Shown here piece after piece: positions 1 to 64,000 of a DNA stretch of 64,000 nt. The notes below the pieces were generated by a model. That model searched no databases. It had not been told where the DNA came from and worked only from the letters and a program-made list of their open reading frames with translations. How positions within the stretch are numbered: position 1 is the first letter of the stretch; the number at the start of each line of letters is the position of its first letter. This DNA is from Bifidobacterium sp. (GTDB lineage: Bacteria > Actinomycetota > Actinomycetes > Actinomycetales > Bifidobacteriaceae), in the NCBI GenBank assembly GCA_022739095.1, contig JAIJEI010000001.1, positions 102 through 64,101 on the forward strand, in the 5' to 3' direction. Both the position numbers and the translations under genes were made by a program.

Positions 1-18
1 TGGAAAAGAGGTGGTCGC

Positions 19-873
19 ATGACTGAGCAAATCCAGGTTGATGCTGTGAATTCTGAGGCCGTCGCAGCATTCGAAACCGCAGGTCCATCCGCGGTCTCCG
101 ACTGCAAAGGCTTCGAAGTCAAGCATCTGGTCAAGCAATACGCCAATGCGGATAAGCCTGTGCTCGACGATATCTCCTTCAAAGTGGAGCATGGCACGGT
201 GCTAGTGGTGCTCGGTCCTTCCGGTTCCGGCAAATCCACACTGCTGCGCACCATTGCCGGGCTTGAGCCGATTCAGGGTGGCACGATTTCCATCAACGAT
301 CAGGTGATCGATACCGGAAAACCCGGCACGGAACGAGCCGGACGCTCCAACCGTTCCAGCGAGCTGAGAACCCGTATCGGCATGGTGTTCCAAAGCTATG
401 ATTTGTTCCCGAACAAAACCGTGCTTGGCAACATCACCATGGCACCGGTGCTCGTGCAGAAGCGAGGCAAGGCCGAGGTGGAGGCTGAAGCAATCCGGTT
501 GCTTGGCCGTGTGGGACTTGCCGATCGCAAGGACTCCTGGCCACATGAACTGTCCGGTGGCCAGCGACAGCGCGTCGCCATCTGCCGGGCGCTGATTCTG
601 CACCCGGAAGTACTGCTGCTCGATGAGATTACGGCGGCTCTCGACCCCGAAATGGTGCGTGAGGTGCTCGACGTGGTTTTGGAGCTTGCCAAAGCCGGGC
701 AGACCATGCTTATCGTGACCCATGAAATGCAGTTCGCCCGGGCCATTGCCGACCATGTGATTCTGCTGGATGGTGGCCATATCGTCGAGGAATCACATGA
801 CGCGCACACCTTCTTCGAACACCCGCAAACCGAACGTGCGCAGCAGTTCCTGCACACCTTCGAATTCGAGTGA
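19..873 (+). CDS. Polar amino-acid ABC transporter ATP-binding protein (GlnQ/TcyC type)
   Basis: Walker A GPSGSGKST, LSGGQRQR signature, LLLDEITAALDPE; RBS GAGGTGG upstream. Confidence 0.93.
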   Translation: MTEQIQVDAVNSEAVAAFETAGPSAVSDCKGFEVKHLVKQYANADKPVLDDISFKVEHGTVLVVLGPSGSGKSTLLRTIAGLEPIQGGTISINDQVIDTGKPGTERAGRSNRSSELRTRIGMVFQSYDLFPNKTVLGNITMAPVLVQKRGKAEVEAEAIRLLGRVGLADRKDSWPHELSGGQRQRVAICRALILHPEVLLLDEITAALDPEMVREVLDVVLELAKAGQTMLIVTHEMQFARAIADHVILLDGGHIVEESHDAHTFFEHPQTERAQQFLHTFEFE

Positions 874-938
874 TTCGATTGCGCCATATCGACGTATTTG
901 AGAAAAAATATCAATAACAACAAGAGAAGGAGAACCCA

Positions 939-1841
939 ATGAGTATCAAGGTTGGGAAATCATTCAAAGCACTGATTGCCGCAGGCACGGCACTGGTAAT
1001 GGCGGCATCCATGGCCGCATGCGGTCCGTCCGCAGGCACCCCGAGCGAAGCGAAGTCCTCCGACACAGGCACCAGCTCCAGCTCCAACGCCAGGGCCCGC
1101 AGCCTCGACGAGATCAAGAAGAGCGGCAAGATCAAGATTGCCGTCTTCTCCGACAAGGCGCCATTCGGCTACGTGGACAAGGACGGCAAGTACCAGGGCT
1201 ATGACGTCTACTTCGCCGAACAGCTGGCCAAGGATCTGGGTGTGGAGCCGGAATACACGTCGGTCGACCCGGCCGCTCGTGTGGACGTGCTCACCTCCAA
1301 CAAGGTCGATCTGGTGCTAGCCAACTTCACCGTCACCGATGAGCGCAAGGAGAAGGTCGACTTCGCCAAGCCGTACATGAAGGTGGCGCTTGGTGTGGTC
1401 TCCCCGGAGAGCGCCCAGATCACCGATGTCAGCCAGCTCGACGGCAAGACCCTGATCATCGCCAAGGGCACCACCGCCGAAACCTGGTTCGAGAAGAACG
1501 CGCCGAACGTCAAGCTGCAGAAGTACGACCAGTACGCCGATGCCTACAACGCGCTGCTGGACGGCCGTGGTGACGCCTTCTCCACCGACAACACCGAGGT
1601 GCTCGCCTGGGCCAAGTCCAACAAGGGATTCAAGGTCGGTATCACCCACCTTGGTGACGACGACATCATCGCGCCCGCCGTGCAGAAGGGCAACACCGAA
1701 CTGCTGAACTTCGTGAACGACGAGATCGTCAAGCTCGGCAAAGACAACTTCTTCCACAAGGATTACGAGAAGACCTTGGCACCGGTCTACGGCAACGAAG
1801 TCAACCCCGATGACATTGTGGTAGAAGGCGGAGAGATCTGA
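939..1841 (+). CDS. Amino-acid (cysteine-type) ABC substrate-binding lipoprotein
   Basis: Lipobox MAAC; SBP family 3 motifs (DKAPFGY, GYDV, NFTVTDERKEKVDFAKPY). Confidence 0.9.
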   Translation: MSIKVGKSFKALIAAGTALVMAASMAACGPSAGTPSEAKSSDTGTSSSSNARARSLDEIKKSGKIKIAVFSDKAPFGYVDKDGKYQGYDVYFAEQLAKDLGVEPEYTSVDPAARVDVLTSNKVDLVLANFTVTDERKEKVDFAKPYMKVALGVVSPESAQITDVSQLDGKTLIIAKGTTAETWFEKNAPNVKLQKYDQYADAYNALLDGRGDAFSTDNTEVLAWAKSNKGFKVGITHLGDDDIIAPAVQKGNTELLNFVNDEIVKLGKDNFFHKDYEKTLAPVYGNEVNPDDIVVEGGEI

Positions 1842-1934
1842 CGGACATACGCAGCCGACGCCGAGCCGCGGCAGCGGCGAGGTGTGTTGGGTCGGTTGTC
1901 AGGCCGTCCATTCTTGCAGGACGGAGAGATCTGA
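1829..1934. repeat. 13-bp direct repeat CGGAGAGATCTGA flanking an 80-bp GC-rich segment
   Basis: Identical copies at 1829-1841 (end of the SBP gene including its stop) and 1922-1934. Confidence 0.75.
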
Positions 1935-1936
1935 TT

Positions 1937-2000
1937 ATACCCGTTCATAACCAACACATATAGCAACGCCGGCCTTCGGGCCGGCGTCTTGCGTTAAGGT
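1937..2000 (+). promoter_or_regulatory. Conserved ATA-N7-ATA-N9-TATA box plus -10 hexamer TAAGGT (1995)
   Basis: ATA CCCGTTC ATA ACCAACACA TATAG; same geometry at five other promoters in the window. Confidence 0.75.
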
Positions 2001-2063
2001 CGTAATCGTGCCGCGCGGGGAACGGCTTCGCGCAGATGACGCAACACTTTAAGGGGGTGCGCA

Positions 2064-3296
2064 ATGACCAGATTCAATACTCAGCTCGTCCACGGACTGC
2101 CGGTTGACGATAACAACACCGGAGCTGTGAACCCGCCGATTTACAATTCGACGACATATGCCTTTGAGAGGGTCGACGCGATGCCCCGTTACGACTATGC
2201 GCGCAGCGGCAATCCCACACGTGACTTCCTGGAACAGCAGATCGCCCAGCTTGAGCAGGGAACGCGCGGTTTTGCGTTCGCCTCCGGCTTGGCGGCGATT
2301 CATGCCGTGCTCAGCATTTTCAAGCCCGGCGACCGTATTATTGTAGGGGACAACATTTACGGTGGGTCGTATTCGCAGCTCAATGAGTTCTTTACCCGTT
2401 GGGGCGTCGTGGTCGAATCGGTCAATACCCAGGACATTGCAGCGTTGGAGGCCGCCGTCAAGGGCGACCGCGCGAACGGCATCGCGCCTGCCCAAGCCGT
2501 CTACTTTGAAACCCTGACCAATCCACTGCTCAAGGTCAACGATGTACGCGCCATTTCCGCAACGGCCCACCGTTACGGTGCGCTGTCCATCGTGGACAAC
2601 ACGTTCGTGACCCCGTACCTGCAGCAGCCGCTTTCCCTTGGCGCGGATGTGGTAATCCACTCCGCCACCAAGTACCTGGCCGGTCACTCCGATGTCAATG
2701 CCGGTCTCGTGGTCGTCTCCGGTGAGGATTTGTCCAATCGCGTGTACTTCGCCCAGAACCGTCTTGGAGGGGTGCTGGCGCCCACTGAATGCGATTCGGT
2801 GCGCCGCGGCATCCAGACATTGGCCCTGCGCATAGACCGGCAGCAGGAGAACGCGAATGCCATCGCGCGGTACCTGCTTGCGCATCCTCTGGTCAAGTCC
2901 GTTCATTACCCGGGTCTGCCGGGTGCCGGCGACCAGCGACTCGCCGCCAAGGGACTGAAGGGTGCCGGTGGTGTGCTGAGCTTTGAAGTAGTGCCTGGTG
3001 TGGACCCGGCGGATGTGCTCAACAATCTGCACATCTTCCATCTGGCCGTCTCCCTCGGCGCAGTTGAATCGCTCGCGGAATTGCCCTGTCGCATGACCCA
3101 CTTCGAACTGCCCCGTGAGGAGCGTCTGAAGATCGGCATCACCGACGAGCTGGTGCGTCTTGCCATCGGTATCGAGGATGCCAATGACCTGATCGAAGAT
3201 CTTGGTCAGGCTTTCGACATCGCCTACGCCCGTTACCTCGAGCGTCATGCCGATTCCGATATCTTCGGAGAATTGACCTCGGGGGTGTTTGCCTAA
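2064..3296 (+). CDS. Cys/Met metabolism PLP enzyme (cystathionine beta/gamma-lyase or gamma-synthase)
   Basis: YARSGNPT, FASGLAA, DNTF, HSATKYLAGHSD (PLP lysine), VSLGAVESL. Confidence 0.92.
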   Translation: MTRFNTQLVHGLPVDDNNTGAVNPPIYNSTTYAFERVDAMPRYDYARSGNPTRDFLEQQIAQLEQGTRGFAFASGLAAIHAVLSIFKPGDRIIVGDNIYGGSYSQLNEFFTRWGVVVESVNTQDIAALEAAVKGDRANGIAPAQAVYFETLTNPLLKVNDVRAISATAHRYGALSIVDNTFVTPYLQQPLSLGADVVIHSATKYLAGHSDVNAGLVVVSGEDLSNRVYFAQNRLGGVLAPTECDSVRRGIQTLALRIDRQQENANAIARYLLAHPLVKSVHYPGLPGAGDQRLAAKGLKGAGGVLSFEVVPGVDPADVLNNLHIFHLAVSLGAVESLAELPCRMTHFELPREERLKIGITDELVRLAIGIEDANDLIEDLGQAFDIAYARYLERHADSDIFGELTSGVFA

Positions 3297-3331
3297 CCCA
3301 ATATTGTTTTTCTGCCTATTCTTACTCCTGG

Positions 3332-3371
3332 AAGGCGGCGTCGGTTGTGCCACACCGACGCCGCCTTTTCT
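3332..3371 (+). terminator. Intrinsic terminator hairpin
   Basis: AAGGCGGCGTCGGT / ACCGACGCCGCCTT stem followed by T residues. Confidence 0.75.
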
Positions 3372-3458
3372 ATGCCTTTGCATCTGCCTCTATGATGAAT
3401 ATGTTCAAGAACGTCGTAGCCGCATCAGCAAGGTGCGGTGTATCAGGAAAGGCTCAAT

Positions 3459-3710
3459 ATGACCATCGATGTGTACGGTGCCACGTGGTGCGGTGATTGC
3501 CGTCAGGCGAAGAATACGCTGGATGAGCTGGGCGCACAGTACGTCTGGCATAACATCGAGGAAGAAGACGGTGCCGCCGACCGTGCCGTGGCCATCAGCG
3601 GACAGCAGCACATCCCGGTGGTGCTGTATGGCGATGGCTCCTTCCAAGTGGAACCTTCCGCAGTGGATATCAAGAACAAGCTTCAGGAGCTGGGTCTGTT
3701 GGCTGGCTGA
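3459..3710 (+). CDS. Glutaredoxin/mycoredoxin-like redox protein (paralog 1)
   Basis: YGATWCGDC CxxC motif, HIPVV cis-Pro motif; RBS GAAAGG before ATG 3459. Confidence 0.88.
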   Translation: MTIDVYGATWCGDCRQAKNTLDELGAQYVWHNIEEEDGAADRAVAISGQQHIPVVLYGDGSFQVEPSAVDIKNKLQELGLLAG

Positions 3711-3717
3711 GATCGCG

Positions 3718-3743
3718 CAACCGCACTTGTGTAAGTGCGGTTG
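3718..3743. terminator. Hairpin between convergent genes
   Basis: CAACCGCACTT-GTGT-AAGTGCGGTTG perfect 11-bp stem. Confidence 0.65.
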
Positions 3744-3977
3744 TCAGTACATGCGTTCTATGCGCATCGAAGGCCGCAGTAATCCTCCGAGCAGCATCTC
3801 AGTGAGGCGCTCCATGATTTCTTCGTCCAAGGTTGCGACTTTGACGGCGTTACGTGCTTCCGGATCAATACATTTGGCCTGTTCGATTTCTGCCCAACCG
3901 TGAATTTGTCCGCCGTTTTCAAGTGGAATAGTGCCCACGTTGACATGGAGCGGATATTCCCGATTGGTCGTGCTCAT
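3744..3977 (-). pseudogene. mazF: N-terminally truncated PemK/MazF-family toxin remnant
   Basis: MSTTNREYPLHV...GWAEIEQAKCIDPEARNAVKVATLDEEIMERL follows the C-terminal half of MazF; N-terminal RP motif and antitoxin absent; strong RBS AAGGAGG. Confidence 0.65.
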
Positions 3978-3978
3978 G

Positions 3979-4023
3979 CGTGTGCCTCCTTGGGTATATA
4001 CATAGTATATAAGGAGGCACACG
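3979..4023. promoter_or_regulatory. Inverted repeat covering the RBS and -10 of the mazF remnant (operator-like)
   Basis: CGTGTGCCTCCTT / AAGGAGGCACACG 13-bp perfect arms around TATATAC-ATA-GTATATA. Confidence 0.6.
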
Positions 4024-4040
4024 ATACATCTATAGAGAAG

Positions 4041-4081
4041 ACGCTTAGCGGCATTCCTGATATGAGGATACTGCTAAGCGT
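4041..4081 (-). terminator. Hairpin downstream of the VOC gene
   Basis: ACGCTTAGCGG...CTGCTAAGCGT imperfect stem. Confidence 0.5.
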
Positions 4082-4089
4082 GCGGATGT

Positions 4090-4878
4090 TCACACACTCC
4101 TGAATCGCGCCTGGCCGATGGTCACATCGAAGGACTTGCCGGCCGGAACGTCGTACTGCAGTTCGGTGATGCTGTTGCGCTCGCCTTGGACGAATCGCCA
4201 TGCACGGTCCTCGCCTACATTGAGATCGAAGTAGTGGCCGTTGGGCAGAGAATCATCCGTGCCTTCGGTGAGTGCCAGGTCAAACACGTCGGACCAGTGT
4301 GCGGCCACAGCGGCCGGATCAGGCACCTCGAAGAGCGCACAACGAGTGTTCACCTCGCCGATCGCATGCTGGTGCAGCAGTCCGCTTTTCTCATAACGAA
4401 CCAGCTGTTCGGATTCGCTTGCACCCCAATCGATGACGAACGGGTAGCGCAGGCCATGGTCGTCGCCCTTGATCCACAGCAGCTGCCAGCGGATTTCCTC
4501 GCCATCGGCGGTGGTGCGGTTGCCCGGCACGATCTCGCCGAGGTCAAGCCCCTTGGCGACGAGTCGTCCGGCTGCCTGCTCGATGCCATGCACATGCAGT
4601 GCTGGGCGGTAGAAGCCCACATATTCGGGCAGCAGTTCGCCGGCTTCGTGGAAGATAAGACCACGGTCCGGCGTTTCCGACAGTGCTTCCTCACGGCTGT
4701 ACAACGTCAGGAACTCGAGATAGTTGTCGGTGAAGTACGCCAGGGAGTTCTCCGTGCCGTGCCCCACATGCTTGCCGCCGTAGCGCGCGGTCAATCCCGC
4801 GCCGGCAAACGCCTGCTCGGCGGCTTTGAGGTCGTCTACGAATTCGACCGTATGATCCCACGTGAATTGTTGCGTCAT
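4090..4878 (-). CDS. VOC/glyoxalase-like family protein
   Basis: WDHTV, GGKHVGHGTENSLAYF..YLEFL, PFVIDW motifs typical of glyoxalase_3-type proteins. Confidence 0.8.
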   Translation of the reverse strand: MTQQFTWDHTVEFVDDLKAAEQAFAGAGLTARYGGKHVGHGTENSLAYFTDNYLEFLTLYSREEALSETPDRGLIFHEAGELLPEYVGFYRPALHVHGIEQAAGRLVAKGLDLGEIVPGNRTTADGEEIRWQLLWIKGDDHGLRYPFVIDWGASESEQLVRYEKSGLLHQHAIGEVNTRCALFEVPDPAAVAAHWSDVFDLALTEGTDDSLPNGHYFDLNVGEDRAWRFVQGERNSITELQYDVPAGKSFDVTIGQARFRSV

Positions 4879-4893
4879 AATGAGTCCCTGCCT

Positions 4894-5697
4894 TTACTTC
4901 GCGTTGCCGCCGAGTGCCGTGGTGCGTTCGACCGCTGCCAGCACCGCAGATTGTACGGATGCTGCGAACCCGGTTTTGTTCAACGTGTATGCCTCGGTGA
5001 TACCCACGCCACCGGGGGAGTTGTTGATGTTGAGCAGCACTTGCGGCAGTACGTCCTTCTGCTTGAGGAACTCGGTGCCGCCGATGATGGTATCGAGCGC
5101 GATGGCCTTGGCCACGTCGCGGGGCAGACCGGCGAGCACGCCCGCATCCACGTAGGCGTCGATGAAGTGGTAGACGATGTTCGGCGGGTAGAAGCCGGTG
5201 ATGACGTCGATAAGTCGTTCTTCGACATACAGTACCTTGCCGAAGGTGTTGAGAAATGCGTCCACATCCTCGCGCGTGGCATTCGCGTTCAGTGCCGCGC
5301 CGCTGTAGCCGTAGTCCACGGTGGTAAGTGTGTTCGGAATGATGCGTACGACGCGCCACCCATCACCAAGACTTTGTTCGAGCTTGGCGATGGTATAGCC
5401 GGCGACGATGGAGATCACCGTGGTCTTCGCCGGGTCGAAACGCTTTGCCACCGAAGCGGCCACGCCGGCGACATCATCCTGCGGGCGCACCGCGATCACC
5501 ACGATATCGGCATCTGGCGTGTCCGTCGGGGGTGTTAGTTCAGTGCCGTATGTGGTTGCCAGGAATTCGGCGCGTTCGCGTGAGATCTCCTCAACCCAAA
5601 TGTGATCGACCGGATACTCGGCGGACTTGCGTCGCACCGCCTCAATGATGGCGGTCGGCATATTGCCTCCGCCGATGAAGTACAGATTCGCTCCCAT
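4894..5697 (-). CDS. proC: Pyrroline-5-carboxylate reductase family protein
   Basis: FIGGGNM NAD(P)-binding, IAVRPQ, VISIVAG, RIIPNT, SPGG; divergent, possibly a paralog. Confidence 0.82.
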   Translation of the reverse strand: MGANLYFIGGGNMPTAIIEAVRRKSAEYPVDHIWVEEISRERAEFLATTYGTELTPPTDTPDADIVVIAVRPQDDVAGVAASVAKRFDPAKTTVISIVAGYTIAKLEQSLGDGWRVVRIIPNTLTTVDYGYSGAALNANATREDVDAFLNTFGKVLYVEERLIDVITGFYPPNIVYHFIDAYVDAGVLAGLPRDVAKAIALDTIIGGTEFLKQKDVLPQVLLNINNSPGGVGITEAYTLNKTGFAASVQSAVLAAVERTTALGGNAK

Positions 5698-5843
5698 CGT
5701 TGTTCCCTTCTTCTGATGATGGATGAAGATTCATGTCAGTTTCCGTCATACCGTACGAATGCCCGGATCGTCGTTGTTTCTCACGAAACAACTTATAGGT
5801 GTTCCTGATAGGCGCTTCAAGAATTCCGCAATGCCGCGGATAG

Positions 5844-5870
5844 ATAAGACGCTATAAGAAATGTCTGTAA
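5844..5870 (+). promoter_or_regulatory. ATA-N7-ATA-N9-TGTA box upstream of the UroD-like/Liv operon
   Basis: ATA AGACGCT ATA AGAAATGTC TGTAA; near-identical core to the 14161 box; no TANNNT at +36, but TTGACA at 5890. Confidence 0.6.
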
Positions 5871-6056
5871 TCCATCGGTGGCACTCAGCTTGACACGGGT
5901 ATCGGCGCTGCGGTTCGATGACAATTAACGCATGTAGCCCTGCGCCAATCCCACTATGAGCCAACCCGATTGGTTGGTCGTATCAAGGAAGGTGCGGACG
6001 CATCGACACATCCAACAGATCGTCACAGGTCAGTATCAGTAGAAGGGAACCCGAAC

Positions 6057-7100
6057 ATGGCCAATCGTCGCGCCGTCTTCCATGACATCGCCACTCACAA
6101 GTCCGAAACGCCGTACCTGGTCGGTGCCTGGCAGCATCTCGTCGGCCATGAATACGGCGTCGAGGAATTCGCCAATGCCTACATCGACTTCGTCAAGCGT
6201 TGGGATTGGGAGTGGGTGAAGATCAACCCGCGCGCCGTGTACTACGCCGAGGCTTGGGGTTCTCGCTACGACCGCAACGATTATGCCGGATTCGTGCTGC
6301 CGAAGAAGATCAGCGCCGCGATCACCGAACCGGATGACGTGCGCAAGATCAAGGAATTCAACGCTCCCGACAATGAGTACTTCGCCGAGGCCCTCGCCGC
6401 GGCCGCGCTCATCCGTCAGGGTCTTGAGGATCGTGCCGTGCTGCAGACCATCTTCTCGCCGCTGTCCGTGCTGCTGCAGATTGCCGATCTGCCGCTCTAC
6501 CCGGGCGACGATTACGCCACCGCGACGCTCACCGTCGAAGACGTGATCTTCAACCAACCTGAGGTTGCCAAGCTTGCGCTCGCCAATATCGCCCACACGC
6601 TTGCCTCCTACGCGCGTGCGCTGGTCCGTCCCGAATCCGAAGGCGGCGCCGGGCTCGACGGTGTGTTCTATGCGGTCACCGGCACGGTGAGCGAGGACTA
6701 TTTCGACGCGCAGCGTTACCTTGAATTCTCCGGACCGTACGACCGTATCGTGATCGACGCTGTGCACCGCGCCAACCCGGACGCCGTGGTGCTGCTGCAC
6801 ACCTGTCGCGCCGAATCCCATCCGAACTGGTTCGACACGACGGGCGTGGACCTGCTGCAGTGGGATCAGTACCAGCCGGGCAACCCGAAGGCGGACGCCG
6901 ACCTGACGGCCGCGCCGGTCGCTGGTGCCCCGTACGACCTGTTCACGCCGAATGGCGATGTCGAGCAGGTGCGTCGCGAACTGGCCGAGACCATCAAGTT
7001 GCGTGAAGGCAAACCGTTCCTGCTGGCACCGAGCTGCACGGTGCCGACTCCGGCAAGCGATGAGGTGCTGCAGGCGCTGAGCGACGCCCGCGTGGCCTGA
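6057..7100 (+). CDS. Uroporphyrinogen decarboxylase/MtaA-CmuA-like TIM-barrel protein (paralog 1)
   Basis: QTIFSPLSV, GAGLDGVFY, PYDRIV, LLHTC, FLLAPSCT; no RQAGR motif of true HemE; start set by RBS GAAGGGA. Confidence 0.8.
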   Translation: MANRRAVFHDIATHKSETPYLVGAWQHLVGHEYGVEEFANAYIDFVKRWDWEWVKINPRAVYYAEAWGSRYDRNDYAGFVLPKKISAAITEPDDVRKIKEFNAPDNEYFAEALAAAALIRQGLEDRAVLQTIFSPLSVLLQIADLPLYPGDDYATATLTVEDVIFNQPEVAKLALANIAHTLASYARALVRPESEGGAGLDGVFYAVTGTVSEDYFDAQRYLEFSGPYDRIVIDAVHRANPDAVVLLHTCRAESHPNWFDTTGVDLLQWDQYQPGNPKADADLTAAPVAGAPYDLFTPNGDVEQVRRELAETIKLREGKPFLLAPSCTVPTPASDEVLQALSDARVA

Positions 7101-7165
7101 ACCGTTCGTCGGGAGATCCATCCATCCAGACTTCATGATTTTTTCAAAATAGAGAGGGGAATATC

Positions 7166-8335
7166 ATGACCATCAAAACAACCATCCGCACCGCGGTTGC
7201 GGCCGCGGTCACCGTGGGAACGCTGATCGGCGTCTCCGCATGCGGCCTTGGCGGAGACTCCACCAGCGGCTCCGGCAGCTCCGGCGACACCGTGAACATC
7301 GGCGTCATCTACCCGAAGACCGGCCAGTACGCCGAATACGGCAAGCTGTTCCAGCAGGGCTTCGATCTGGCTGTCGCCAAGGTGAACAAGGACGGTGGCG
7401 TCAAGGGCAAGAAGCTGGGCCTCAAGTACTATGACACCCAGTCCGATGCCAAGCAGGACGCCGCCGTTGCCCCCAAGCTCGTGGCAGACAAGTCGATCAT
7501 CGCCGTGGTCGGCGATTACGCCTCGCCCGCCTCCTCGGCCGCTTCGCCCATTTTCCAGCAGGCCGGACTGGTGCACTACGGCTTCAACAACTCCGCACCG
7601 ACCTTCACCGACACCGGTGACCACGTGTGGACCCCGCAGATCGGCCAGGACAAGTACCAGAAGGCCAATGCGGATATCGTGGCCAAGAAGGCCAAGAAGA
7701 TCTCCGTGGTCTACATCGAGAACGATTGGGGCAAGCAGGCCTACCAGTACTTCAAACAGGAAGCCGAAAAGAACGGTACCCAAATCGTGTACGAGTCCAG
7801 CTACCTGCCCGACTCCACCGACCTGTCTCCGATCCTGATTCCGGCGCGCGATGCCAAGCCCGACGCGGTGGTCGATATCGGCTACGGCCCGGACGGCGCT
7901 CTGGTGATCAACACGCTGCGCGACAAGCTGGGTTACACCGGCCCGTACTTCGGCGGCCAGGAAACCAAGGAATTCCTTGACCTCGCCGGCAAGAACGCCG
8001 AGGGCTCGATTATCACCGGTTCATTCTCCGCCACCGGCACCAAGGATGCCAAGGCCCAGCAGTTCGTCAAGGACTTCAAGGCCAAGTACGGCAACAACCC
8101 GGGCAACTTCGAAGTGACCGCCTACCAGGCGATCATCGATCTCGCCTATGCGGCCAACAAGACCGAACCGACTCGTGAAGGCATCCAGAAGGCGTTGCAG
8201 ACCGTAACCGACTTCCCGCTCTATCAGGGCAACGGCGGCACGTTCAAGTTCAACCAGAAGGACCGTCGCGCCGACAACATCGATCCGATTCTGCTCATCG
8301 CCAAGGATGGCAAGTTCGAACAATACGAAGTCTGA
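7166..8335 (+). CDS. Branched-chain-amino-acid-type ABC substrate-binding lipoprotein (LivJ/K-like)
   Basis: Lipobox VSAC; IGVIYPKTG, NKDGGVKGKKL, AVVGDYAS. Confidence 0.9.
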   Translation: MTIKTTIRTAVAAAVTVGTLIGVSACGLGGDSTSGSGSSGDTVNIGVIYPKTGQYAEYGKLFQQGFDLAVAKVNKDGGVKGKKLGLKYYDTQSDAKQDAAVAPKLVADKSIIAVVGDYASPASSAASPIFQQAGLVHYGFNNSAPTFTDTGDHVWTPQIGQDKYQKANADIVAKKAKKISVVYIENDWGKQAYQYFKQEAEKNGTQIVYESSYLPDSTDLSPILIPARDAKPDAVVDIGYGPDGALVINTLRDKLGYTGPYFGGQETKEFLDLAGKNAEGSIITGSFSATGTKDAKAQQFVKDFKAKYGNNPGNFEVTAYQAIIDLAYAANKTEPTREGIQKALQTVTDFPLYQGNGGTFKFNQKDRRADNIDPILLIAKDGKFEQYEV

Positions 8336-8455
8336 TTTCCGCGGCTTTCCCGTGCTCCGCCGACGCTCCTGCCCTACGGTTCCACCGTATAGGGCCGGGG
8401 GCGTCGGCGAGGTATGGAAGAGGCATCGTAAATCGCAAATGAGGTAACACGCACA

Positions 8456-10270
8456 ATGTTTGATGTTCTTTTCGCCGGACTGATTCACGGCAGCGCCTAC
8501 GCGCTGGTCGCGGTCGGCATGTCGCTGATCTTCGGCGTCACCAACGTGGCCAACTTCGCCCAAGGCTCCATCGTGGCCGTGGGCATGATGATTGCCTGGT
8601 GGCTCGGCTCAACACTGGGATGGGGCATCGTGCCCACATTCGTGGTCGTGGTCGTAGTCACCGCGCTGCTGGGCCTGGTCATGAACGTGGCGGTCATCGC
8701 CCCGCTCGAGGGCCGCAAGCCGATCGCGGCGCTGCTCGCCACCATCGGCGTCGGGCAGGTACTCGACAATGGCCTGCAGATCATTTTCGGGCCGCAGACC
8801 CGCCCGTTCCCGAAACTGCTGGACACCTATAACCTGCAGTTCGCCGGCGTGCGCTTCGGCACCTCGGACATTGTGATGGTGGTGCTCGCTGTCGTCTCGA
8901 TGCTTGGCTTGTGGGCGTTCCTCAAATTCGGCAAGGCCGGGCAAGCCATTCGCTTCACTTCTCAGGATCCCGAGGCCGCCATGCAGATGGGCATCCCGGT
9001 CAAGACCATCCGCAATCTCTCCTTTGTGATCGGTTCCGTGCTCGCCGGCGTCTCCGGTATTTTCGTGGGCCTGTTCAACGGCAACATCAACCCGATGAAC
9101 GGCGGCACCATCGGCATGACCGCATTCGTAGCGGCCACAATCGGTGGTCTGGGATCCATTCCGGGCGCCGTGGTCGGTGGCCTTGTGCTCGGTGTGGTCG
9201 AAGCGTTCGGCATCTCCCTGTTCGGAGACGGTACGCATGATCTCATCACCTTCGGTGCGCTGATCATCATCCTCATCATCAAACCGCAGGGCCTGCTCGG
9301 ACCGAAGACCGACGTGAGGTCCGAACCGCTCACCGGCACGTTCCTCGGTGGTGGCCGGGCGATCACGCTGCCATGGTGGGGTAACCTTATCGGCGCGGTG
9401 ATGCTCGTCGCCACCCCGTTCTTCTTCAACGACTACCTGTCCGGCGTGGGTACGCAGGTCGCCATCTACGCCATAGCCGCTGTGGGGCTGACGTTGATTT
9501 CCGGTTCCGCCGGCCAGACGATTCTCGGCATGGCCGGACCGTTTGCCGTCGGCTCCTATGCCTCCGCGATTCTGACCACTCAGGCGCACTGGCCATTCCT
9601 CGCGGCCTTGCTTGCCGCCGGCGTGATCGCGGCCTTCGCCGCCTCCGTGCTCACCTTCCCGGTGTGGAAGCTCTCCGGCCACTATGTTGCCATCGCCACC
9701 ATCGGCGTAGGCGCGGTGATGGTGGCCATCATCCGCCTTGCAGAGCCATTGACCAAGGGCTCGCTCGGCATCCAGGGCATTCCATTCCCGAAGGTGTTTG
9801 GCTTCACGCTGTACACGCAGCAGATGATGTATCTGCTTGATGTGATCGTGCTGCTCATCACGCTGGTGATCGTCACATGTATTCGCGCCACGCATCTGGG
9901 CCGTGTGTTCGAGGCCGTGGGTGCCGATCGTGAGGCTTCGGAGGCGTTGTCGATTCGCACCGGTGCCTACAAGGCACTCGCTTACGCATTGGCCGCGTTC
10001 TTCGCCGGTCTCGCCGGTTCGCTGCTCGCCCATCAATACACTTACATCGATCCGACGATTTTCAACTCGAATATGTCGATCCTGATTCTGACCATCATCG
10101 TGCTTGGCGGCATGAACTCACCGCTCGGCGCGGTGCTCGGCTCAATCGTGCTCATCGGCGCACCCGAGCTGCTGCGATTCGCCACCGATGCCCGCATCCT
10201 GCTGTACGGCGTACTGCTGGTGCTCGTCATCCTGTTCCGTCCTCAGGGCCTGTTCGCCCGGAAAGGCTGA
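8456..10270 (+). CDS. Fused LivH-LivM ABC permease
   Basis: YALVAVGMSLIFGVTNVANFAQG (LivH half), then LTLISGSAGQ and IIVLGGMNS (LivM half). Confidence 0.9.
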   Translation: MFDVLFAGLIHGSAYALVAVGMSLIFGVTNVANFAQGSIVAVGMMIAWWLGSTLGWGIVPTFVVVVVVTALLGLVMNVAVIAPLEGRKPIAALLATIGVGQVLDNGLQIIFGPQTRPFPKLLDTYNLQFAGVRFGTSDIVMVVLAVVSMLGLWAFLKFGKAGQAIRFTSQDPEAAMQMGIPVKTIRNLSFVIGSVLAGVSGIFVGLFNGNINPMNGGTIGMTAFVAATIGGLGSIPGAVVGGLVLGVVEAFGISLFGDGTHDLITFGALIIILIIKPQGLLGPKTDVRSEPLTGTFLGGGRAITLPWWGNLIGAVMLVATPFFFNDYLSGVGTQVAIYAIAAVGLTLISGSAGQTILGMAGPFAVGSYASAILTTQAHWPFLAALLAAGVIAAFAASVLTFPVWKLSGHYVAIATIGVGAVMVAIIRLAEPLTKGSLGIQGIPFPKVFGFTLYTQQMMYLLDVIVLLITLVIVTCIRATHLGRVFEAVGADREASEALSIRTGAYKALAYALAAFFAGLAGSLLAHQYTYIDPTIFNSNMSILILTIIVLGGMNSPLGAVLGSIVLIGAPELLRFATDARILLYGVLLVLVILFRPQGLFARKG

Positions 10271-10276
10271 TTTGCC

Positions 10277-12109
10277 ATGACTGATTCCGAGACCTCATTC
10301 TCCACAGTCGATGCTGTGACCGGCATCGACATCGACAACGAACGCCTGAACAACGCGGACGATCTGGCCGAATACTCCGAAAAGCACCGCAAGGCCGTAC
10401 TCGGTGCGCCCGTGGTGCTGCGTGTACGCGAGCTCGACAAGTCCTTCGAGGGTCTGCACGCCGTCAACAAGGTTTCTTTTGACCTGCATCAGGGCGAGGT
10501 CATCTCCATCATCGGGCCGAACGGTTCGGGCAAATCGACCACAATCAATCTGATTTCCGGGTTCCTGACCCCCGATTCCGGACTTATCGACCTCGCCGAT
10601 GAACCGGTCGCCGGACTGAGCTCCGCAGACATGTCCGAACGAGGACTGTCGCGCACCTTCCAGAACGGTCGTGTGTTCGGCGGCCTCACCGTCGACGAAA
10701 ACATCAACCTTGGCTATCACAAGCGACTGGTTGCGGCCCGTCCGTTCAAAGGCCTGCAGAAATATCCGATCGTGCGTTGGCTGCCATTGCTCGCCGAAAC
10801 CGGCGTGGCATTGGTGCCCGGACCGAAGGCCCGTCGCGAGGCGAACGAGGTGAACATCCGCGTGGGCCGTGAAATCGACCGCTTCCGCGAACGACTCGGT
10901 ACGCGCCAGCAGGACCTTGCCTACACGCTGTCATACGCGAACCGACGCCGTACCGAAATCGCCCGCGCCCACATCAGCGAGCCGAGGATTCTGCTGCTTG
11001 ACGAGCCGACCGCCGGCATGAACCAGTCGGAAACCGCCGAGGTACTCCAGCAGCTGCAGTACCTCAAAGTGCAGGGCCACACCATTCTGCTGGTCGAACA
11101 CAAGATTGACCTGGTCACCGCACTGTCCGACCGTGTGCTCGCAATGGATGGCGGCCGCATCATCGCGGAAGGCGCCCCGGACGACGTACGTAACGCCCCG
11201 CAGGTGGTCGAGGCGTACCTCGGCAAGCGGCGCGAAGTGAACCAGACCCGCGTCACCGGGCAGTCGGATGTGCTCGCGATGCAGAACTCCATTGAAGCGT
11301 CTCAGGCCACCGGTGCCATAGCCGAAGTGGAGGAACGTGACGCCGATGCCGAGCAAAACAAGGCCGAGACGTTGAAGGAAGACAAGGCGGCGTTGCTTGC
11401 CCTCGATGATGTGAACGTGTATTACGGGCAGGTCCATGCGTTGCAGAACGTATCGATTCGTGTGCCCAAGGGCGCCATCGTTTCCCTGCTCGGCGGCAAC
11501 GCCTCCGGCAAATCGACCACGATGAAGACGATTCTGGGCATCAACCACCCGAAAACCGGCTCGCTCTGGTATCAGGGACAGGACATCACCAAACTTCCCA
11601 CTCGTAAACGTGTGGAGACGGGCATCGCCGCCGTGCCTGAAGCGAGGCGCGTGTTCCCGCAGATGACCGTGCAGGAGAACCTGCTATCCGGCGCATATAC
11701 GCGAAAAGACAAAAATGGCATATCCACCGATCTGGAAGCCATGTACGAGCGTTTCCCGCGTTTGAAGGAACGCCGTACACAGCAGGCTGGCACGATGTCC
11801 GGCGGCGAGCAGCAGATGCTTGCATTCGCGCGAGCTTTGATGAGCCATCCGAAGATCATCTGCATGGATGAGCCCACGATGGGTCTGTCGCCCAAGCTCG
11901 TCGAGGACGTGCTCGAACAAATCGCGCGTCTGCGTGACGAACTTGGCGTATCCGTGCTTATGGTCGAGCAGCAGGCCGAACTGGCCCTGTCGATCGCCGA
12001 CTACGGCTATGTGCTGCAGAACGGGCGCATTCGACTGCACGGCAAGGCCAGTGATCTGCTCGGCAACGCACAGGTGCAGGAAGCCTACTTGGGAGGAGCG
12101 AAACAATGA
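10277..12109 (+). CDS. Fused LivG-LivF ABC ATP-binding protein
   Basis: Two ATPase domains: GPNGSGKST/LLDEPTAG and GGNASGKST/MSGGEQQM. Confidence 0.9.
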   Translation: MTDSETSFSTVDAVTGIDIDNERLNNADDLAEYSEKHRKAVLGAPVVLRVRELDKSFEGLHAVNKVSFDLHQGEVISIIGPNGSGKSTTINLISGFLTPDSGLIDLADEPVAGLSSADMSERGLSRTFQNGRVFGGLTVDENINLGYHKRLVAARPFKGLQKYPIVRWLPLLAETGVALVPGPKARREANEVNIRVGREIDRFRERLGTRQQDLAYTLSYANRRRTEIARAHISEPRILLLDEPTAGMNQSETAEVLQQLQYLKVQGHTILLVEHKIDLVTALSDRVLAMDGGRIIAEGAPDDVRNAPQVVEAYLGKRREVNQTRVTGQSDVLAMQNSIEASQATGAIAEVEERDADAEQNKAETLKEDKAALLALDDVNVYYGQVHALQNVSIRVPKGAIVSLLGGNASGKSTTMKTILGINHPKTGSLWYQGQDITKLPTRKRVETGIAAVPEARRVFPQMTVQENLLSGAYTRKDKNGISTDLEAMYERFPRLKERRTQQAGTMSGGEQQMLAFARALMSHPKIICMDEPTMGLSPKLVEDVLEQIARLRDELGVSVLMVEQQAELALSIADYGYVLQNGRIRLHGKASDLLGNAQVQEAYLGGAKQ

Positions 12110-12861
12110 GCGCAATCAACGGAAACGAGACAGCACTTCGCACAGCGGTGGTCACCGGTGCCGCCGGAGGAGTGGGCGGTGCGCTGGTGCGCACACTGGC
12201 CGCCTCCGGTGCCTGGCATGTCATCGCCGTGGCCCGAAAACAAGCGGACGTGGATGAGCTGAATGCCATAGATCATGTCGAAGCGCATCTGCTTGACCTG
12301 CTCGATGCCGACGCCCTTGAGAAATGGGGTGCAGGAATCGCCGAACGTGAAGCATCGAACGGAGGTGTTGACCTTCTGGCCAACGTCGCCGCGGTGGCCG
12401 TTGTCGGTTCGGTTGAGGAGACCAAGAACGCGGATTGGGATGTGACCCTGCGTACCAATGTGGTGGCACCGGCCGTGCTGAGCCGTAGCCTATTGCCTGC
12501 GTTGCGCGTTGCGCATGGTTCCGTGGTGTTCGTCAATTCCGGTGCCGGTGAGCGCCCCATCGTGAACCATTCCGTATATGTGTCCTCGAAGCACGCGCTT
12601 CGCGGATTCGCCGGTTCACTCAGACTCGAGGAATCCGTCGACGGCATACGCGTGGCCACCGTGTATCCGGGCCAGATCGCCACGAAAATGCTGCGTGGCA
12701 TCGATGAACGACTCGGCGTGGAATTCAACGGAGAGGATTACATTCAGCCGCAAACCGTGGCGGACACCATCATCTGGATTGCGAACGCCGGGCCGGATGT
12801 GCATATCACCAATATCGACTTGCGGCCGCGCCAGGAAGTCTCCGCAAAGTTTAATGTATGA
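12106..12861 (+). CDS. Short-chain dehydrogenase/reductase
   Basis: TGAAGGVG, YVSSK catalytic motif; ATGA overlap with the upstream gene. Confidence 0.88.
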   Translation: MSAINGNETALRTAVVTGAAGGVGGALVRTLAASGAWHVIAVARKQADVDELNAIDHVEAHLLDLLDADALEKWGAGIAEREASNGGVDLLANVAAVAVVGSVEETKNADWDVTLRTNVVAPAVLSRSLLPALRVAHGSVVFVNSGAGERPIVNHSVYVSSKHALRGFAGSLRLEESVDGIRVATVYPGQIATKMLRGIDERLGVEFNGEDYIQPQTVADTIIWIANAGPDVHITNIDLRPRQEVSAKFNV

Positions 12862-12914
12862 CAGTGGCAATCAAGTATTGCAAGTATTGCCGATACCCTT
12901 CCCGAGGAGGTACA

Positions 12915-14123
12915 GTGCCCGCAGCAGCAACCGTAGTGTCCGAAACCGCATCCTGTTCGGTACCCGTGACACTCTCCGATTCCCTGAACCTGGATTTGCA
13001 GGAATGGTACCGCTGGTTCCACCGCCATCCGGAACTGTCTTATAAAGAGTTCAACACCACGGCGCGTATCCGCGAGATTCTGGAATCACACGGCATTGAA
13101 ATCCTCGACTCAGGGCTCAACACCGGTGTGGTGGCTGTTGTGCGTGGCGCAAGCGCCACACCCGTTATCGCCTTGCGCGGCGACATCGACGGATTGCCTA
13201 TCACCGAGAACACCGGGCTCGACTACACCTCGGAAAACACGGGCGTGATGCACGGGTGCGGCCACGATTTCAACCTCACCGTGGCGCTCGGCGCGGCGAT
13301 TCTGCTCAATGAACGGCGTGACACGTTGCCCGGCACCGTCAAGATCATTTTCCAGCCGGCCGAGGAGGGGCGTGCCACCGCCCAGCGGCCCACCGGTGCC
13401 GTACAGGTGCTGAACACCGGTGTACTCGACGATGTCGAGGCATTGTTCGGTACACATGACGCGGCCGGTCCGGTTGGCGCCATCCTCATACGCGAGGGCG
13501 GCATCACCGGAGCCGTCGACAAGTTCCAGGTCACCATCCACGGCAAGGGCGCACACGCGGCCGAACCGGAAGACGGCATCGACCCGATCACCGTGCTGAC
13601 GAATGTGGTGCAGGGATTGCAGGCCGTCATCGGGCGTAATCTTGATCCTCGCCATCCACGAGTATTGTCCGTCACGCATGTCGAGGCCGGCAGCTCGTGG
13701 AATGTGATTCCGCAGTACGCCTTCTTCGAAGGCACCGTGCGCACCACCGAACCGCAGGATCGGGTTCTCGCCAAAGAGCGGGCCGTCGCCATCATCAACA
13801 ACACGGCCGCCGCCTATGGCGCCACTGCGGACGTCTCATGGTTCTTCGGCTCACCTTCGGTGTTCAATGACACCGGATGGACCCGCATCGGGCGGGAGAT
13901 CATCGCCGAACAAGGGCTTGCCGTGGGTGAGGACCGTCCTCAGCTGGGCGGCGAGGATTTCTCGTATTATCTTGAACGCAAGCCGGGTCTGTTCGTACAT
14001 ATAGGAGCCGGTCAGACCGGTGCCGCACACGGCCCGACGTTCCGTCCAGACCCGGCCGCCATCGGTTCCGGCGTACGTTTCCTTACCGCCATCGCATTGA
14101 GGGCGTTGGAGGAATTGCAATAG
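12915..14123 (+). CDS. M20D amidohydrolase (YxeP/SndA-like N-acyl-amino-acid deacylase), paralog 1
   Basis: FHRHPELS, RGDIDGLP, MHGCGHD, FQPAEE, GGEDFSYY; GTG start chosen after RBS GAGGAGG. Confidence 0.88.
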   Translation: MPAAATVVSETASCSVPVTLSDSLNLDLQEWYRWFHRHPELSYKEFNTTARIREILESHGIEILDSGLNTGVVAVVRGASATPVIALRGDIDGLPITENTGLDYTSENTGVMHGCGHDFNLTVALGAAILLNERRDTLPGTVKIIFQPAEEGRATAQRPTGAVQVLNTGVLDDVEALFGTHDAAGPVGAILIREGGITGAVDKFQVTIHGKGAHAAEPEDGIDPITVLTNVVQGLQAVIGRNLDPRHPRVLSVTHVEAGSSWNVIPQYAFFEGTVRTTEPQDRVLAKERAVAIINNTAAAYGATADVSWFFGSPSVFNDTGWTRIGREIIAEQGLAVGEDRPQLGGEDFSYYLERKPGLFVHIGAGQTGAAHGPTFRPDPAAIGSGVRFLTAIALRALEELQ

Positions 14124-14150
14124 ACGAGAGGCCTTGTATCATTTGGGTTG

Positions 14151-14214
14151 ATATCAGACAATAAGAAATGTTTGTATCCGCACGCAAGTGTTACGGGGTT
14201 TCATTTTTTACACT
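14151..14214 (+). promoter_or_regulatory. ATA-N7-ATA-N9-TGTA box plus -10 TACACT (14209)
   Basis: ATA TCAGACA ATA AGAAATGTT TGTAT; -10 begins 36 bp after the T at 14173. Confidence 0.72.
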
Positions 14215-14296
14215 GATTACCGTATGAATATGAACGTCCGCCGGCATTCCCGTACTTCTGATGGGACGGCGGCACGACACTGAGGGGAACAATTTA

Positions 14297-15592
14297 ATGG
14301 CGAGGGATTTCGTTACTGCGGCGATTCACGGCGGCTATGACCGTGCGGCCAATGGAGAGGCTGTGAATCCGCCGATCTACGCCAGCGCGGCGTTCGACAT
14401 GATCAGCGCCGCGCACGGTGATGCGTTGGCTGCCGGCGAAGCCGAGGGCTTCTCATACTCGCGTGTGGCGAACCCCACCGTAGACGTGCTCGAACGTCGT
14501 TTGGCGGAACTTGAGGGCGGTGTGGGCGCGGTGGCCGTCGCCTCCGGCATGGCGGCGGTGTCATTTGCCCTGTTGTGTGCCGCCGAGGGCGGTGGCCGCA
14601 TCATCTCGCCGACCAACCTGTATGGTGCCTCCGTCGATGCGATGGAGACCTTCTTCCCGCAGTTCGGCATTCATGCCGATTTTGTGCGTGACATCAACGA
14701 TCTCGATGAGGTCGCCTCGAAGATCGGACCGGACACTCGTGCCATCTTCGCCGAATCCGTGGCGAACCCCTCCACCGAAATCACCGACATCGAACCGTTG
14801 GCGGAGCTCGCACACCGCAACGGCATTCCACTGATCGTCGACAACACTGTGCCTACTCCGTATCTGCTGCGTCCCATCGAATTCGGTGCCGACATCGTCG
14901 TGCATTCCACCACGAAGGGCATCACCGGGCATGGCAACGCCATCGGCGGCGTCATCATCGATGACGGAAACTTCGACTGGGCCAATGGCAGGTTCCCGCA
15001 GTTCACCATGCCCGAACTGGTCGTCAGCGACGAGCGCAAGGGCATCGAGCACAGCTTCGTCAGCAAATTCGGCCGCGAAGCATACATCCGCCGCATACGC
15101 ATCAAATACCTGCGCACCTTTGGTGCGGTTCCCAGCCCGTTCAACGCCTACCTGTCGATGGTGGGACTGGAAACGTTGGCCGTGCGTGAACGCCAGGAGG
15201 TAGAGTCCGCCACGCGCATCGCCGAATACCTCACCCATGCGCCGCACGTGCTCAAGGTCAACTATTCCGGTTTGGGCAACACCGGGCAGTACGGGCTGGT
15301 CGCCAAATACTTCCCGAAGGGAATCGGCACAATACTGTCATTCCTCGTGGATGGCGACGAAAACAACGTGAGGCGTATCCTCGATGGAACCAGGGTATTC
15401 TCCTACGTGCCGAACATCGGAGACTCACGCTCGCTCATCGTAGACCCGGCACGCATCACCCACCGCGAGGTGCCTACCGAATACCGTCTGGCCGCAGGTG
15501 TGAGCGACAACCTCATCCGCCTGTCCGTCGGGCTGGAGGGAACGGACGACCTCATCGCCGATCTTGATCAGGCGATTGCCGGGGCGTACTGA
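14297..15592 (+). CDS. metY: O-acetylhomoserine/O-acetylserine sulfhydrylase family PLP enzyme
   Basis: YSRVANPT, ASGMAA, HSTTKGITGHG, NIGDSRSL, LIRLSVGLE. Confidence 0.87.
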   Translation: MARDFVTAAIHGGYDRAANGEAVNPPIYASAAFDMISAAHGDALAAGEAEGFSYSRVANPTVDVLERRLAELEGGVGAVAVASGMAAVSFALLCAAEGGGRIISPTNLYGASVDAMETFFPQFGIHADFVRDINDLDEVASKIGPDTRAIFAESVANPSTEITDIEPLAELAHRNGIPLIVDNTVPTPYLLRPIEFGADIVVHSTTKGITGHGNAIGGVIIDDGNFDWANGRFPQFTMPELVVSDERKGIEHSFVSKFGREAYIRRIRIKYLRTFGAVPSPFNAYLSMVGLETLAVRERQEVESATRIAEYLTHAPHVLKVNYSGLGNTGQYGLVAKYFPKGIGTILSFLVDGDENNVRRILDGTRVFSYVPNIGDSRSLIVDPARITHREVPTEYRLAAGVSDNLIRLSVGLEGTDDLIADLDQAIAGAY

Positions 15593-15615
15593 GCGGTTCT
15601 CTCTTAATCCCGATT

Positions 15616-15670
15616 CGTCGTATCCATGGCACGCGGTTTTTGCCGGATTTCATGGATACGACTTTTTTAT
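15616..15670 (+). terminator. Intrinsic terminator
   Basis: GTCGTATCCATG / CATGGATACGAC stem followed by TTTTTT. Confidence 0.75.
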
Positions 15671-15681
15671 ATCTTCACGTT

Positions 15682-15896
15682 TGTGGGATAGCAGATGATT
15701 TTGGCCGTCTTTTGCGTGCTGTCCCGCATTTACGCGGGATGCCATCAAGATCAATCGTTTGACGTGCGCGGCGTCCCGCGCTACCAATCACGGAAACCGC
15801 AGAATCATGCCATTTCCTATCGCGAAGGATAACCGCTCGTAGGAGACATTGTGGAACGCTAGACAAAAAACGTCGAAATTCGCATGGCGTCCCGCA
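15682..15896. repeat. Three degenerate 47-48-bp palindromic units (12-bp arms, 23-24-bp core)
   Basis: Units at 15682-15728, 15733-15780 and 15850-15896; left arms like TGTGGGATAGCA, right arms like TGGCGTCCCGCA. Confidence 0.6.
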
Positions 15897-15957
15897 CTCT
15901 ACACACACGCGAATTCATCTCTTCACCACGAATGACGATTTTTTGTAGAGTCTCAGC

Positions 15958-16021
15958 ATAATCATTCATAAGCGTTTGGTATAGCAACGCCGCCTTACGC
16001 GCGTGCGATGCGTGCTAGGTT
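15958..16021 (+). promoter_or_regulatory. ATA-N7-ATA-N9-TATA box plus -10 TAGGTT (16016)
   Basis: ATA ATCATTC ATA AGCGTTTGG TATAGCAACGCC; the downstream flank matches the 1959 site. Confidence 0.75.
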
Positions 16022-16163
16022 ATGGAATCAATACGAGGGGGATTCGTAGATGCAGGTACCGGCAAACCGGACATTGCCTGTCAATGTTGGACCGTTAGCG
16101 ATGTAGGGGGAATATCGATGCGGATTATCTCGGATTATCTATCCGGGGGGAAAGGAAAATGCG

Positions 16164-17337
16164 ATGAGCGTTTTCTCTGATCGGTTGGAACGGGTTAGAC
16201 ATGATGCTGCTCGACTCGGCATTGATGTGACAATTTCAACCAAGACAAGGCAAGACATGACTGAATAGACATGATGCTGCTCGACTCGGCATTGATGTGA
16301 CCGTGATGACCCATTCCACGGATTTTCGTTATTTGACGGGATATCCATATTGGTGCGATGAACGTTTATTGGCGTTGGTAATTCCACAGGAACATGCACC
16401 GTTTATCATCGCCAATCAGTTATATCGTCTGCAGGTCGACCCGTTGGAGATTGCTGACAAGGTGTACTGGCGTGATGGAGAGGACCCGTATGCAGCGTTG
16501 TCTGATCATCTTGCCGAAATCGGTGTGAAATCTGTACAACATATTGCGGTGGAGGATACTGCGGCAGCTATGACGGTGTTTTCGTTGCAAAACCATTTTG
16601 GGAATATCCACTACTCGCTTGCTTCGGCATTGATTAATCCGTTACGGCAAGTCAAGGATTCGTCGGAAATCAAATTACTCCAAGAAGCGGCCAATCGGGC
16701 AGAACAAGCATTACAGGCCACACTGTCACGTGGCACCGAATGGATTGGGCATACAGAGCGTGAGTTCGAACAGGAGCTTCAGCATCAGTTGCAGTTAGCG
16801 GGTGCTCCGGGAAGTGGTTTGGTGGCTGTAGGAGCCAATGCCGCGCAGCCGCATCATGTTGTTGATGGCACGCCTATCAAAGAGAATGATTTGTTGCTTG
16901 TGGATTATGGTGCTGAATTCCACGGTTATCATTCCGACGAAACCCGTACGGTATTCTTCGGTGAGCCTAGCAAAAAGTTCTACGAGGTGTATGACATAGT
17001 GCATGAAGCTTACCAGCGTGGCATCGCTGCAGCACATGTTGGCAATACGTTGGAGGACGTGGATATCGCTGCCCGCGCATATACCGAACAGCATGGCTAC
17101 GGTGAATACTTCACGCATCGGGTCGGCCACGGTATCGGTCTGGATACCCATGAGGGATTTTCCGTCAACACCAGTGTGAAAGATCCCATTGTCAGCGGCA
17201 ACGTATTTTCTGTTGAGCCAGGCATTTACTTGTCTGGCGAATTAGGCGTACGCATCGAGAGCTTGGTACACGTTAACGACGAGGGCCTGCCTGAGTTACT
17301 GCACCATCTGCCAACTGAACTTCGCATCATCAAATAA
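16164..17337 (+). pseudogene. Xaa-Pro peptidase (M24) frameshifted by a 70-bp duplication/insertion
   Basis: ATG 16164 with RBS gives MSVFSDRLERVRHDAARLGIDVT, then stop at 16268; removing 70 bp joins it to VMTHSTDFRYLTG; M24 motifs DYGA..SDETRT, HRVGHGIGLDTHE, EPGIY, GVRIES. Confidence 0.85.
16196..16301. repeat. Perfect 36-bp direct repeat separated by a unique 34-bp insert
   Basis: TAGACATGATGCTGCTCGACTCGGCATTGATGTGAC at 16196-16231 and 16266-16301. Confidence 0.95.
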
Positions 17338-17401
17338 TTCGTCAATACTCCAATCGCATGCATGGCATGCATACTCATGGAACATAATTAGGGGGAGGGC
17401 C

Positions 17402-18045
17402 ATGAAATCCACTATCACAACATCCATTGCAGCCGTACTGGCGCTGGGATTAACCGTCGGATTGGGAGGTTGTGGAACAGACAATGCCGCCGGTACTTCC
17501 AACGGGAAGAAAGATGAACAGCTTTCTGGCACGGTATCCGTGGCTATATTTGGTGGAAGTACAAGCAGCTGTTACAGCAATACGTGAAGCCTGAATTCCA
17601 CAAAGTTGCGCCAAATGTCAAGATTGTTTATACGGAAAGTATCAATTCAAACGATTACATTGCTAAAGCCATTGCCGAAAAGAATTCCAATAAGGGCACT
17701 TTTGATGTGTTGATTACAGGCTCAACGGGCACCGCACAATTGGAACAGTCCGCCAAATTGGCGAAACTCGATGCCGAGGACATCAGTAATCTCGCTAACC
17801 TCAAATCAGAATACAAAGACGACCAATACTTCGCCCCTCAGATTTACAGCGCAATCACTCTTGCCTACAACACTGACAAGATCAAGGACGCGCCTACCTC
17901 ATGGGATGTGCTGTTTAGCGACAAATACAAAGACAAAATGGGCGTGATGTCTAACCTAGAGCAATACTGGGCGTTCGCCGCTGCCTCCACACAGACCAAG
18001 AAGCCTCTTGACGAAAACTGGAAAATCGCAGATATCGTGAGGTAG
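17402..18045 (+). pseudogene. Polyamine-type ABC substrate-binding protein, frameshifted and truncated
   Basis: Lipobox LGGC; frame change near 17555 (FGG / YKQLLQQYVKPEF); LAYNTDKI..PTSWDVLF; ends prematurely. Confidence 0.75.
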
Positions 18046-18049
18046 ATCA

Positions 18050-19099
18050 ATGGCATACGTCAGTCTTCGAAATTTGTCTAAATCATATGGCGATAATAGG
18101 GTACTGGACAGCCTTGATCTTGACCTTGAAAAAGGGCATTTCCTCACCCTTCTGGGATCTAGTGGATGCGGCAAATCCACTACGCTGCGCCTGATTTGCG
18201 GGCTATTGAAACCTGATTCCGGCACGATCGAACTCGCTGGGCGTGATATAACCCGGATGCCTGCAAACAAACGCAACACAATCTTAGTATTCCAAAGCTA
18301 TGCGTTGTTCCCTCATATGACGGTCGCGCAGAATGTTGCCTATGGCTTGAAGCGGCATCATGTCAATGAGAGCGAGATTCAACAGCGCATCAGCGAAATA
18401 CTGTCGATTACACAGTTGAAAGGACTGGGTGACAGATACCCGGGAGAGTTGTCTGGCGGACAGCAGCAGCGCGTGGCGCTTGTTCGTTCCTTGGTGCTCC
18501 AGCCCGATTTGTTGCTATTGGATGAGCCGTTGAGCAATCTGGACGCCAAATTGCGCAATGAGATGCGAATTGAAATCAGACAATTACACGAGAGGTTGGG
18601 CCTTACCACCATCTTCGTTACGCACGACCAGCAAGAGGCCTTTTCGGTTTCCGATGACATCGTGTTGCTGAACAAGGGCCGTGTCGAGCAGCAGGGGACG
18701 CCCGAGGAGTTGTTCAACCATCCACGTAATGCATTTGCCGCTGACTTCCTCGGCGTGAAGAACCTGTTTCGAAGGAAGTATACGAACGGAACCTTCGCAA
18801 CTGAGGAAGGCGTTGTGTTCCCACTTCATCTTGCAACAGGGAAAGATCCTGCGTACGTAGGGATACGTCCATCCTCGATTATGATCAATCCTGTTGAAGG
18901 CCAAGTGGATTATCGCTTTAAGGCGACGCTGACGATAGCTACTTATCAGGGCGAACAGGCGGAATGCCGATTCGATGCTCACGGTAAGGAGCTTATAGCA
19001 GCCGTCCCATCCACAACATTCGCCTCTGATGACATACGAAGAGGAGACGAGATTGAAATTGGCTGGAAAGACAGTCAGCTAATTCCACTGGAGCGGTAA
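18050..19099 (+). CDS. PotA/FbpC-type ABC ATP-binding protein (no permeases adjacent)
   Basis: GSSGCGKST, VFQSYALFPHMTV, LSGGQQQR, LLDEPLSNLDAKLR, C-terminal TOBE-like region. Confidence 0.88.
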   Translation: MAYVSLRNLSKSYGDNRVLDSLDLDLEKGHFLTLLGSSGCGKSTTLRLICGLLKPDSGTIELAGRDITRMPANKRNTILVFQSYALFPHMTVAQNVAYGLKRHHVNESEIQQRISEILSITQLKGLGDRYPGELSGGQQQRVALVRSLVLQPDLLLLDEPLSNLDAKLRNEMRIEIRQLHERLGLTTIFVTHDQQEAFSVSDDIVLLNKGRVEQQGTPEELFNHPRNAFAADFLGVKNLFRRKYTNGTFATEEGVVFPLHLATGKDPAYVGIRPSSIMINPVEGQVDYRFKATLTIATYQGEQAECRFDAHGKELIAAVPSTTFASDDIRRGDEIEIGWKDSQLIPLER

Positions 19100-19155
19100 C
19101 ACCGTGATGAAATGATTGGGCGCAGGATTGTCTACATGACGGGCTTGCACCAAAG

Positions 19156-19219
19156 ATGCAATAGGCCGGGTTGGCCATCATCGCCATGATGAGATGATGG
19201 CCAACCCGGCCTATTGCAT
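19156..19219. repeat. Perfect 27-bp inverted repeat (terminator-like hairpin)
   Basis: ATGCAATAGGCCGGGTTGGCCATCATC / GATGATGGCCAACCCGGCCTATTGCAT with a 10-nt loop. Confidence 0.9.
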
Positions 19220-19693
19220 TTCGTTATATTCAGCACGATCCGTGCATCACATGTGGCAGGCGCGTTGGCACCGTGGTGCGGGTGCGTCTGCGTGGATGTA
19301 TCACGATGGGCTGGGACATGCTGCCCCATCCGAGAGGCACGAAGACGATTGAATCCGCGGTTACGTGGTCCGTGGGTGACTTGGATTCCGGGCTGTTCGT
19401 AGGCAGTCCGTCCAGGCCAAGGAATGTGGATATCTTTCCCCATATCGACATCGTGCTCGCCCCCGTCGGCTATCGCCGGCCTCTGTGCACCGGTCGGTTC
19501 GCGCCGAACTTCGGCGTTAGCATCATCATAGGGGAGCGCGCGCAACGATGCCGCGGCGTGGCTAGTCGTTTTGCGGATGACGGCCCATACACGCAATTTA
19601 TGACGTGACATGGTGAGGCATCTTAGTGAGATGTCTCAGCGAGCCGGATGACATGGTGCCGACCTTGGCGGAGCCAAGCACGGCAACGGATTG

Positions 19694-19757
19694 ATAGAAG
19701 CGGATAACCAACGTCTATAGGTCGGGGAGCGTTTCCGGTCGTTTGGAATAGTATATT
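19694..19757 (+). promoter_or_regulatory. ATA-N7-ATA-N9-TATA box plus -10 TATATT (19752)
   Basis: ATA GAAGCGG ATA ACCAACGTC TATAG; 36-bp spacing conserved. Confidence 0.72.
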
Positions 19758-19912
19758 GTGAAACCGGCTGCCGGATAATACGTCGGCGTGCGCCGCATGT
19801 GTCATGGTTGGGACTTGACGGGCGGCACACAGGGAAAGAGCACATCACATATGCGTCGGCATCATATTCGTCGCGGCCATGTGAGTGCACATACATGAAC
19901 ATGGGGGAGACC

Positions 19913-20608
19913 GTGCTGCAACTATCCGACCTTGGGTACAGAGTCAAGGGCCGCACCATCCTGGACGGCGTGGACCTTACGGTGAACGCCGGCGAGACAG
20001 CTGTGATCCTTGGGCCTTCGGGCGTGGGCAAATCCACATTGCTGAAGAACATCACGTTCCTTAAGCGGCCTGATCGGGGCACGGTTTCGCTCGACGGCCA
20101 CAGCGTGACGGCACCGAACGTCAGTTCGGCCGACGTATTGCGACTGCGCAAGGCAATAGCCACGGTATTCCAGACCTATCCGCTGTTCAATCATCGGACG
20201 GTGCTGGAGAACATCGTCGAACCATTGCGCCTCGTACACGGCAATGACCGGCATCAGGCGGAACAGATCGCTCAGAGCAATCTTGAACTGTTCCGCCTGG
20301 GGGACAAAGGCGACGCTATGCCGCGAGAATTGTCCGGTGGCGAGAAACAGCGCGTGAGCATTGCCCGCGCGCTCGCGGCAAAACCCAAGGTCGTGCTGTT
20401 CGACGAGCCGACGTCCGCACTTGACCACGAACTGGTCGGTGAGGTCTGCCAGATGGTCCGCACCTTGGCGGACAAGGGCATCGCCAATGTGGTGGTGACG
20501 CACGATATCGACTTCGCGCGTCGCCTTGATGCCGCGGTATATGAACTCGATCAGGGTGTGCTGCACCGGTTGAGCGGCGTCGACGAATTCGTCGAGTCGC
20601 ACAGCTGA
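19913..20608 (+). CDS. Polar amino-acid ABC ATP-binding protein
   Basis: GPSGVGKST, LSGGEKQR, FDEPTSALD; GTG start after GGGGGAGA. Confidence 0.88.
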   Translation: MLQLSDLGYRVKGRTILDGVDLTVNAGETAVILGPSGVGKSTLLKNITFLKRPDRGTVSLDGHSVTAPNVSSADVLRLRKAIATVFQTYPLFNHRTVLENIVEPLRLVHGNDRHQAEQIAQSNLELFRLGDKGDAMPRELSGGEKQRVSIARALAAKPKVVLFDEPTSALDHELVGEVCQMVRTLADKGIANVVVTHDIDFARRLDAAVYELDQGVLHRLSGVDEFVESHS

Positions 20609-20679
20609 ACATCAAATATACCGCACTCGCGTATATACCGCACATACTCACCAACGTTTTAAGAGAAGGGACTCCTATC

Positions 20680-21540
20680 ATGACCATCACCACACGTACA
20701 CGCCGCTCGGCACGCAATTGGAAGCGCTCCATCGTCGCCTTGACCTGCTCGATCGCAGCGCTTGTCTCACTCGCCGCCTGCGGTGGCCAAGGTGCATCCG
20801 CCGGTGCGGACTCCGGGGCCAAGACCATCAACATCGCTGTGGCGGCGAACTCCAAGCCGCTGAGCTACACCGACGACAGCGGCCAGCTCGCCGGCTATGA
20901 GGTCGATGTGCTCAAGGCCATCGACAAGGATCTTAATGACTACACCTTCAAGTACGAGGCAGTGGCCGATGACGCGGAAACTGTGGGTATTGACTCTGGC
21001 AAGTACGCACTGATCACCGGTGGCTACTTCAAAACCGATGAGCGAGTCAAGAAGTACCTCATTCCGGACGACACCACCGGCATCTCGCTGATGAAGGTGT
21101 ACACGCTGCCTTCGCGCACCGACATCAAGTCGCTTGACGATCTGCATGGCAAGAAGGTCGCGCCGATCTCACCCGACGGCGGTGTGAACAAGCTCGTCAC
21201 AAAGTACAACGCCGAGCACCCGGACAAGGCAATCGACGTGACCCATCAGGACAACATCACGATGGCCGCGAACTTCCAGGGACTGGTCGACAAGAAATAC
21301 GATGCGGTGATCGAGCCGGAGCAGAGCTTCGACGTGAACGCGATCCGTAAGAGCCTGGGTGTGAAGTTCCGCGCCACCGAACCGGTGGAAGTGGATCGTC
21401 AGTACTTCCTCGTCTCCAAGAAGCAGCCCGAATTCTTCAAGGAACTCAACACGGCCATCACCAAGCTCAAGGATGACGGCACCTTGAAGCAGCTGGCCGT
21501 CAAGGACTACGGCGAGGACGTCTTCAAGTACGACAAGTGA
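20680..21540 (+). CDS. Amino-acid ABC substrate-binding lipoprotein (TcyJ/K-like)
   Basis: Lipobox LAAC; GYEVDVLKAI; LKDDGTLKQL. Confidence 0.87.
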   Translation: MTITTRTRRSARNWKRSIVALTCSIAALVSLAACGGQGASAGADSGAKTINIAVAANSKPLSYTDDSGQLAGYEVDVLKAIDKDLNDYTFKYEAVADDAETVGIDSGKYALITGGYFKTDERVKKYLIPDDTTGISLMKVYTLPSRTDIKSLDDLHGKKVAPISPDGGVNKLVTKYNAEHPDKAIDVTHQDNITMAANFQGLVDKKYDAVIEPEQSFDVNAIRKSLGVKFRATEPVEVDRQYFLVSKKQPEFFKELNTAITKLKDDGTLKQLAVKDYGEDVFKYDK

Positions 21541-21625
21541 TGGGTCTGCCGCACGGGGAACGTGTGCCGCGTAACGCACATAGCGTGCAAAAAACACCGA
21601 AAATACAAGGAAATGTGAAAGGAGA

Positions 21626-22354
21626 ATGGCCGTGGATTTCGCATACGTGATATCCTTGATTTCGGCATTCGTGGCGAAACTGCCGTACACGCTGCTCATC
21701 GTCGTGGGATGCTACGCCGTGGCGTTCGTCCTGGCCTACCTGATTCTGCGTGTCAGGGTCGATCGGTTGCCGGTGCTGTCCACACTGCTGGACATCTACG
21801 TCTCCTTCGTGCGTTGCGAGCCGATCGTATTGTTGCTGTTCCTTATCTACTTCGGCCTGCCACAGCTGCTGTTCGGTTTCGGCATCGATATCAGTTCGGC
21901 CAGCAAAACCGCATTCGCCTGCGTCACCTTGGTGTTCTTCAACGCCGGATGGCTGAGTGAGATTTTGCGCGGTGCCTACCTGAGCGTGACGCCCGACCAG
22001 TTCGAACTCGCCGACTCACTCGGTTATTCCAAGGGTCAGCTGTGGCGACGCACGTTGCTGCCGCAGATTATCGGCATCGCCATCCCCGATCTTGGCAACG
22101 CCGCAGTCGATCTGCTCAAGGACACTTCGCTGCTGTACACGATTGGCATGATCGACATGATGGGTCTCGCCTCGATCAAGGTGGCGAACAACTACGGCGT
22201 ACATCAGTCAGAGGTGTATCTGGCGGTCGCCTTGGTCTATTGGGCCGCCGCGTTGGTTATTGAAGCAGTGATTTATCTGGCCAAACGGTCCAACCGATAC
22301 TACCGGGTCATTGATGCGCTTTCGCGCGACCGGACCGGCATCGCACGTGTGTGA
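21626..22354 (+). CDS. Amino-acid ABC permease (TcyL-like)
   Basis: YVSFVRCEP, SEILRGA, LLKDTSL. Confidence 0.87.
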   Translation: MAVDFAYVISLISAFVAKLPYTLLIVVGCYAVAFVLAYLILRVRVDRLPVLSTLLDIYVSFVRCEPIVLLLFLIYFGLPQLLFGFGIDISSASKTAFACVTLVFFNAGWLSEILRGAYLSVTPDQFELADSLGYSKGQLWRRTLLPQIIGIAIPDLGNAAVDLLKDTSLLYTIGMIDMMGLASIKVANNYGVHQSEVYLAVALVYWAAALVIEAVIYLAKRSNRYYRVIDALSRDRTGIARV

Positions 22355-22411
22355 GCGCAGACGGTCGGGAATGGGCGAACGAGATAGACGACTGAGTCAA
22401 GACAGGAACGA

Positions 22412-23113
22412 TTGACAATGCAATTCTTTGGATACTTTCTCCAAATACTGGGTGTGGTGCCAGCCGTGCTACTGCGGGCTGTGGCGATTCTCGCAATTGG
22501 ACTGGTACTGGGCACGCCGATCGCACTTGCCCTGCGTGCACATGTGCCCGTGCTTGCCCAGCTGCTGCGCTTGTACACCTCGTTCTTCCGCGGCACCCCC
22601 ATACTGGTGCAGCTGCTGTTCTGGTACTATCTGCTGCCGCAGTGGTCGTCCTCTCTGCTCAATACGGTCGGCTTCCATGTGAGCAAGAATTCCGTCAGCG
22701 CCGATGTGGTGCTCATCTTCACGTTTGCGTTGGTCTATGCCGCATACCTGCAGGAGACCGTGCAGGCATCGCTGGCCTCGATCGATCCCAACCAATTGGA
22801 ACTGGCTGATTCGCTCGGCTACACACGCTGGCAGAAGGCAATACACATCATCATCCCGCAAGCGGTCGTGTATGCGTTGCCGAACCTGTTCAACCAGTTC
22901 CTGAACATTCTCAAGGCGCTGTCGATGGGCTTTACCATTGCCGTGATCGACCTGTTCGCCAAAGCGAAACTCATCGCGGGCCTGAACGGCGACTATATGG
23001 CGTCGTACAGTGCCACTGCACTGGTCTACTGGCTGGTGTGCGGTGTGCTGTTCCTGCTCATGAACTGGTACTTGAAGCGACGTGACGCCTCGCTGGTCGA
23101 AGCGCGATTGTAG
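22412..23113 (+). CDS. Amino-acid ABC permease (TcyM-like)
   Basis: YTSFFRGTPILVQL, IIIPQA. Confidence 0.87.
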   Translation: MTMQFFGYFLQILGVVPAVLLRAVAILAIGLVLGTPIALALRAHVPVLAQLLRLYTSFFRGTPILVQLLFWYYLLPQWSSSLLNTVGFHVSKNSVSADVVLIFTFALVYAAYLQETVQASLASIDPNQLELADSLGYTRWQKAIHIIIPQAVVYALPNLFNQFLNILKALSMGFTIAVIDLFAKAKLIAGLNGDYMASYSATALVYWLVCGVLFLLMNWYLKRRDASLVEARL

Positions 23114-23237
23114 CCAACGACCGTTTGGTGAAACAGCCAGCACGCCATTCATTCCAATGATTTTTCCTTCCCGTCGTCTGCCGCACGACGGGGTAAGGCA
23201 CCATACCGCGGCCATCATCACCATGAAAGGGAATACC

Positions 23238-24269
23238 ATGAGTCGAGACCGTAGGCAGGAGTTCCACGACCTTGCAGCCGGAAAGGGCACGGTGCCGTAT
23301 CTGACCAGCGCTTGGCAGCACTTCATCGGCAACGAATACGATGTCGAGCGCCAGGCTTGGGCGCACATCAACTTTGTGCGCAAGTGGGACTGGGATTGGG
23401 TCAAGATCAACCCGCGCAGCGCCTACTACACGGAAAGCTGGGGCGCGCGTTTCGATCCGAACGACTATGGTACCGGACGTTCCCCGCGCCTGCTCGACGT
23501 GCCGGTGCATGAGACGGGTGATCTGGCGAAGATCACGCCGCTCGATCCCACATCGGCGAAACCGTTTGCGGACCAGCTTGCCTCCGCGCGCATCATCCGC
23601 CGGGAACTCCCCGATAGGGCGATTCTCGAAACCGTGTTCTCCCCGCTCACCGTGCTGCTCGGCCTTGCCGGACTGCCTCGCATCAATGGCAAGGCGCTCT
23701 ACGGCATAGCCCCCACACTCACCAAGGACGAACTGCTGTTTACCGACGAACGTGCGACAGCCAAGGCACTTGATGCCATTACCGAGACTTTGGTGGACTA
23801 CGTGCGAACGGCTCTTGCGCCCGTGGAGCAGAGCGGTGCCGGCCTCGATGGCGTCTTCTACGCTGAAACCGGCATGGCGAGCCGTGGGTACTTCACCCAT
23901 GAACAGTTCCTCAAACTCGCACGCCCCTATGATGAACGTATTCTGGAGGCGGTCGGCGACGGCGTGAAACTGCTGCATACCTGCCGTGACCACGCCAATC
24001 CTGACTGGTTCGCCGATTATGACATCGATTTCCTGCAATGGGATCAGTACGTCCCCGGCAATCCGCCGATCAGCGACGACTTCAATGCTGTGGCGGTGGG
24101 CGGCCCTGACGCCGTGCTCATCGGCGAAGGCACGGATGCGGACGAACTCCGCCATCAGGTGAAGGCGACGCTCGATGAGCGTCGGGGCAGGCCGTTCCTG
24201 CTCGCCCCGAGCTGCACGATTCCGCCTCGCCCGGATGACGAGCATCTGCGTATCCTTCGCGAGGCATGA
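23238..24269 (+). CDS. Uroporphyrinogen decarboxylase/MtaA-CmuA-like protein (paralog 2)
   Basis: Shares AWQH, WDWDWVKINPR, GAGLDGVFY, LLHTC, LQWDQY, PFLLAPSCT with 6057-7100; RBS AAAGGGA. Confidence 0.8.
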   Translation: MSRDRRQEFHDLAAGKGTVPYLTSAWQHFIGNEYDVERQAWAHINFVRKWDWDWVKINPRSAYYTESWGARFDPNDYGTGRSPRLLDVPVHETGDLAKITPLDPTSAKPFADQLASARIIRRELPDRAILETVFSPLTVLLGLAGLPRINGKALYGIAPTLTKDELLFTDERATAKALDAITETLVDYVRTALAPVEQSGAGLDGVFYAETGMASRGYFTHEQFLKLARPYDERILEAVGDGVKLLHTCRDHANPDWFADYDIDFLQWDQYVPGNPPISDDFNAVAVGGPDAVLIGEGTDADELRHQVKATLDERRGRPFLLAPSCTIPPRPDDEHLRILREA

Positions 24270-24296
24270 CCCTGGGCCTATCTGCACTGGCAATAC

Positions 24297-24339
24297 GGGG
24301 GTGTCGCGCGTGGCAAAGATTGCCACGCGCGACACCCCC
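24297..24339. terminator. Strong hairpin after the operon
   Basis: GGGGGTGTCGCGCGTGGCAA / TTGCCACGCGCGACACCCCC. Confidence 0.7.
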
Positions 24340-24414
24340 AAGGGAAAACCATGGTGGCGTGTGCCGGACATCGTTCTTTGGGCCGGCGTTCTTTTCACCG
24401 GACCGGTATGCCAC

Positions 24415-24690
24415 TTACTGGAAGTGCAGCTGCTTGCCGCTTTCCTCCGCATCGACGTTACCGGTGGCAAGGTCCATGAGTTGCTGGAACAGCGGGAACA
24501 TGAGCAAAGTGGAAAGAATGCCCCAGATATTGGTGAACGCGGCGGGCAACGGCATGAACAGCAGGATGAGCTGTGCCGTGAACATGATCAGGCCGATGAT
24601 CGGAACCACCAGATGCAGCACGGTGCCGAAGTGCTTGGGTATACGAAATTCCGAGCCGTTTTTCCAATTGTTTCCAGCATTTGTCGGGTA
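24415..24690 (-). pseudogene. Possible membrane-transporter fragment
   Basis: Hydrophobic stretch LHLVVPIIGLIMFTAQLILLFMPLP with coding-like codon use; no credible start. Confidence 0.3.
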
Positions 24691-24777
24691 TCGACCGATG
24701 AATGCGGGGGCCGATGTCCTTGTCTTGCCACCGCTCATCGAACGCCATATGGCGCACCTCATACGCATGCCGCGCAT

Positions 24778-24841
24778 ATAGCGTTCTATAGGTAACTCGT
24801 ATAGCCACGCCGGTCCGCCGTCGACGACTTCGCACTAGGGT
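24778..24841 (+). promoter_or_regulatory. ATA-N7-ATA-N9-TATA box plus -10 TAGGGT (24836)
   Basis: ATA GCGTTCT ATA GGTAACTCG TATAGCCACGCCGG. Confidence 0.75.
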
Positions 24842-24906
24842 GGGCGAATGACGATGCGATCGGCGAGACCACAACGCGGACCGCAGACAGGAGGAGGAAG
24901 GCCCGG

Positions 24907-25665
24907 ATGATCCAGATCAGATCGGTGAGCAAGAGCTTCAACGGCACCAGGGTGCTGGACGGGCTCGACCTCGACATCCCGCGTCAGAATGTGGTCACGG
25001 TGATCGGGCCGTCCGGCTCCGGCAAGTCCACGCTGCTGCGTATTCTGGACTTCCTTGAGCAGGCCGATTCCGGCACCGTCGACTTCGGCGACGGTCCGGT
25101 GGACCTGACCACCACCAACACCGCCGACATCCGCAAGGTGCGTTCGAAGATCGGGTTCGTGTTCCAGAACTACAACCTGTTCCTCAACAAAAATGCCCTG
25201 CAGAACGTGGCCGAGGGGCTGATCTACTCGCGCGGCGTCAAGCCGGAACAGGCGCGCAAGATTGCCCTCGAACAGCTTGACCGGGTCGGTCTGGCGGACT
25301 TTGCCGACCGGTACCCGAGCACGCTATCCGGTGGCCAGCAGCAGCGCGTGGGTATCGCCCGCGCCGTGGCGCTCAACCCGGAACTGCTGGTGCTCGACGA
25401 GCCGACCTCCGCCCTGGACCCGGAAATGGTCACCGGTGTGCTTGAGGTCATCAAGCAGCTGGGCCGGGACGGCATGACCATGCTTATGGTCACCCACGAG
25501 ATGCGCTTCGCCTACGAGGCGTCGAGCAGCGTGGTGTTCATCGAAGGCGGGCACGTGGTCGAGCAGGGAGATCCCAAGCAGATCTTCGAGCACCCTACGC
25601 AGCAGCGAACTGCGGAGTTCCTGTCGTCCACCAACAACGTGCTGATGATTCCGGCGGCCGCCTGA
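24907..25665 (+). CDS. Cystine-type ABC ATP-binding protein (TcyC-like)
   Basis: GPSGSGKST, FQNYNLF, LSGGQQQRVGIARA, DEPTSALDPE. Confidence 0.92.
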   Translation: MIQIRSVSKSFNGTRVLDGLDLDIPRQNVVTVIGPSGSGKSTLLRILDFLEQADSGTVDFGDGPVDLTTTNTADIRKVRSKIGFVFQNYNLFLNKNALQNVAEGLIYSRGVKPEQARKIALEQLDRVGLADFADRYPSTLSGGQQQRVGIARAVALNPELLVLDEPTSALDPEMVTGVLEVIKQLGRDGMTMLMVTHEMRFAYEASSSVVFIEGGHVVEQGDPKQIFEHPTQQRTAEFLSSTNNVLMIPAAA

Positions 25666-25783
25666 CGATCCGATGAGGCGGCAGGCGTGCCCAGCGGCAT
25701 CGCCGTCGCCATCGGCATTGCATCCAAGATTTTCCCTAATAGATCAACCAATGAGAGACCAACCAAGAGAGGGGTTTGTCATC

Positions 25784-26629
25784 ATGTCCAATACCCATGG
25801 AGTGTTCCGCAAGGCCGTGGCCCTGCTGTCCGGCGTAGCCGTGCTGTTTTCGCTGGCCGCGTGCGGCTCGTCGTCCGCCGGCGATTCCGGCTCGTCCGCC
25901 TCCGGCAAGACCTCGACCAGCGCGCTGGAGCAGGTCAAGTCCGCTGGCAAGATCGTGTTCGCCACCGAAGGCACCTACGCGCCGTTCAGCTACCACGATT
26001 CCAAGACCAACGAACTGACCGGCTACGACGTGGAGGTGGCCACCGCCATCGCCAAGGAGATCGGCGTCAAGGCCGAGTTCGCCGAGGGCAGCTTCGACTC
26101 GCTGCTCGCCGGCGTGGACGCCAAGAAGTACGACACGGTCGCCGACCAGATCAGCGCCACCGACGAGCGCAAGGCCAAGTACGACTTCACCGAGCCGTAC
26201 ACCTACTCGTACGGCGTGGTCGTGACCACCAAGGACAACCCGAAGGGCGTCAAGTCCTTCGAGGAAGTCAAAGGCCTGAAGGCCGCCGAAACCGGCACCA
26301 GCAACTGGAACAAGACCGCCCAGGAGAAGGGCGCCGAAATCGTGCAGGTCAACGACTTCGGCCAGGCCGTCGAGGCCCTGCAGTCCGGCCGTGCCGACGT
26401 GACCCTCAACGACGGTCTCGCCGTGCTCGACTACCTCAAGCAGAAGCCGGACGCGAACATCAAGATCGCCGCCAAGTCCGAGAAGACGCCGGCCGCCCAG
26501 CTGCCGTTTCGCAAGGGCGGCGACGACCTAGTCAAGGTCGTGAACGACGCCATCGCGAAGCTGCAGAAGGACGGCACCCTGACCAAGATTTCCGAGAAGT
26601 ACTTCGGCGAGGACTTCTCACAGGAGTGA
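25784..26629 (+). CDS. Cystine-binding lipoprotein (TcyA/FliY-like)
   Basis: Lipobox LAAC; ATEGTYAPFSYHD, GYDVEV, ERKAKYDF. Confidence 0.9.
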   Translation: MSNTHGVFRKAVALLSGVAVLFSLAACGSSSAGDSGSSASGKTSTSALEQVKSAGKIVFATEGTYAPFSYHDSKTNELTGYDVEVATAIAKEIGVKAEFAEGSFDSLLAGVDAKKYDTVADQISATDERKAKYDFTEPYTYSYGVVVTTKDNPKGVKSFEEVKGLKAAETGTSNWNKTAQEKGAEIVQVNDFGQAVEALQSGRADVTLNDGLAVLDYLKQKPDANIKIAAKSEKTPAAQLPFRKGGDDLVKVVNDAIAKLQKDGTLTKISEKYFGEDFSQE

Positions 26630-26692
26630 CGGCCGCCGTATCAGGTACCGTAACAACGCAATAACCGCATCACACAGGCAAAGGACAAGGCA

Positions 26693-27355
26693 ATGGACGC
26701 ACGGGTATGGTCGATAGTGGTGGATTCCTTCGGCAAGCTCCTTATTCCGGGACTTACCGTGACCATCCCGCTCACCCTGATCTCATTCGCCCTCGGCCTG
26801 CTGCTGGCGATCATCGTCGCGCTGATCCGCGTGGCCAAAGTGCCGGTCGCGGCGCAGATCGCCTGGGTGTACGTGTGGGTGTTCCGAGGCACACCTCTGC
26901 TGGTGCAGCTATTCGTGATCTTCTTCGGCCTGCCCTCCATCGGCATCACGATTCCCGCGCTGCCGTCCGCCGTGATCGCGTTCTCGCTCAACGTGGGTGC
27001 GTACGCTTCGGAAACGTTGCGCGGCGCGATTTTGGCCGTGCCGAAAGGCCAGCTTGAGGCCGGATACGCGGTCAACATGCCGTACGTGACGATCATGCGG
27101 CGCATTGTGCTGCCGCAGGCGTTCCGTTCGGCCTTCCCCGCACTGTTCAACACGTTCATCGGACTGGTCAAGGACACGTCGCTGGCCGCCAACATCACCG
27201 TGGTGGAGATGTTCATGGCCGCCCAGCGCGTGGTGGCCGTCTACTACGAGCCGCTGGTACTGTATATCGAGGTGGGCCTGATCTACCTGCTATTCAGCAC
27301 GGTGCTCACCTGGCTGCAGCAGTACTGCGAGAAGAAACTCAACGCGCACTTCTGA
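26693..27355 (+). CDS. Cystine-type ABC permease (TcyB-like)
   Basis: FRGTPLLVQLF, LNVGAYASETLRGA, LVKDTSLA. Confidence 0.9.
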   Translation: MDARVWSIVVDSFGKLLIPGLTVTIPLTLISFALGLLLAIIVALIRVAKVPVAAQIAWVYVWVFRGTPLLVQLFVIFFGLPSIGITIPALPSAVIAFSLNVGAYASETLRGAILAVPKGQLEAGYAVNMPYVTIMRRIVLPQAFRSAFPALFNTFIGLVKDTSLAANITVVEMFMAAQRVVAVYYEPLVLYIEVGLIYLLFSTVLTWLQQYCEKKLNAHF

Positions 27356-27429
27356 TGGGTTTCATCACTCACGACAAAGTTCGTGACGACGATGAACCAT
27401 AACGAGCAATTACGATCAAAGGAGCAAAC

Positions 27430-27678
27430 ATGGCCATTGACGTGTACGGAGCCAGCTGGTGTGGCGATTGCCACCGTGCCAAGGCCGCGCTGAACGATCT
27501 CGGCGCCGCATTCAACTGGCACGACATCGAAACCGAGGAAGGCGCGGCGGACCGCGCGGTCGCCATCAGCGGCCAGAAGCACATCCCCGTCGTCCTTTAC
27601 TCGGACGGCGCCTTCCAGGTCGAACCCTCCGCGCTCGACATCAAGAACAAGCTTGAGGCTCTGGGCGAGCTGAAGTAG
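27430..27678 (+). CDS. Glutaredoxin/mycoredoxin-like protein (paralog 2)
   Basis: YGASWCGDC; aligns end to end with 3459-3710; RBS AAAGGAG. Confidence 0.88.
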   Translation: MAIDVYGASWCGDCHRAKAALNDLGAAFNWHDIETEEGAADRAVAISGQKHIPVVLYSDGAFQVEPSALDIKNKLEALGELK

Positions 27679-27812
27679 TTTCGCCTCAGCCCTCTTTCTG
27701 AGGTTTCCGCCATTCATATCTAAGGGTCGGTGACATAAGCTACTGGCTCTTTTCGTATATGTTCCGAACGAATACAGATTACAGAAGCAAAACGGCCATG
27801 CCTACCATTCAG

Positions 27813-28109
27813 CCGTCGCCATTCCGCCAAACCTTGGCCGGTTGGCGACGCTCATGGATGCTTGCGTCGCCAACCTGCCAAAAGCTGGCAAGACGGCGAC
27901 GCTCAAACCGCTTAGCGGCGCTACCTTGCCAGTGTTTGGTCGGATAACGACGCTAAAAGGCGTCTTAGCGTCGCCGAGTCGCCATGGACTGGCCTCTTGA
28001 CTACGCTGACGTGTCGTGAGCGTCGCTGTCCTGCCAAACCTTGGACGGTTGGCGACACTGGGTCCCGCAATCGCTGCCGACCTGCCAGTCCGTGGCGGCT
28101 TGACAACGC
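27813..28109. repeat. Array of six degenerate 39-bp palindromic units, period 51-53 bp
   Basis: Units start 27813, 27864, 27915, 27968, 28020, 28071; consensus GCGTCGC-N6-GCCA-N5-TGGC-N6-GCGACGC. Confidence 0.85.
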
Positions 28110-28164
28110 GGGGATGCTGTTCTTCGGACTTGGACCCCACAAAACGACTGAAAAACGTGAAGCC

Positions 28165-28228
28165 ATAGCTTCGTATAAACGAACGATATAACAACACCGG
28201 TCAGACTGCAATCATTTTGCGTTAAGGT
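28165..28228 (+). promoter_or_regulatory. ATA-N7-ATA-N9-TATA box plus -10 TAAGGT (28223)
   Basis: ATA GCTTCGT ATA AACGAACGA TATAACAACACCGG; TTGCGTTAAGGTCG shared with the 1995 promoter. Confidence 0.78.
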
Positions 28229-28376
28229 CGGGAAACGGAACGCGAGAGGAACGAATGCGCGACATCAGACTTCCGCGTCATCTTGACTGGCAATCAGTCA
28301 TCGGACGAATCGGTGTGATTCCACAATGATCAGTTCCGGTGAGACATGATTGCGTTCACGCAACAAGAGGGGAAAC

Positions 28377-30122
28377 ATGGCAATATCAACCAAGCCGCAG
28401 CTTATTGCCCGCGGCATTAAAGCATTGGCGGTGACACTCGTCGCCGCCACCGTGCTCGCAGGATGCGGTGCGGCCGGCAATTCCAAGAACAACAGTGCCA
28501 CTCAATCTTCGGGTAACGTGCAGGCCATCAAGAACGAGACGATAAAGGCTACGGACCCGTCCAAGAGCCCGGCCAACGCCAACAAGCGTACCGACACGTT
28601 CGTTGCCGCCATCAAGAACCCAGGTGGCGTGTTCCTGCCGTACTTCTACCGCAACGCATGGGATGAGAACATCAATCAGCCGATTTTCGCCGCATTGGTC
28701 GTCTATGACAAGGACGGCAACCCCGTGGGCGATCTGGCCAAATCGTGGGAAGTGTCTAAAGACAACCTCACCTACACCTACCATCTTCGCGACAGCGCGA
28801 AGTTCTCTGATGGAACTCCAGTGACCGCCGACGATGTGGCTTTCACGCTGACCCTTGAAAATGACCCGGCCTACAACTTCGGCCTCGCCGACTTTACCGA
28901 CATCGGCATCAAGGGTGTTGCGGATTACCAATCCGGCAAGGCCGATTCGATTTCCGGCATCAAGGTCGTGGATGACAAGACCGTTTCCGTCACCACCGAA
29001 AAAGTCAACCCTGTGGCGCTAACCACCATCGGCAGCTACGTGCTGTCCAAGAAGTACTACGGCAAGGACTACCAGCGCGGCAAGCTCTATTACCTGCAGC
29101 AGTTCTACGACAAGCCACTGGGTGCCGGTCCCTACGAGCTCGACAAGTACGTGCCCGGCCAGGAAGTGCGATACAAGGCGAATCCGAACTATTATGGCGG
29201 CAAGCCAAAGATCGAACACCTAATCTTCAAGGTCGTCACCGATGACACGGCGCTCCAGTCCTACCAGAATGGCGATACCGATACCGACGTGTTCATTCCG
29301 GATTCCGATGTGCTGTCCCAGCTCAAGGACTTCGGTTGGTCGGATGTGAACATCCGTACCAATCCGTACTACTCCTATTCCGAGTTCAACACCAAGAAGC
29401 CATACCTAACCAAGGAAGTGCGTCAGGCGCTGTACTACGGCCTCGATCGCAAGCAGATTGTCGCCGCTTGGTACAAGGGCTACGGCGAAGTGGCCAATGT
29501 ATACGCTCCGCCGAGCAACTGGGCATACTCCACCAAGGGCGTGAACACCTACGAATACAATCCCGACAAGGCCAACGAGCTTCTGGACAAGGCTGGTTGG
29601 AAGAAGGGCCCCGACAGCATTCGTGAGAAGGACGGCAAGAAGCTCAGCCTGGTCTACGTGACCAAGGACCAGACCGACCCGATCATCAGCATCGGCAAGG
29701 AACAGTGGAAGAAGATCGGCGTCGACCTGCAGGCCACGGTCACCGATCAGAACACGGAGACCACGCGGTTGAAGTCCGGTGACTACGATTTGATTACCTT
29801 CCGTACCTCGGTCATCAACGATCCGTATGAAGCGGTCAAGCCATTCGGTACCACTGACCCGCAGGTCAATGATAACGGCTACGACAATGCCACGGTTCGT
29901 AAGCTGGTCAAGGAAAGCATCGCCAAGTCCGACCGCGCCAGCCGTGAGCCGATTTATCAGAAGATCTATCAGGAACTCAGCAACGATCCGCCGTATCTGC
30001 TCATTGGATACATCAAGGGCTTCAATGCCTGGAACGATCGTATTCAGAATGGTGACAAGTTCTTCCGCGGAACCGGTGACTCGGCGATTCAGCTGGCAAA
30101 GCTGTCCATCAAGAACCAGTGA
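28377..30122 (+). CDS. Opp/Dpp-family ABC substrate-binding lipoprotein
   Basis: Lipobox LAGC; LAKSWEVS, FSDGTPVTADDV, GAGPY, VRQALYYGLDR. Confidence 0.9.
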   Translation: MAISTKPQLIARGIKALAVTLVAATVLAGCGAAGNSKNNSATQSSGNVQAIKNETIKATDPSKSPANANKRTDTFVAAIKNPGGVFLPYFYRNAWDENINQPIFAALVVYDKDGNPVGDLAKSWEVSKDNLTYTYHLRDSAKFSDGTPVTADDVAFTLTLENDPAYNFGLADFTDIGIKGVADYQSGKADSISGIKVVDDKTVSVTTEKVNPVALTTIGSYVLSKKYYGKDYQRGKLYYLQQFYDKPLGAGPYELDKYVPGQEVRYKANPNYYGGKPKIEHLIFKVVTDDTALQSYQNGDTDTDVFIPDSDVLSQLKDFGWSDVNIRTNPYYSYSEFNTKKPYLTKEVRQALYYGLDRKQIVAAWYKGYGEVANVYAPPSNWAYSTKGVNTYEYNPDKANELLDKAGWKKGPDSIREKDGKKLSLVYVTKDQTDPIISIGKEQWKKIGVDLQATVTDQNTETTRLKSGDYDLITFRTSVINDPYEAVKPFGTTDPQVNDNGYDNATVRKLVKESIAKSDRASREPIYQKIYQELSNDPPYLLIGYIKGFNAWNDRIQNGDKFFRGTGDSAIQLAKLSIKNQ

Positions 30123-30250
30123 CGACATTCCACACGAGATGACGCCTCGCGGCATGGACCCAATAGGTCTGTGTCACGAGGCGTCTCGCCGTGCAGAGTG
30201 ACATCCCGCCTTCCACCCAAACCCCCACTAGGCATAAGGCTCATTAATCC

Positions 30251-31228
30251 ATGCTACGTTACACGCTCCAACGTTTTCTGCTGATGATACCCACCCTCAT
30301 CGGCGTATCCATACTGGTCTTCGCGCTGTTCGCGATGATGCCAGGTGATTTCTTCTCCGGAGACACCAAACTCACCCAGGTGCGACTCGACCAATTGCGT
30401 GAGGCCTATGGCCTCAACAAGCCGGTTCTGGAACGTTACTTCTTGTGGGTAAGTCAACTGCTGCATGGTGACTGGGGTTTCTCCATGCAATACAACCAGC
30501 CGGTATCCAAGGTCATCGGCACCTATATCTGGAACTCGTTCCTCGTGTCGTTCGGGGCATTCATCATCGCGTGGGCCTTGGCCATCGCGGTGAGCATCTA
30601 TTCCGCCCGCCACAAGTATTCACTGTTTGACCGCATAATCACTTTCGTCGTGTTTGCGGTGATGTCGCTGCCATCGTTCTTCGTGGGCTTGGTGCTTATC
30701 AAGACTTTCTCCATCAATCTCGGCATCATGCCGGTCGGCGGACTGATCACCATCGGATCCATCTACACGGGAGCACGGTATTGGTTCGATGTACTGCACC
30801 ATGCCATCCTGCCGATGCTGGTGATCGTATGCGTGAACTTCGGCCCGTTGACCCGTTACTTCCGCACCAGCATGCTGGATACCCTGAGTATGGACTTCAT
30901 TCGTACTGCCAGAGCAAAAGGATTGCCCGAATCACAGGTCATCTACAAGCACGCGTTGAAAAACGCGATGCTGCCGGCGATTACCCTGCTGGGATTCCGT
31001 TTGCCGGCCCTGTTCTCGGGCGCGATCATCACCGAGCAGGTGTCCAGCTGGCCGGGTATCGGACGCATCCAATTCGAATCGGTGACCACCCGTGACTATG
31101 CGTTGCTGATGTCCATTACCATGCTGCTGGCCATTCTGACGGTTGTGGGCAATTTCATCGCCGACGTTTTGTACACGATGGCCGATCCTCGTGTACGTAT
31201 CACGCGAGCAAAGGGGAGTGCCAAGTGA
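30251..31228 (+). CDS. OppB-like permease
   Basis: MPGD, GLNKP, FIRTARAKGL, DPRV. Confidence 0.9.
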   Translation: MLRYTLQRFLLMIPTLIGVSILVFALFAMMPGDFFSGDTKLTQVRLDQLREAYGLNKPVLERYFLWVSQLLHGDWGFSMQYNQPVSKVIGTYIWNSFLVSFGAFIIAWALAIAVSIYSARHKYSLFDRIITFVVFAVMSLPSFFVGLVLIKTFSINLGIMPVGGLITIGSIYTGARYWFDVLHHAILPMLVIVCVNFGPLTRYFRTSMLDTLSMDFIRTARAKGLPESQVIYKHALKNAMLPAITLLGFRLPALFSGAIITEQVSSWPGIGRIQFESVTTRDYALLMSITMLLAILTVVGNFIADVLYTMADPRVRITRAKGSAK

Positions 31229-32175
31229 GCGTTCGACTGCCATTCGCATCCCGCAAAACCAATGCCGAACGGGATGAAAAACTCGCTCGGGATACGACTT
31301 GCGCCGGTGGCTCGCTGTGGCGTGACGCGATGCGTTCGTTCCTGCACAACCGGTCCGCGATCATCGCATTGACCATCTTGGCGATTATCGTGCTGATCAG
31401 CTATGTCGGTCCTCTGCTCTCTCCCTACGGGTTCGAGGATTACGACGTGATGAACATCAAGCAGGGGCCGAGTCTGGCTCATCTGCTTGGCACCGACAAT
31501 TATGGTCGAGACGTATTCACCCGTGTGATGTACGCCGGCCGAATCTCCATTGCTATCGGTCTGATTTCGATGATTGTCTCAGTGGTATTCGGCGCGGTAT
31601 TGGGTGTCGTATCCGGCTACTTCGGCGGCTGGGTGGACGGCATTATCATGCGCATTGCTGATATCGTGCTGTCCATTCCGAGCATGCCGCTTATGTTCAT
31701 CATCGCGGCCCTGCTCAGCGCCTTCAAAGTGCCCAATGACGCCAAGGTGTATTTCGTGGTCATCATGCTGAGCTTTGTCGGATGGCCGAGCATTGCTCGT
31801 ATGATTCGAGGACAGGTGCTTTCCATCCGTGAGCGGATGTATGTGCGGGCCGCAGATGTACTCGGTCTGGGCCTGGGCTCCAAATTGTTCCGACACATAC
31901 TGCCGAACACGTATCCGATTCTTATCGTTGAAGCCACGCTGGCCACCGCCAACGGCATCATGAACGAATCCGCCTTGAGCTTCCTTGGCCTCGGTGTCAT
32001 GCAGCCGACGCCTTCCTGGGGCAACATGATTTCGGCGGCCAACAACCTCATCGATTTCCAGATGCATCCTTGGCTATGGATCTCGCCTGGTATCGCGGTG
32101 TTCGCCACGGTCATCGCCATCAACACCATTGGCGACAGGTTGCGCGACGCTTTCGACCCCAAACAGTATTCGTGA
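31225..32175 (+). CDS. OppC-like permease
   Basis: HLLGTDNYGRD, RHILPN, PSWG, GDRLRDAFDP. Confidence 0.9.
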   Translation: MSVRLPFASRKTNAERDEKLARDTTCAGGSLWRDAMRSFLHNRSAIIALTILAIIVLISYVGPLLSPYGFEDYDVMNIKQGPSLAHLLGTDNYGRDVFTRVMYAGRISIAIGLISMIVSVVFGAVLGVVSGYFGGWVDGIIMRIADIVLSIPSMPLMFIIAALLSAFKVPNDAKVYFVVIMLSFVGWPSIARMIRGQVLSIRERMYVRAADVLGLGLGSKLFRHILPNTYPILIVEATLATANGIMNESALSFLGLGVMQPTPSWGNMISAANNLIDFQMHPWLWISPGIAVFATVIAINTIGDRLRDAFDPKQYS

Positions 32176-32254
32176 CATGTGGTCGAATAATCCGAATCAT
32201 GCGGTCATGCACCACGGTGCAGGTAACACGTGCAGGTAACACGAGGGAACATTT

Positions 32255-34090
32255 ATGAGCATTATAGTATCAAACAAAACAGCACATAAAGAGGACAAAG
32301 TCGATGATTCCGATGACATCGTACTTGGTGTGCGCCACCTGAAAACATACTTTTATCCGGATGACGGCTCCGTACGCAAAGCCGTGGATAACATCAGCTT
32401 TGACGTTCGCCGAGGACGCGTGTGCTGTTTGATCGGCGAATCCGGTTCCGGGAAAAGCGCCACGGCCATGTCTTTGATCAATCTGATCGATCGGCCCGGC
32501 CGCATCGAATCCGGCGAAGTGCTGTTCGAAGGGCGTGATCTGCTGACCTTGGATGTCAAGCAGATGCGCGAGGTGCGAGGTGCCGATATCGGGCTCATCT
32601 TCCAGGAACCGATGCATTCCCTTGACCCGGTGTTCACCATTGGCGACCAGCTTGTTGAAACCATTCTGGCCCATGCCGATGTTCCCCGTCCGGAAGCCGA
32701 GACACAGGCGATTGCATGGCTCAAACGTGTCGAACTGCCGAACCCCGAACTCATCATGACGGCCTACCCGCATGAGTTGAGCGGTGGCATGCTGCAACGA
32801 GCGATGATTGCCATCGCCTTGTGCTGCGAGCCCCGCCTGCTTATCGCCGATGAACCGACCACGGCATTGGACGTTACCGTGCAGGCTCAGATTCTGCGTC
32901 TGTTGGTCCGACTCAAGAACGAAATCGGATTGTCGGTGCTGTTCATTACCCACGATTTGGGCGTGGTGGCCGAAATCGTGGATGACGTACTGGTCATGTA
33001 TGACGGTCATATCGTGGAACGCAACACGGTGGAGAACATCTTCGACCATCCCAAGCATCCATATACCAAGGCCTTGTTGTTGACCCGACCCATCATCGGG
33101 CAAAAACTCAAGCGGTTGCCCACTTTGCATGAGGTCATGCGGGAAGTGGATGACGGTGAAATCACCCAGCCACAGGACTGGAGCACCTTGGCCACCACCG
33201 TGGAAGACGATTCGATTGCCGAGGTGGGTGAACGCTCCCGGTCCGGCACTGACGATTCATGCCAGACTAAGGAGCATCAGGGCCAGCCTATTCTTCACGT
33301 AAGCCATCTGAAGAAATACTACGAACGGGTGCATGGTTTCGGCTTGCGTGGCAACAATGTGAAAAAGGCCGTGGACGATGCCAGCTTCGACGTGTATCGC
33401 GGCGAAACGGTCGGCCTGGTGGGGGAGTCAGGCAGCGGCAAAACCACTACCGGACAGACGGTGCTGCGTCTCGATGCCAAAACCGATGGTGAGGTGCTGT
33501 TCGGCGGCGAGGATATCTTCTCGCTCAGCAATACCAAACTGGCCCGAATGCGCACCCGCATGCAGTACGTGTTCCAAGACCCATACAGTGCGCTTAACCC
33601 AAGGCTGAAGATCGGCTCGGCCATCGGAGAGGCGTTGCTGCATCACAAGCTGGCCACGAAACGTGACGTCACCGATAAGGTGGTGGAAACGCTGGAACTG
33701 TGCGGCATGGACTCCTCCTGCCTCAATCGGTACCCGCAAGAGTTTTCGGGCGGTCAGCGACAGCGCATCGTCATCGCCCGTGCCATGGCCTTGCAGCCGG
33801 AGTTTGTGGTGGCTGACGAACCGGTGTCCGCCTTGGACGTATCCATCCAGGCAGAGATCATCAACCTGTTCAGCGAACTGCAACATACTCGTGATGTATC
33901 GTTCCTGTTCATCTCCCATGACCTAAGTGTGGTGGAGCATATCTGCTCGTCGATTCTGGTCATGCATAATGGGCGGATTGTGGAATCCGGTTCGGTGCAT
34001 GACGTATTCGACCATCCCCAGGATGAGTACACCAAGAGTCTGTTGGATTCGATTCCCGCAAGCCACCCCAAATACCGCACGATCGCCTGA
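32255..34090 (+). CDS. Fused OppD/OppF ATP-binding protein
   Basis: Two GESGSGK Walker A motifs; LSGGMLQR and FSGGQRQR. Confidence 0.9.
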
Positions 34091-34202
34091 ATTGGCGGGT
34101 GGTATAGATTTTTCGTATGCGGGTGGGGGCGTGGCCTGTGCCGGAACGTGGTGGTATGGGTGCAGGGCATCCATGCTGAACATCAAAGACGGGGGAAACA
34201 AT

Positions 34203-35384
34203 ATGACGAACACTGAACTGCAGCGTCAGCTGGAAACGTACTACACGTGGTTCCATCAGCATCCCGAGCCGGCGTATCAGGAGACCGAAACCACGGCGCA
34301 CATCAAGGAGATCCTGGATGAACATGGCATCGAGATTCTGGACAGCGGGCTGAAGACCGGGCTCATCGCCATTATTCGGGGCGAGGGCGAGTCCGCGGGT
34401 GTCGGCCATGTGGTGGCGGTGCGTGGGGACATCGATGTGCTGCCCATCCTGGAACAGACCGGCGTGCCGTACGAGTCGCTGAACAAGGGCTATCTACACG
34501 GCTGCGGGCATGACTACAACCTGACCGTCGCGCTAGGTGCTGCACTACTGCTGAACGAGCGCAAGGCGGACTTCACCGGCGAGGTCAAGGTGATCTTCCA
34601 GCCGGCCGAGGAGCTGGCCGCCACCAAGGAGGTGCCCACCGGCGCGGTCACCGTAATCAACACGGGAGCCCTGGACGATGTCGAGGCGTTTTTCGGCACG
34701 CATGACACCAACCAGGGCGAGCCCGGCACCGCGTTCATCTCCGCCGGGCCGGACAGCGGCGCGGTCGACAAATACCGCATCACCGTGCATGGGCGAGGCA
34801 GCCATGCCGCTCATCCCAACGGCGGGGCCAACCCGATTCGCGTGGCCGCCGCACTCATCGAAGGCATCCAGTCGATCGCCGGGCAGGACGTGGACCCGGT
34901 GCATCCCCGCGTCGCCACCGTCACGCATGTGGAGGCGGGCAGCACCTGGAATGTGATTCCGGCGACGGCCTTCCTCGAAGGCACCGCGCGCACCGCATTC
35001 CCCGAAGACCGCACGCTGATCCACGACCGGCTGCAGGCCATCGTGCAGGGCACCGCCGCGGCATACGGCGTCACCGCGGACTTCGCATGGGAGTACGGCT
35101 CGCCGTCGGTCGTCAACGATGCCGATTGGTCGGCTCTGTTCGCCGCCACGGCCAGCGAGCTGGGACTGGACGTCCGGCCATCGCAGCCATCGCTCGGCGG
35201 CGAGGATTTCTCGTACTACCTCGCCAAGGCGCCGGGCGCATTCGTCCATCTCGGCGTCGGCAACGGCGACCGGCCGATGCACGGGCCCACGTTCTATGCC
35301 AAGCTCGACGCCATCGCCACCGGTGCGGATGCGCTGGCCACCACGGCGCAACGTGCGCTCGCACGGCTGGGCGAGGTCAGGTAG
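34203..35384 (+). CDS. M20D amidohydrolase (YxeP/SndA-like), paralog 2
   Basis: FHQHPE, HGCGHD, FQPAEE, GGEDFSYY; shares the PTGAV segment with 12915-14123. Confidence 0.88.
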   Translation: MTNTELQRQLETYYTWFHQHPEPAYQETETTAHIKEILDEHGIEILDSGLKTGLIAIIRGEGESAGVGHVVAVRGDIDVLPILEQTGVPYESLNKGYLHGCGHDYNLTVALGAALLLNERKADFTGEVKVIFQPAEELAATKEVPTGAVTVINTGALDDVEAFFGTHDTNQGEPGTAFISAGPDSGAVDKYRITVHGRGSHAAHPNGGANPIRVAAALIEGIQSIAGQDVDPVHPRVATVTHVEAGSTWNVIPATAFLEGTARTAFPEDRTLIHDRLQAIVQGTAAAYGVTADFAWEYGSPSVVNDADWSALFAATASELGLDVRPSQPSLGGEDFSYYLAKAPGAFVHLGVGNGDRPMHGPTFYAKLDAIATGADALATTAQRALARLGEVR

Positions 35385-35537
35385 CGCCCAACGGTACGAG
35401 ACTGTTCGCCAGATGCGTTGCCGAATCGCGTCCGTACACAAATGCGTACAATTCCGGGCGATTTGTCCGTCGGCTGATACGATGGGAATCACCAGCCGGA
35501 ACCGAAGGCGGTCCCGACGTGTACTGAAAGGAAAGCC

Positions 35538-36449
35538 ATGTCCGTGATTTTTGGGGGAGCGATGATTACCTTTCTTGTCATCCTCGCCATCATCATCGTG
35601 CTGCTGTTCGCCTCGTTGTTCATCGTGCCGCAGCAGCAGGCATACATCATCGAACGATTCGGCAAGTATCTGAAGGTCCAGTTCGCCGGCATCCATATTC
35701 GTATCCCGTTCGTCGACCGCATCGCCATGAAAACCAACATGCGTGTCAACCAGCTCAACGTGCAGCTGGAGACCAAGACGCTCGACAACGTGTTCGTCAC
35801 CGTCGTGGCTTCCACCCAGTTCCGCGTGAACCCGAACGACGTGGCAACCGCCTACTACGAGCTGCGCGATCCGGCCGGTCAGTTGAGAAGCTACATGGAG
35901 GACGCGCTGCGTTCCGCCATTCCGGCCCTGACCTTGGACGATGCCTTTGCCCGCAAGGACGATGTGGCGTTCGACGTGCAGAAGACCGTGGGCGCCGAGA
36001 TGAGCCGGTTCGGTTTCACCGTGGTCAAGACGCTGATCACCGCCATCGACCCGAGCCCGCAGGTCAAGAACGCGATGGACTCCATCAACGCCGCCCAGCG
36101 CGAGAAGGAAGCCACCCGCCAGCGCGCCGAGGCCCAACGCATCCAGATCGAGACCCAGGCCGCCGCCGAAGCCGAGAAGACCCGACTGCAGGGTGAAGGC
36201 CAGGCCAACTACCGCCGTGAGATCGCCAACGGTATCGTCGACCAGATCAAGAGCCTGCAGGCCGTGGGCATGAGTATCAACGACGTGAACAACGTGGTGC
36301 TGTTCAACCAGTATCTTGACGTGATGCGCTCGTTGAGCGAATCGAACAACACCAAGACCGTGGTGCTGCCAGCTTCCACGCCCGGCGGTTATCAGAATCT
36401 CTACGAGCAGGTCACCAAGGCCATGCTCACCGCGGCCGAGACGAAGTAA
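35538..36449 (+). CDS. SPFH/band 7 domain protein
   Basis: N-terminal TM, IIERFGKY, ETKTLDNVFV, coiled-coil AEA repeats; alternative start 35562. Confidence 0.9.
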   Translation: MSVIFGGAMITFLVILAIIIVLLFASLFIVPQQQAYIIERFGKYLKVQFAGIHIRIPFVDRIAMKTNMRVNQLNVQLETKTLDNVFVTVVASTQFRVNPNDVATAYYELRDPAGQLRSYMEDALRSAIPALTLDDAFARKDDVAFDVQKTVGAEMSRFGFTVVKTLITAIDPSPQVKNAMDSINAAQREKEATRQRAEAQRIQIETQAAAEAEKTRLQGEGQANYRREIANGIVDQIKSLQAVGMSINDVNNVVLFNQYLDVMRSLSESNNTKTVVLPASTPGGYQNLYEQVTKAMLTAAETK

Positions 36450-36480
36450 TCACCCCGTTTGCAAATCCTCATCCATCGAT

Positions 36481-36511
36481 AGTGAAGCCCCTCCAAGCGA
36501 GGGGCTTCACT
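36481..36511. terminator. Hairpin terminator after the SPFH gene
   Basis: AGTGAAGCCCCTC / GAGGGGCTTCACT perfect 13-bp stem. Confidence 0.75.
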
Positions 36512-36523
36512 GCGTTCCGCGCT

Positions 36524-36688
36524 GATTCCGACAAGTGCGCAAATGGGCCGTATGCAGATTGTGACGAGTGTGAGAATCATCTACTTATAGATTGTGACGA
36601 ATGTGAAAATACGGCATTTATAGAACTTGATAAGTGTAAAATACAGGATATTACAAAATCAGACGAGTGTGAAACGAAGGGGTGGAAC
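36524..36688 (+). repeat. Five tandem degenerate 33-bp units ending at the start codon of the ATPase gene
   Basis: Core GAYRARTGY at 36530, 36563, 36596, 36629, 36662. Confidence 0.85.
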
Positions 36689-38005
36689 ATGTTGAAACGC
36701 AAGGCATATCAGCGTATTGCTTTCTGGAAAGAGCATAAGACCAACCAAGCATTGCTCATTACTGGTGCACGGCAGGTTGGGAAGACGTATCTGGTTGAGG
36801 AATTTGGGCAGAACGAGTATGAGCATATGGCTGAGTTCAACCTATTGCTTGATGACAGCGTGCGTCGTTCGTTTGCGCAAGCCACCAATCCCGATGATTT
36901 GATGCTGCGTATTTCTGTTGCTGCACAAGGGCCGTTGGTTGTAGGGAAGACGCTTATCTTCATTGATGAAATTCAAGCATGTCCACAGATTGTCACTTTT
37001 ATCAAAGGACTGGTGGACCGGGGAGACTATGACTATATTCTTTCCGGCTCATTATTGGGCGTAGAACTGGAGGATGTGCGCTCCCTGCCTGTCGGATACT
37101 TGGATGAATTTATCATGTATCCACTGGATTTTGAAGAATTCTGTTGGGCACTGGGACTGTCGGAAACCGTCTTCGACATTGTTCGTGACAGTTACGGTGC
37201 CGTAAAACTCGTTCCTGATTTTGTCCATCAGCGTTTGACGGATTTGTTCCACCGGTATCTGTTAGTCGGTGGTATGCCGGCTGCAGTGACTTCGTTTGTT
37301 GAGAGCAAGGTCATCGATCCAGTGCGTGCGATTCAGACCAATATTCGCGCATACTATGAGCATGACATTAAGCAGTATGCGCCGAAGGATAAGAGACTGG
37401 TCATTCAAGAAATGTATCGACTTATCCCTAGTGAACTGCAAAGTCAAAATCGCAGATTCCAAGTCAGTTCTATTGCCGAAGTCAAACGATTCTCGCAGAT
37501 TGAAGATGAATTCCTTTGGCTTACCCGTGCTAATGTTGCGTTGCCCGTATTTAATGTTGCCGCCCCCGTGGCCCCGCTGAGAGCCAGCAAAGAACGTCGA
37601 TTGCTAAAACTGTTCTATTCCGATGTTGGATTGCTGACCAGCTCGTATGGAAAAAAGTCAGCACTGGGCATACTGGATGGTCAGGCTGCGATGAACATGG
37701 GGGGAGTCTATGAGAATGTCGTGGCTCAGGAACTTACCGCGCATGGATTCACCAATCTGTATTACTTTACGAAAAAAGGAATTGGCGAACTGGATTTCCT
37801 GATAGAGACCGATGATGGTGATGTTTTGGCCCTGGAGATTAAGTCGGGCAGATATTACCGTTCTCATGCGGCGCTTGACAATGCGTTGAGCGCTGACGGC
37901 TACACCATTGACAAGGCGATGGTGTTCGCGGAAACCAACGTGTTCCAAGAGGAAGGCGTCACATATTTGCCGATGTATATGCTCACGATGCTGGTTAATG
38001 AGTGA
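36689..38005 (+). CDS. AAA+ ATPase (AAA_14-type) with C-terminal DUF4143/PD-(D/E)xK-like domain
   Basis: ITGARQVGKT, IFIDEIQ, GGMPA, KLFYSDVGLL, YENVVAQEL, ELDFLI..LEIKSG; visibly AT-richer than neighbours. Confidence 0.88.
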   Translation: MLKRKAYQRIAFWKEHKTNQALLITGARQVGKTYLVEEFGQNEYEHMAEFNLLLDDSVRRSFAQATNPDDLMLRISVAAQGPLVVGKTLIFIDEIQACPQIVTFIKGLVDRGDYDYILSGSLLGVELEDVRSLPVGYLDEFIMYPLDFEEFCWALGLSETVFDIVRDSYGAVKLVPDFVHQRLTDLFHRYLLVGGMPAAVTSFVESKVIDPVRAIQTNIRAYYEHDIKQYAPKDKRLVIQEMYRLIPSELQSQNRRFQVSSIAEVKRFSQIEDEFLWLTRANVALPVFNVAAPVAPLRASKERRLLKLFYSDVGLLTSSYGKKSALGILDGQAAMNMGGVYENVVAQELTAHGFTNLYYFTKKGIGELDFLIETDDGDVLALEIKSGRYYRSHAALDNALSADGYTIDKAMVFAETNVFQEEGVTYLPMYMLTMLVNE

Positions 38006-38206
38006 TCAGTGACTTGGTGGTGCGATGCAGGCGATATTTGTGATGGCGGTCGATAAGGAGGTGCTCAATGATTCTGTTGTCGGACCGGTTCCGAGCTGGT
38101 CATGAGGCGTCATTGGAAAGTTGCGGTGTGTAGGGTGGTGTCTTTGCCGAGAGCATAGTGTTCTATCATTGCATCTGCGTTTCGCTATTGTGGGAAGGTG
38201 TTGTAA

Positions 38207-40042
38207 ATGCTGATTGTCGCGGGATTCCGGCCGTTTTGTGATGCGGTGGCGACGTCGTGGTGGACGAGTGCGTATGCGTTGCGTAGGCGTCCGGTGCGTA
38301 CGGTGGTGATGTGGCTGTCGATGTTGGTGATGATGGCGATGCCGTCGTTGCAGGTGTGGCTGATCGGTTGGGCGTGCGGCCCGGACGGGCTTGGTATGGG
38401 GTCGGGGCTGGGCGTGGGCCGGTTCGCGGTGATCCTGGCGGTGCTGACGGTGGGCGCGGTGTTGATGTCGGTGTCGTCGTCGTTGGCGCAGAACATGCGT
38501 GACTTGTTGCAGGAGCCATTGATGGCCGAATACCAGTCCGATCTGACTGACGCGCTGGCGCGTCTGACTCCCGCGCAGACGTTGGACGACGAGGTGACGA
38601 CGCAGGTGCGGGCCGCGCGCGACGCGATCCCGTACAACGTGGCTTCGCAGGCCGCGGACGCGACCTCAGTGGTGGGCGCGCTGGCGTCGATGGTCATGCT
38701 GGCCGCGTCCTTGTGGCATATGCATCCGTTGGCGGCGCTGATGATCGCGTTGGCGATGGTCCCGGAGCTGTTGGCCCAGTTCGGCGTGGAGAAGCTCACG
38801 AACGAGTTATGGCCCAAGCGCGGCAGGGAGTCGCGTCGGGCGAACTATTTCGAGCGGTTGTTGGATTATCCTCCGTCGAGCACGGAGATCGCGGCCACGG
38901 CCGGTTCGTTCGGCATCCCTGCGCAGGCGCGCGTGCGCTATTTCAATATGGCCGGCATGTGGGAGCGTATCTCGTGGCGCACGGTGCAGTTGACCGGTGT
39001 GAGTTCGCTCGTGTTCGCCGTGCTGACGGGCGGCGCGTTCTGGCTGATCCTGACGTCCGGCCATGCGTCCGTGTCGAGCATCCCGGCCGCGTTGGTGGGC
39101 ATCATGACGGGATTGTCGGTCACGCGCACCACTGGCGAGGCGTTCGGCAACCTCATGGCGTCCACGCCGATGATCCTTGCCTACGAACGGCTCATGGGCC
39201 TGCTGCGCGCGAACCCTGCGATCCCCGAGACGACCGGTCCGGTCGGCGTGCACGTGGAGCATCTGACGTACGCGTATCCGACTGTTGCAAAGCATGACGA
39301 TGACGCGGATGACGCGTCGGCAGCGTCGGTTCCGGCCGTTCAGACTCCGGCGTTGGACGACGTGTCGTTGGATGTCGAAGCGGGATCGATCGTCGCGCTG
39401 GTGGGCGAGAACGGGTCGGGCAAGACCACGCTCGTCAAGCTCATCGCCGGCATCCTCGACGCCCCGGACGGCACCGTGACCCTGCCCTCGGGCGCGGACG
39501 GCGGGAACGGCCGTACCTTGGGGTCGTGGGCCGAACGGTTGGGCGCGTCGAGCATGGTGTTCCAGGATTTCACGCACATCGAGGTGACCGTGCGCGAGTT
39601 CATCGATCCCGCTCTGCGGCAATCGGACGATGAGTTATGTGACGGGTTGCGTCGCGCCCGCGCGCTCGACATCGTGGATGGGCTTCCCGGCGGCTTGGAT
39701 ACGCAGCTCGGTCAGGAGTGGGGCGGCGTTGGCCTGTCCGGCGGGCAATGGCAGCGGCTTGCGCTGGCCCGCACGTTCCTGTCCGGCAAGCCGTTGTGGA
39801 TACTCGACGAGCCGACCGCCGCGGTCGACGCCACCGCCGAGGCCGCGATCTACCATGATCTGATCGCCGACCGTCCGGCGGGCACCACTGTGATCGTCAT
39901 CAGCCACCGGCCCCGCGTGCTAACCGGCATGGACCGGATTATCGTCCTCGACCACGGCCACGTCAATGAAACCGGCACCTACCGTCAACTGGTCGACAGC
40001 AACGGCACCTTCGCCCGTCTCGCACACGACAGCCTCGAATGA
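38207..40042 (+). CDS. ABC exporter, fused TM plus ATP-binding (start uncertain)
   Basis: GENGSGKTT, LSGGQWQRLALAR, LDEPTAAVD; several hydrophobic helices. Confidence 0.82.
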   Translation: MLIVAGFRPFCDAVATSWWTSAYALRRRPVRTVVMWLSMLVMMAMPSLQVWLIGWACGPDGLGMGSGLGVGRFAVILAVLTVGAVLMSVSSSLAQNMRDLLQEPLMAEYQSDLTDALARLTPAQTLDDEVTTQVRAARDAIPYNVASQAADATSVVGALASMVMLAASLWHMHPLAALMIALAMVPELLAQFGVEKLTNELWPKRGRESRRANYFERLLDYPPSSTEIAATAGSFGIPAQARVRYFNMAGMWERISWRTVQLTGVSSLVFAVLTGGAFWLILTSGHASVSSIPAALVGIMTGLSVTRTTGEAFGNLMASTPMILAYERLMGLLRANPAIPETTGPVGVHVEHLTYAYPTVAKHDDDADDASAASVPAVQTPALDDVSLDVEAGSIVALVGENGSGKTTLVKLIAGILDAPDGTVTLPSGADGGNGRTLGSWAERLGASSMVFQDFTHIEVTVREFIDPALRQSDDELCDGLRRARALDIVDGLPGGLDTQLGQEWGGVGLSGGQWQRLALARTFLSGKPLWILDEPTAAVDATAEAAIYHDLIADRPAGTTVIVISHRPRVLTGMDRIIVLDHGHVNETGTYRQLVDSNGTFARLAHDSLE

Positions 40043-40333
40043 GCTCGATGGCATATCCGGTTGATGGTTGAAAACTCAGTGGCCGGCCGACAGATTCGTC
40101 CGACGAGGCTCGCGCGAGTGATCATAGCGCGGGTCGCGTCGGATATGCGGGAGATGGCGCGCCTTATATCAAAAGCGATGATTTTCGAATAAGGACACGG
40201 CCCCATCAGCCGGTCGCGGGTACTACAGTGAACCACAACGTTCCTCCCCCGATGGTTTGGGGAAACACAGAAAGAGGGAGGAACGATTCCAGGAGCATTC
40301 GCTCCGTTGCCATGCAGCAGTAAGGGGAAATTC

Positions 40334-41085
40334 ATGACTGCATCAACCACCGCGGTACCATCAACGGTATCCGCCAGCACCGGAAAGTCCGGTAGCGCAA
40401 CAACCAACTCAGCCGCACGCTGGGATTCACCGATCTAGTCACCTATGGACTGATCTTCATGATTCCGGTGGCACCGGTCGCGTTCTACGGCTCTCAAGTC
40501 GCCGGCGCGCACGGTCTGGTGGCCACCGCGTATCTTAACCTCGCTGGTACCCGGTGTGCCGGCTTGGGACTGGACGATAGTGATCATCGCCGCCATCACC
40601 ACTATTTCCGTATCATCACCTCGATTCTGATCATCGGCGTGATTTTCGTGGTGCTCACATTCCTTGCCGGATCGGTGCAGCCCGATTACACCAAAATCGA
40701 TCCGAACAGCGGCTTCCTCGATATTCTGGGCATCGTAGGCGGCAAACCGTTGCAACAGTATGCCAGCATCGTGGTGGTGCTTTCGTTCTCGCTGGCCTCC
40801 GGTGAGGAATGCATCACTTCGGTGTCCCGCATCCTGTACGCGGTCGGACGCGACGGCATCCTTCCTCGCCGTTTCGGCAAGCTGAACGACAAGATCCATA
40901 CTCCGGTGGTCGCCCCGCTTATCGGCACCGGCGTCAGCGTCTGGATCTTCACCGGTCTGGGGCCGCTCGCTTGGAGCGTCGGCATCGTTTGGTTGGTAGT
41001 CGGCCTGATCATCATTGCGATTCGCACCGGCTTCTTCCGCAAGAAGCTGGGTGCCAGCGAGAACCTTCAGGAGTATTTCGCCTGA
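40334..41085 (+). pseudogene. APC-family (PuuP-like) amino-acid/polyamine permease, frameshifted and internally deleted
   Basis: LSRTLGFTDLVTYGLIFMIPVAP N-terminal motif and SRILYAVGRDGILP..FGKL..TP; far too short. Confidence 0.72.
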
Positions 41086-41183
41086 ATCGGGCTTGTCGTC
41101 CATCCGCATTCCGCCTCAGCTACTCATATCGATAACTTACTAACAATCCATTCATTGTCTTCTTACCAGTAAAGGAAACCGCC

Positions 41184-41435
41184 ATGTCCAACTTCATTCC
41201 CAACACCGTTTCCGCAGAACGCAAGCCCGTGGACATCGTCACCGGCACCTATGTGGACTATGCCGGCGTGACCCGTGCCAAATCCGTTCCCGCCCGCAGG
41301 CGTGAAGCCTTCGAACGCAACGGATTGGGCGCCGCCCTGGTCTGGGTGGTGTTCGGCGCGGACAACTCGTTCGCCGAAAACGAGAAATTCAACGTGTCCG
41401 GCGATCTGCGCCTGCACCTTGACACTTCCGCTTCT
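41184..41435 (+). pseudogene. N-terminal fragment of a glutamine-synthetase-like protein
   Basis: YVDYAGVTRAKSVP and GDLRL motifs; RBS AAAGGA. Confidence 0.7.
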
Positions 41436-41772
41436 GCATTGCGTGCCATACGAGCGTGAAGCGGCGTTTCTCTGCTCGGTGCATGCCAACGTATACATGG
41501 ATGTCAGCCTTGCCAATCCGCATATGGGAGCGCAGGTGAGGGAGGTGCTGCGTAATGTTCTGGCGTGGTGCGCATTTGACAAGTTGCTCTATGCGTCGGA
41601 CGGCGTCGGCATCAGTGAATTGCATTATCTGGCCGCGGTGCTGTTCCGCAGGTATATTGCGCGAATCGCCATCGACTGGGTATCGGATGGCGCATGGAAC
41701 GCGAATCAGGCGAAACGGGTTATCGACGCCATCGCGCATGCCAATGCGGAACGGCTATACGGTTTGGCGTGA
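41432..41772 (+). pseudogene. C-terminal fragment of an amidohydrolase-2 (FluG N-domain-like) protein
   Basis: LLHCVPYEREAAFL..NVYMDVSL, KLLYASDG, ANAERLYGL. Confidence 0.7.
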
Positions 41773-41793
41773 ACGGGCACTTCGCCGGTGCCG

Positions 41794-42639
41794 TCACTTC
41801 CCGAGGAACGCCGGGATGGCTTCAGCCGCCGCGTATCCCTTGCGGTACATCATCTCCAGGCCCTCGAAGTTCTTCTTCAGGGTGTTGAGGCCGTACAAAT
41901 CTTCGGGTGCGAGGATCAGCACTTTGCCTTCCGCCTCATAATGCTTGGCGAGTTCGATTTCGTCGTTGTAGGTCTTGTAACGCATGCGCAGCTTCTCAGC
42001 CGCAGCGGGGTGGGAGCGTTCGAGAATGCGGGCCGGAGCCAGATCCTTTTGCTGTTTGCGCACTTCGCTACGCAAGCGGGAAAGAATTAGAATCACGCGC
42101 TCATAACCATCATCCAACGCCTTCTGCACCGGAACCGGATCGGCGATGCCGCCATCGAAATACGGCACACCATCCACTACATACGGCTCGCAGGCCACTG
42201 GTACGGCGGACGAAGCCTTGATGATGTCGAAATCATCAAAACGCACGCGCGATTTGTCGAAATACTTGGTCGAGCCGTCCTCGGCATTGCAGGCCACCAC
42301 GGTGAATCCGGTCGGATTGGCCTCGAACGCCGCAAAATCCACAGGATTCTCACCGTCATGGTTGCTCAGCGTGCCATAGATATAGTCGAGATTGGCGAAG
42401 TTGCGGTTCTTGAAATAGCTCTCCGCGCTCGCATACTCCTTGCGGAAGGCGTATTTGGTGTAGAAGGTGTGGTTGCGGCCGTGCTGGCGGGCGATGAACG
42501 AGGTCATATTGGCCGCGCCGGCGGAAACGCCGTAGCACATATCCACGTCGATGCCGTCCTCCAGCATGCGGTCCATAACGCCGCAGCCGAAAATTGCGCG
42601 GAACCCGCCGCCGACATCAATCATCGCCGTCTTTGCCAT
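41794..42639 (-). CDS. Patatin-family phospholipase
   Basis: GGGFRA, GVSAG nucleophile, DGG motif. Confidence 0.9.
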   Translation of the reverse strand: MAKTAMIDVGGGFRAIFGCGVMDRMLEDGIDVDMCYGVSAGAANMTSFIARQHGRNHTFYTKYAFRKEYASAESYFKNRNFANLDYIYGTLSNHDGENPVDFAAFEANPTGFTVVACNAEDGSTKYFDKSRVRFDDFDIIKASSAVPVACEPYVVDGVPYFDGGIADPVPVQKALDDGYERVILILSRLRSEVRKQQKDLAPARILERSHPAAAEKLRMRYKTYNDEIELAKHYEAEGKVLILAPEDLYGLNTLKKNFEGLEMMYRKGYAAAEAIPAFLGK

Positions 42640-42798
42640 ACCAAACCCCCTGTTTCGCTGAATATGTTCGAGCTTACGCGCGCGGCTTGGACAACGATAT
42701 GGGCACTGTGCCACCGATATGTCTAACGATGGCTCTTCTTCAATTAAAGGCGGACTCCGTCTGCGGATTGTTGACTTCCTATCGTTCATTCTTCGCCT

Positions 42799-42852
42799 GT
42801 GAACAGTCCACTGGACTGTTCACTTCACGGCTCAGTCCCAAAGAGGGGAGCC
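42799..42852. repeat. REP-like palindrome
   Basis: GTGAACAGTCCA-C-TGGACTGTTCAC followed by GAGGGGAG; related sequence at 61674-61788. Confidence 0.55.
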
Positions 42853-42861
42853 AAGGAAAGG

Positions 42862-43656
42862 TCATGTGTTCAGCAAATCATGCGAGAGCCGGGCGATGCG
42901 GTCGGACCGGTCGGAATTGGCGAGCTCCACATCGCCGATCGCGCCTTCGGGCGCCAGCTCGCCCAACGATTCCAACACCACACCTAGGTGGCGCACGGTG
43001 CCCTCATTGCCGTCGATGACGGCGGCCCGTTCAGGCAGCAGCTCGCGGAAGTAGTCGCGGTAAAACACGAAATGAGTGCAGCCCAGCACCACCGAGTCGA
43101 TGTGCTCCATATCGTATTGATCGAAGTAGCCGTGCAGCGTGCGCATCACCAGATCATGGTCGCCGAGCCGCCCGGACTCCACGATTTCCACCAGGTCGGG
43201 GCAAGGCTCTTTGAAAATCGTGTTCTGCGAGTCGAACCGATCCATGAGTGTGGCGAACTTCCGCTCACGCAAAGTCAGGGGAGTGGCCGCCACAATCACT
43301 CTCTGAGGAATATGATGCGGGTCGGAAGGCACGTCACCACGGTCGCACGCCACTTTCAGGGCCGGCTCCATGCCGATGATCGGAATATCGTAGTGTTCGC
43401 GCAAATCGTTCACCGCGGCGGAAGTGGCGGTGTTGCATGCGATGACCACGGCCTTGACGTCTTGACGCACGAACCGTTCGACAATATCGAAACTCAGGGT
43501 CCTCACCTGCTCAGGCGTCTTGATACCGTACGGGGCGTTGGCCGAATCGCCAAAATACAGCACATGCTCGGCCGGCATATCCCTGGCGATTTGGCGAGCC
43601 ACGGAAATACCACCAAGACCCGAATCGAATACGCCGATTGGAGCCGAAGAGCTCAT
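42862..43656 (-). CDS. murI: Glutamate racemase
   Basis: [24 protein letters not shown]. Confidence 0.95.
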
Positions 43657-43763
43657 GCCTGAATCCTCCCTATAGCCATGCCTGCAACCGTATGTTGCCG
43701 CGAACCGGACACAAAGCCGATTTTCAGCGGTGTTGTTTCGCTCCCTAGAGTACTCTGAAAGCC

Positions 43764-44657
43764 ATGAGTCTTCCGCAACGAGTAACCAAGACACACGCAA
43801 CCGGCAATGATTTCGTGGTGTACCTCGACAAGTCCGGCACATTTGAGCCTACCGCCGATGAGGTTCGATTCCTGTGCGACCGTCATTTCGGCATTGGTGG
43901 TGACGGCCTGATTCGTCTGACCCGTCCTGAGTTCGTGTCCGACCTAAGCGATGACCAGGTTTCGGCTGTGCTAGCCGGGGACGCGAAATGGTTCATGGAC
44001 TATCGCAACGCGGATGGATCGTTGGCGGAGATGTGCGGCAATGGTACACGCGCAATCACCTTGTTCGCTCAGCGCGAGGGTGTGGCCGACTCCACCGAGC
44101 CGTTCCGCCTCGGCACCCGTGCCGGCGTCAAGATCCTGACTCCACGCGGCAATATGAGGCCGTACGGAGACAACGTGTTCCAAGTCGAAATGGGGGAGTG
44201 GAAGATCGGCGAAACCGACGCCTACGATGTCACCATCCCCGGTACTGAGGGCTCGGCGCGCGGCACATTCGTGGATATGGGCAACCCGCATGTGGTCGCG
44301 GTGATCGAGGATGCCTTCGCGTCCCTGCCGGTGGTTGAATCCTTGGATTTGGTCACCAAGCCCGTGGTGGCTCCGGTCATCGAATCCGACCAGAACGTGG
44401 AATTCGTGCGGGTCGACGACATCGACCAGAACACCGGCGTGGGTGAAGCCACGATGCGCGTCAACGAACGTGGCTGCGGCGAAACCCTGTCCTGCGGCAC
44501 CGGCCTGTGTGCCACAGGCGTTGTGCTGCGGGCCAAGACCGGCATCAGCCACTGGGACATCACCGTGCGCGGCGGCACCCTGCGTGTGGACGTCACCGAC
44601 AGTGACGTGAAGCTGACCGGCGCGGCCACACTGGTCGCCGACATCAACCTGTTGTAA
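43764..44657 (+). CDS. dapF: Diaminopimelate epimerase
   Basis: [34 protein letters not shown]. Confidence 0.95.
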
Positions 44658-44662
44658 GGGAA

Positions 44663-45403
44663 TCAGGCAGCGAACAGGGCCGCGCCTTCGGTGACGATGA
44701 TGAGTACCACGATCGCCACGATCCACAGTATGTCGACCATGAGGTCGATGTTGAGGCGGTAATACTTATTGAGTCCGGCCGGCACCGCCGCGACCTCAGC
44801 CTCACCGTCGCTATCATCAGCCGCCACGGCCTTACGTGACGGCAATCCCTGCACGGCCACGGTCGCATGGCTCAGCGCCATGAACTGGATGGTGGTGGAG
44901 AACATCAGGGTCAGGCACCACGGGCACAGCGCGTGAATCACGAACAGCGACTGCGTGCTCAGCCAGTACGAGTAGGCCAAAGCGGCCAGTCCGCCCAGCC
45001 ACGTGCAGGTCGCGAACCAACGCGGCACCTTCACACGCGCCAGACCGATCACCGCGATGGTAATGAACACCGATTCGGCGGCGATGCCGAAGAACGCGTT
45101 CGGATAGCTCAGCCCGCCGAACTTCACGATTTCCGCCTGCCAGGACTGGGCCACCGCCGAACAGGACACCACCGAGTTCAGATCGCAGCCGAGCGCGGAC
45201 TCCGGATGCCTAGCCAACTGCAAAGTCTCGGCGGACAGAATGAGCGAGGCCCCCAATGCCACTGCCGAGGCAATCAGCATGATGAGATATGTCCAAGTGG
45301 CACTGTGACGCCATCCAATCAACGGTCGCGCCTCCGCCAAGCCAAGCGGCGTGGTGTTCGTGGTGCTGGATGATGTGTCGGTTGCGGTGTTACGAGTCAT
45401 CAT
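44663..45403 (-). CDS. Vitamin K epoxide reductase (VKOR) family membrane protein
   Basis: CDLNSVVSC loop cysteines, LCPWC motif, TM helices. Confidence 0.9.
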   Translation of the reverse strand: MMTRNTATDTSSSTTNTTPLGLAEARPLIGWRHSATWTYLIMLIASAVALGASLILSAETLQLARHPESALGCDLNSVVSCSAVAQSWQAEIVKFGGLSYPNAFFGIAAESVFITIAVIGLARVKVPRWFATCTWLGGLAALAYSYWLSTQSLFVIHALCPWCLTLMFSTTIQFMALSHATVAVQGLPSRKAVAADDSDGEAEVAAVPAGLNKYYRLNIDLMVDILWIVAIVVLIIVTEGAALFAA

Positions 45404-45537
45404 GTCCCTTTCGATAGCGCTGCACTCCAGATTAGCCTCTGCGGTTGTCAGCTGAGTGCCGGATGTCTGGTTTCGGCCGTTGGCAGAAGGTTACGACCCG
45501 TCTGCGCCTTGCGTGGGAATGCTGAAATGAGGTTACG

Positions 45538-46431
45538 ATGGAAGGTATGACTGGATATGTGATGCCTTTGGAACCGCCCGCCGTCGGGTGGGACATCCAC
45601 TGCCATACCGCCTTCTCGGATGGCACGGAAACGCCGGCCACGTTGGCCGAACAGTCCAAGGCATTGGGGCTCAAGGGCATGGCCATTTCCGATCATGACA
45701 CCACCGCTGGCTGGCCGGAGGCCGAAGCCGCGGCCCATAGGGTCGGTTTGCCGTTACTCCGCGGCACCGAGATCACCGCCACGGATGAGAACGTCTCCGT
45801 ACACATGCTCGGCTACCAGTATGATCCCACGAATCAGCACATCACTGACTTGTTCGCCAATACTCGAGCCGCACGGTTGCAACGCACGCAGCGCATGGTC
45901 GAATTGTTGTCTCGTGATTATCCGGTTACCTGGCAATCCGTGCTCGTCCAAGTCAAGGAGGGTGGCAAAACCACCATTGGTCGGCCTCACATCGCTGATG
46001 CTTTGGTGAGTGCCGGCGTATATCGGACTCGTTCGGAAGCGTTTGCGGATGCGGTCAGCGCCTCATCCAAATACTATATTCCCACGCCCTCGCCGACCTC
46101 TCATGAAGTGGTGGCCGCCGTCAAGGGGGCGGGTGGCGTGATTCTGATCGCCCATGCCGGTGATGTGAGCCGTAACCGCAGACTGCTGTCCGATGACCAG
46201 ATCGAGGCATTGATCAGCGAGGGACTGGACGGGCTGGAGGTATGGCACCGAGGCAATTCACCGGAGCAACGAGAACGGCTGCTTGCCATCTGCCGTCGGC
46301 ACCAGCTGCTGGTCACCGGTGGATCTGATTGGCATGGCAAAGGCAAGCCGAACAGACTGGGGGAGAACCTCACCGATGAGGCCACTGTCGAAGAGATCGT
46401 TCATCGCGGCGTGCTTCCGCTATATCGGTGA
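45538..46431 (+). CDS. PHP domain phosphoesterase
   Basis: DIHCHTAFSDG, SDHD, GRPHIA, TGGSDWHG. Confidence 0.9.
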   Translation: MEGMTGYVMPLEPPAVGWDIHCHTAFSDGTETPATLAEQSKALGLKGMAISDHDTTAGWPEAEAAAHRVGLPLLRGTEITATDENVSVHMLGYQYDPTNQHITDLFANTRAARLQRTQRMVELLSRDYPVTWQSVLVQVKEGGKTTIGRPHIADALVSAGVYRTRSEAFADAVSASSKYYIPTPSPTSHEVVAAVKGAGGVILIAHAGDVSRNRRLLSDDQIEALISEGLDGLEVWHRGNSPEQRERLLAICRRHQLLVTGGSDWHGKGKPNRLGENLTDEATVEEIVHRGVLPLYR

Positions 46432-46444
46432 TTCGGCAATACAA

Positions 46445-46476
46445 AAGCGTCCTTGAGATAATGCTCAAGGACGCTT
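46445..46476. terminator. Bidirectional terminator
   Basis: AAGCGTCCTTGAG / CTCAAGGACGCTT between convergent genes. Confidence 0.8.
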
Positions 46477-46491
46477 ATGCGCGATTTATGG

Positions 46492-46716
46492 TCACAGCGT
46501 GCCGAAGCCGACGGCGTGCTTGGTTTCGGAGCCGATGATCGCGTAACCGAGTGCCTTGGCGGGCACGATGATGCGACGGCCCTTGTCGTCGGTCAGATCG
46601 ATCGTCGCATTGTCGGCCACGGCCTGCGCGATGGCCTGGCTCACATTGTCGGCTGATTCGTCGGTGCTGAAGTTCACCGGTCGTGCCACGTTCTGAATGC
46701 CCAGTTCGATATCCAT
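46492..46716 (-). CDS. DUF3107 family protein
   Basis: MDIELGIQNVARPV..LTDDKGRRIIVP..VGFG Actinobacterial pattern; RBS AAGGAG. Confidence 0.85.
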   Translation of the reverse strand: MDIELGIQNVARPVNFSTDESADNVSQAIAQAVADNATIDLTDDKGRRIIVPAKALGYAIIGSETKHAVGFGTL

Positions 46717-46863
46717 ATAAGGCTCCTTGTTCTGCCGTCTTTGTGACGAACATCATGGTAAGTGGCCGTCGCCGGCCGAGGTCTGTACTCTATTGTGCCG
46801 CGTGTCTGCGTCGTCATGTGCGGTGTTACGCGCTCGGCGTGGCGCGGAACACCGCACACGACA

Positions 46864-48537
46864 TCATTTGGATGATGTGGATGATTCGACCAGCGGATTG
46901 CCTTCGCTGTCATACCCGTCCAACCCGGCGCGGGCATCGCGCAGAGCGCGTTCTTCCCGCTCCAGCAGCGGAATCACCGTGGTTTGGGCACTCGAGGCTC
47001 CGTGCTGAACGAGACTGTCCGGAGTATCGTCATCCACCGTATCGCCGGTCGGGCCGGCGGATTGAGACTCAGGGGGAGCGTCGGTTGACGTCGTGCCGCT
47101 ATGCCCGTTCATATTGAGGAGCTCCTTCAGCGTGATTGTCACCGAAGAATGGGAAGCGCCATGTGAGGGCTGCGGTTTGGTCGATCCCGTACCGGTTGCG
47201 GTGCCGGAGACACTCGCTTGCGGGTGATTGGCGGTCCGGTCAGCATCGGGTTCGACTTCCGGGGTAAGATCCACGTCGCCAGCGGCCACGATGTCAGCGG
47301 AACCGGTGCGATCTGGATCAGGCGTGTCGTCCGAGACCTCGGCCGCCGCGGTACCGGTTTCGGACTGCTGCGGTTGTGCGGGTACCTGTGTGGCGGGTGC
47401 CTGATGACGGTCGTCCTGCAACAATGTGCCGACGGTGATTGTGGAAGGCGAACCGGGCTTCGTCGACGATGCGGCAGCCGACTCTGCGGCTGGGGCCGGT
47501 GCCGGAGTGTGCTTGATCACGCCCAGCTGGTGTGCGAGTCGTTCGACCTGTGCCTTGAACTGCATGATGCGATTGTTGTCCGCACGGTTCAACGCCTGAA
47601 TGAATTCGCCCACCTGTTCCATCTGCAGCCACAGGTTGGCCCTGAGCATGATGAGATCGTCAAGTCGAGAGCCCATCATGCGGCCGTATGCGGAAAGCAC
47701 GGCGTTGCGATGGGATTCGTCGAGCTTGCCGAAAATCCAGGCAAGGTCTCGTGCCGGATCGTTGACCTGCATATCCTGCCAGTTGGTCACCGTGGTGATG
47801 GTGGAACCGGAGAACAGGAAGTCACCGTCGGAGAATCCGCCGTGAACCGTGCAGGTGGAGAACGACCATAGTCCCTCGGTGTCCATGATGCGCGCCCAGC
47901 TGTCGGTGATTTCTTGGGGAACATGACCGGCGGAGCGTAAGCGGCGAATCCAGGCGGTCAGCTGCGAACGAATCTGACCGGTGGTGACTGCCGGATATTT
48001 GGCATTGGCCAGAAAAGTCGAAGGCAGACGATGAATGGCTCCGATGGCGGTGCCGACGGCCGCGCAGTCATCCAATGTCAACAGGTCGAGAGGACGCGCC
48101 TGTCCATCACGGTGGACGGCGATCATCACGGTCGTCTCGCCTGTGGGACCGGGCTTGCGCGGGGTCAGCGGTGTGGACTCCGCCTGGGCCTGTTGCCCCA
48201 TGGCCTGTGCGGTGGCCGTCTGGCCGGGTTGGGAAACGTCTCCCGGGACGAATGCGACAACACGGTCTATATCGAAGCCGAGGCCACCGGGCTCACGCGC
48301 GGCTGCCAGTGTCTGCGCCGCTTTCACACGGCGGATCAGACGTGTACGCCCTTCCTTGGTGTCAGTGGCGTATACGTCGTACAACTTGCCCGAGGCATCT
48401 TGGATCACGGTCTGATCGATGCCTTTGGCCTCGTCGGTTGCGCTGGCCTGCACGTTCTCGCGTACGCCGGCCACCCCCAGATTCGGCAGGACGGCTGAGG
48501 CGAGTGCCGCCAACATATAATCGCTACGTTTCATCAC
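46864..48537 (-). CDS. Aminoglycoside-phosphotransferase-fold protein with low-complexity C-terminus
   Basis: IGAIHRLP, VHGGF, DPARDLAW; S/T/A/P-rich tail. Confidence 0.8.
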   Translation of the reverse strand: MMKRSDYMLAALASAVLPNLGVAGVRENVQASATDEAKGIDQTVIQDASGKLYDVYATDTKEGRTRLIRRVKAAQTLAAAREPGGLGFDIDRVVAFVPGDVSQPGQTATAQAMGQQAQAESTPLTPRKPGPTGETTVMIAVHRDGQARPLDLLTLDDCAAVGTAIGAIHRLPSTFLANAKYPAVTTGQIRSQLTAWIRRLRSAGHVPQEITDSWARIMDTEGLWSFSTCTVHGGFSDGDFLFSGSTITTVTNWQDMQVNDPARDLAWIFGKLDESHRNAVLSAYGRMMGSRLDDLIMLRANLWLQMEQVGEFIQALNRADNNRIMQFKAQVERLAHQLGVIKHTPAPAPAAESAAASSTKPGSPSTITVGTLLQDDRHQAPATQVPAQPQQSETGTAAAEVSDDTPDPDRTGSADIVAAGDVDLTPEVEPDADRTANHPQASVSGTATGTGSTKPQPSHGASHSSVTITLKELLNMNGHSGTTSTDAPPESQSAGPTGDTVDDDTPDSLVQHGASSAQTTVIPLLEREERALRDARAGLDGYDSEGNPLVESSTSSK

Positions 48538-48679
48538 CCTTCCACACTAATACATCCGTGGCGATTCGCACCGCAGAATGACACGCAAAACGCATGATTC
48601 TGGCGATGATTTGTCGTGAGACCGATTCAGCCATAGGCGTGAGTCGTGCCGTGAGCGCGAATCGTGCCACAATGGACGC

Positions 48680-50254
48680 ATGGAACAGGCGCAGGGGATT
48701 CTTGAGGGGCTCGATGAGCGGCAGCGTACCGCCGCGACTACGTTGCAAGGTCCGGTGCGCATCATCGCAGGCGCAGGTGCAGGTAAAACCCGCACGGTCA
48801 CGCGGCGGATCGCCTATGCCTGCGCCACCGGGGCATGGAAGCCGGAGCGGGTGCTTGCTGTCACCTTTTCGGTAAAAGCGGCGGCGGAAATGCGCGCACG
48901 GTTGGGCCAGCTCGGCGTAGGGGGAGGTACCGGACGTTCCGGTTCGGGTGCGGGAACTGCCGGAGTCACGGCCGCGACGTTCCACTCAGCGGCATTGCAT
49001 CAGCTCAACAGCGTCTGGGCAGACATATGCGAGGCTCCATTCCCGCATGTGATCGAAGATCAGCGTGACATCGTCTCCCGCGCGATCATCCGTGCCACCG
49101 CACGTACCGATGCCAATCCGCTGACCGTTCGCGATGTGCTCGCCGAAATCAATTGGGCCAAAATCTCGTTGGTGGCGGTGGAAGATTATGCCCGGGCATG
49201 TGCCATCGCCCATCGGCAGCCGCCCGCCGGACTTGACACTGCTCGGTTCGCCGACGTCTACAGCGCCTACGAGCAGGAAAAGACCTCGCGTGGCGAAATC
49301 GATTTTGACGATATTCTGCTGCTCGTATGCCATATCATGGATGATTTTCCCGAAGCCGCCGCCCAAATTCGTTCCACCATCGGCTGGCTCACCGTTGACG
49401 AGTATCAGGACGTCTCGCCTCTGCAACACAGGCTGCTGACCCTGTGGCTGGGCGGGGGAGGGTCTGACGGCAAGAGCGCAATGAACCGCAACGTATGCGT
49501 CGTGGGCGATCCGGCCCAGACCATCTACTCGTTTGCCGGTGCCTCCAGCTGGGATCTGGTGCGTTTCGCCGATGAATTCGGGCCGCTCGCCGCCGATGTC
49601 AATCTCAGCACCGACTATCGTTCGACGCCGGAAGTCGTGAATCTCGCCAACCGGGTGCTTGCGGCCGCGCCGAACCGTGAGGATTACCTGAAACTGGTTT
49701 CCGCCCGCGAATCCGGCCTGTGCGTTACCCGAACCGCTTATGAGAGCGATATGGAAGAGGCACAGGGCGTGGCGGCACGCATCGCCCGGTTGGTCGTCAA
49801 CGGAGCCAAGCCGTCCGATTGCGCGATTCTCACCCGCATCAACGCCCAACAGCCGGTATTCGGTGCCGCTTTGCGCGCTGCGAGACTGAAATACCGCGTT
49901 CGTAAGGATTCGGGATGGCAATCATCCGCACTCGCCGACGATGCCGCGTCCAAACGTGCGCTATTGGAGGCGATGGGTTTGGACGCCACCGGACTTGCCG
50001 CAAACGACGATCCCGGCGTTACGATTTCCACGATTCACGCATCCAAGGGTCTGGAATTCAAGCACGTGTTCCTGATCGGCTGTTCGGAAGGACTCTTGCC
50101 GTACGGTTCGCCGGAAACGGGGGATGCGCTGGAAGAGGAACGCCGGCTTATGTATGTGGGTATCACTCGAGCTGAGGATTCGCTGCATTTGTCGTATGCG
50201 CGGACCAAGGATGGTTATGGAGCGCAACACAGACGCCCATCACGATTTTTGTGA
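48680..50254 (+). CDS. UvrD/PcrA-family helicase (UvrD2-like, short)
   Basis: AGAGAGKT, VDEYQD, VGDPAQTIY, YRS, STIHASKGLEF, EERRLMYVGITRA. Confidence 0.92.
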   Translation: MEQAQGILEGLDERQRTAATTLQGPVRIIAGAGAGKTRTVTRRIAYACATGAWKPERVLAVTFSVKAAAEMRARLGQLGVGGGTGRSGSGAGTAGVTAATFHSAALHQLNSVWADICEAPFPHVIEDQRDIVSRAIIRATARTDANPLTVRDVLAEINWAKISLVAVEDYARACAIAHRQPPAGLDTARFADVYSAYEQEKTSRGEIDFDDILLLVCHIMDDFPEAAAQIRSTIGWLTVDEYQDVSPLQHRLLTLWLGGGGSDGKSAMNRNVCVVGDPAQTIYSFAGASSWDLVRFADEFGPLAADVNLSTDYRSTPEVVNLANRVLAAAPNREDYLKLVSARESGLCVTRTAYESDMEEAQGVAARIARLVVNGAKPSDCAILTRINAQQPVFGAALRAARLKYRVRKDSGWQSSALADDAASKRALLEAMGLDATGLAANDDPGVTISTIHASKGLEFKHVFLIGCSEGLLPYGSPETGDALEEERRLMYVGITRAEDSLHLSYARTKDGYGAQHRRPSRFL

Positions 50255-50322
50255 CGGGCGTCGGTAATGCATGTGAATGTTCCTGAACGTTCAGGAACGG
50301 GAATTGGCTGAAGGCCGATTGG

Positions 50323-52068
50323 CTATGCCTGCGTATCCTCCGAGTTGCCGTTGCCGCCATCTTCTCCGTCTTCGCCGAGAAGCTTGGACAGTTCGGCATC
50401 CCAGTCGATATCGCCGGTCTTGCCATCTGCGGCAGGGTGGGAAGCGGAACCGTTGGCTTCGGAAGAAGAGTCTGAAGGAGCGTCGGACGACGGAGACGCG
50501 CCATCTGCGGGCTTGTCGCCGGGCAGCGAAGGCAGCAGATCGGGATGCGACCACTTGGCGTCACGGCCTTCAGGGCCTTCGGCGGCGGTAATCATCTCCC
50601 ACAATCCGGCGGCCTCGCGCATGCGCTTGGGACGCAGCTGCAAACCGAGCAGACTTTCGAACGTACGCTCGGCGGGACCACCCATCGCGCGCTCGCGGCG
50701 CATCATCTCACGCAATTGTTCGACATGAGGCAGATGGGCCATACCAGCGCGCCACACCACGCAATCCACCCAGCCCTCGACCATTGCCAGAAGCGTTTCC
50801 AGCGAAGCCAGTGCCTCGCGCTGTTCGGGAGTGTCGGGAATGCCGACCTTGGTGAGATTCACCGCGCCGGAAATCGACTCCGGATCCATCGACGTGGCGT
50901 CACGCAGCTGTTCCTCCATCGCATCCAGATCGATGGAGATGCCGCGTGCGTACTTGCCGATGAGCGCCTCGAAACGCGACATCAGCCACGGTACCGAGGC
51001 ATACAGGCGGGCGTGAGCCATTTCCTGCAGGGCCAGGAAGGAAAGCACCTCAGATTCGGGGATTTTCTCGGTGGTCTCGAATCCGGAGAGCGCAGCCTCG
51101 AACGCGGCGGCGTCGGCGGCGTCAGCGGAAGCATCAGAGCCGGAGACTTGGGCGGTACCGTCAGTTGCCGGAGTATCGCTGTTGTCGGCCGAAGTGAAGC
51201 CAATGGGATTGGCGGAAGCGTCGGTGGATGTGGAGAACGGATTGACCGAGTCGGTTGAAGTGCCGGCCGCATCGGCCTCGGGCGCAGGAGTCTCACCGTT
51301 CAGCATCTTCGCGTATTCGGTGGCGTTCTGGGCAATCAGTCCACCAGCCGGATTCTTCAGCAATGCGATGCCCTGATCGAAACTGCCATGCACTTCATGG
51401 CTCAGATTGCCGGCCGCATGCCCCAACTGCATGGCAAAGGACGTGTTGCCCAGCAGCTTCATCAGTTGGGCTGGATCTTTCATGCCGTCGGGAATCGGAA
51501 TCGGCACCGGCCCGGCGAACATGCCGGCAATCTCGCCATCGCCGAACGCGCCGCCAAGACGCTCCGAAATCACCGAAGCCAAAGCGTCGTTCATCGACTC
51601 GGCCACAGGAGCTGCGAACTTCGCCCACTGGTCGATGGTGCCCTCCACCCAGCCGGCGCGGGTCAGCACATCCGGATCGCCGGGCGCGGGATTGAACTCG
51701 CAGGCGGTATCCAGCCACAGGTTCGCCTCACTCATCGCACGGCGAGCCGCCTCGCCATCCACGGCGGACACGCTGGATGCAGAACCGGAGGCGTTGGCCT
51801 GCTGCAAGGCAATCGACTTGGCGAGCTTGACGTTGATCGGCCCTTCCTCGACAGTGCGCTGCATATCGCCCATCGTGTTGAGTCCGCCGGCGCTGAACGC
51901 GGCCATCATCTGCTGGACTTCGGATGGATTGGGCAGTCGGCTGGGGTCCTGACTCATCAGCTGTTCACGGATCTCCTCAGGCAACTGGCTAATCTGCTGC
52001 CAGGCCATCTCACCCTGAATGGGGCCGAAGCATTTGATCAGCCACTCGTGAATCGCGTTGTCGTCCAT
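50323..52068 (-). CDS. Zincin-like putative hydrolase (DUF2342 type)
   Basis: QEMAHARL variant of HExxH, EGWVD, RRERAMGGPAERTF..GLQLRP. Confidence 0.82.
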   Translation of the reverse strand: MDDNAIHEWLIKCFGPIQGEMAWQQISQLPEEIREQLMSQDPSRLPNPSEVQQMMAAFSAGGLNTMGDMQRTVEEGPINVKLAKSIALQQANASGSASSVSAVDGEAARRAMSEANLWLDTACEFNPAPGDPDVLTRAGWVEGTIDQWAKFAAPVAESMNDALASVISERLGGAFGDGEIAGMFAGPVPIPIPDGMKDPAQLMKLLGNTSFAMQLGHAAGNLSHEVHGSFDQGIALLKNPAGGLIAQNATEYAKMLNGETPAPEADAAGTSTDSVNPFSTSTDASANPIGFTSADNSDTPATDGTAQVSGSDASADAADAAAFEAALSGFETTEKIPESEVLSFLALQEMAHARLYASVPWLMSRFEALIGKYARGISIDLDAMEEQLRDATSMDPESISGAVNLTKVGIPDTPEQREALASLETLLAMVEGWVDCVVWRAGMAHLPHVEQLREMMRRERAMGGPAERTFESLLGLQLRPKRMREAAGLWEMITAAEGPEGRDAKWSHPDLLPSLPGDKPADGASPSSDAPSDSSSEANGSASHPAADGKTGDIDWDAELSKLLGEDGEDGGNGNSEDTQA

Positions 52069-52201
52069 GCGTATCCTTCTTTGCCGCGGTGTGTTACCCC
52101 AAGTGTAGGGTCTGCCCGGGCCTGTTCGCGTGTGGCCGAGCAATATTTTCGGTTTATGTTCGTTTTCGGCTGATTTCGGCCCTCCGCCTACACTGTAGGG
52201 T

Positions 52202-53170
52202 ATGTTTGCACGCCACAGGAATCAGGAACCAGACCTCGTCCAGGAGCAGGAGAACCCGACTGCGGATTCGGAAGCGGGGGATGAGCGCATGCCATCGTTC
52301 GAAGTGAAGCATGATTCGCGTCTATCTCGTGGAATCAGCCGTGCTCGGGCCTATGCGGCCGCTCGTCCGAAACGCCATTTCGTCGGTGCATTCGCCGTGT
52401 TGCTTGGTGTGGTGATTCTGCTGCTGCCCAGTCCGTACGTCATCGAGATGCCCGGACCCACCCAGGACGTGCTGGGCAAGGTCGAGGATGGTGCGGTTAT
52501 CGACATCACCGGTACCGGCGTGACGATGTATAAGGATTCCGGCAAGTTGCTGCTGACCACGGTGAACGCGTCCGGCGTGCCCGGGTACCCGATCATCAAC
52601 GCGCAGGCCGTCTGGGGTTGGGCCGATCCGCAGGTGGAGGTCATGCCGCGCGAGGCCACGGTACCGGTGGGCCAGAGTGCGGACCAGTATCAGAAGAAAG
52701 TCGAACAAGACATGGCCGGCTCCCAGGATTCGGCCAGTGCCGTCGGTCTGGCGTATGCCAAAGCCCATGCGAACGAACTGGGCATTGACGCCAGCGCATT
52801 GCAACACGCCAAGGTGACGATGCACGTGGACAGCATCGGCGGGCCGTCCGCAGGCATGATGTACACGCTCGGTCTCATCGACAAACTCACCCCCGCCAAC
52901 GAGAGCGGCGGCAAGACCATTGCCGGCACCGGTACCATAGACAAGGACGGCAAAGTCGGCAGAATCGGCGGCATAGAGCTGAAGATGCTTGGCGCCAAGC
53001 GCGATGGCGCCACATGGTTCCTTGCTCCCGCATCGAATTGTTCGGATGTGGCCGGCCGCGTGCCGGATGGTCTGCGCGACGTCAAGGTCGCCACGCTGGA
53101 CGAGGCGTATCAGGCGTTGGTGGCCATCGGCAAGGGGCAGTCCGACGATTTGCCTCGTTGCGAGGCATGA
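52202..53170 (+). CDS. Lon-like S16 protease (YlbL family), membrane-anchored
   Basis: TM then PYVIEMPG; IGGPSAG catalytic Ser; IGGIELK catalytic Lys. Confidence 0.87.
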   Translation: MFARHRNQEPDLVQEQENPTADSEAGDERMPSFEVKHDSRLSRGISRARAYAAARPKRHFVGAFAVLLGVVILLLPSPYVIEMPGPTQDVLGKVEDGAVIDITGTGVTMYKDSGKLLLTTVNASGVPGYPIINAQAVWGWADPQVEVMPREATVPVGQSADQYQKKVEQDMAGSQDSASAVGLAYAKAHANELGIDASALQHAKVTMHVDSIGGPSAGMMYTLGLIDKLTPANESGGKTIAGTGTIDKDGKVGRIGGIELKMLGAKRDGATWFLAPASNCSDVAGRVPDGLRDVKVATLDEAYQALVAIGKGQSDDLPRCEA

Positions 53171-53276
53171 CACGCGCGGCCAGTCGTTGTTTCCGGTGAG
53201 ACGACTCGCGTGGGTCTGCCCACAATGCGGCGATTTTCGGCCGCGTTAACGCATTTGTTCGCGAAGACTTGCTAAT

Positions 53277-53702
53277 GTGTCCCCTGTGAATCAAACGGCA
53301 TCACAGAACGCTGAAGAATTTGGTTTCGAGCCCGGCGATATCGTCCAGGAGTGGCTCTGGGACGACGACGTGGACGATTCCATTCGTGCCCAGATTGAAG
53401 AGCTCACGGGCGAGGATCTCGTGGACGAGGACTACGACTCCGCTGTGGACGGCATCATCGTATGGTGGCGCGACGGCGATGATGAGGATGAATTGTCCGA
53501 TACGATCGTTGACGCCTACGCGGTACTGGGCAATGACGGCCCGCTGTGGATACTGACTCCCAAGCCTGGCCGCCCGGGTGCCGCCAGCTCCTCAACCGTG
53601 CAGTCCGCCGCACAGACCGCCGGTATGAACGCCGCCACCCCGCTGACCGTCAGCTCGGACTGGAACGGCATCCGCCTGCGCGCATTCGGCAAGGGCCGCT
53701 GA
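53277..53702 (+). CDS. DUF3052 family protein
   Basis: VQEWLWDDDVD, WWRDGD, WILTPKPGR. Confidence 0.85.
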   Translation: MSPVNQTASQNAEEFGFEPGDIVQEWLWDDDVDDSIRAQIEELTGEDLVDEDYDSAVDGIIVWWRDGDDEDELSDTIVDAYAVLGNDGPLWILTPKPGRPGAASSSTVQSAAQTAGMNAATPLTVSSDWNGIRLRAFGKGR

Positions 53703-53863
53703 TAAGCCTCAGTCAATACGCTTGACTTTAAGCGTGTTGACTGGCGTCGCGTGCTGCGTAGTGCTGCTGGGCGTGAGAATGTCATCGCGATTGAGCGCCA
53801 CGGCACGCGTATGCGACACCACGTGTCGCGCAGTGCCGGCCATACGCTATTGTTGTCATTTGC

Positions 53864-53937
53864 GGGCGATTAGCTCAGTTGGTTAGAGCGCCACCTTTAC
53901 ACGGTGGATGTCACAGGTTCGAATCCTGTATCGCCCA
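53864..53937 (+). tRNA. tRNA-Val (TAC)
   Basis: GGGCGAT/ATCGCCC acceptor stem, TAGCTCAGTTGG D-arm, CCACC-TTTACAC-GGTGG anticodon arm, GGTTCGAATCC; CCA not encoded. Confidence 0.96.
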
Positions 53938-54169
53938 CTTTCACCTTTCATCGCTCCATACATTCCCCCTAATTCCATCGATATGAGTTGTGACGATATT
54001 CCCTGACAGTCTTCGGCAAGGGTTCTGAAATCTCAGTGAGATGCATGCAGAAGGAAGATTGAAGTACTGCTACAAAATCGTGAATTTCGGTCTTCTTGGT
54101 CAGATGCGTCTCAATAGTCACGTAAAGTTGTGGCAGAGTGTTTATATCCAGCAGGAGGTCGAATAGCCG

Positions 54170-55873
54170 ATGGCGCAGGAACTTCGTGAAGGGGACGGCA
54201 AGTCGGGCATCGCACGTGCGGGCAAGCGCAAGTGGGGGTATGACCCCGCTCAGGTGGACGCTTTCCTGGAGCGCGCCCATGCTCTGTATGACAGCGAGGG
54301 CATGAATCTCACCCAGCATGACATTCAGAACGTGTCCTTTGATTTGCGCAAGAACGGCTATGTGATCGCACAGGTTGACGCCGCGCTTGGACGTCTGGAA
54401 CGTGCCGTGGTCGATAGGCAGACCACATGGGAGATCGCACAGTATGGGCGTGTGACGTGGAAGGCGAAGACCGAGAAGCTGTATCACGAAGTCCAGAACC
54501 ATGCGGAGCGTAACGAGCGCGAACGCTTCAAGTCCGGAGCGCCCAAGCAACCTTCGTACGATAAGAAGCAGGTGGATCGTCTGGTCGACCAGATTGTGGA
54601 CAAGGCGGCGGCCGCATTGGGCGTTGACGGCGTTACCGAAGACGATGTACGGTCTTTGGCCGATCTCGATGCGAATACGGTCAACAATGTGATCTTCACC
54701 CAGCGCAAGGGCAAGAAAGGCTATGACGAGCGACAGGTCGATTACTTCCTGAACGCCTGCGTGCAGTTGCTGAGTCGCTTGGAATCCTATGCCCGTGTGG
54801 CCGATTTCGTGTCCGGCGAGCCTGCGGCTCCTGCCCAGACCGCCACGAACGTGACCGTTCAAGCGAACGGCGTCTCGCCATTGTTCGCTTCCGGAACGCA
54901 GCGCCCGGCAACTGACGAACGTTTTGCGCCGGCTGCCGTTGCTCGTGACGAATCATTCGATGCCCTGCATCAGGCCGAGCAGAGCTTGTTCACTGCTCCG
55001 GCTCCGGTTGTTCCCGCAGCGCCGGCCGCGGCGGCACCGATCGCCTATGCGCCGGCTCCTGCATCGTTCGATGCTTCCACAAGCACCAATGACACCAATG
55101 CGGAACAGCCGGTTTCCTTTGCTCCCGCAGCATACCCGGTACATGCGTCCAACGAGTCCGCGGCGAAGCCCGTCTCCGAGACGCCTTCCGTGGCTCCTAC
55201 CGCAGTTGCTGCGGCTGAGCCTCCCGTCAGTGCCCCGTCCGCGCCGGTTTCCGGTGTGACCGCTGGCAGCGCCCCCTCGTTTGCTCCGGCACAGGTGGCA
55301 CACGAACCCGCAGCTCCGTCATCGAACCCGTCGGTGTTCGCGGAACAGCCCGTGGATATGGTGCAGAACGATTCCTCTTTGGCCGCTCTCGCCCACATGG
55401 CTGCGGTTTCTCAGGAACTTCCGGCAGTGGATGCACCGTCCTTCGCTCCTAAGATGCCCAGCCTTGACACGCCGAATGCGCTGAAATTGAATGAGGTACC
55501 GGTTTCGGTTCCATCCCCGGCACCCTCCGCCCCGGCAGTACAGCCTGTGAATAGCACTGCTGACGAGGCTGCGTCCGCTGCCATGCCGGTCTCCTTTGCT
55601 CCCACCAGCAAGCCGGATCGTAACACGAACTCCATTCCGGTTCGCGCCTCCGATAGTCAGCCTGCAGACAGCACGATCTCCCGTCCGGCTGCGGAATCAT
55701 CTGAATACGTTGCCGCCTCCCACGACACGGAAGCAGCTCAGCCGTCACAGGATAAGCACGATTCCAACGATTCGTTCCCGCTGCTGTTCCCGTTTGTCGG
55801 TAACTTCGATTCGGATATCCCCGACCTGTCGTTCCCCACACTGAACAATGACGATACGAAGAAGGAACAGTGA
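54170..55873 (+). CDS. DivIVA-domain repeat protein with Pro/Ala-rich tail
   Basis: Four DivIVA-like repeats (GYDPAQVDAFL, GYVIAQVDAAL, YDKKQVDRLV, GYDERQVDYFL). Confidence 0.85.
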   Translation: MAQELREGDGKSGIARAGKRKWGYDPAQVDAFLERAHALYDSEGMNLTQHDIQNVSFDLRKNGYVIAQVDAALGRLERAVVDRQTTWEIAQYGRVTWKAKTEKLYHEVQNHAERNERERFKSGAPKQPSYDKKQVDRLVDQIVDKAAAALGVDGVTEDDVRSLADLDANTVNNVIFTQRKGKKGYDERQVDYFLNACVQLLSRLESYARVADFVSGEPAAPAQTATNVTVQANGVSPLFASGTQRPATDERFAPAAVARDESFDALHQAEQSLFTAPAPVVPAAPAAAAPIAYAPAPASFDASTSTNDTNAEQPVSFAPAAYPVHASNESAAKPVSETPSVAPTAVAAAEPPVSAPSAPVSGVTAGSAPSFAPAQVAHEPAAPSSNPSVFAEQPVDMVQNDSSLAALAHMAAVSQELPAVDAPSFAPKMPSLDTPNALKLNEVPVSVPSPAPSAPAVQPVNSTADEAASAAMPVSFAPTSKPDRNTNSIPVRASDSQPADSTISRPAAESSEYVAASHDTEAAQPSQDKHDSNDSFPLLFPFVGNFDSDIPDLSFPTLNNDDTKKEQ

Positions 55874-57060
55874 GCATAGCCTCCAACTCCACCGTCATCA
55901 TTCTCGGATCCACCGGATCCATCGGCACCCAAGGACTTGACGTCATCTCGCGTCACCCTGAACGATTTACCGTCACCGGTCTGGCGGCGGGCGGAGCGCA
56001 TATCGAGCTGCTGGCGCAACAGGCCGCACAGTTCCATGTGCCCGAAGTCGCGGTGTTTGATGAGACCAAGGTTCCAGCACTGCAAACAGCTCTCGCACAG
56101 GCCGGCGCACAAGGAGTCCGCGTGACCGGCGGTCCGGATTCGGTCATCGCCATGGCCGGCTCCGGTGCGAATGTCGTATTGAACGGCATCACCGGCTCCA
56201 TCGGCCTCGAACCGTCGATCGCGGCGCTCAAGGCCGGTTCCCAGCTGGCATTGGCCAACAAGGAGTCCGTAGTCGCGGGCGGGCATCTGCTGTTCAGCGC
56301 CCAAGTGCGCGAGAACCAGATCAACCCGGTCGATTCCGAACATTCCGCCATCTGGCAATCCCTGCGCTCCGGCACCCACGCCGAAGTCGCCAAGCTTGTG
56401 GTCACCGCCTCCGGCGGCCCATTCCGCGGCTGGAAGCGTGCCGGCATGGAGAACATCACTCCCGAGCAGGCGCTGCATCATCCGACGTGGAACATGGGGC
56501 CGGTCGTCACTATCAACTCCTCCACACTGATGAACAAGGGCCTCGAAGTCATCGAGGCGTCCCGCTTGTTCAATGTGCCGCCTGAACGCATCGACGTGAC
56601 CGTGCACCCGCAGTCCATCGTCCATTCCATGGTCGAATTTGTGGACGGTGCCACGATTTGCCAGGCTTCGCCGCCAGACATGCGTCTGCCCATCGCGCTA
56701 GGCCTGTCCGCGCCGGACCGCATGACCAATGTGGCCGCCGCGTGCGACTGGACGCAAGCCGCAACTTGGACCTTCGAACCGTTGGACGATGAGGCGTTCC
56801 CCGCCGTGCAACTGGCCCGCCACTGTCTGGCCGCCTCCGAGAAGCATACGGCGGTGCTCAATGCTGCCAACGAACAGGCCGTGCATGCCTTCCTCGAGCA
56901 TCGTCTGCCATACCTCGGCATCGTTGACACGGTCAAAGCCGTGCTGGATCAGATGGACGCCGAGCTTCGTGGTAACCCGCTGTTCGCGGACGTGGAGGAA
57001 ATGAACCAGCTTGAGCTTGAAGCCCGCCGACGCGCCGACAACCTGATAAACAAGCAATGA
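55870..57060 (+). CDS. dxr: 1-deoxy-D-xylulose-5-phosphate reductoisomerase
   Basis: [39 protein letters not shown]. Confidence 0.96.
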
Positions 57061-58280
57061 TGAATACCTTGAATACGGAAAATCCCATCGAAAAGCCGTT
57101 CCGCAAAACCGGTGATCCGGTCGACCTGACCAGCGAATCGCCCTTGCACCCGCGCCGCAAGTCCCGCCGCATCATGGTGGGCCCGGTGCCGGTGGGCGGG
57201 GGAGCGCCCATCTCCGTGCAGTCGATGACCAACACACTCACGGCCAACGTACCTGCCACGTTGCAGCAGATCGCCGAACTGACCGCCGCCGGCTGCGACA
57301 TCGTGCGCGTGGCCGTGCCAAGTCAGGACGATGCCGACGCGCTGCCGGAAATCTGCCGCAAATCGCCGATTCCGGTCATCGCCGATATACACTTCCAGTC
57401 CAAATACGTGTTCCAGGCCATCGACGCCGGCTGCGCGGCCGTGCGTGTGAACCCCGGCAACATCCGTAAGTTCGACGAAGTCGGCCCGGACATCTGCAAG
57501 GCCGCCACCGACGCGGGCATCTCGCTGCGTATCGGCGTGAACGCCGGCTCGCTGGACAAGGAACTCTACGCCAAATACGGTGGCCCGACTCCGGAAGCGC
57601 TGGTGGCCTCCGCCTTGAAGGAAGCGCACATGTTCGAGGACGTCGGCTTCCACGATTTCAAGATCTCCGTCAAACACCATGATGTCATCACCATGGTCGA
57701 AACGTACCGACTGCTCGCATCCAAGGGCGATTGGCCGTTGCACCTCGGCGTTACCGAGGCCGGCCCCGCCTGGCAAGGCACCATCAAATCCTGCCTGGCG
57801 TTCGGTGCGCTCTTGGCCGAGGGCATTGGCGACACGATTCGCGTGTCCCTTTCCGCGCCGCCGGTCGAAGAGGTCAAGGTGGGTTGCAAACTCTTGGAAT
57901 ACATGGGATTGCGCCCCCGCAAGTTCGATATCATCTCCTGCCCGAGCTGCGGCCGCGCCCAAGTGGATGTGATCCAGCTCGCCTCCGCCGTCACCGAAGG
58001 CCTGAAGGACGTGACCGCGCCGATCCGTGTAGCCGTCATGGGCTGCATCGTCAACGGTCCGGGCGAAGCACGCGAAGCCGACCTCGGCGTGGCCTCCGGC
58101 AATGGCAAGGGCCAGATCTTCATCAAGGGCAAGGTCATCAAGACCGTGCCCGAAGACCAGATCGTCGACACGCTGCTCACCATAGCGAACGATATCGCCG
58201 CCCAAATGGAGGCCGACGACCAAGTGCCCGTCAATTCCACCGGCCCGGTAGTGGTTCCAATCCAGCATCCCGGTCACTGA
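57057..58280 (+). CDS. ispG: HMBPP synthase
   Basis: [37 protein letters not shown]. Confidence 0.96.
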
Positions 58281-58334
58281 TTCGGCCGAATAGGCCCTCG
58301 GCATAAATATCGCGGTCAGATTACAATAGCGCAC

Positions 58335-60113
58335 GTGCCGCAAGAAGAAGAACATCGCCTGACCATCACCGGGAAGCCGTGGACCAGCACCCACCGGCTG
58401 ATGGTCAGCTTGCCCATCTTCATTATCCTGATCGGTGTGCTGGTCTCCATTTCCAATCTGACCACGGTGCCTTGGAACATCGAACCCACCGGCCAGTCGA
58501 TGGCCACGCTCACCGACGATACTGAAGTCACCTTCGATAACCCGTCCGGAGAAACGCTGCCGGCAAAAGGCACGTATGAGGTCACCGAGCGATACATCAC
58601 GCTGAACATGACCAGCGACGGTAATCTGACCAAGGAGTCCGGCGATCAGGGCAAGGCCAATGCAGACGGCGTCCAAGCCATCAAGGTATTGATTCGGGAA
58701 CCTCAGAACGCATCAGGCAAGCGCCCCGGCGTGGTGTTCATGCACGGTGCCGGATACGGCACCTGTGACAACTCCTTTGGCGACGTGGCCTCCGATATGG
58801 CTTCGGCCGGCTTTGTGACCGCAGTGCTCGACAAACCCGTCTGGAGCACCACCGACATCAACCGCGATTATCCGGCCTCAGCCAAGGCATATGATCAGGT
58901 CATCGAATACCTGCGAGCCCAAAGCGATGTGGACGCCGCCAAGGTCGGCATCTATGCCACCTCCGAATCGACATGGATCTCCTCATATCTGCTCGAGGAC
59001 GATCCGGACGTCGCCTTCCAGATTCTCCTGAGCCCGATGGTGTTCAGCCCACGCCAATCACTGGGATTTTTCGTCACCCAGGACTTCACTCTTGCCGGCG
59101 CGAACGAAGGCTATCAATCCATCGTCCAACGCCTGTTCAGCGCGGACACCGGCCTGTTCGGACTGAATAATTTCGACCTCGCCACGCTCAAACCCGCCGC
59201 CTACGCCGTACCCACCTACGTGGCTTACGGTTCAAAAGACGTGATGACGGCGCAGGTCGACGGCGTGCGTGCGATTCTCTACAACGCCCACAAAGCCGAT
59301 AACTGGAACGTAACCGTGCGCAGCTATCCGGTCGCCAACCATGTGCTGCGTTTGGGGGATGAGCCCGAAGCGGGCACCCCGTTTGCGGACGCCTATGTGG
59401 ATGATCTCATCGACTGGGCCGTCGGCACTTCCGCCGGACTCACGCAGACCAGCGAAAAGGTGGCCGGCACCAATCTGTACCAATCAATCGGTCTGCCGGG
59501 CGCTTTGAAGGCAAGACGCGTCGGCACCATATATGGTGTGATTCTGCACGTCACGGTGGTACTGCTGCTGCTCGCATCCATCGTGCTGGCACTGGTGGCG
59601 CTGGGTCGCAAAATCGCGGCGGATGCCCGATGGCGGCGCGAGAAACGCGAGGCCAAACGTACGGGCATGCTGATACCGGAACGGCCTGTGGTACTCGGCT
59701 TCGCACATGGTTTCGGCAATGCGCTGCTGACTTTGACCCTCACCACTCTTGCCACACTGCTCATCTTCTTCGCCGGACTCGGACAGGTGATTATGGGCGT
59801 GGTCAAACTTGCATGGGGCAGTGCGCCTATCGAGACGCCGGGCGTCATGTATTGGAGCTGGCCGGTCATCCAAGTGGTGTCCGTGCTGGTGCTATGGGCT
59901 TGGTCCCGCGTCTTTATGCACCTGATAGAAGTCGCTTCCGCCCGCGGCCTGATTCAGATACCCCCTCGTCGCGAATCCGTTCGAGACATCGTCACCGGTG
60001 CCGACCCGGTACTCGCCTCCACCCGGCTGGGCCGAGTCCTGTTCTGGCTGGTGGCCTTCACCATGCTGTACATACTGTTGGTGTTCGCCTTCTGGGGCCT
60101 GTTTATTTACTGA
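58335..60113 (+). CDS. Membrane-anchored alpha/beta hydrolase
   Basis: VVFMHGAG, VGIYATSES atypical nucleophile elbow, YGSKD, ANH; N- and C-terminal TM segments. Confidence 0.78.
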   Translation: MPQEEEHRLTITGKPWTSTHRLMVSLPIFIILIGVLVSISNLTTVPWNIEPTGQSMATLTDDTEVTFDNPSGETLPAKGTYEVTERYITLNMTSDGNLTKESGDQGKANADGVQAIKVLIREPQNASGKRPGVVFMHGAGYGTCDNSFGDVASDMASAGFVTAVLDKPVWSTTDINRDYPASAKAYDQVIEYLRAQSDVDAAKVGIYATSESTWISSYLLEDDPDVAFQILLSPMVFSPRQSLGFFVTQDFTLAGANEGYQSIVQRLFSADTGLFGLNNFDLATLKPAAYAVPTYVAYGSKDVMTAQVDGVRAILYNAHKADNWNVTVRSYPVANHVLRLGDEPEAGTPFADAYVDDLIDWAVGTSAGLTQTSEKVAGTNLYQSIGLPGALKARRVGTIYGVILHVTVVLLLLASIVLALVALGRKIAADARWRREKREAKRTGMLIPERPVVLGFAHGFGNALLTLTLTTLATLLIFFAGLGQVIMGVVKLAWGSAPIETPGVMYWSWPVIQVVSVLVLWAWSRVFMHLIEVASARGLIQIPPRRESVRDIVTGADPVLASTRLGRVLFWLVAFTMLYILLVFAFWGLFIY

Positions 60114-60162
60114 CTACTTCATTGAGTAGAGTCTGCCGGGCGTCGCGGGGAAAGGAGATGAG

Positions 60163-60882
60163 ATGTCGCTGTACCGAGACGAAGGTGTGGTGTTGCGCAC
60201 CTCCAAACTGGGCGAAGCCGATCGTATCATCACCATTCTGACGCGCGGGCATGGCAAGATTCGGGCGGTCGCCAGAGGCGTGCGCCGCACCAAATCACGC
60301 TTCGGTGCCAGGCTCGAGCCGTTCATGCGCGTCGATGTGCTTATCGCTGAAGGCCGCTCGCTTGATGTGGTCTCCCAGGCTGAAGCAATCGCCGCTTACG
60401 GTGCTCCGATCGCGGCCGATTACGCGGCGTATGAGGCTGCGAACGTCATCGTTGAGACCATCGATAAACTCGCCGGCACCGAACATGAGCAGCTGCCGAA
60501 CCAATATCGGCTGCTCATTGGCGCGTTGAATGCGCTCGCCAAACAATCCCACGCCCCGCAAGCCATAGGCGACTCCTATGTGATGCGTGCCTTGGCCTTG
60601 GCCGGTTGGACGCCACGATTGGGCACTTGCGTGGTATGCGGCAAGGAGGAGCCGGCGTACCTGTCCATCGCGTCCGGCGGCGTGATGTGCGAAGCCGACC
60701 ACACTACCGATGCGCGCCGTATAGCGCCATTCGTGTTAAGCCAATTCGATGCACTGATTCGTGGCGATTGGTCGGTGATTGATGCCGCGCCTGTGGAGCG
60801 GGTTGTGCAGGAGTTGGTTGAAGATTGGGGGGAGTATTACCTCGAACGCCCGATTCGTTCGCTGCGCTTGATAGATTCATGA
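60163..60882 (+). CDS. recO: DNA repair protein RecO
   Basis: GVVLR..LGEADRI..GKIRAVARGVRR, CVVCG zinc motif. Confidence 0.95.
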   Translation: MSLYRDEGVVLRTSKLGEADRIITILTRGHGKIRAVARGVRRTKSRFGARLEPFMRVDVLIAEGRSLDVVSQAEAIAAYGAPIAADYAAYEAANVIVETIDKLAGTEHEQLPNQYRLLIGALNALAKQSHAPQAIGDSYVMRALALAGWTPRLGTCVVCGKEEPAYLSIASGGVMCEADHTTDARRIAPFVLSQFDALIRGDWSVIDAAPVERVVQELVEDWGEYYLERPIRSLRLIDS

Positions 60883-61673
60883 GTATGGCTTTTGAGAACG
60901 TTGATTACACGTCGTTGGACATTCCCGCAGCTCCGTTCAGCGACCCTGCCCGTATTCCCGACTTCCCCAAGAACAAGGTACCCCGCCATATCGGTGTGAT
61001 TATGGACGGTAATGGTCGTTGGGCCAAGCAGCGCGGCATGGTCCGCACCAATGGTCATCAGGCCGCCGAACCGGTGGTGTTCGACACTATCGCCGGTGCC
61101 ATCGAAGCCGGTGTGCGGTATTTGAGCCTGTACACGTTCTCCACTGAAAACTGGAAGCGTTCGCCCCAGGAAGTGCGCTTCCTCATGGGCTTCTCACGTG
61201 AGATCATCCACCGTCGCGTGGAACAGATGGACGAGTGGGGTGTGCGCGTGCGTTGGTCCGGCCGTCGCCCCAAGCTGTGGAAGTCGGTGATCGACGAGCT
61301 TGAGGCCGCCGAGGAGCGTACCAAGAACAACAAGGTCATCGATGTGGTGTTCTGCATCAACTATGGTGGCCGTGCTGAAATCGCCGACGCCTGCGCCGCC
61401 ATCGCTCGCGATGTGCGCGATGGCAAGATTTCTGGCGACCGTGTGACTGAAAAGATGATTGCCGACCATCTGTACAATCCGGACATTCCCGATTGCGACT
61501 TGGTGATCCGTACTTCCGGCGAACAGCGCACCTCCAACTTCCTGCCGTGGGAGGCCGCCTACGCCGAGCTCGACTTCGTGCCCGAACTCTTCCCGGACTG
61601 CGGCCGTGACGTGCTATGGCGTTCCATCGACCATTACATCCATCGCGATCGCCGGTTTGGCGGTGTGAAGTAA
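60879..61673 (+). CDS. uppS: Isoprenyl transferase (undecaprenyl diphosphate synthase)
   Basis: HIGVIMDGNGRWA, FSTENWKR, IRTSGEQRTSNF, RRFGG. Confidence 0.95.
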   Translation: MSMAFENVDYTSLDIPAAPFSDPARIPDFPKNKVPRHIGVIMDGNGRWAKQRGMVRTNGHQAAEPVVFDTIAGAIEAGVRYLSLYTFSTENWKRSPQEVRFLMGFSREIIHRRVEQMDEWGVRVRWSGRRPKLWKSVIDELEAAEERTKNNKVIDVVFCINYGGRAEIADACAAIARDVRDGKISGDRVTEKMIADHLYNPDIPDCDLVIRTSGEQRTSNFLPWEAAYAELDFVPELFPDCGRDVLWRSIDHYIHRDRRFGGVK

Positions 61674-61788
61674 AGAACAGTCCGGTGGGATTATTGGCGA
61701 AGGCGAGACGAGAGCCGAGCCAGAAGAATGCGAGCGTCAGCTCGTCCGTAATTGCGGTCGAGCTGTCCGCGTAGCGGACTGAGGGGAG
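61674..61788. repeat. Degenerate REP-like element between convergent genes
   Basis: GAACAGTCCGGTGG at the left; GTCCGC-GTA-GCGGAC-TGAGGGGAG at the right. Confidence 0.45.
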
Positions 61789-62976
61789 TTACCGGCACAC
61801 CTCAGCTATCCGCTCCACGAACCTACTCAGGAAACGTTCGGCATCCACGCCAAGTGCCACATGCACATGCGGTACGGAATGATTCACCAGCCCAACCGGG
61901 TCTCCGGTGGTCCGGCCTCGTACTCCATTGAAATCACCGGTATTGGTCTCCGCGCGCAACGCAAGATCAAAACAATCGACCAGTGAAGAATCAAGCGCAA
62001 CCGCCGCCGCCAACGGATCATGCAGCGGCATGCCGCCAGAGAACAGTGCGGGGTCGGCTTCCAAATTTGCCTTGATGGAAAAGTCCGCGAGATCGGCCAA
62101 GAACCGCCCGCGCTTGGTCCCCGTCGCACGCCACTGGTCGGCCGCCGATCGCGGTAGCAAACACTGGTGAGTCACATCAAGTCCCACCATTGTGATGTCT
62201 GCGCCGGAATGAAATACACGATTCGCGGCCTCAGGGTCTTGGATGATATTCGTCTCAGCCACCGCATCCCAACAATTGCCGGGTTGGGTAAGCGTACCGC
62301 CCATCATCACCAGCCTGAGTTTCGATGCAATATCCGGTGCCCGAGTAATAGCCGCATCCACATCCGTCAACGGCCCGGTAGCCAGCACGGTAACGTCTCG
62401 ACCAAACTCGCGAACCTGCTCAATCAGATACTCAATCCCATTCGCAGCATCAACGGAGCACCTCCTTTTGCCCCCGCTGGCGAGAGCTGTCGATGTAGCC
62501 GACTGGGGATGGTCCACCGACCGAGAGCGGTCCACTCGAGAACAAGCACCCAACGCCGGATGAGCATGAACGTCCCCTACCAAATACCCGCCAACAGAAA
62601 CAACTCCATCGGGCGCATCCCCAGACATGTCATTCCCAGGCACACCAGCTCCATCAGCCAGAGCCCCGGCCCCTGCCAGCCAAGTATTCCCCAGTCCATC
62701 CTTCCCATGGAACTGGGCACATCCCGCATCAGGAATAAACGCATCAGCCCAAGAAGGATGCTCAGAGCCCAAAAACACCGGAATATCCGCCCGACCGAAC
62801 AAATCAAGCACCGCGCAAGTACTGGCATAAGCCGTGTTCGCATCCACATTGCCATAACTGGCGAGCACACCGCTCAGCTCGCACTCATCCGCCGACCACA
62901 ACAAATACGCCAACGCCAACGCATCATCAACACCGGTATCCATGCTGGCAATAATGCGGTCAGGACATTGGACCAT
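61789..62976 (-). CDS. Nucleoside hydrolase (IUNH family)
   Basis: DTGVDDALAL, YGNV, FHGKDGLG, ATGPLT, AETNIIQDPEAA, LHDPL. Confidence 0.9.
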   Translation of the reverse strand: MVQCPDRIIASMDTGVDDALALAYLLWSADECELSGVLASYGNVDANTAYASTCAVLDLFGRADIPVFLGSEHPSWADAFIPDAGCAQFHGKDGLGNTWLAGAGALADGAGVPGNDMSGDAPDGVVSVGGYLVGDVHAHPALGACSRVDRSRSVDHPQSATSTALASGGKRRCSVDAANGIEYLIEQVREFGRDVTVLATGPLTDVDAAITRAPDIASKLRLVMMGGTLTQPGNCWDAVAETNIIQDPEAANRVFHSGADITMVGLDVTHQCLLPRSAADQWRATGTKRGRFLADLADFSIKANLEADPALFSGGMPLHDPLAAAVALDSSLVDCFDLALRAETNTGDFNGVRGRTTGDPVGLVNHSVPHVHVALGVDAERFLSRFVERIAEVCR

Positions 62977-63027
62977 GGAATCGCCTCCTCGTTAGCGTGA
63001 TCCGCTATGAATAACCTTATCGGCCGA

Positions 63028-63074
63028 TACGCAAAAATGCGTCCTTTCCTCATGGAAGGACGCATTTTTGCGTA
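63028..63074 (-). terminator. Hairpin terminator
   Basis: TACGCAAAAATGCGTCCTT / AAGGACGCATTTTTGCGTA perfect 19-bp stem. Confidence 0.8.
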
Positions 63075-63098
63075 GATTCAAACTCGGAATATCGGAAA

Positions 63099-64000
63099 TT
63101 ACTTGCCGAGGAATTCGTCGGTGGCAAGGTCCTTGGCCTGCGGAGCCTCATGAATCACCTTGTCATGACTGTCGGTGTAAGCGTCTTCTTCAGCCAGGAA
63201 GTCGAAGTATTCCTGAGTGCCCTTGAAATCGTTGGTGCCGAGCACGAAGGAGCCGTCCTTGATCTTGGCCGGGTCGCCCCAGTACTGGCCGTCGACGATA
63301 ACCTGCATGCTCTTCTTGACGAATTCGGGCTTGAGATTGGCGTCAGGGGCTTCGTCCACGAGAATCTGCGCGGCGTCATCCGGGTTGGCGTACGCGTACT
63401 CATAACCCTTCTGAGTGGCCTGAGTGAACTTCTTGACCAGGTCGGGATTGTTCTTGATGGTCTTGTCATTGGTGATGATGCCGATGGCGTCGGCGTTGCC
63501 GGGCACGCCGTAGTCGGGTTCGGTGAAGCAGTTAAGCTTCGGGCCGTACATATCGGCCTGCACGCCTTCCCACGTGGCGTAGAAGCCGCCGAAATCGGCC
63601 TTGCCGGATTCCATGGTCTGGAAGGTGGAGGTGCCGACGGTCACCTTGTCGAACTCGCCCTTGCCGCCGTCGGTCTGGATCATGCGGCGCACCACGGCGT
63701 CGGATTCGTTGGATCCGAAGGTGGCGAAGGTCTTGCCATCCAAATCCTTAGGGGACTTGATGGCGGTGTTGGACGCCAGTGCGCACCAAATGGCGCTCGG
63801 CTTCTGCTGCACTTGCAGCACCTGCTTGATGTGAGCGCCCTTCAGCGTGTAGATGCCCACATTGGTCAGGTTGGACAGGGCGAAGTCGGCCACACCGTTG
63901 TTCACGGCCTGCTCGGCACCGGCCTGGGCCACGGCCACGATATCCACGTCAAGACCGGCGTCCTTGAAGTAGCCCTTGTTCTTGGCCACGTACACGCCGA
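63099..64000 (-). CDS. NMT1/ThiY-like ABC substrate-binding protein (5' end outside window)
   Basis: YVAKNKGYFKDAGLDV, SPKDLDGK, KGYEYAYANPDDAA. Confidence 0.85.
   Translation of the reverse strand, partial: GVYVAKNKGYFKDAGLDVDIVAVAQAGAEQAVNNGVADFALSNLTNVGIYTLKGAHIKQVLQVQQKPSAIWCALASNTAIKSPKDLDGKTFATFGSNESDAVVRRMIQTDGGKGEFDKVTVGTSTFQTMESGKADFGGFYATWEGVQADMYGPKLNCFTEPDYGVPGNADAIGIITNDKTIKNNPDLVKKFTQATQKGYEYAYANPDDAAQILVDEAPDANLKPEFVKKSMQVIVDGQYWGDPAKIKDGSFVLGTNDFKGTQEYFDFLAEEDAYTDSHDKVIHEAPQAKDLATDEFLGK

Follow-up and report, generated by a model that had tools for sequence, protein, structure and literature searches.

A modular 35 kb locus of Bifidobacterium with cysteine-type importers and a UroD-like predicted zinc protein: candidate oxygen-independent salvage of cysteine

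Gene content and mosaic structure of the locus

The window, namely the whole stretch of 64,000 nucleotides analysed in this study, carries a 35 kb block that belongs to a gut Bifidobacterium and whose genes, which are real, form a mosaic of modules and not a single pathway (Table 1). Five ABC import systems were confirmed with open frames, the first only partly inside the window; the permeases of this CjaA-like system lie upstream of the window, with their likely start on contig C146. Three of the binding proteins most closely resemble cysteine/cystine receptors. The two cysteine/methionine PLP enzymes, the SDR, the VOC protein and the ProC-like protein named in the initial annotation are all present, and the CGL-like gene shows 40% identity to the other CGL-like gene of the genome. 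As that annotation had stated, neither a monooxygenase nor a GNAT was found among the 66 ORF translations scanned (54 + 12, some repeated). The family PF00296 gave no hit in the block's own genome, G000 (81% complete), and was found in one of five relatives. No Pfam hit of the 2SL lyase type occurs in the window, and the Rfam scan returned one kind of match only, a tRNA, and no riboswitch.

Table 1. Features of the block, with positions counted from the first letter of the window.
Feature	Position	Strand	Remarks
ABC ATPase and CjaA-like cysteine-type binding protein	19..1841	+	matches 1xt8 (E 4e-83) and 2yjp (E 2e-78)
Motif copy ahead of CGL-like gene	1936..1967	+	leave-one-out 31 bits
Cystathionine gamma/beta-lyase-like PLP enzyme (CGL-like)	2064..3296	+	best profile NF005810, below cut-off
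CGDC redoxin 1	3459..3710	+	TIGR02200 above cut-off
PemK-like remnant	3744-3977		
VOC (Glyoxalase_3) protein	4090..4878	-	accessory module
ProC-like NAD(P)H oxidoreductase	4894..5697	-	divergent paralogue; below TIGR00112 cut-off
UroD1, MtaA-fold, core enzyme	6057..7100	+	predicted zinc site His248-x-Cys250...Cys327; invariant His27/Lys55
Liv-type (HAAT) importer: binding protein, fused permease, fused ATPase	7166..12109	+	core partner of UroD1
SDR oxidoreductase	12106..12861	+	accessory; present at 14/58 loci
M20D amidohydrolase a (M20a), YxeP/ScmP-like	12858..14123	+	1ysj, E 5e-90; real start probably 3' of 12858
MetY-like sulfhydrylase	14297..15592	+	second paralogue
Motif copy, then decayed lower-GC insert	15957..19099	+	
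TcyK-like polar amino acid importer: ATPase, binding protein, two permeases	19901..23113	+	Lmo2349 4gvo, YtmK 2o1m, E about 1e-19
UroD2, second zinc MtaA-fold family member (predicted)	23238..24269	+	motif residues as in UroD1
Motif copy, TcyA-like cystine-type importer and CGDC redoxin 2	24777..27678	+	importer 24907-27355; binding protein 2yln, E 2e-61
Motif copy, Opp-type importer and M20D amidohydrolase b	28164..35384	+	importer 28377-34090; likely start of amidohydrolase b 34200

The importers and enzymes of this inventory had been recorded in the initial annotation, which treated the modular block as one pathway and overlooked a decayed insert at about 16.2–19.1 kb. In the insert, with a GC content of 46–51% per ORF, an M24 peptidase is broken by a 36-bp direct repeat, a binding protein is frameshifted and a PotA-like ATPase stands without a permease. 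The genes described as duplicated are indeed present twice each (M20D 56%, TIGR02200-type CGDC redoxins 74% and UroD/MtaA-fold proteins 45% identical); at these identities, they would represent separately acquired modules and not a recent duplication. In the closest relative, G076, whose UroD1 matches at 88%, nothing was found matching the SDR or the window at 15.6–24.9 kb and 27.7–35.5 kb, apart from part of a paralogous M20 in the latter interval. The second MetY-like paralogue occurs in 76 of the 151 genomes of the genus, and since it is carried by half of the genus, its adjacency is weak evidence.

Promoter motif and conservation across related loci

Four promoters of the block carry the common motif YATA-N7-ATA-N9-TATARC. 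Elsewhere in the genome, metA and metY too are preceded by the motif, as are the same genes in relatives, the metY site being taken from the loose pattern and absent from the top 40 weight-matrix hits. It precedes the UroD gene in 12 relatives, with only 13 bits at the window's own UroD1 promoter, and in G076 the same promoter site lies ahead of the first permease of the CjaA-like system. One of the top four held-out hits (C210) is beside a sugar importer, and no motif was found upstream of the genes of metE's contig, cbs-cgl or metQ. A site at 19694, before the TcyK-like ATPase, was left uncounted (leave-one-out 5.7 bits, with 1379 equal or better sites). The shared motif is likely regulatory.

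The neighbourhood comparison proposed with the initial annotation revealed a conserved core, the UroD-like gene and the Liv-type importer, at 51 of 58 related loci, and this core is carried by all 22 Bifidobacterium genomes having this LivJ clade. The other parts of the supposed pathway did not recur to this extent: M20 was found at 8/58 loci, a TcyJK/YxeM-type importer at 1/58 and a redoxin at 0/58. An N-acetyltransferase, already reported as missing from the window, is not among the recurrent neighbours at the 58 loci, where the GNATs of the genome gave one weak hit. In Propionibacteriaceae, an LLM monooxygenase adjoins the UroD1-family enzyme and both are kept, which argues against a plain "monooxygenase replacement". 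The sulfur neighbours of the family recur in three phyla, and Proteobacterial members are found with TTT carboxylate importers and a cysteine desulfhydrase. A soil clade of the family (80 loci), which likewise counts against such a replacement, has two-component and NUDIX genes as neighbours and no match to the window's sulfur genes. Among 400 other Actinomycetes genomes, the ProC-like and UroD-like genes were not found in those searched.

The UroD1 family

UroD1 has a UroD-type barrel and retains the zinc-thiolate ligands of MtaA/MetE, as read from the alignment, together with two extra residues that are invariant in its family. The family, for which the tree is a quick version, comprises at least 144 clusters at 50% identity (E up to 1e-30), annotated as uroporphyrinogen decarboxylase, and the clusters obtained in the Atlas search are labelled URO-D only. 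Identity with UroD/HemE was rejected, as UroD has other residues where the His/Cys/Cys stand. The N-terminal substrate-binding motif of UroD/HemE, (M/F)RQAGR, was found in 0/80 and 0/29 rows. Further, UroD is not a metalloenzyme, and the ligand pattern of UroD1 is the same as that of the MetE/MtaA thiol alkyltransferases (PMC539065).

The MtaA/MT2-A methylcobamide:CoM methyltransferase and the MetE C-terminal barrel show 16% identity to UroD1, and the corrinoid methyltransferases MtaA/CmuA appear to have the His-x-Cys...Cys ligands in common with it. UroD1 differs from MtaA/MetE in having His27 and Lys55, in being encoded beside amino-acid importers and in that no corrinoid partner was found: PF02310 gave no hit in G000 at its 81% completeness and none above cut-off in five near-complete relatives, with one hit below cut-off. 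UroD1 is likely a B12-independent C–S enzyme of an uncharacterised family.

Concerning the reaction, all MtaA/MetE-type zinc sites characterised to our knowledge perform alkyl transfer, not lysis, and EaCoMT is reversible. UroD1 could be a B12-independent homocysteine S-methyl(alkyl)transferase using an imported onium donor, e.g., S-methylmethionine, as a non-homologous counterpart of MmuM, with homocysteine given by CGL and MetY. The shared ligand pattern and one distant family member located after metQNI favour this reading, as does the lack of overlap between the 8 genomes with PF02574 and the 30 that carry the UroD1 family; however, this anticorrelation is not significant (P 0.16), and MmuM replacement was dropped as evidence. 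As MetE is present anyway, the Proteobacterial contexts point elsewhere and the ProC/M20 module would be left unexplained, we regard the methyltransferase as unlikely.

Candidate routes to cysteine

The reading that we prefer, and hold to be about as likely right as wrong, is that of a mosaic of cysteine-scavenging modules with a shared, likely regulatory motif, in which the Liv importer and the predicted-zinc MtaA-fold protein likely import a cysteine adduct and would break its C–S bond with no need for oxygen, B12 or an earlier acetylation step. Points against it are the soil clade, the LLM monooxygenase kept in Propionibacteriaceae, the patchy occurrence of the ProC/VOC/M20 module, the low motif score at the UroD1 promoter and the alkyl-transfer chemistry of the characterised zinc sites. 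Sulfur scavenging is well supported, and its oxygen-independent organosulfur form, as proposed in the initial annotation, is supported by the receptor-like binding proteins, the YxeP-like M20a, the metA/metY motif and the zinc-thiolate ligands. The block might instead be a hot spot of the ordinary kind for importers of cysteine/cystine and for transsulfuration genes, with the zinc protein and Liv acting on a substrate that is unrelated or contains no sulfur, or serving as a sulfide/metal carrier. Its modularity, the soil clade lacking a sulfur context and a LivJ for which no close solved relative was found are consistent with this, but the motif ahead of the gene in relatives, the conserved ligands and the sulfur neighbours in three phyla argue against it and make it rather unlikely.

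The B. subtilis operons snaA-tcyJKLMN-cmoOIJ-sndA and scmK(yxeK)-scmL-yxeMNO-scmP recover cysteine from adducts (PMC10221552, PMC9706529, PMC12757645), and an oxygen-independent yxe variant with the 2SL lyase is already known (PMC9706529). Compared with what is described there, the window shares a TcyK-like importer, a YxeP-like M20D and presumably cysteine recovery as the aim, whereas no acetyltransferase, monooxygenase or 2SL-type lyase was seen in it, the core importer is Liv-type, and the M20 is accessory and tied to the ProC-like gene. An anaerobic copy of these operons, in which an unlinked GNAT would acetylate S-alkyl-cysteines (or host mercapturates would be imported), the zinc enzyme would cleave and M20 would deacetylate, fits the shared genes, the aerobic Liv relatives paired with flavin oxidoreductases and the swappable cleavage step of the 2SL precedent as described, but is improbable given the scarcity of M20, redoxin and GNAT at the related loci, the five genomic GNATs without an upstream motif above 8 bits and the LLM and zinc enzymes coexisting in Propionibacteriaceae.

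For the preferred C–S-breaking core, we infer mechanism and substrate as follows. Zinc would hold the cysteine (or homocysteine) sulfur as a thiolate, His27 and Lys55 would bind or activate the remainder of the substrate, and ring opening or elimination would release a free thiol; the favoured substrates would be cysteine-carbonyl adducts (thiazolidine-4-carboxylates). The SDR may reduce the carbonyls set free, and the CGL-like and MetY-like enzymes may transfer the sulfur of cysteine into homocysteine and methionine, while the supply and reduction of ordinary cysteine, cystine and peptides would fall to the CjaA-, TcyA- and TcyK-like importers, Opp and the redoxins.

The ProC-like protein scores 159.7 bits against the TIGR00112 equivalog cut-off of 196.75, shows 28% identity to another ProC-like gene of the genome, and lies together with M20 at 7 of 8 loci. 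It shares its distribution, 6 of 151 genomes, with the VOC gene, and the ProC/VOC/M20 module accompanies only 7–8 of the 58 loci. In Rahnella/Pantoea, the module is found without the zinc enzyme, with M20 33–34% identical to the window's and LivJ and VOC not detectably close. As the contexts of VOC homologues are mixed (Amadori genes with an ATC-hydrolase-family gene; acyl-CoA ligase clusters), they were not counted as support. The ProC-like protein is a predicted thiazolidine-carboxylate dehydrogenase and M20a a predicted N-acyl-cysteine deacylase, and their pairing would fit the oxidation of cysteine-aldehyde thiazolidines to N-acyl-cysteine, which would explain a deacylase without an acetyltransferase. 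In this accessory branch, thiazolidine rings would be converted to thiazolines, whose opening, in which the VOC protein may take part, would yield N-formyl- or N-acetyl-cysteine for deacylation by the YxeP-like M20.

S. mutans tcyD (SMU.932) is presumably UroD-like. The operon tcyDEFGH is HomR-regulated (PMC5131005, PMC13661357, PMC10473590), and the likeness lies in a LysR-controlled cystine-type importer with an extra gene. Thiazolidine-4-carboxylate is oxidised to cysteine by ProC/PutA as a side activity of proline enzymes (PMC12899673, bioRxiv 10.1101/2020.03.19.981027, PMC4222106); the window likewise has a ProC-family enzyme and a predicted N-acyl-cysteine deacylase, but as a putative dedicated, importer-linked module. 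A tentative extension, which we think more likely wrong than right, is a dedicated salvage of cysteine that aldehydes, keto acids or sugars have tied up as thiazolidines, performed by a B12-independent zinc "thiazolidine/thioether lyase" family (mislabelled UroD in bifidobacteria, lactic acid bacteria and Proteobacteria) and an oxidative ProC-like/VOC/M20 branch via N-acyl-cysteine, all governed by a cysteine regulon not described before in bifidobacteria.

Bifidobacteria require organic sulfur, and little is known of how they acquire it in the gut (PMC7817509). The motif offers an entry point to the genus-wide sulfur regulon, and the UroD1 family is a testable enzyme family with a thiolate-activating zinc motif and no B12 partner found. 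If the proposed reading is true, the MetE/MtaA fold would serve a new purpose here, and cysteine would be recovered from its dietary or host adducts by a new route that needs no oxygen.

Composition of the block

ORF and domain annotation recovered in the window every gene type that the initial annotation had listed, but that inventory had overlooked a decayed, lower-GC insert (16.2-19.1 kb) and a PemK-like remnant. The window makes up most of its contig (C78), in a genome that is 81% complete, and the nearest named homologues of its proteins are from Bifidobacterium. According to their records, the sequencing runs in which half or more of the words of 4-13 kb occur come for the most part from gut, feces, bovine gut, and digester metagenomes.

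The closest relative genome (G076) retains the CjaA-like importer, CGL, redoxins, VOC, ProC-like, UroD1, Liv, M20a, MetY, and the TcyA-like importer, and lacks the SDR, the decayed insert, the TcyK-like importer with UroD2, and Opp with M20b. Therefore, the 35 kb are a mosaic. Within the insert, the M24 peptidase is broken near its start by a direct repeat, the binding protein carries a frameshift and is cut short, and the PotA-like ATPase has no permease. Farther downstream, the ABC exporter gene region is 99% identical to G076, with flanks at 93-95%, which suggests that it may have been transferred recently.

Coordinates of features in the window, elsewhere in its genome (C contigs), and in related loci (L)
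Feature	Record	Coordinates	Strand	Remarks
PemK/MazF-like remnant	window	3744-3977	-	between redoxin and VOC gene; not seen in G076
Sulfur motif retained by decayed insert	window	15957
Lower-GC insert	window	16163-19099		M24 peptidase, binding protein, PotA-like ATPase
Direct repeat, 36 bp	window	16196-16231, 16266-16301
Inverted repeat, 65 bp, near-perfect	window	19156-19219		3' of PotA-like gene
Lower-GC AAA/DUF4143 gene, then ABC exporter gene region	window	36482-40424		AAA/DUF4143 gene missing in G076
YbaK-like tRNA-editing gene	C6	668-1222		motif-preceded
metA	C197	4465-5499		motif-preceded
metY	C87	8831-10147		motif-preceded
Amino-acid permease	C146	3-566		motif-preceded
Rahnella/Pantoea plasmid module	L214; L215	8487-12798; 4145-12801		Liv importer, VOC, GntR, M20, ProC-like reductase
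Gemmobacter operon	L114	9037-15707		Zn-family member, TTT importer, Rid, Cds1-like desulfhydrase, opine dehydrogenase

Sulfur links and a shared promoter motif

The binding protein at 939 matched 1xt8 (E 4e-83) and 2yjp (E 2e-78), that at 25787 matched 2yln (E 2e-61), and that at 20680 matched Lmo2349 and YtmK (E about 1e-19); we take these entries, whose database titles are generic, to be cysteine, cystine, and TcyK receptors. The closest match of M20a was YxeP (E 5e-90), which deacetylates N-acetylcysteine (PMC12757645).

Inspection of intergenic DNA revealed a triple-ATA motif 5' of CGL, the M24 insert, the TcyA-like importer, and OppA. A strict pattern occurs in 2.1 Mb only at these four sites, from which it was itself derived; a loose pattern has 15 genome matches, six inside the window and nine outside, the latter including sites before metY and metA. 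With a matrix from the window sites only, four held-out matches reached at least 20 bits, compared with 0-2 in three shuffles, and were located before the YbaK-like gene, metA, and the permease, and by a sugar importer; leave-one-out supported four of five window sites. A second matrix, which added four own-genome sites, was run over 61 related loci (950,500 bases; several of the loci are near-copies) and gave 46 matches scoring 15 bits or more, compared with 1-3 in five shuffles. Twelve of these matches precede UroD1 homologues, ten MetY, and six CGL. The motif spacing looks LysR-like, and a LysR gene near a UroD-like gene in locus L092 shares 57% identity with a LysR on contig C136, a candidate regulator. 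The sites before the YbaK-like gene, metA, metY, and the permease sketch a putative bifidobacterial cysteine regulon.

Distribution of UroD1 and its neighbours

UroD1, a MtaA-fold protein with a predicted Zn site, was matched in 30 of the 151 genomes of the genus (three partially), and the UroD-like gene is present in each of the 22 genomes that have this LivJ clade. Among 58 related loci, LivJ was found in 51, CGL or MetY in 33, SDR in 14, M20 and ProC-like in eight each, VOC in seven, and redoxin in none. The MetY paralogue is not specific, since it is present in 76/151 genomes. Four records (L064, L067, L068, L085), titled Senegalimassilia, Dysosmobacter, Acidaminococcaceae or 'bacterium', contain near-identical copies that group with Bifidobacterium; these titles are probably wrong.

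ProC-like and VOC occur in the same 6/151 genomes, always beside UroD1. ProC-like and M20 co-occur in 7/8 loci (hypergeometric 2e-7, overstated by kinship), a pattern that requires five changes on a quick tree, at least three of them forced. Plasmids of Rahnella and Pantoea combine Liv, VOC, M20, and a ProC-like gene (44-46% identical) and lack the Zn enzyme; neither the LivJ nor the VOC on these plasmids closely resembles its counterpart in the window.

The Zn family extends to lactic acid bacteria, Lachnospiraceae, and Proteobacteria. Of six plasmid loci, one has the family member after metQNI and another has it before a TcyK-like importer; in two more it lies before TTT importers (in one of these also with Rid and a Cds1-like desulfhydrase), and the remaining two were uninformative. 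Flavin oxidoreductases accompany the closest outside LivJ relatives, which are encoded in sulfur-acquisition clusters. In a soil clade (L119-L198), members stand behind a two-component system and before NUDIX and MEDS genes, with no sulfur neighbours across 80 loci; this clade likely has a different role. A KPN_01858-type monooxygenase, often accompanied by Avi_7169/7170 genes, is divergently encoded in 8/58 loci (Propionibacteriaceae and kin). The soil clade and this monooxygenase count against uniformity within the family.

Proposed function and known systems

In the best reading, to which we give an even chance, the Liv importer would take up a cysteine adduct and the Zn enzyme would then assist cleavage of its C-S bond. 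Thiazolidines would be the favoured substrate, although the full picture including them is considerably less probable. Thioproline is oxidised by E. coli ProC (PMC12899673). Thiazolidines are described as being converted to cysteine by way of thiazolines and N-formyl- or N-acetyl-cysteine, and Entamoeba growth is supported by MT4C (both PMC4222106). Such an oxidation route may be a reason for a deacylase without an acetyltransferase.

It is unlikely that the Zn enzyme is a homocysteine methyltransferase using an onium donor, and improbable that the substrate is unrelated. An acetylation-dependent sna/yxe analogue is quite improbable; the five genomic GNATs showed neither motif nor linkage.

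In the sna and yxe operons, cleavage stands between an acetylation and a deacetylation step, and a 2SL variant that works without oxygen has already been published (PMC9706529, PMC10221552). The block had been proposed as an anaerobic counterpart of these operons; the likeness in aim held, whereas the locus does not qualify as a member. A literature search over largely open-access main texts returned no study of this Zn enzyme family, locus, or motif. We read the locus as a probable variant of known organosulfur salvage, centred on an uncharacterised enzyme family.

Follow-up and report, generated by a model that had tools for sequence, protein, structure and literature searches.

A promoter box at cysteine and methionine supply genes points to a probable streptococcal-type LysR sulfur regulon in bifidobacteria

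The window, that is, the whole 64,000-nucleotide stretch of Bifidobacterium sp. DNA that was analysed, is a Bifidobacterium cysteine/methionine island. Its features are as follows.

19..1841, + strand: part of a cystine-type ABC operon (ATPase and binding protein), with synteny in G081, G014 and G023
1937..1971, + strand: Box 1, comprising an upstream ATA, a dyad at 1947-1962 and the tail GCAACGCCG
1995..2000, + strand: predicted -10 TAAGGT of the cystathionine lyase gene
2064..3296, + strand: cystathionine gamma-lyase/synthase family PLP enzyme (PF01053; best NCBIfam match PRK07671, under its cut-off)
5844..5869, + strand: Box 2, without a -10 at 36 bp
5970..14123, + strand: operon for an MtaA-like (URO-D family) protein, a Liv-type ABC system, an SDR oxidoreductase and an M20 amidohydrolase
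14151..14214, + strand: Box 3 with predicted -10 TACACT (14209)
14261..15592, + strand: O-acetylhomoserine sulfhydrylase (MetY)-like gene (TIGR01326, 460 bits against a cut-off of 495)
15958..16021, + strand: Box 4 with predicted -10 TAGGTT (16016)
16166..19099, + strand: decaying M24 peptidase/PotA-like unit
19694..19757, + strand: Box 5 with predicted -10 TATATT (19752)
19799..24269, + strand: polar amino acid ABC operon (ATPase, binding protein, two permeases) and a second MtaA-like protein
24778..24841, + strand: Box 6 with tail GCCACGCCG and predicted -10 TAGGGT (24836)
24907..27355, + strand: cystine-type ABC operon (ATPase, binding protein, permease)
28165..28228, + strand: Box 7 with predicted -10 TAAGGT (28223)
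28350..35384, + strand: Opp-type ABC operon, the last gene encoding an M20 amidohydrolase

The ABC operon at 19..1841 has its own boxed promoter, located on contig C146. In the unit at 16166..19099, the M24 peptidase gene is broken near its 5' end and the binding protein gene is frameshifted and truncated; a PotA-like ATPase is encoded there, and no permease was seen in this unit.

The preliminary description had reported seven ATA-N7-ATA-N9-T(A/G)TA boxes, each 5' of a transcription unit. All seven were found again on the + strand in that arrangement, and a scan of either strand yielded no further match in the window. A TANNNT hexamer, also reported before, lies 36 bp downstream of six of the seven boxes (1995, 14209, 16016, 19752, 24836 and 28223), and TCGGCG occupies the expected place after the box at 5844. 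The latter box is followed by a conserved TTGACA-18-TTCGAT at 5890-5919, with the same layout in loci L317-L323; if this is the promoter of Box 2, it would have a weak -10 at 48 bp. Box matches numbered 7 per window against 0.022 expected by chance, and 12 per genome against 0.55. In 300 shuffles of the window that kept local composition, the mean was 0.06 boxes and the maximum 2, and the box plus -10 never occurred. The promoter-box observation is thus confirmed. The pattern had been fitted to the sites of the window, and therefore out-of-sample tests weigh more.

In the strain's own genome (assembly 81% complete), TANNNT stood at offset 36 in 9 of 61 dyads (three of these nine outside the window), against at most 4 at any other offset. 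Control dyads one base shorter (60 sites) or longer (51 sites) gave TANNNT offset peaks of 3 and 2. A matrix scan of this genome had been proposed as a check; 14 of its top 15 hits were the seven window sites and seven further loci, namely ybaK, the C146 ABC operon, metA, the C238 operon, luxS, a glutamine amidotransferase gene and a second metY. The metA, luxS, glutamine amidotransferase and second metY sites were outside the matrix training set. Leave-one-out matrix ranks were no more than moderate, from 9 to 57 among 4.2 million positions.

Across the genus, the box plus -10 gave 77 matches in 42 of 100 other Bifidobacterium genomes, and the reversed pattern gave 8 in 7, with the reservation that related genomes are not independent of one another. 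When no -10 was imposed, 41 of 67 box matches had one at exactly 36 bp, as counted by eye, and four more had one at 37. A search for the dyad plus -10 found no match in 40 of the 100 genomes. Equal abundance in unrelated intergenic regions had been named beforehand as evidence against a regulon; the motif proved commoner than its reversed form across the 100 genomes, and the signal was flat when mis-spaced. The box sits 5' of metA, metY, cystathionine lyase, luxS, ybaK, metNIQ and cystine-type ABC genes. Two sets of boxed loci of relatives, both picked by eye, led to sulfur-type families in 32 of 40 and then 19 of 20 cases, counting the same families as in the own genome or MetQ/MetN, SsuA-type ABC, aminotransferase and a prenylcysteine-lyase-like gene. 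Both the regulon content and the recurrence in the genus support the reading of these units as a probable sulfur regulon.

The orthologous site of Box 1 was kept in G014, G023, G033, G061 and G081, and the oppA orthologue in G024 is also boxed. The preliminary description had drawn the Liv, Opp and peptidase/PotA units into the regulon. For Liv and Opp this held, the box being kept in other species; the peptidase/PotA unit is decaying in this strain and so says little about present-day function.

The box had been described with its first ATA as a core element. Its dyad and tail stood, and the core is better written as a dyad ATAR-N8-TRTA followed by an RCNACRC tail and frequently preceded, 10 bp further 5', by another RTAR. 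That first triplet is optional: an upstream RTA occurs in 59 of 113 dyad-plus-minus-10 sites (ATA 42, GTA 17, counted by eye). The C(A/C)AC(G/A)CCG continuation noticed at several window sites is real, carrying 0.4-1.0 bit of information per position in 34 non-redundant sites. In the same 34 sites, positions -30 to -1 were unconserved, which dismissed a full upstream dyad 23 bp 5' of the box (a mirrored metE layout).

The spacing of 'exactly 36 bp' to the -10 was borne out as the commonest value but not as a fixed one; it belongs to a helically phased series of 36-37, 46-47 and 56-57 bp. Among 29 metA loci scored, 18 of the 19 scoring >8 had spacings of 36 (eleven loci), 37 (one), 47 (two), 56 (one) and 57 bp (three). 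For luxS (28 scored), 12 of the 15 loci scoring >8 had 36 (one), 37 (two), 46 (six) and 47 bp (three). A box above threshold was missing at 13 of 28 luxS and 10 of 29 metA loci. The -35 is poor, TTGACA being matched at two positions or fewer in 44 of 59 sites. Since the box shifts by whole turns against an ordinary -10, an alternative sigma factor is unlikely.

The metA gene is leaderless, with its ATG 6-7 nt past CATAAT and the box 36 bp upstream, a geometry indicating that the predicted -10 is real. With transcription starting 7 nt past the hexamer, as leaderless metA implies, the dyad centre falls at -53. Transcription starts in the window are predicted near 2007, 14221, 16028, 19764, 24848 and 28235, and near 5926 for the box at 5844 if its 48-bp promoter is the one in use. 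An RNA-level element was rejected by reasoning from position: the box precedes the -10 and, at leaderless metA, could not form part of the transcript. The lyase orthologue in G122 has TTCAAT-17-TATGGT 62 nt 5' of its ATG, agreeing in both hexamers, their spacing and this distance with the entry for Bbr_0641 in the available part of a B. breve promoter table; start sites in that table are approximate (errors of 13-32 nt) and its hexamers were chosen by motif search. The metA and metY units were not found in parts 1-2 of the three parts of this table, and its luxS row (GAACAT) differs from the hexamer predicted for luxS.

The same dyad and tail precede metE in 29 of 30 bifidobacterial loci, where the dyad is 50 bp from the -10 and a second weak site is present. 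The outer dyad, the flanks and the RCNACRC tail are common to the metE and 36-bp classes. The inner bases include a conserved 'CAA' (GCAACGC-like) in the 36-bp class and are variable, lacking 'CAA', at metE; the streptococcal inner TTTnAAA was found in neither class.

The proposal of a LysR-type dyad read by an activator encoded outside the window found comparative support, and the best candidate is a single genus-wide LysR on contig C283 (195-1118), with the domains PF00126 (HTH_1) and PF03466 (LysR substrate domain). By primer match, it corresponds to the B. bifidum gene called cysB in PMC4656816, and its orthologue there is BBPR_0960. It was found in 96 of 100 Bifidobacterium genomes (84 of the 85 that are near-complete), and as it is nearly universal, its co-occurrence with the box cannot discriminate. 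It is the only LysR common to the five box-rich genomes checked. In G072 (76% complete), the site is present and no match to the regulator was obtained. In 58 of 78 loci, an ATA-N9-TAT dyad spans the start codon of the regulator gene itself. This protein may be CpsY/MtaR-like. Among plasmid-borne proteins, those nearest to it come from Firmicutes and Rhodococcus, with 47-55% identity. Firmicutes homologues with 47-51% identity adjoin methionine synthase genes in four of five loci opened, all four having a promoter with ATAG-N7-CTATA; the Priestia dyad is identical to the CmhR/MtaR consensus given in the available text of PMC5359408. Of 300 genomes from the phylum, 12 had homologues of the regulator, and outside the window's class a loose dyad search in five phylum genomes bearing such homologues scored no higher than its reversed control.

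Two other genes were considered as the common activator and set aside. G061 lacks the LysR gene that lies 17-25 kb from the island in G014, G023 and G033, and this gene was not found in the strain's own genome either. In G023 an AraC gene sits behind ybaK, but it is not general: the own genome has nothing orthologous to it (best identity 24%), and it is missing at ybaK in G068 and G028.

We favour, at a probability of roughly 0.7, the reading that the box is the operator of the C283 LysR, which would act as an activator at the sigma-70-type promoters in front of genes for cysteine and methionine supply, likely when a usable sulfur amino acid is short. A LysR tetramer would sit on the dyad centred at about -53, on the helix face of RNA polymerase, and would make up for the weak -35. 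The same protein may read the second layout at metE, with a strong dyad at about -67 and a weak one at about -44. The likeliest candidate effector would be homocysteine or some related intermediate of transsulfuration.

A second activator for the 36-bp class, with the C283 LysR controlling only metE and itself, is unlikely but is the alternative that survives best; such a protein could be a CmbR-like paralogue missing from the assembly, which is 81% complete, or a non-LysR protein. The 36-bp sites do differ from the metE sites in geometry and inner bases, and their -53 centre with an upstream repeat matches the description of lactococcal CmbR in the text at hand. The accessible sources assign the -53 layout of streptococci and lactococci to CmbR and their metE layout to a different paralogue, MetR/MtaR, which makes a second protein conceivable. 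According to the available parts of PMC4656816, cysB, cysK, metA and metB of B. bifidum went up together on glutathione and metE was unchanged; the joint rise with cysB is in keeping with the favoured reading, and metE did not track metA and metB. However, both classes share the outer dyad, flanks and tail; the near-complete genomes G014 and G061 have no other LysR in common; one family member per genome is the rule (94 of 96 genomes having any hit), a second being found in only 2 of 100; and the AraC protein, the non-LysR candidate considered, fails for its distribution given above.

It is less probable still that the same LysR binds the box but mainly represses at high cysteine, like CmbR of Streptococcus pneumoniae, which the accessible part of PMC5131005 presents as a repressor at an ATA-N9-TAT site. 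The dyad on the regulator's own start codon suggests that repression may occur. At the supply genes, however, the box precedes a poor -35 and the spacing shifts only by whole turns, which an activator needs and an upstream repressor does not. The second LysR of the own genome, on C136, is a very improbable activator. It lies 5' of a MalY/PatB-type sulfur lyase gene, and its orthologue is within the island in G061; its distribution largely refutes it, as it occurs in only 23 of 100 genomes and was not found in G014, G017, G023, G027, G033, G063, G068, G116 and G117, which have 2-4 strict boxes each. AT-rich genomes and regions do yield false matches and the pattern was fitted post hoc, but an artefact of AT-rich promoters or of promoters duplicated within the island is hardly credible, given that sites outside the window and outside this genome head unrelated sulfur genes, that reversed and mis-spaced controls were flat and that flanks are unrelated from site to site.

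Activation by the C283 LysR could be part of a broader scheme, which we put forward tentatively and think rather less likely than its opposite: one Firmicutes-derived LysR with two promoter grammars would run the whole sulfur amino acid economy and a hitherto unrecognised scavenging route. The two-site layout at metE and the phased single dyad at supply genes would follow opposite or separate effector logic, and one bifidobacterial LysR would do the work split among MetR, CmbR and HomR in streptococci. In the scavenging route, the Liv, Opp and polar ABC systems would import S-substituted cysteine or methionine derivatives, from which corrinoid-free MtaA-like zinc enzymes and M20 amidohydrolases would free the sulfur amino acid.

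The best solved-structure match of the URO-D family profile was the methylcobalamin:coenzyme M methyltransferase MtaA (PDB 4AY7, E 1.8e-24), ahead of true UROD (6e-11). The H-x-C and the late Cys of the zinc-ligand H-x-C...C pattern aligned with 4AY7; H248, C250 and C327 were invariant in 7 of 7 close sequences, and H248 and C327 in 55. Unlike in MtaA, a corrinoid protein or methanogenic context was not found among the annotated genes of the window. A single-sequence PDB search with the protein gave no hits, and in the Atlas it fell in URO-D clusters only.

According to the available parts of PMC7817509 and PMC9026213, most bifidobacteria require cysteine, and little is known of how they metabolise sulfur amino acids. 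A regulator site for Cys/Met genes in Bifidobacterium was not found in the literature covered, RegPrecise and most subscription papers aside. The box offers an operator and a named candidate regulator in genetically tractable species. It marks as likely sulfur-supply genes ybaK, the glutamine amidotransferase gene, a ketopantoate-reductase-like gene, the Liv and Opp systems, the MtaA-like enzymes and an uncharacterised unit of two genes that includes an SDF symporter; transporters and enzymes of unassigned substrate would thereby be tied to sulfur supply in gut bacteria. The 36/47/57 spacing series across orthologous promoters is a natural face-of-helix experiment.

Enterobacterial CysB and proteobacterial MetR are likewise LysR activators for sulfur amino acid genes, and the former shares its name with the B. 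bifidum gene. However, the C283 LysR reached 69 bits against a cut-off of 436 for CysB and 50 against 382 for MetR, and the proteobacterial MetR site is ATGAA-N5-TTCAT in the source excerpt available. CmbR/FhuR (CysR) of Lactococcus lactis and streptococci comes closer. The available part of PMC5131005 places its box centre 46-53 bp 5' of the start, with a second upstream repeat, and names cysteine uptake and metA as targets; the bifidobacterial centre at -53, the upstream RTA and the ATA-N9-TAT core fit this. In contrast, a separate CmbR paralogue was not found in the LysR lists of five near-complete bifidobacterial genomes, and the bifidobacterial spacer is GC-rich. The CmbR effector O-acetylserine is doubtful in bifidobacteria because they are reported to be without cysE in the accessible text of PMC7817509, contrary to PMC4656816, which, in the part available, annotates cysE in B. 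bifidum.

The streptococcal MetR/MtaR/CmhR system is of the same LysR family, with the site TATAGTTTSAAACTATA in the available text of PMC5359408. The outer dyad ATAR-N8-TATA is of equal length, the 17-bp TATAG/CTATA half-site definition of that text applies, and bifidobacterial sites likewise precede metE, a metB-type lyase and metQ. The candidate's homologues also adjoin methionine synthases carrying the streptococcal-type site. The bifidobacterial sites differ in having the RCNACRC tail and not the inner TTTnAAA, and at most targets there is only one dyad, near -53, -63 or -74. The bifidobacterial regulon is also wider, including cystine/peptide/sulfonate-type ABC genes, luxS, ybaK and MtaA-like genes, and its host is an actinobacterium. 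Taken together, these comparisons of sequence point to a streptococcal-type LysR sulfur regulon in bifidobacteria.

The window contained seven strict matches to the box ATA-N7-ATA-N9-T(A/G)TA and no others, exactly where the preliminary description had placed them. It had also noted that in six of them a TANNNT hexamer, taken as the -10 element, begins 36 bp beyond the first base of the final T(A/G)TA, and this hexamer was found again.

1937 (+), box 1, hexamer at 36 bp
5844 (+), box 2, no hexamer at 36 bp
14151 (+), box 3, hexamer at 36 bp
15958 (+), box 4, hexamer at 36 bp
19694 (+), box 5, hexamer at 36 bp
24778 (+), box 6, hexamer at 36 bp
28165 (+), box 7, hexamer at 36 bp

Strict boxes numbered 7 in the window versus 0.022 expected, and 12 in the whole genome versus 0.55 expected; 300 local shuffles of the window gave a mean of 0.06 boxes, and none produced a box plus -10. 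The pattern had been fitted to these seven sites, and weight was therefore placed on tests outside the window. In the whole genome, the hexamer lay at offset 36 for 9 of 61 dyads (ATAR-N8-TRTA), three of the nine outside the window, and mis-spaced control dyads showed no offset peak. In 100 other Bifidobacterium genomes, the box plus -10 gave 77 matches (42 genomes) and the reversed pattern 8 (7 genomes). When the -10 was not imposed, the hexamer was counted by eye at 36 in 41 of 67 matches and at 37 in 4; most matches without it were AT-rich chance hits. The reversed and mis-spaced controls were low, and the shared promoter box is real.

Between box 1 and its -10 lies a GC-rich hairpin with arms around TTCG (1963-1992), just 3' of position 1841, where the upstream ABC operon ends; the hairpin may also serve to terminate that operon. 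The spacer holding it is kept in G014, G017, G023, G063, G081 and G117, all related genomes. On the minus strand (4090-5697), genes for a glyoxalase-like protein and a ProC-like reductase point away from box 2, and their place is kept in related loci. Since a boxed promoter directly precedes a ProC-like gene in another genome (G022), the dyad may also act leftwards.

Two independent lines of evidence support the -10 assignment. Firstly, metA is leaderless, with CATAAT followed by ATG 6-7 nt on, and in the genome under study this ATG lies exactly 70 nt after the box start, at the predicted transcription start site. Secondly, the orthologue of the window lyase in G122 (93% identical) has the promoter TTCAAT-17-TATGGT 62 nt before its ATG, and supplement 3 of PMC5746004, where start sites are approximate and hexamers were chosen by motif search, gives identical values for Bbr_0641. 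The spacing of exactly 36 bp held for six window boxes but not as a fixed rule, since metA and luxS spacing was phased (36-57). A matrix trained on non-metA sites detected the box in 19 of 29 scored metA promoters, at a threshold that 2 out of 1000 random windows also reached. One of these lacked CATAAT; in the other 18 the distance was 36 (11 promoters), 37 (1), 47 (2), 56 (1) or 57 (3). Fifteen of 28 scored luxS loci had the box, and the distance in 12 of them was 36 (1), 37 (2), 46 (6) or 47 (3), with TACGAT as the -10 in 11 of the 12. Steps of 10-11 bp fit an activator touching RNA polymerase from one helix face, although related genomes are not independent. Site 5844 (box 2), where TTGACA-18-TTCGAT with a weak hexamer occurs at 48 bp and is conserved in 7 related loci, may be a phased spacing variant. 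A prenylcysteine-lyase-like flavoprotein gene of G117 (L240:2601-3980) has its box at 47 bp.

The consensus of 34 non-redundant sites was RTAR, six bases, the dyad (C/T)ATAR-GCAAC-like-TATA and a tail, RCNACGCCG, ending at the -35 position; no conserved bases were found further upstream in these sites. Requiring only the dyad and the -10 yielded 113 sites in 60 of 100 genomes. By eye, the upstream triplet was ATA in 42 and GTA in 17, so it is enriched but optional. Of the three-part box originally proposed, the dyad with T(A/G)TA is therefore the core, and the first ATA is optional. The -35 was poor, with at most 2 positions matching TTGACA in 44 of 59 sites.

A sulfur amino acid island occupies the initial 35 kb of the window. 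It encodes a cystathionine lyase, a MetY-like enzyme, three polar amino acid ABC systems, and Liv and Opp systems, each with an M20 amidohydrolase last, in addition to these features:

5970-7100, URO-D-annotated gene
16166-18045, broken peptidase and binding-protein genes of the peptidase/PotA unit, which is apparently decaying
23082-24269, URO-D-annotated gene
27435-27683, small glutaredoxin-like ORF with C-x-x-C, 3' of the third ABC operon (by eye)

Synteny with G081 indicated that the opening ABC operon has its boxed promoter on another contig, C146. In the peptidase/PotA unit, the M24 peptidase gene is broken at its 5' end by a short tandem duplication. The binding-protein gene after it carries a frameshift and is cut short, with no permease downstream. 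The two URO-D-family proteins share 44% identity, and H-x-C and a late Cys are present in each. A 55-sequence profile matched MtaA (4AY7) with an E value of 1.8e-24, clearly better than it matched true decarboxylases, and these residues were aligned. No corrinoid partner was seen among the annotated window genes. The two are more likely putative zinc thiol-alkyl transfer proteins (MtaA-type thiol methyltransferase-like) than haem enzymes.

Fourteen of the top 15 hits of the cross-genus matrix in this genome were the seven window sites and seven others (ybaK, the C146 operon, metA, a unit on contig C238, luxS, a glutamine amidotransferase and a second metY); the 15th looks false. Of 40 loci fetched from relatives, 32 led to the same families or to others (MetQ/MetN, SsuA-type ABC, class I aminotransferase, ketopantoate-reductase-like and prenylcysteine-lyase-like), 6 preceded different genes and 2 could not be assigned; in a second set 19 of 20 led to such families, both sets being picked by eye. 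Assignment of the Liv/URO-D and Opp units to sulfur metabolism was supported, because their box is kept in other species, whereas the peptidase/PotA unit placed with them is broken here. The C238 operon (L004:2113-6737) encodes 315-aa and 673-aa proteins, neither with a convincing Pfam or NCBIfam family, and an SDF symporter; operon and box are conserved in G061, G074, G008 and G026. The YbaK/tRNA-editing-domain gene (L003:668-1222, contig C6) is among the most frequent boxed targets and is often first in an amino acid ABC operon. On contig C120, a Pfs/MTA-SAH nucleosidase-family gene (L006:6137-7006) is divergent from a binding-protein gene that has a degenerate box with TATATT at 36.

The genome, 81% complete, is that of a Bifidobacterium, its LysR being 97-99% identical to LysR proteins of named species. 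It contained two LysR genes, on contigs C136 and C283. The C136 LysR occurred in 23 of 100 genomes, and nine genomes that each have 2-4 strict boxes lacked it. The C283 LysR occurred in 96 of 100, in single copy in all but two, and no other LysR was shared by all of five box-rich genomes; outside the family, the rest of the order gave weak matches only. G124 (95% complete) had no hit for this LysR, metE or luxS and no box. The LysR is split in G009 (C1:505538-506457), and in G030 (C1:1240902-1241822) a stop codon interrupts it. In 58 of 78 loci, an ATA-N9-TAT dyad spanned the start of the LysR gene itself. On C283 it covers the ATG (L008:1118-1135), and a TANNNT is often found at -12, which suggests a leaderless, self-repressed gene. 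Published B. bifidum 'cysB' primers, as listed in PMC4656816, map to this gene (189-bp product, 0 and 5 mismatches); in B. bifidum on glutathione, that paper has cysB, cysK, metA and metB rising together and metE unchanged. Family-model scoring ruled out identity with enterobacterial CysB.

The nearest plasmid-borne relatives of the C283 LysR were Firmicutes and Rhodococcus proteins (47-55% identity). In four of five loci opened, methionine synthase adjoined the LysR homologue, with ATAG-N7-CTATA upstream in each and a -10 at 49-50 bp from the dyad in three. The Priestia site is the S. pneumoniae CmhR/MtaR consensus as given in PMC5359408. Bifidobacterial metE repeated this layout in 29 of 30 loci, with the dyad, an RCGACAC tail and, 23 bp further along, a second, weak dyad; the -10 lay at 50 in 27 loci and 51 in 2. 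One dyad thus occurs in two geometries within one genome. On a Rhodococcus plasmid (NZ_CP092103.1, L122:4803-7927), the gene for a LysR of 48% identity is transcribed divergently from methionine synthase and an unannotated gene, and the same dyad is present; the module has moved into this other actinobacterial lineage.

The motif itself, where it lies, how it is phased and which genes it precedes, together with a conserved LysR whose homologues have matching sites next to them, point to the C283 LysR as the probable activator of the boxed promoters, with a two-site layout at metE (probability about 0.72). It would bind the dyad centred near -53, the tail and optional upstream RTAR would provide extra contacts, and it would recruit polymerase to the weak -35 promoters when sulfur amino acids are short. 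That a second activator reads the boxes is rather unlikely, and repression by the LysR is very unlikely. As an activator, the C283 LysR would use the two-site layout at metE, perhaps with a different effector response. In enterobacterial MetR, homocysteine affects metE differently from metA and metH.

No published description of the site in bifidobacteria was found in the literature searched, a scope outside which RegPrecise and most subscription papers fell. No separate CmbR paralogue was found in bifidobacteria. The bifidobacterial site has the outer dyad in common with MetR/MtaR and CmbR sites, but the inner bases differ. In its predicted mode of action the system resembles the streptococcal and lactococcal MetR/MtaR and CmbR regulons.

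Follow-up and report, generated by a model that had tools for sequence, protein, structure and literature searches.

A spacer-sized insert with a target duplication in a Bifidobacterium peptidase gene, a probable scar of off-target integration by the resident type I-C CRISPR system

An interrupted peptidase gene and the source of its insert

The window, by which we mean the whole stretch of 64,000 nucleotides analysed here, contains an M24 Xaa-Pro peptidase gene that is interrupted close to its start (Table 1). An exact 36-bp direct repeat with a spacing of 70 bp encloses 34 bases whose sequence is unrelated to the flanks, and the 70 extra bp shift the frame, which reads MSVFSDRLERVRHDAARLGIDVT-ISTKTRQDMTE from the ATG at 16164 and then stops. 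A preliminary description of this DNA had reported a perfect 36-bp duplication around a 34-bp insert and a stop at 16268; both copies were reproduced at the same coordinates, and the reading frame ends there. As judged from the remaining frame, re-initiation at 16297-16306 would cost the peptidase 21-24 residues.

Table 1. Features of the peptidase scar and of related loci in the same assembly
Feature	Position	Strand	Remark
M24 Xaa-Pro peptidase, 5' fragment	16164..16268	+	23 native codons, 11 from the insert, TAG at 16266-16268
Copy 1 of the 36-bp target duplication	16196..16231	-	leader-distal pseudo-repeat in array orientation
34-bp insert	16232..16265	-	exact copy of C12:7160-7193
askB start codon brought by the insert	16257..16259	+	here opens only Met-Thr-Glu-stop
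Copy 2 of the 36-bp target duplication	16266..16301	-	leader-proximal pseudo-repeat in array orientation
Mimic of the resident leader/repeat junction	16296..16306	-	TCACG/GTCACA vs TCGCG/GTCGCA, 9/11 bases
Rest of the peptidase, 346-codon frame, PF01321 + PF00557	16297..17337	+	separated from its own start
Second scar	C12:5861-5949		exact 28-bp duplication, 33-bp insert (or 27+34), in a decayed ATPase-like gene
Self-matching array spacer and its prophage protospacer	L009:34-65 and L101:6746-6777		perfect match, TTC PAM

The insert occurs only once elsewhere in the genome (34/34 exact), at a donor site that spans the gap between askA and askB and the first three askB codons of the aspartate-kinase locus. 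This donor is native in relatives, being found 34/34 with the same flanks in G090 and 33/34 in G095, and 12 of the 150 other genomes of the genus match the insert at the DNA level, over the donor stretch only; AskB itself is 93-97% identical to AskB of named Bifidobacterium species. The match between insert and donor ends sharply on both sides, with microhomology at neither junction, and terminal repeats were not found in the insert. A phage or plasmid source was rejected, because the insert had no match among 50,697 phage records and, among 72,556 plasmid records, one partial 26-nt match that is not meaningful (E=0.9). The search for an origin that had been proposed earlier thus succeeded in the genome's own chromosomal askA-askB DNA and gave nothing meaningful for phages or plasmids, nor does the insert match an end of a mobile element, such as an insertion sequence (IS), or a multicopy sequence.

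An uninterrupted form of the gene exists. In the 90% cluster of the protein, six of 15 members read through the site (five of 367 aa and one of 383 aa), and P0127 is identical in a protein comparison to the first 23 plus the last 345 residues that the interrupted gene encodes, so that the window carries the derived state and the 36 bp are an exact duplication of pre-existing non-CRISPR DNA. The expectation of the preliminary description that removal of the 70 bp restores the M24 N-terminus is therefore borne out by P0127 as the product of an empty allele, and the comparison of alleles that it called for gives the same answer at the protein level for P0127 and the five others; DNA of the empty peptidase allele was found neither in the genome contigs nor in the 150 genus genomes or metagenome contigs. 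Seven cluster members of 343 aa might also carry the insert but were discounted as evidence, since their length may reflect the choice of start codon; most of them are ENA calls, and they have amino-acid variants in common with members of 367 aa.

The resident type I-C system and the insertion site

The assembly (G000), which is metagenome-assembled, comprises 2.12 Mb in 299 contigs and is 81% complete. The preliminary description had asked for a CRISPR system in the lineage, and a complete type I-C system resides in this very genome: contig C173 encodes cas3, cas5c, cas8c, cas7, cas4, cas1c, and cas2, all of which exceed their NCBIfam cut-offs, with cas4, cas1c, and cas2 intact and cas1c the only Cas1 gene found in the assembly. 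On the same contig, an array whose repeat measures 33 bp and whose spacers are 35, 36, and 32 nt long runs off the contig end. Its third spacer (32 nt) matches exactly a resident prophage on C139 (integrase, terminase, portal, major head, tape measure, and endolysin), where the protospacer is followed by GAA, i.e., TTC on the 5' side in array orientation; the PAM and polarity of the resident system are thereby fixed from its own genome, and they agree with TTC as the PAM reported for Bifidobacterium type I-C in the accessible part of PMC7284854. The prophage is matched by the genome's own spacer although cas3 and the Cascade genes look intact, and this self-match could be explained by an anti-CRISPR, by silenced interference or by a mixed population. 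Elsewhere, contig C248 (L103:1910-2006) carries an orphan I-C-type repeat-spacer-repeat unit, with a 32-bp repeat variant and a 33-bp spacer without a match in the genome, immediately downstream of a gene labelled metK-like from its translation.

The donor in the aspartate-kinase locus is likewise directly followed by GAA (TTC 5' on the minus strand), as is the protospacer in the prophage. The PAM that the preliminary description had suggested looking for is thus present, outside the insert and in canonical polarity; TTC occurs at 1.7% of positions, and the donor PAM sits in a GAA-GAA-GAA run that allows several registers. In the orientation that this PAM dictates, the target starts with a junction that shares 9 of 11 bases with that of the resident leader and repeat (p=2.8e-4 genome-wide for a window chosen post hoc, and 2.8e-4 to 9e-3 over eight window sizes), the opposite target end gives p=0.50-0.94 against the same junction, and the insert lies with its PAM-adjacent end towards the leader-like side. 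The length of the insert, which has clean junctions and comes from an unrelated source, is also that of a spacer: 34 nt is the modal type I-C spacer length in the genus (87/210), next to 32, 35, and 36 nt in the resident array.

Over the whole repeat, 16 of the first 33 bases of copy 2 are those of the resident repeat in register, and gapped global similarity between pseudo-repeat and resident repeat is not significant (p=0.15). We also scored the target against genus profiles built from arrays recovered at 19/25 I-C, 8/9 I-G, 19/25 I-E, and 13/15 II-C loci, where nine of 12 I-G loci were taken (three with internal stops were omitted), three II-C arrays were left out, and a one-base shift was applied to two repeat boundaries. 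In these 48 comparisons the resemblance of the target to the I-C profile, which includes the genome's own array, had p=0.0012 for the junction and p=0.0019-0.0045 for the whole repeat in register; the corresponding values were 0.03-0.12 for I-G, 0.12-0.82 for I-E, and 0.71-0.84 for II-C.

A second scar and the genome-wide control

The whole 2.12-Mb assembly was scanned for exact direct-repeat pairs of at least 12 bp, with at least 20 bp between them and at most 500 bp apart. Only seven of 609 such pairs enclose an exact copy of distant DNA, namely the peptidase scar, a second scar, one array spacer, and four rows from one tandem-repeat element (C132/C199). The insert of the second scar is identical to the genome's own tilS DNA (C112:648-680), and its empty allele is present in G095 and in all four runs from one study. 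The scan admitted inserts of 20 bp up to about 490 bp, yet the two donor-matched inserts outside the array are 33-34 nt long, which is unexpected under generic repair or assembly error.

The second scar has neither a TTC PAM nor likeness to the I-C junction, so not every scar in this genome fits type I-C. Its 61-bp unit, the G as first base of its insert, the donor context GAC/G (one base off GAAG), and the score against the I-E profile (p=0.0024) suggest from sequence that its geometry fits type I-E. An I-E cas1 or I-E repeat was not found in the 81% complete assembly, and I-E systems occur in 39 of the 151 genus genomes searched. Only 1.3 kb separates the donor of the peptidase scar (C12:7160) from the place where the second scar was inserted (C12:5861). 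Priming by the prophage-matching spacer finds no support, the G090 map placing the prophage flank (1,331 kb) far from the two donors (194 and 619 kb) and from the region of the peptidase target (~881 kb).

A mismatch-tolerant scan returned 21 units. Three further units among these were compared with relatives, of which C187:3867 was rejected as a tandem palindromic element and C268:17072 as common to relatives; C158:4576 was also set aside because it reads as a tandem REP-like unit. At C56:4831 (L194:332-436), the third unit compared, a 33-bp duplication with one mismatch surrounds 39 bp in an in-frame 72-bp unit; with no donor, and no homologue in three relatives, it is probably a protein repeat.

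Origin and consequences of the peptidase scar

We consider it very likely that the peptidase scar arose by off-target integration by some Cas1-Cas2, as the preliminary description had supposed and as the donor, the PAM, the resident CRISPR system, and the empty allele support, and likely that the enzyme was the resident type I-C Cas4-Cas1-Cas2 acting in a full-site reaction. The steps of such an event we infer as follows. A chromosomal askA-askB fragment would have been captured and trimmed by Cas4 at the TTC/GAA PAM to 34 bp; its non-PAM end would have attacked the mimic of the leader-repeat junction at 16301/16302, and its PAM end the other strand, at a distance of 36 rather than 33 bp; gap filling would then have duplicated the 36 bp. 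The 36-bp spacing probably follows from a target that lacks the internal spacing signals of the repeat.

This spacing is the main point of disagreement with the resident system, because the duplication exceeds the resident repeat by 3 bp and type I-C repeats in the genus are 31-33 bp long. The preliminary description had called 36 and 34 bp CRISPR-like, which holds insofar as the pair is I-G geometry and 34 is the modal I-C spacer length, and fails for the resident repeat of 33 bp. In our view the 36-bp duplication weakens the assignment to a subtype and not the mechanism, as equality with the repeat length is a feature of on-target integration. According to PMC6895254, the second cut is set by spacing elements within the repeat and shifts when these are altered; with the second cut so placed, slippage on a target that is not a repeat is plausible and would account for the extra length here. 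In P. furiosus, by contrast, off-target integration pairs kept the repeat length of 30-31 bp (PMC6698737), whereas the duplication in the peptidase gene is 3 bp longer than the resident repeat.

Since all eight type I-G arrays recovered in the genus have 36-bp repeats, with spacers of 34-40 nt, an I-G Cas4/1-Cas2 that was lost or left unassembled and that worked at its normal 36-bp spacing stays a rival, albeit an unlikely one. Several genus I-G repeats begin with GTCTC, near the GTCAC of the target, I-G Cas4/1 reads NAA (TTN) in another species, and both the 81% completeness of the assembly and the second scar, which may record an earlier system of a different subtype, speak in its favour. 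However, the assembly contains no cas4g/cas1g gene and no I-G repeat, the PAM reported for Bifidobacterium I-G (TAN) does not fit the donor, the target likeness is weak (p=0.03-0.12, as compared with 0.001-0.005 for I-C), and 34 nt belongs to the low tail of I-G spacer lengths (12/89). A chimeric path during library construction or assembly, which would have put askB sequence into the peptidase contig of a metagenome-assembled genome, draws on the 299 contigs, the 81% completeness, and the proximity of the donor to the target of the second scar, 1.3 kb away on C12; we regard it as improbable, because an assembly graph is misjoined where k-mers are shared and both junctions lack microhomology, because both donor-matched non-array inserts are 33-34 nt long, and because spacer length, PAM, polarity, and leader-junction likeness are not jointly predicted by it.

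Template switching or error-prone repair, in which 34 nt were copied from a distant template and synthesis resumed 36 bp back, seems to us just as improbable. It needs no fixed duplication length, so that 36 instead of 33 bp poses no problem, and it could draw on the 8-mer AGACATGA, which the preliminary description had noticed in both insert and repeat and which is real: a random 34-mer shares an 8-mer with the 36-bp repeat with a chance of 2-4%. Template switches usually use microhomology at the junctions, yet here the shared 8-mer is kept twice and lies away from both junctions, and the PAM, the polarity, and the likeness to the leader would all be coincidental. A remnant of an IS was a further suggestion of the preliminary description, an insertion with a target duplication being the general signature of integrases; descent from an IS or another mobile element is hardly credible now, since the inserted piece derives from a core housekeeping locus in single copy and has neither terminal repeats nor a phage or meaningful plasmid match, and the identity of the donor effectively refutes it.

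Integration by the resident type I-C enzyme can also be compared with what is known from other systems. Off-target integration has been seen in Escherichia coli when Cas1-Cas2 is overexpressed and in experiments in vitro, and its natural frequency is described as unclear (bioRxiv 10.1101/148544). In the neo-CRISPR of the E. coli I-E Cas1-Cas2 (Nivala, Shipman and Church 2018, Nat Microbiol 3:310, via PMC11788318, PMC7054753, bioRxiv 10.1101/148544, and PMC6698737), as here, a spacer-sized fragment was integrated outside the array and a chromosomal stretch of about the repeat length was duplicated; the peptidase scar differs in being natural and independent of overexpression, in its probable origin from a type I-C system with Cas4, in knocking out a gene, in having a self-derived donor traced together with its PAM, in a duplication that exceeds the native repeat by 3 bp, and in a pseudo-repeat that has no hairpin and is unlikely to yield a crRNA. 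Likeness to the leader-repeat junction or to the repeat, as seen at the scar, also marks the off-target sites of Cas1-Cas2 from Streptococcus thermophilus II-A (PMC6895254) and P. furiosus (PMC6698737), where spacing elements within the repeat set the second site; those targets were plasmids in vitro, unlike that of the scar. The I-C Cas4-Cas1-Cas2 of A. halodurans integrates in a polarised manner that puts the PAM-adjacent end on the leader side, as found in the scar, whose target is coding sequence and not an array; off-target integration is not mentioned in the text searched (bioRxiv 10.1101/2022.05.30.494039).

The phenomenon as such is thus already described, and the peptidase scar would be an instance from nature of an error documented chiefly in laboratory work. 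Full-text searches of a collection with few subscription papers returned no report of natural off-target scars of type I-C or in Bifidobacterium. The scar combines a donor, a PAM, polarity, a junction mimic, resident machinery, and an empty allele, it shows CRISPR adaptation disrupting a gene, and it offers an in vitro substrate for studying how type I-C enzymes choose the first site without a leader and how they measure the repeat length. Its significance is limited by the number of events, one or two. Tentatively, and with slightly more doubt than confidence, we suggest that this one chromosome bears the scars of two integrases, the resident I-C, whose second cut slipped to 36 bp, and an I-E no longer seen in the lineage; if this is true, such scars are readable fossils of CRISPR subtypes that the lineage once carried, and off-target integration is a natural gene-inactivating mutagen in gut commensals.

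As a CRISPR unit the scar is likely inert. The predicted hairpin of the pseudo-repeat in array orientation is weak (-3.6 kcal/mol, z=0.74) compared with that of the real repeat (-16.5 kcal/mol, z=-3.8), so that it would hardly offer Cas5c the processable hairpin of a functional mini-array, and because the pseudo-repeat also lies antisense to the peptidase gene, a self-targeting crRNA is unlikely. Related strains tell more about the loss of the gene. Four runs from one study (X1-X4), with 8-10% of words and representing other strains, include none that spans the scar, and they carry two deletions (16109-16377 and 16692-18326) that remove the peptidase start, most of the gene, and the next gene; P0124 and P0128 are peptidases of related strains in which parts of the gene are deleted. 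With the gene largely deleted in these strains, its loss appears to be tolerated, and the scar was likely tolerated for the reason that the peptidase is dispensable. The low-GC stretch around the peptidase gene is decaying in several lineages. On either side of the gene, positions 8456-15592 and 17584-23113 of the window hold an accessory cluster whose translations read as amino-acid ABC transporters, an amidohydrolase, and a sulfhydrylase-like protein, and positions 102-15592 are 83-89% identical to G090, compared with 95-97% for core loci.
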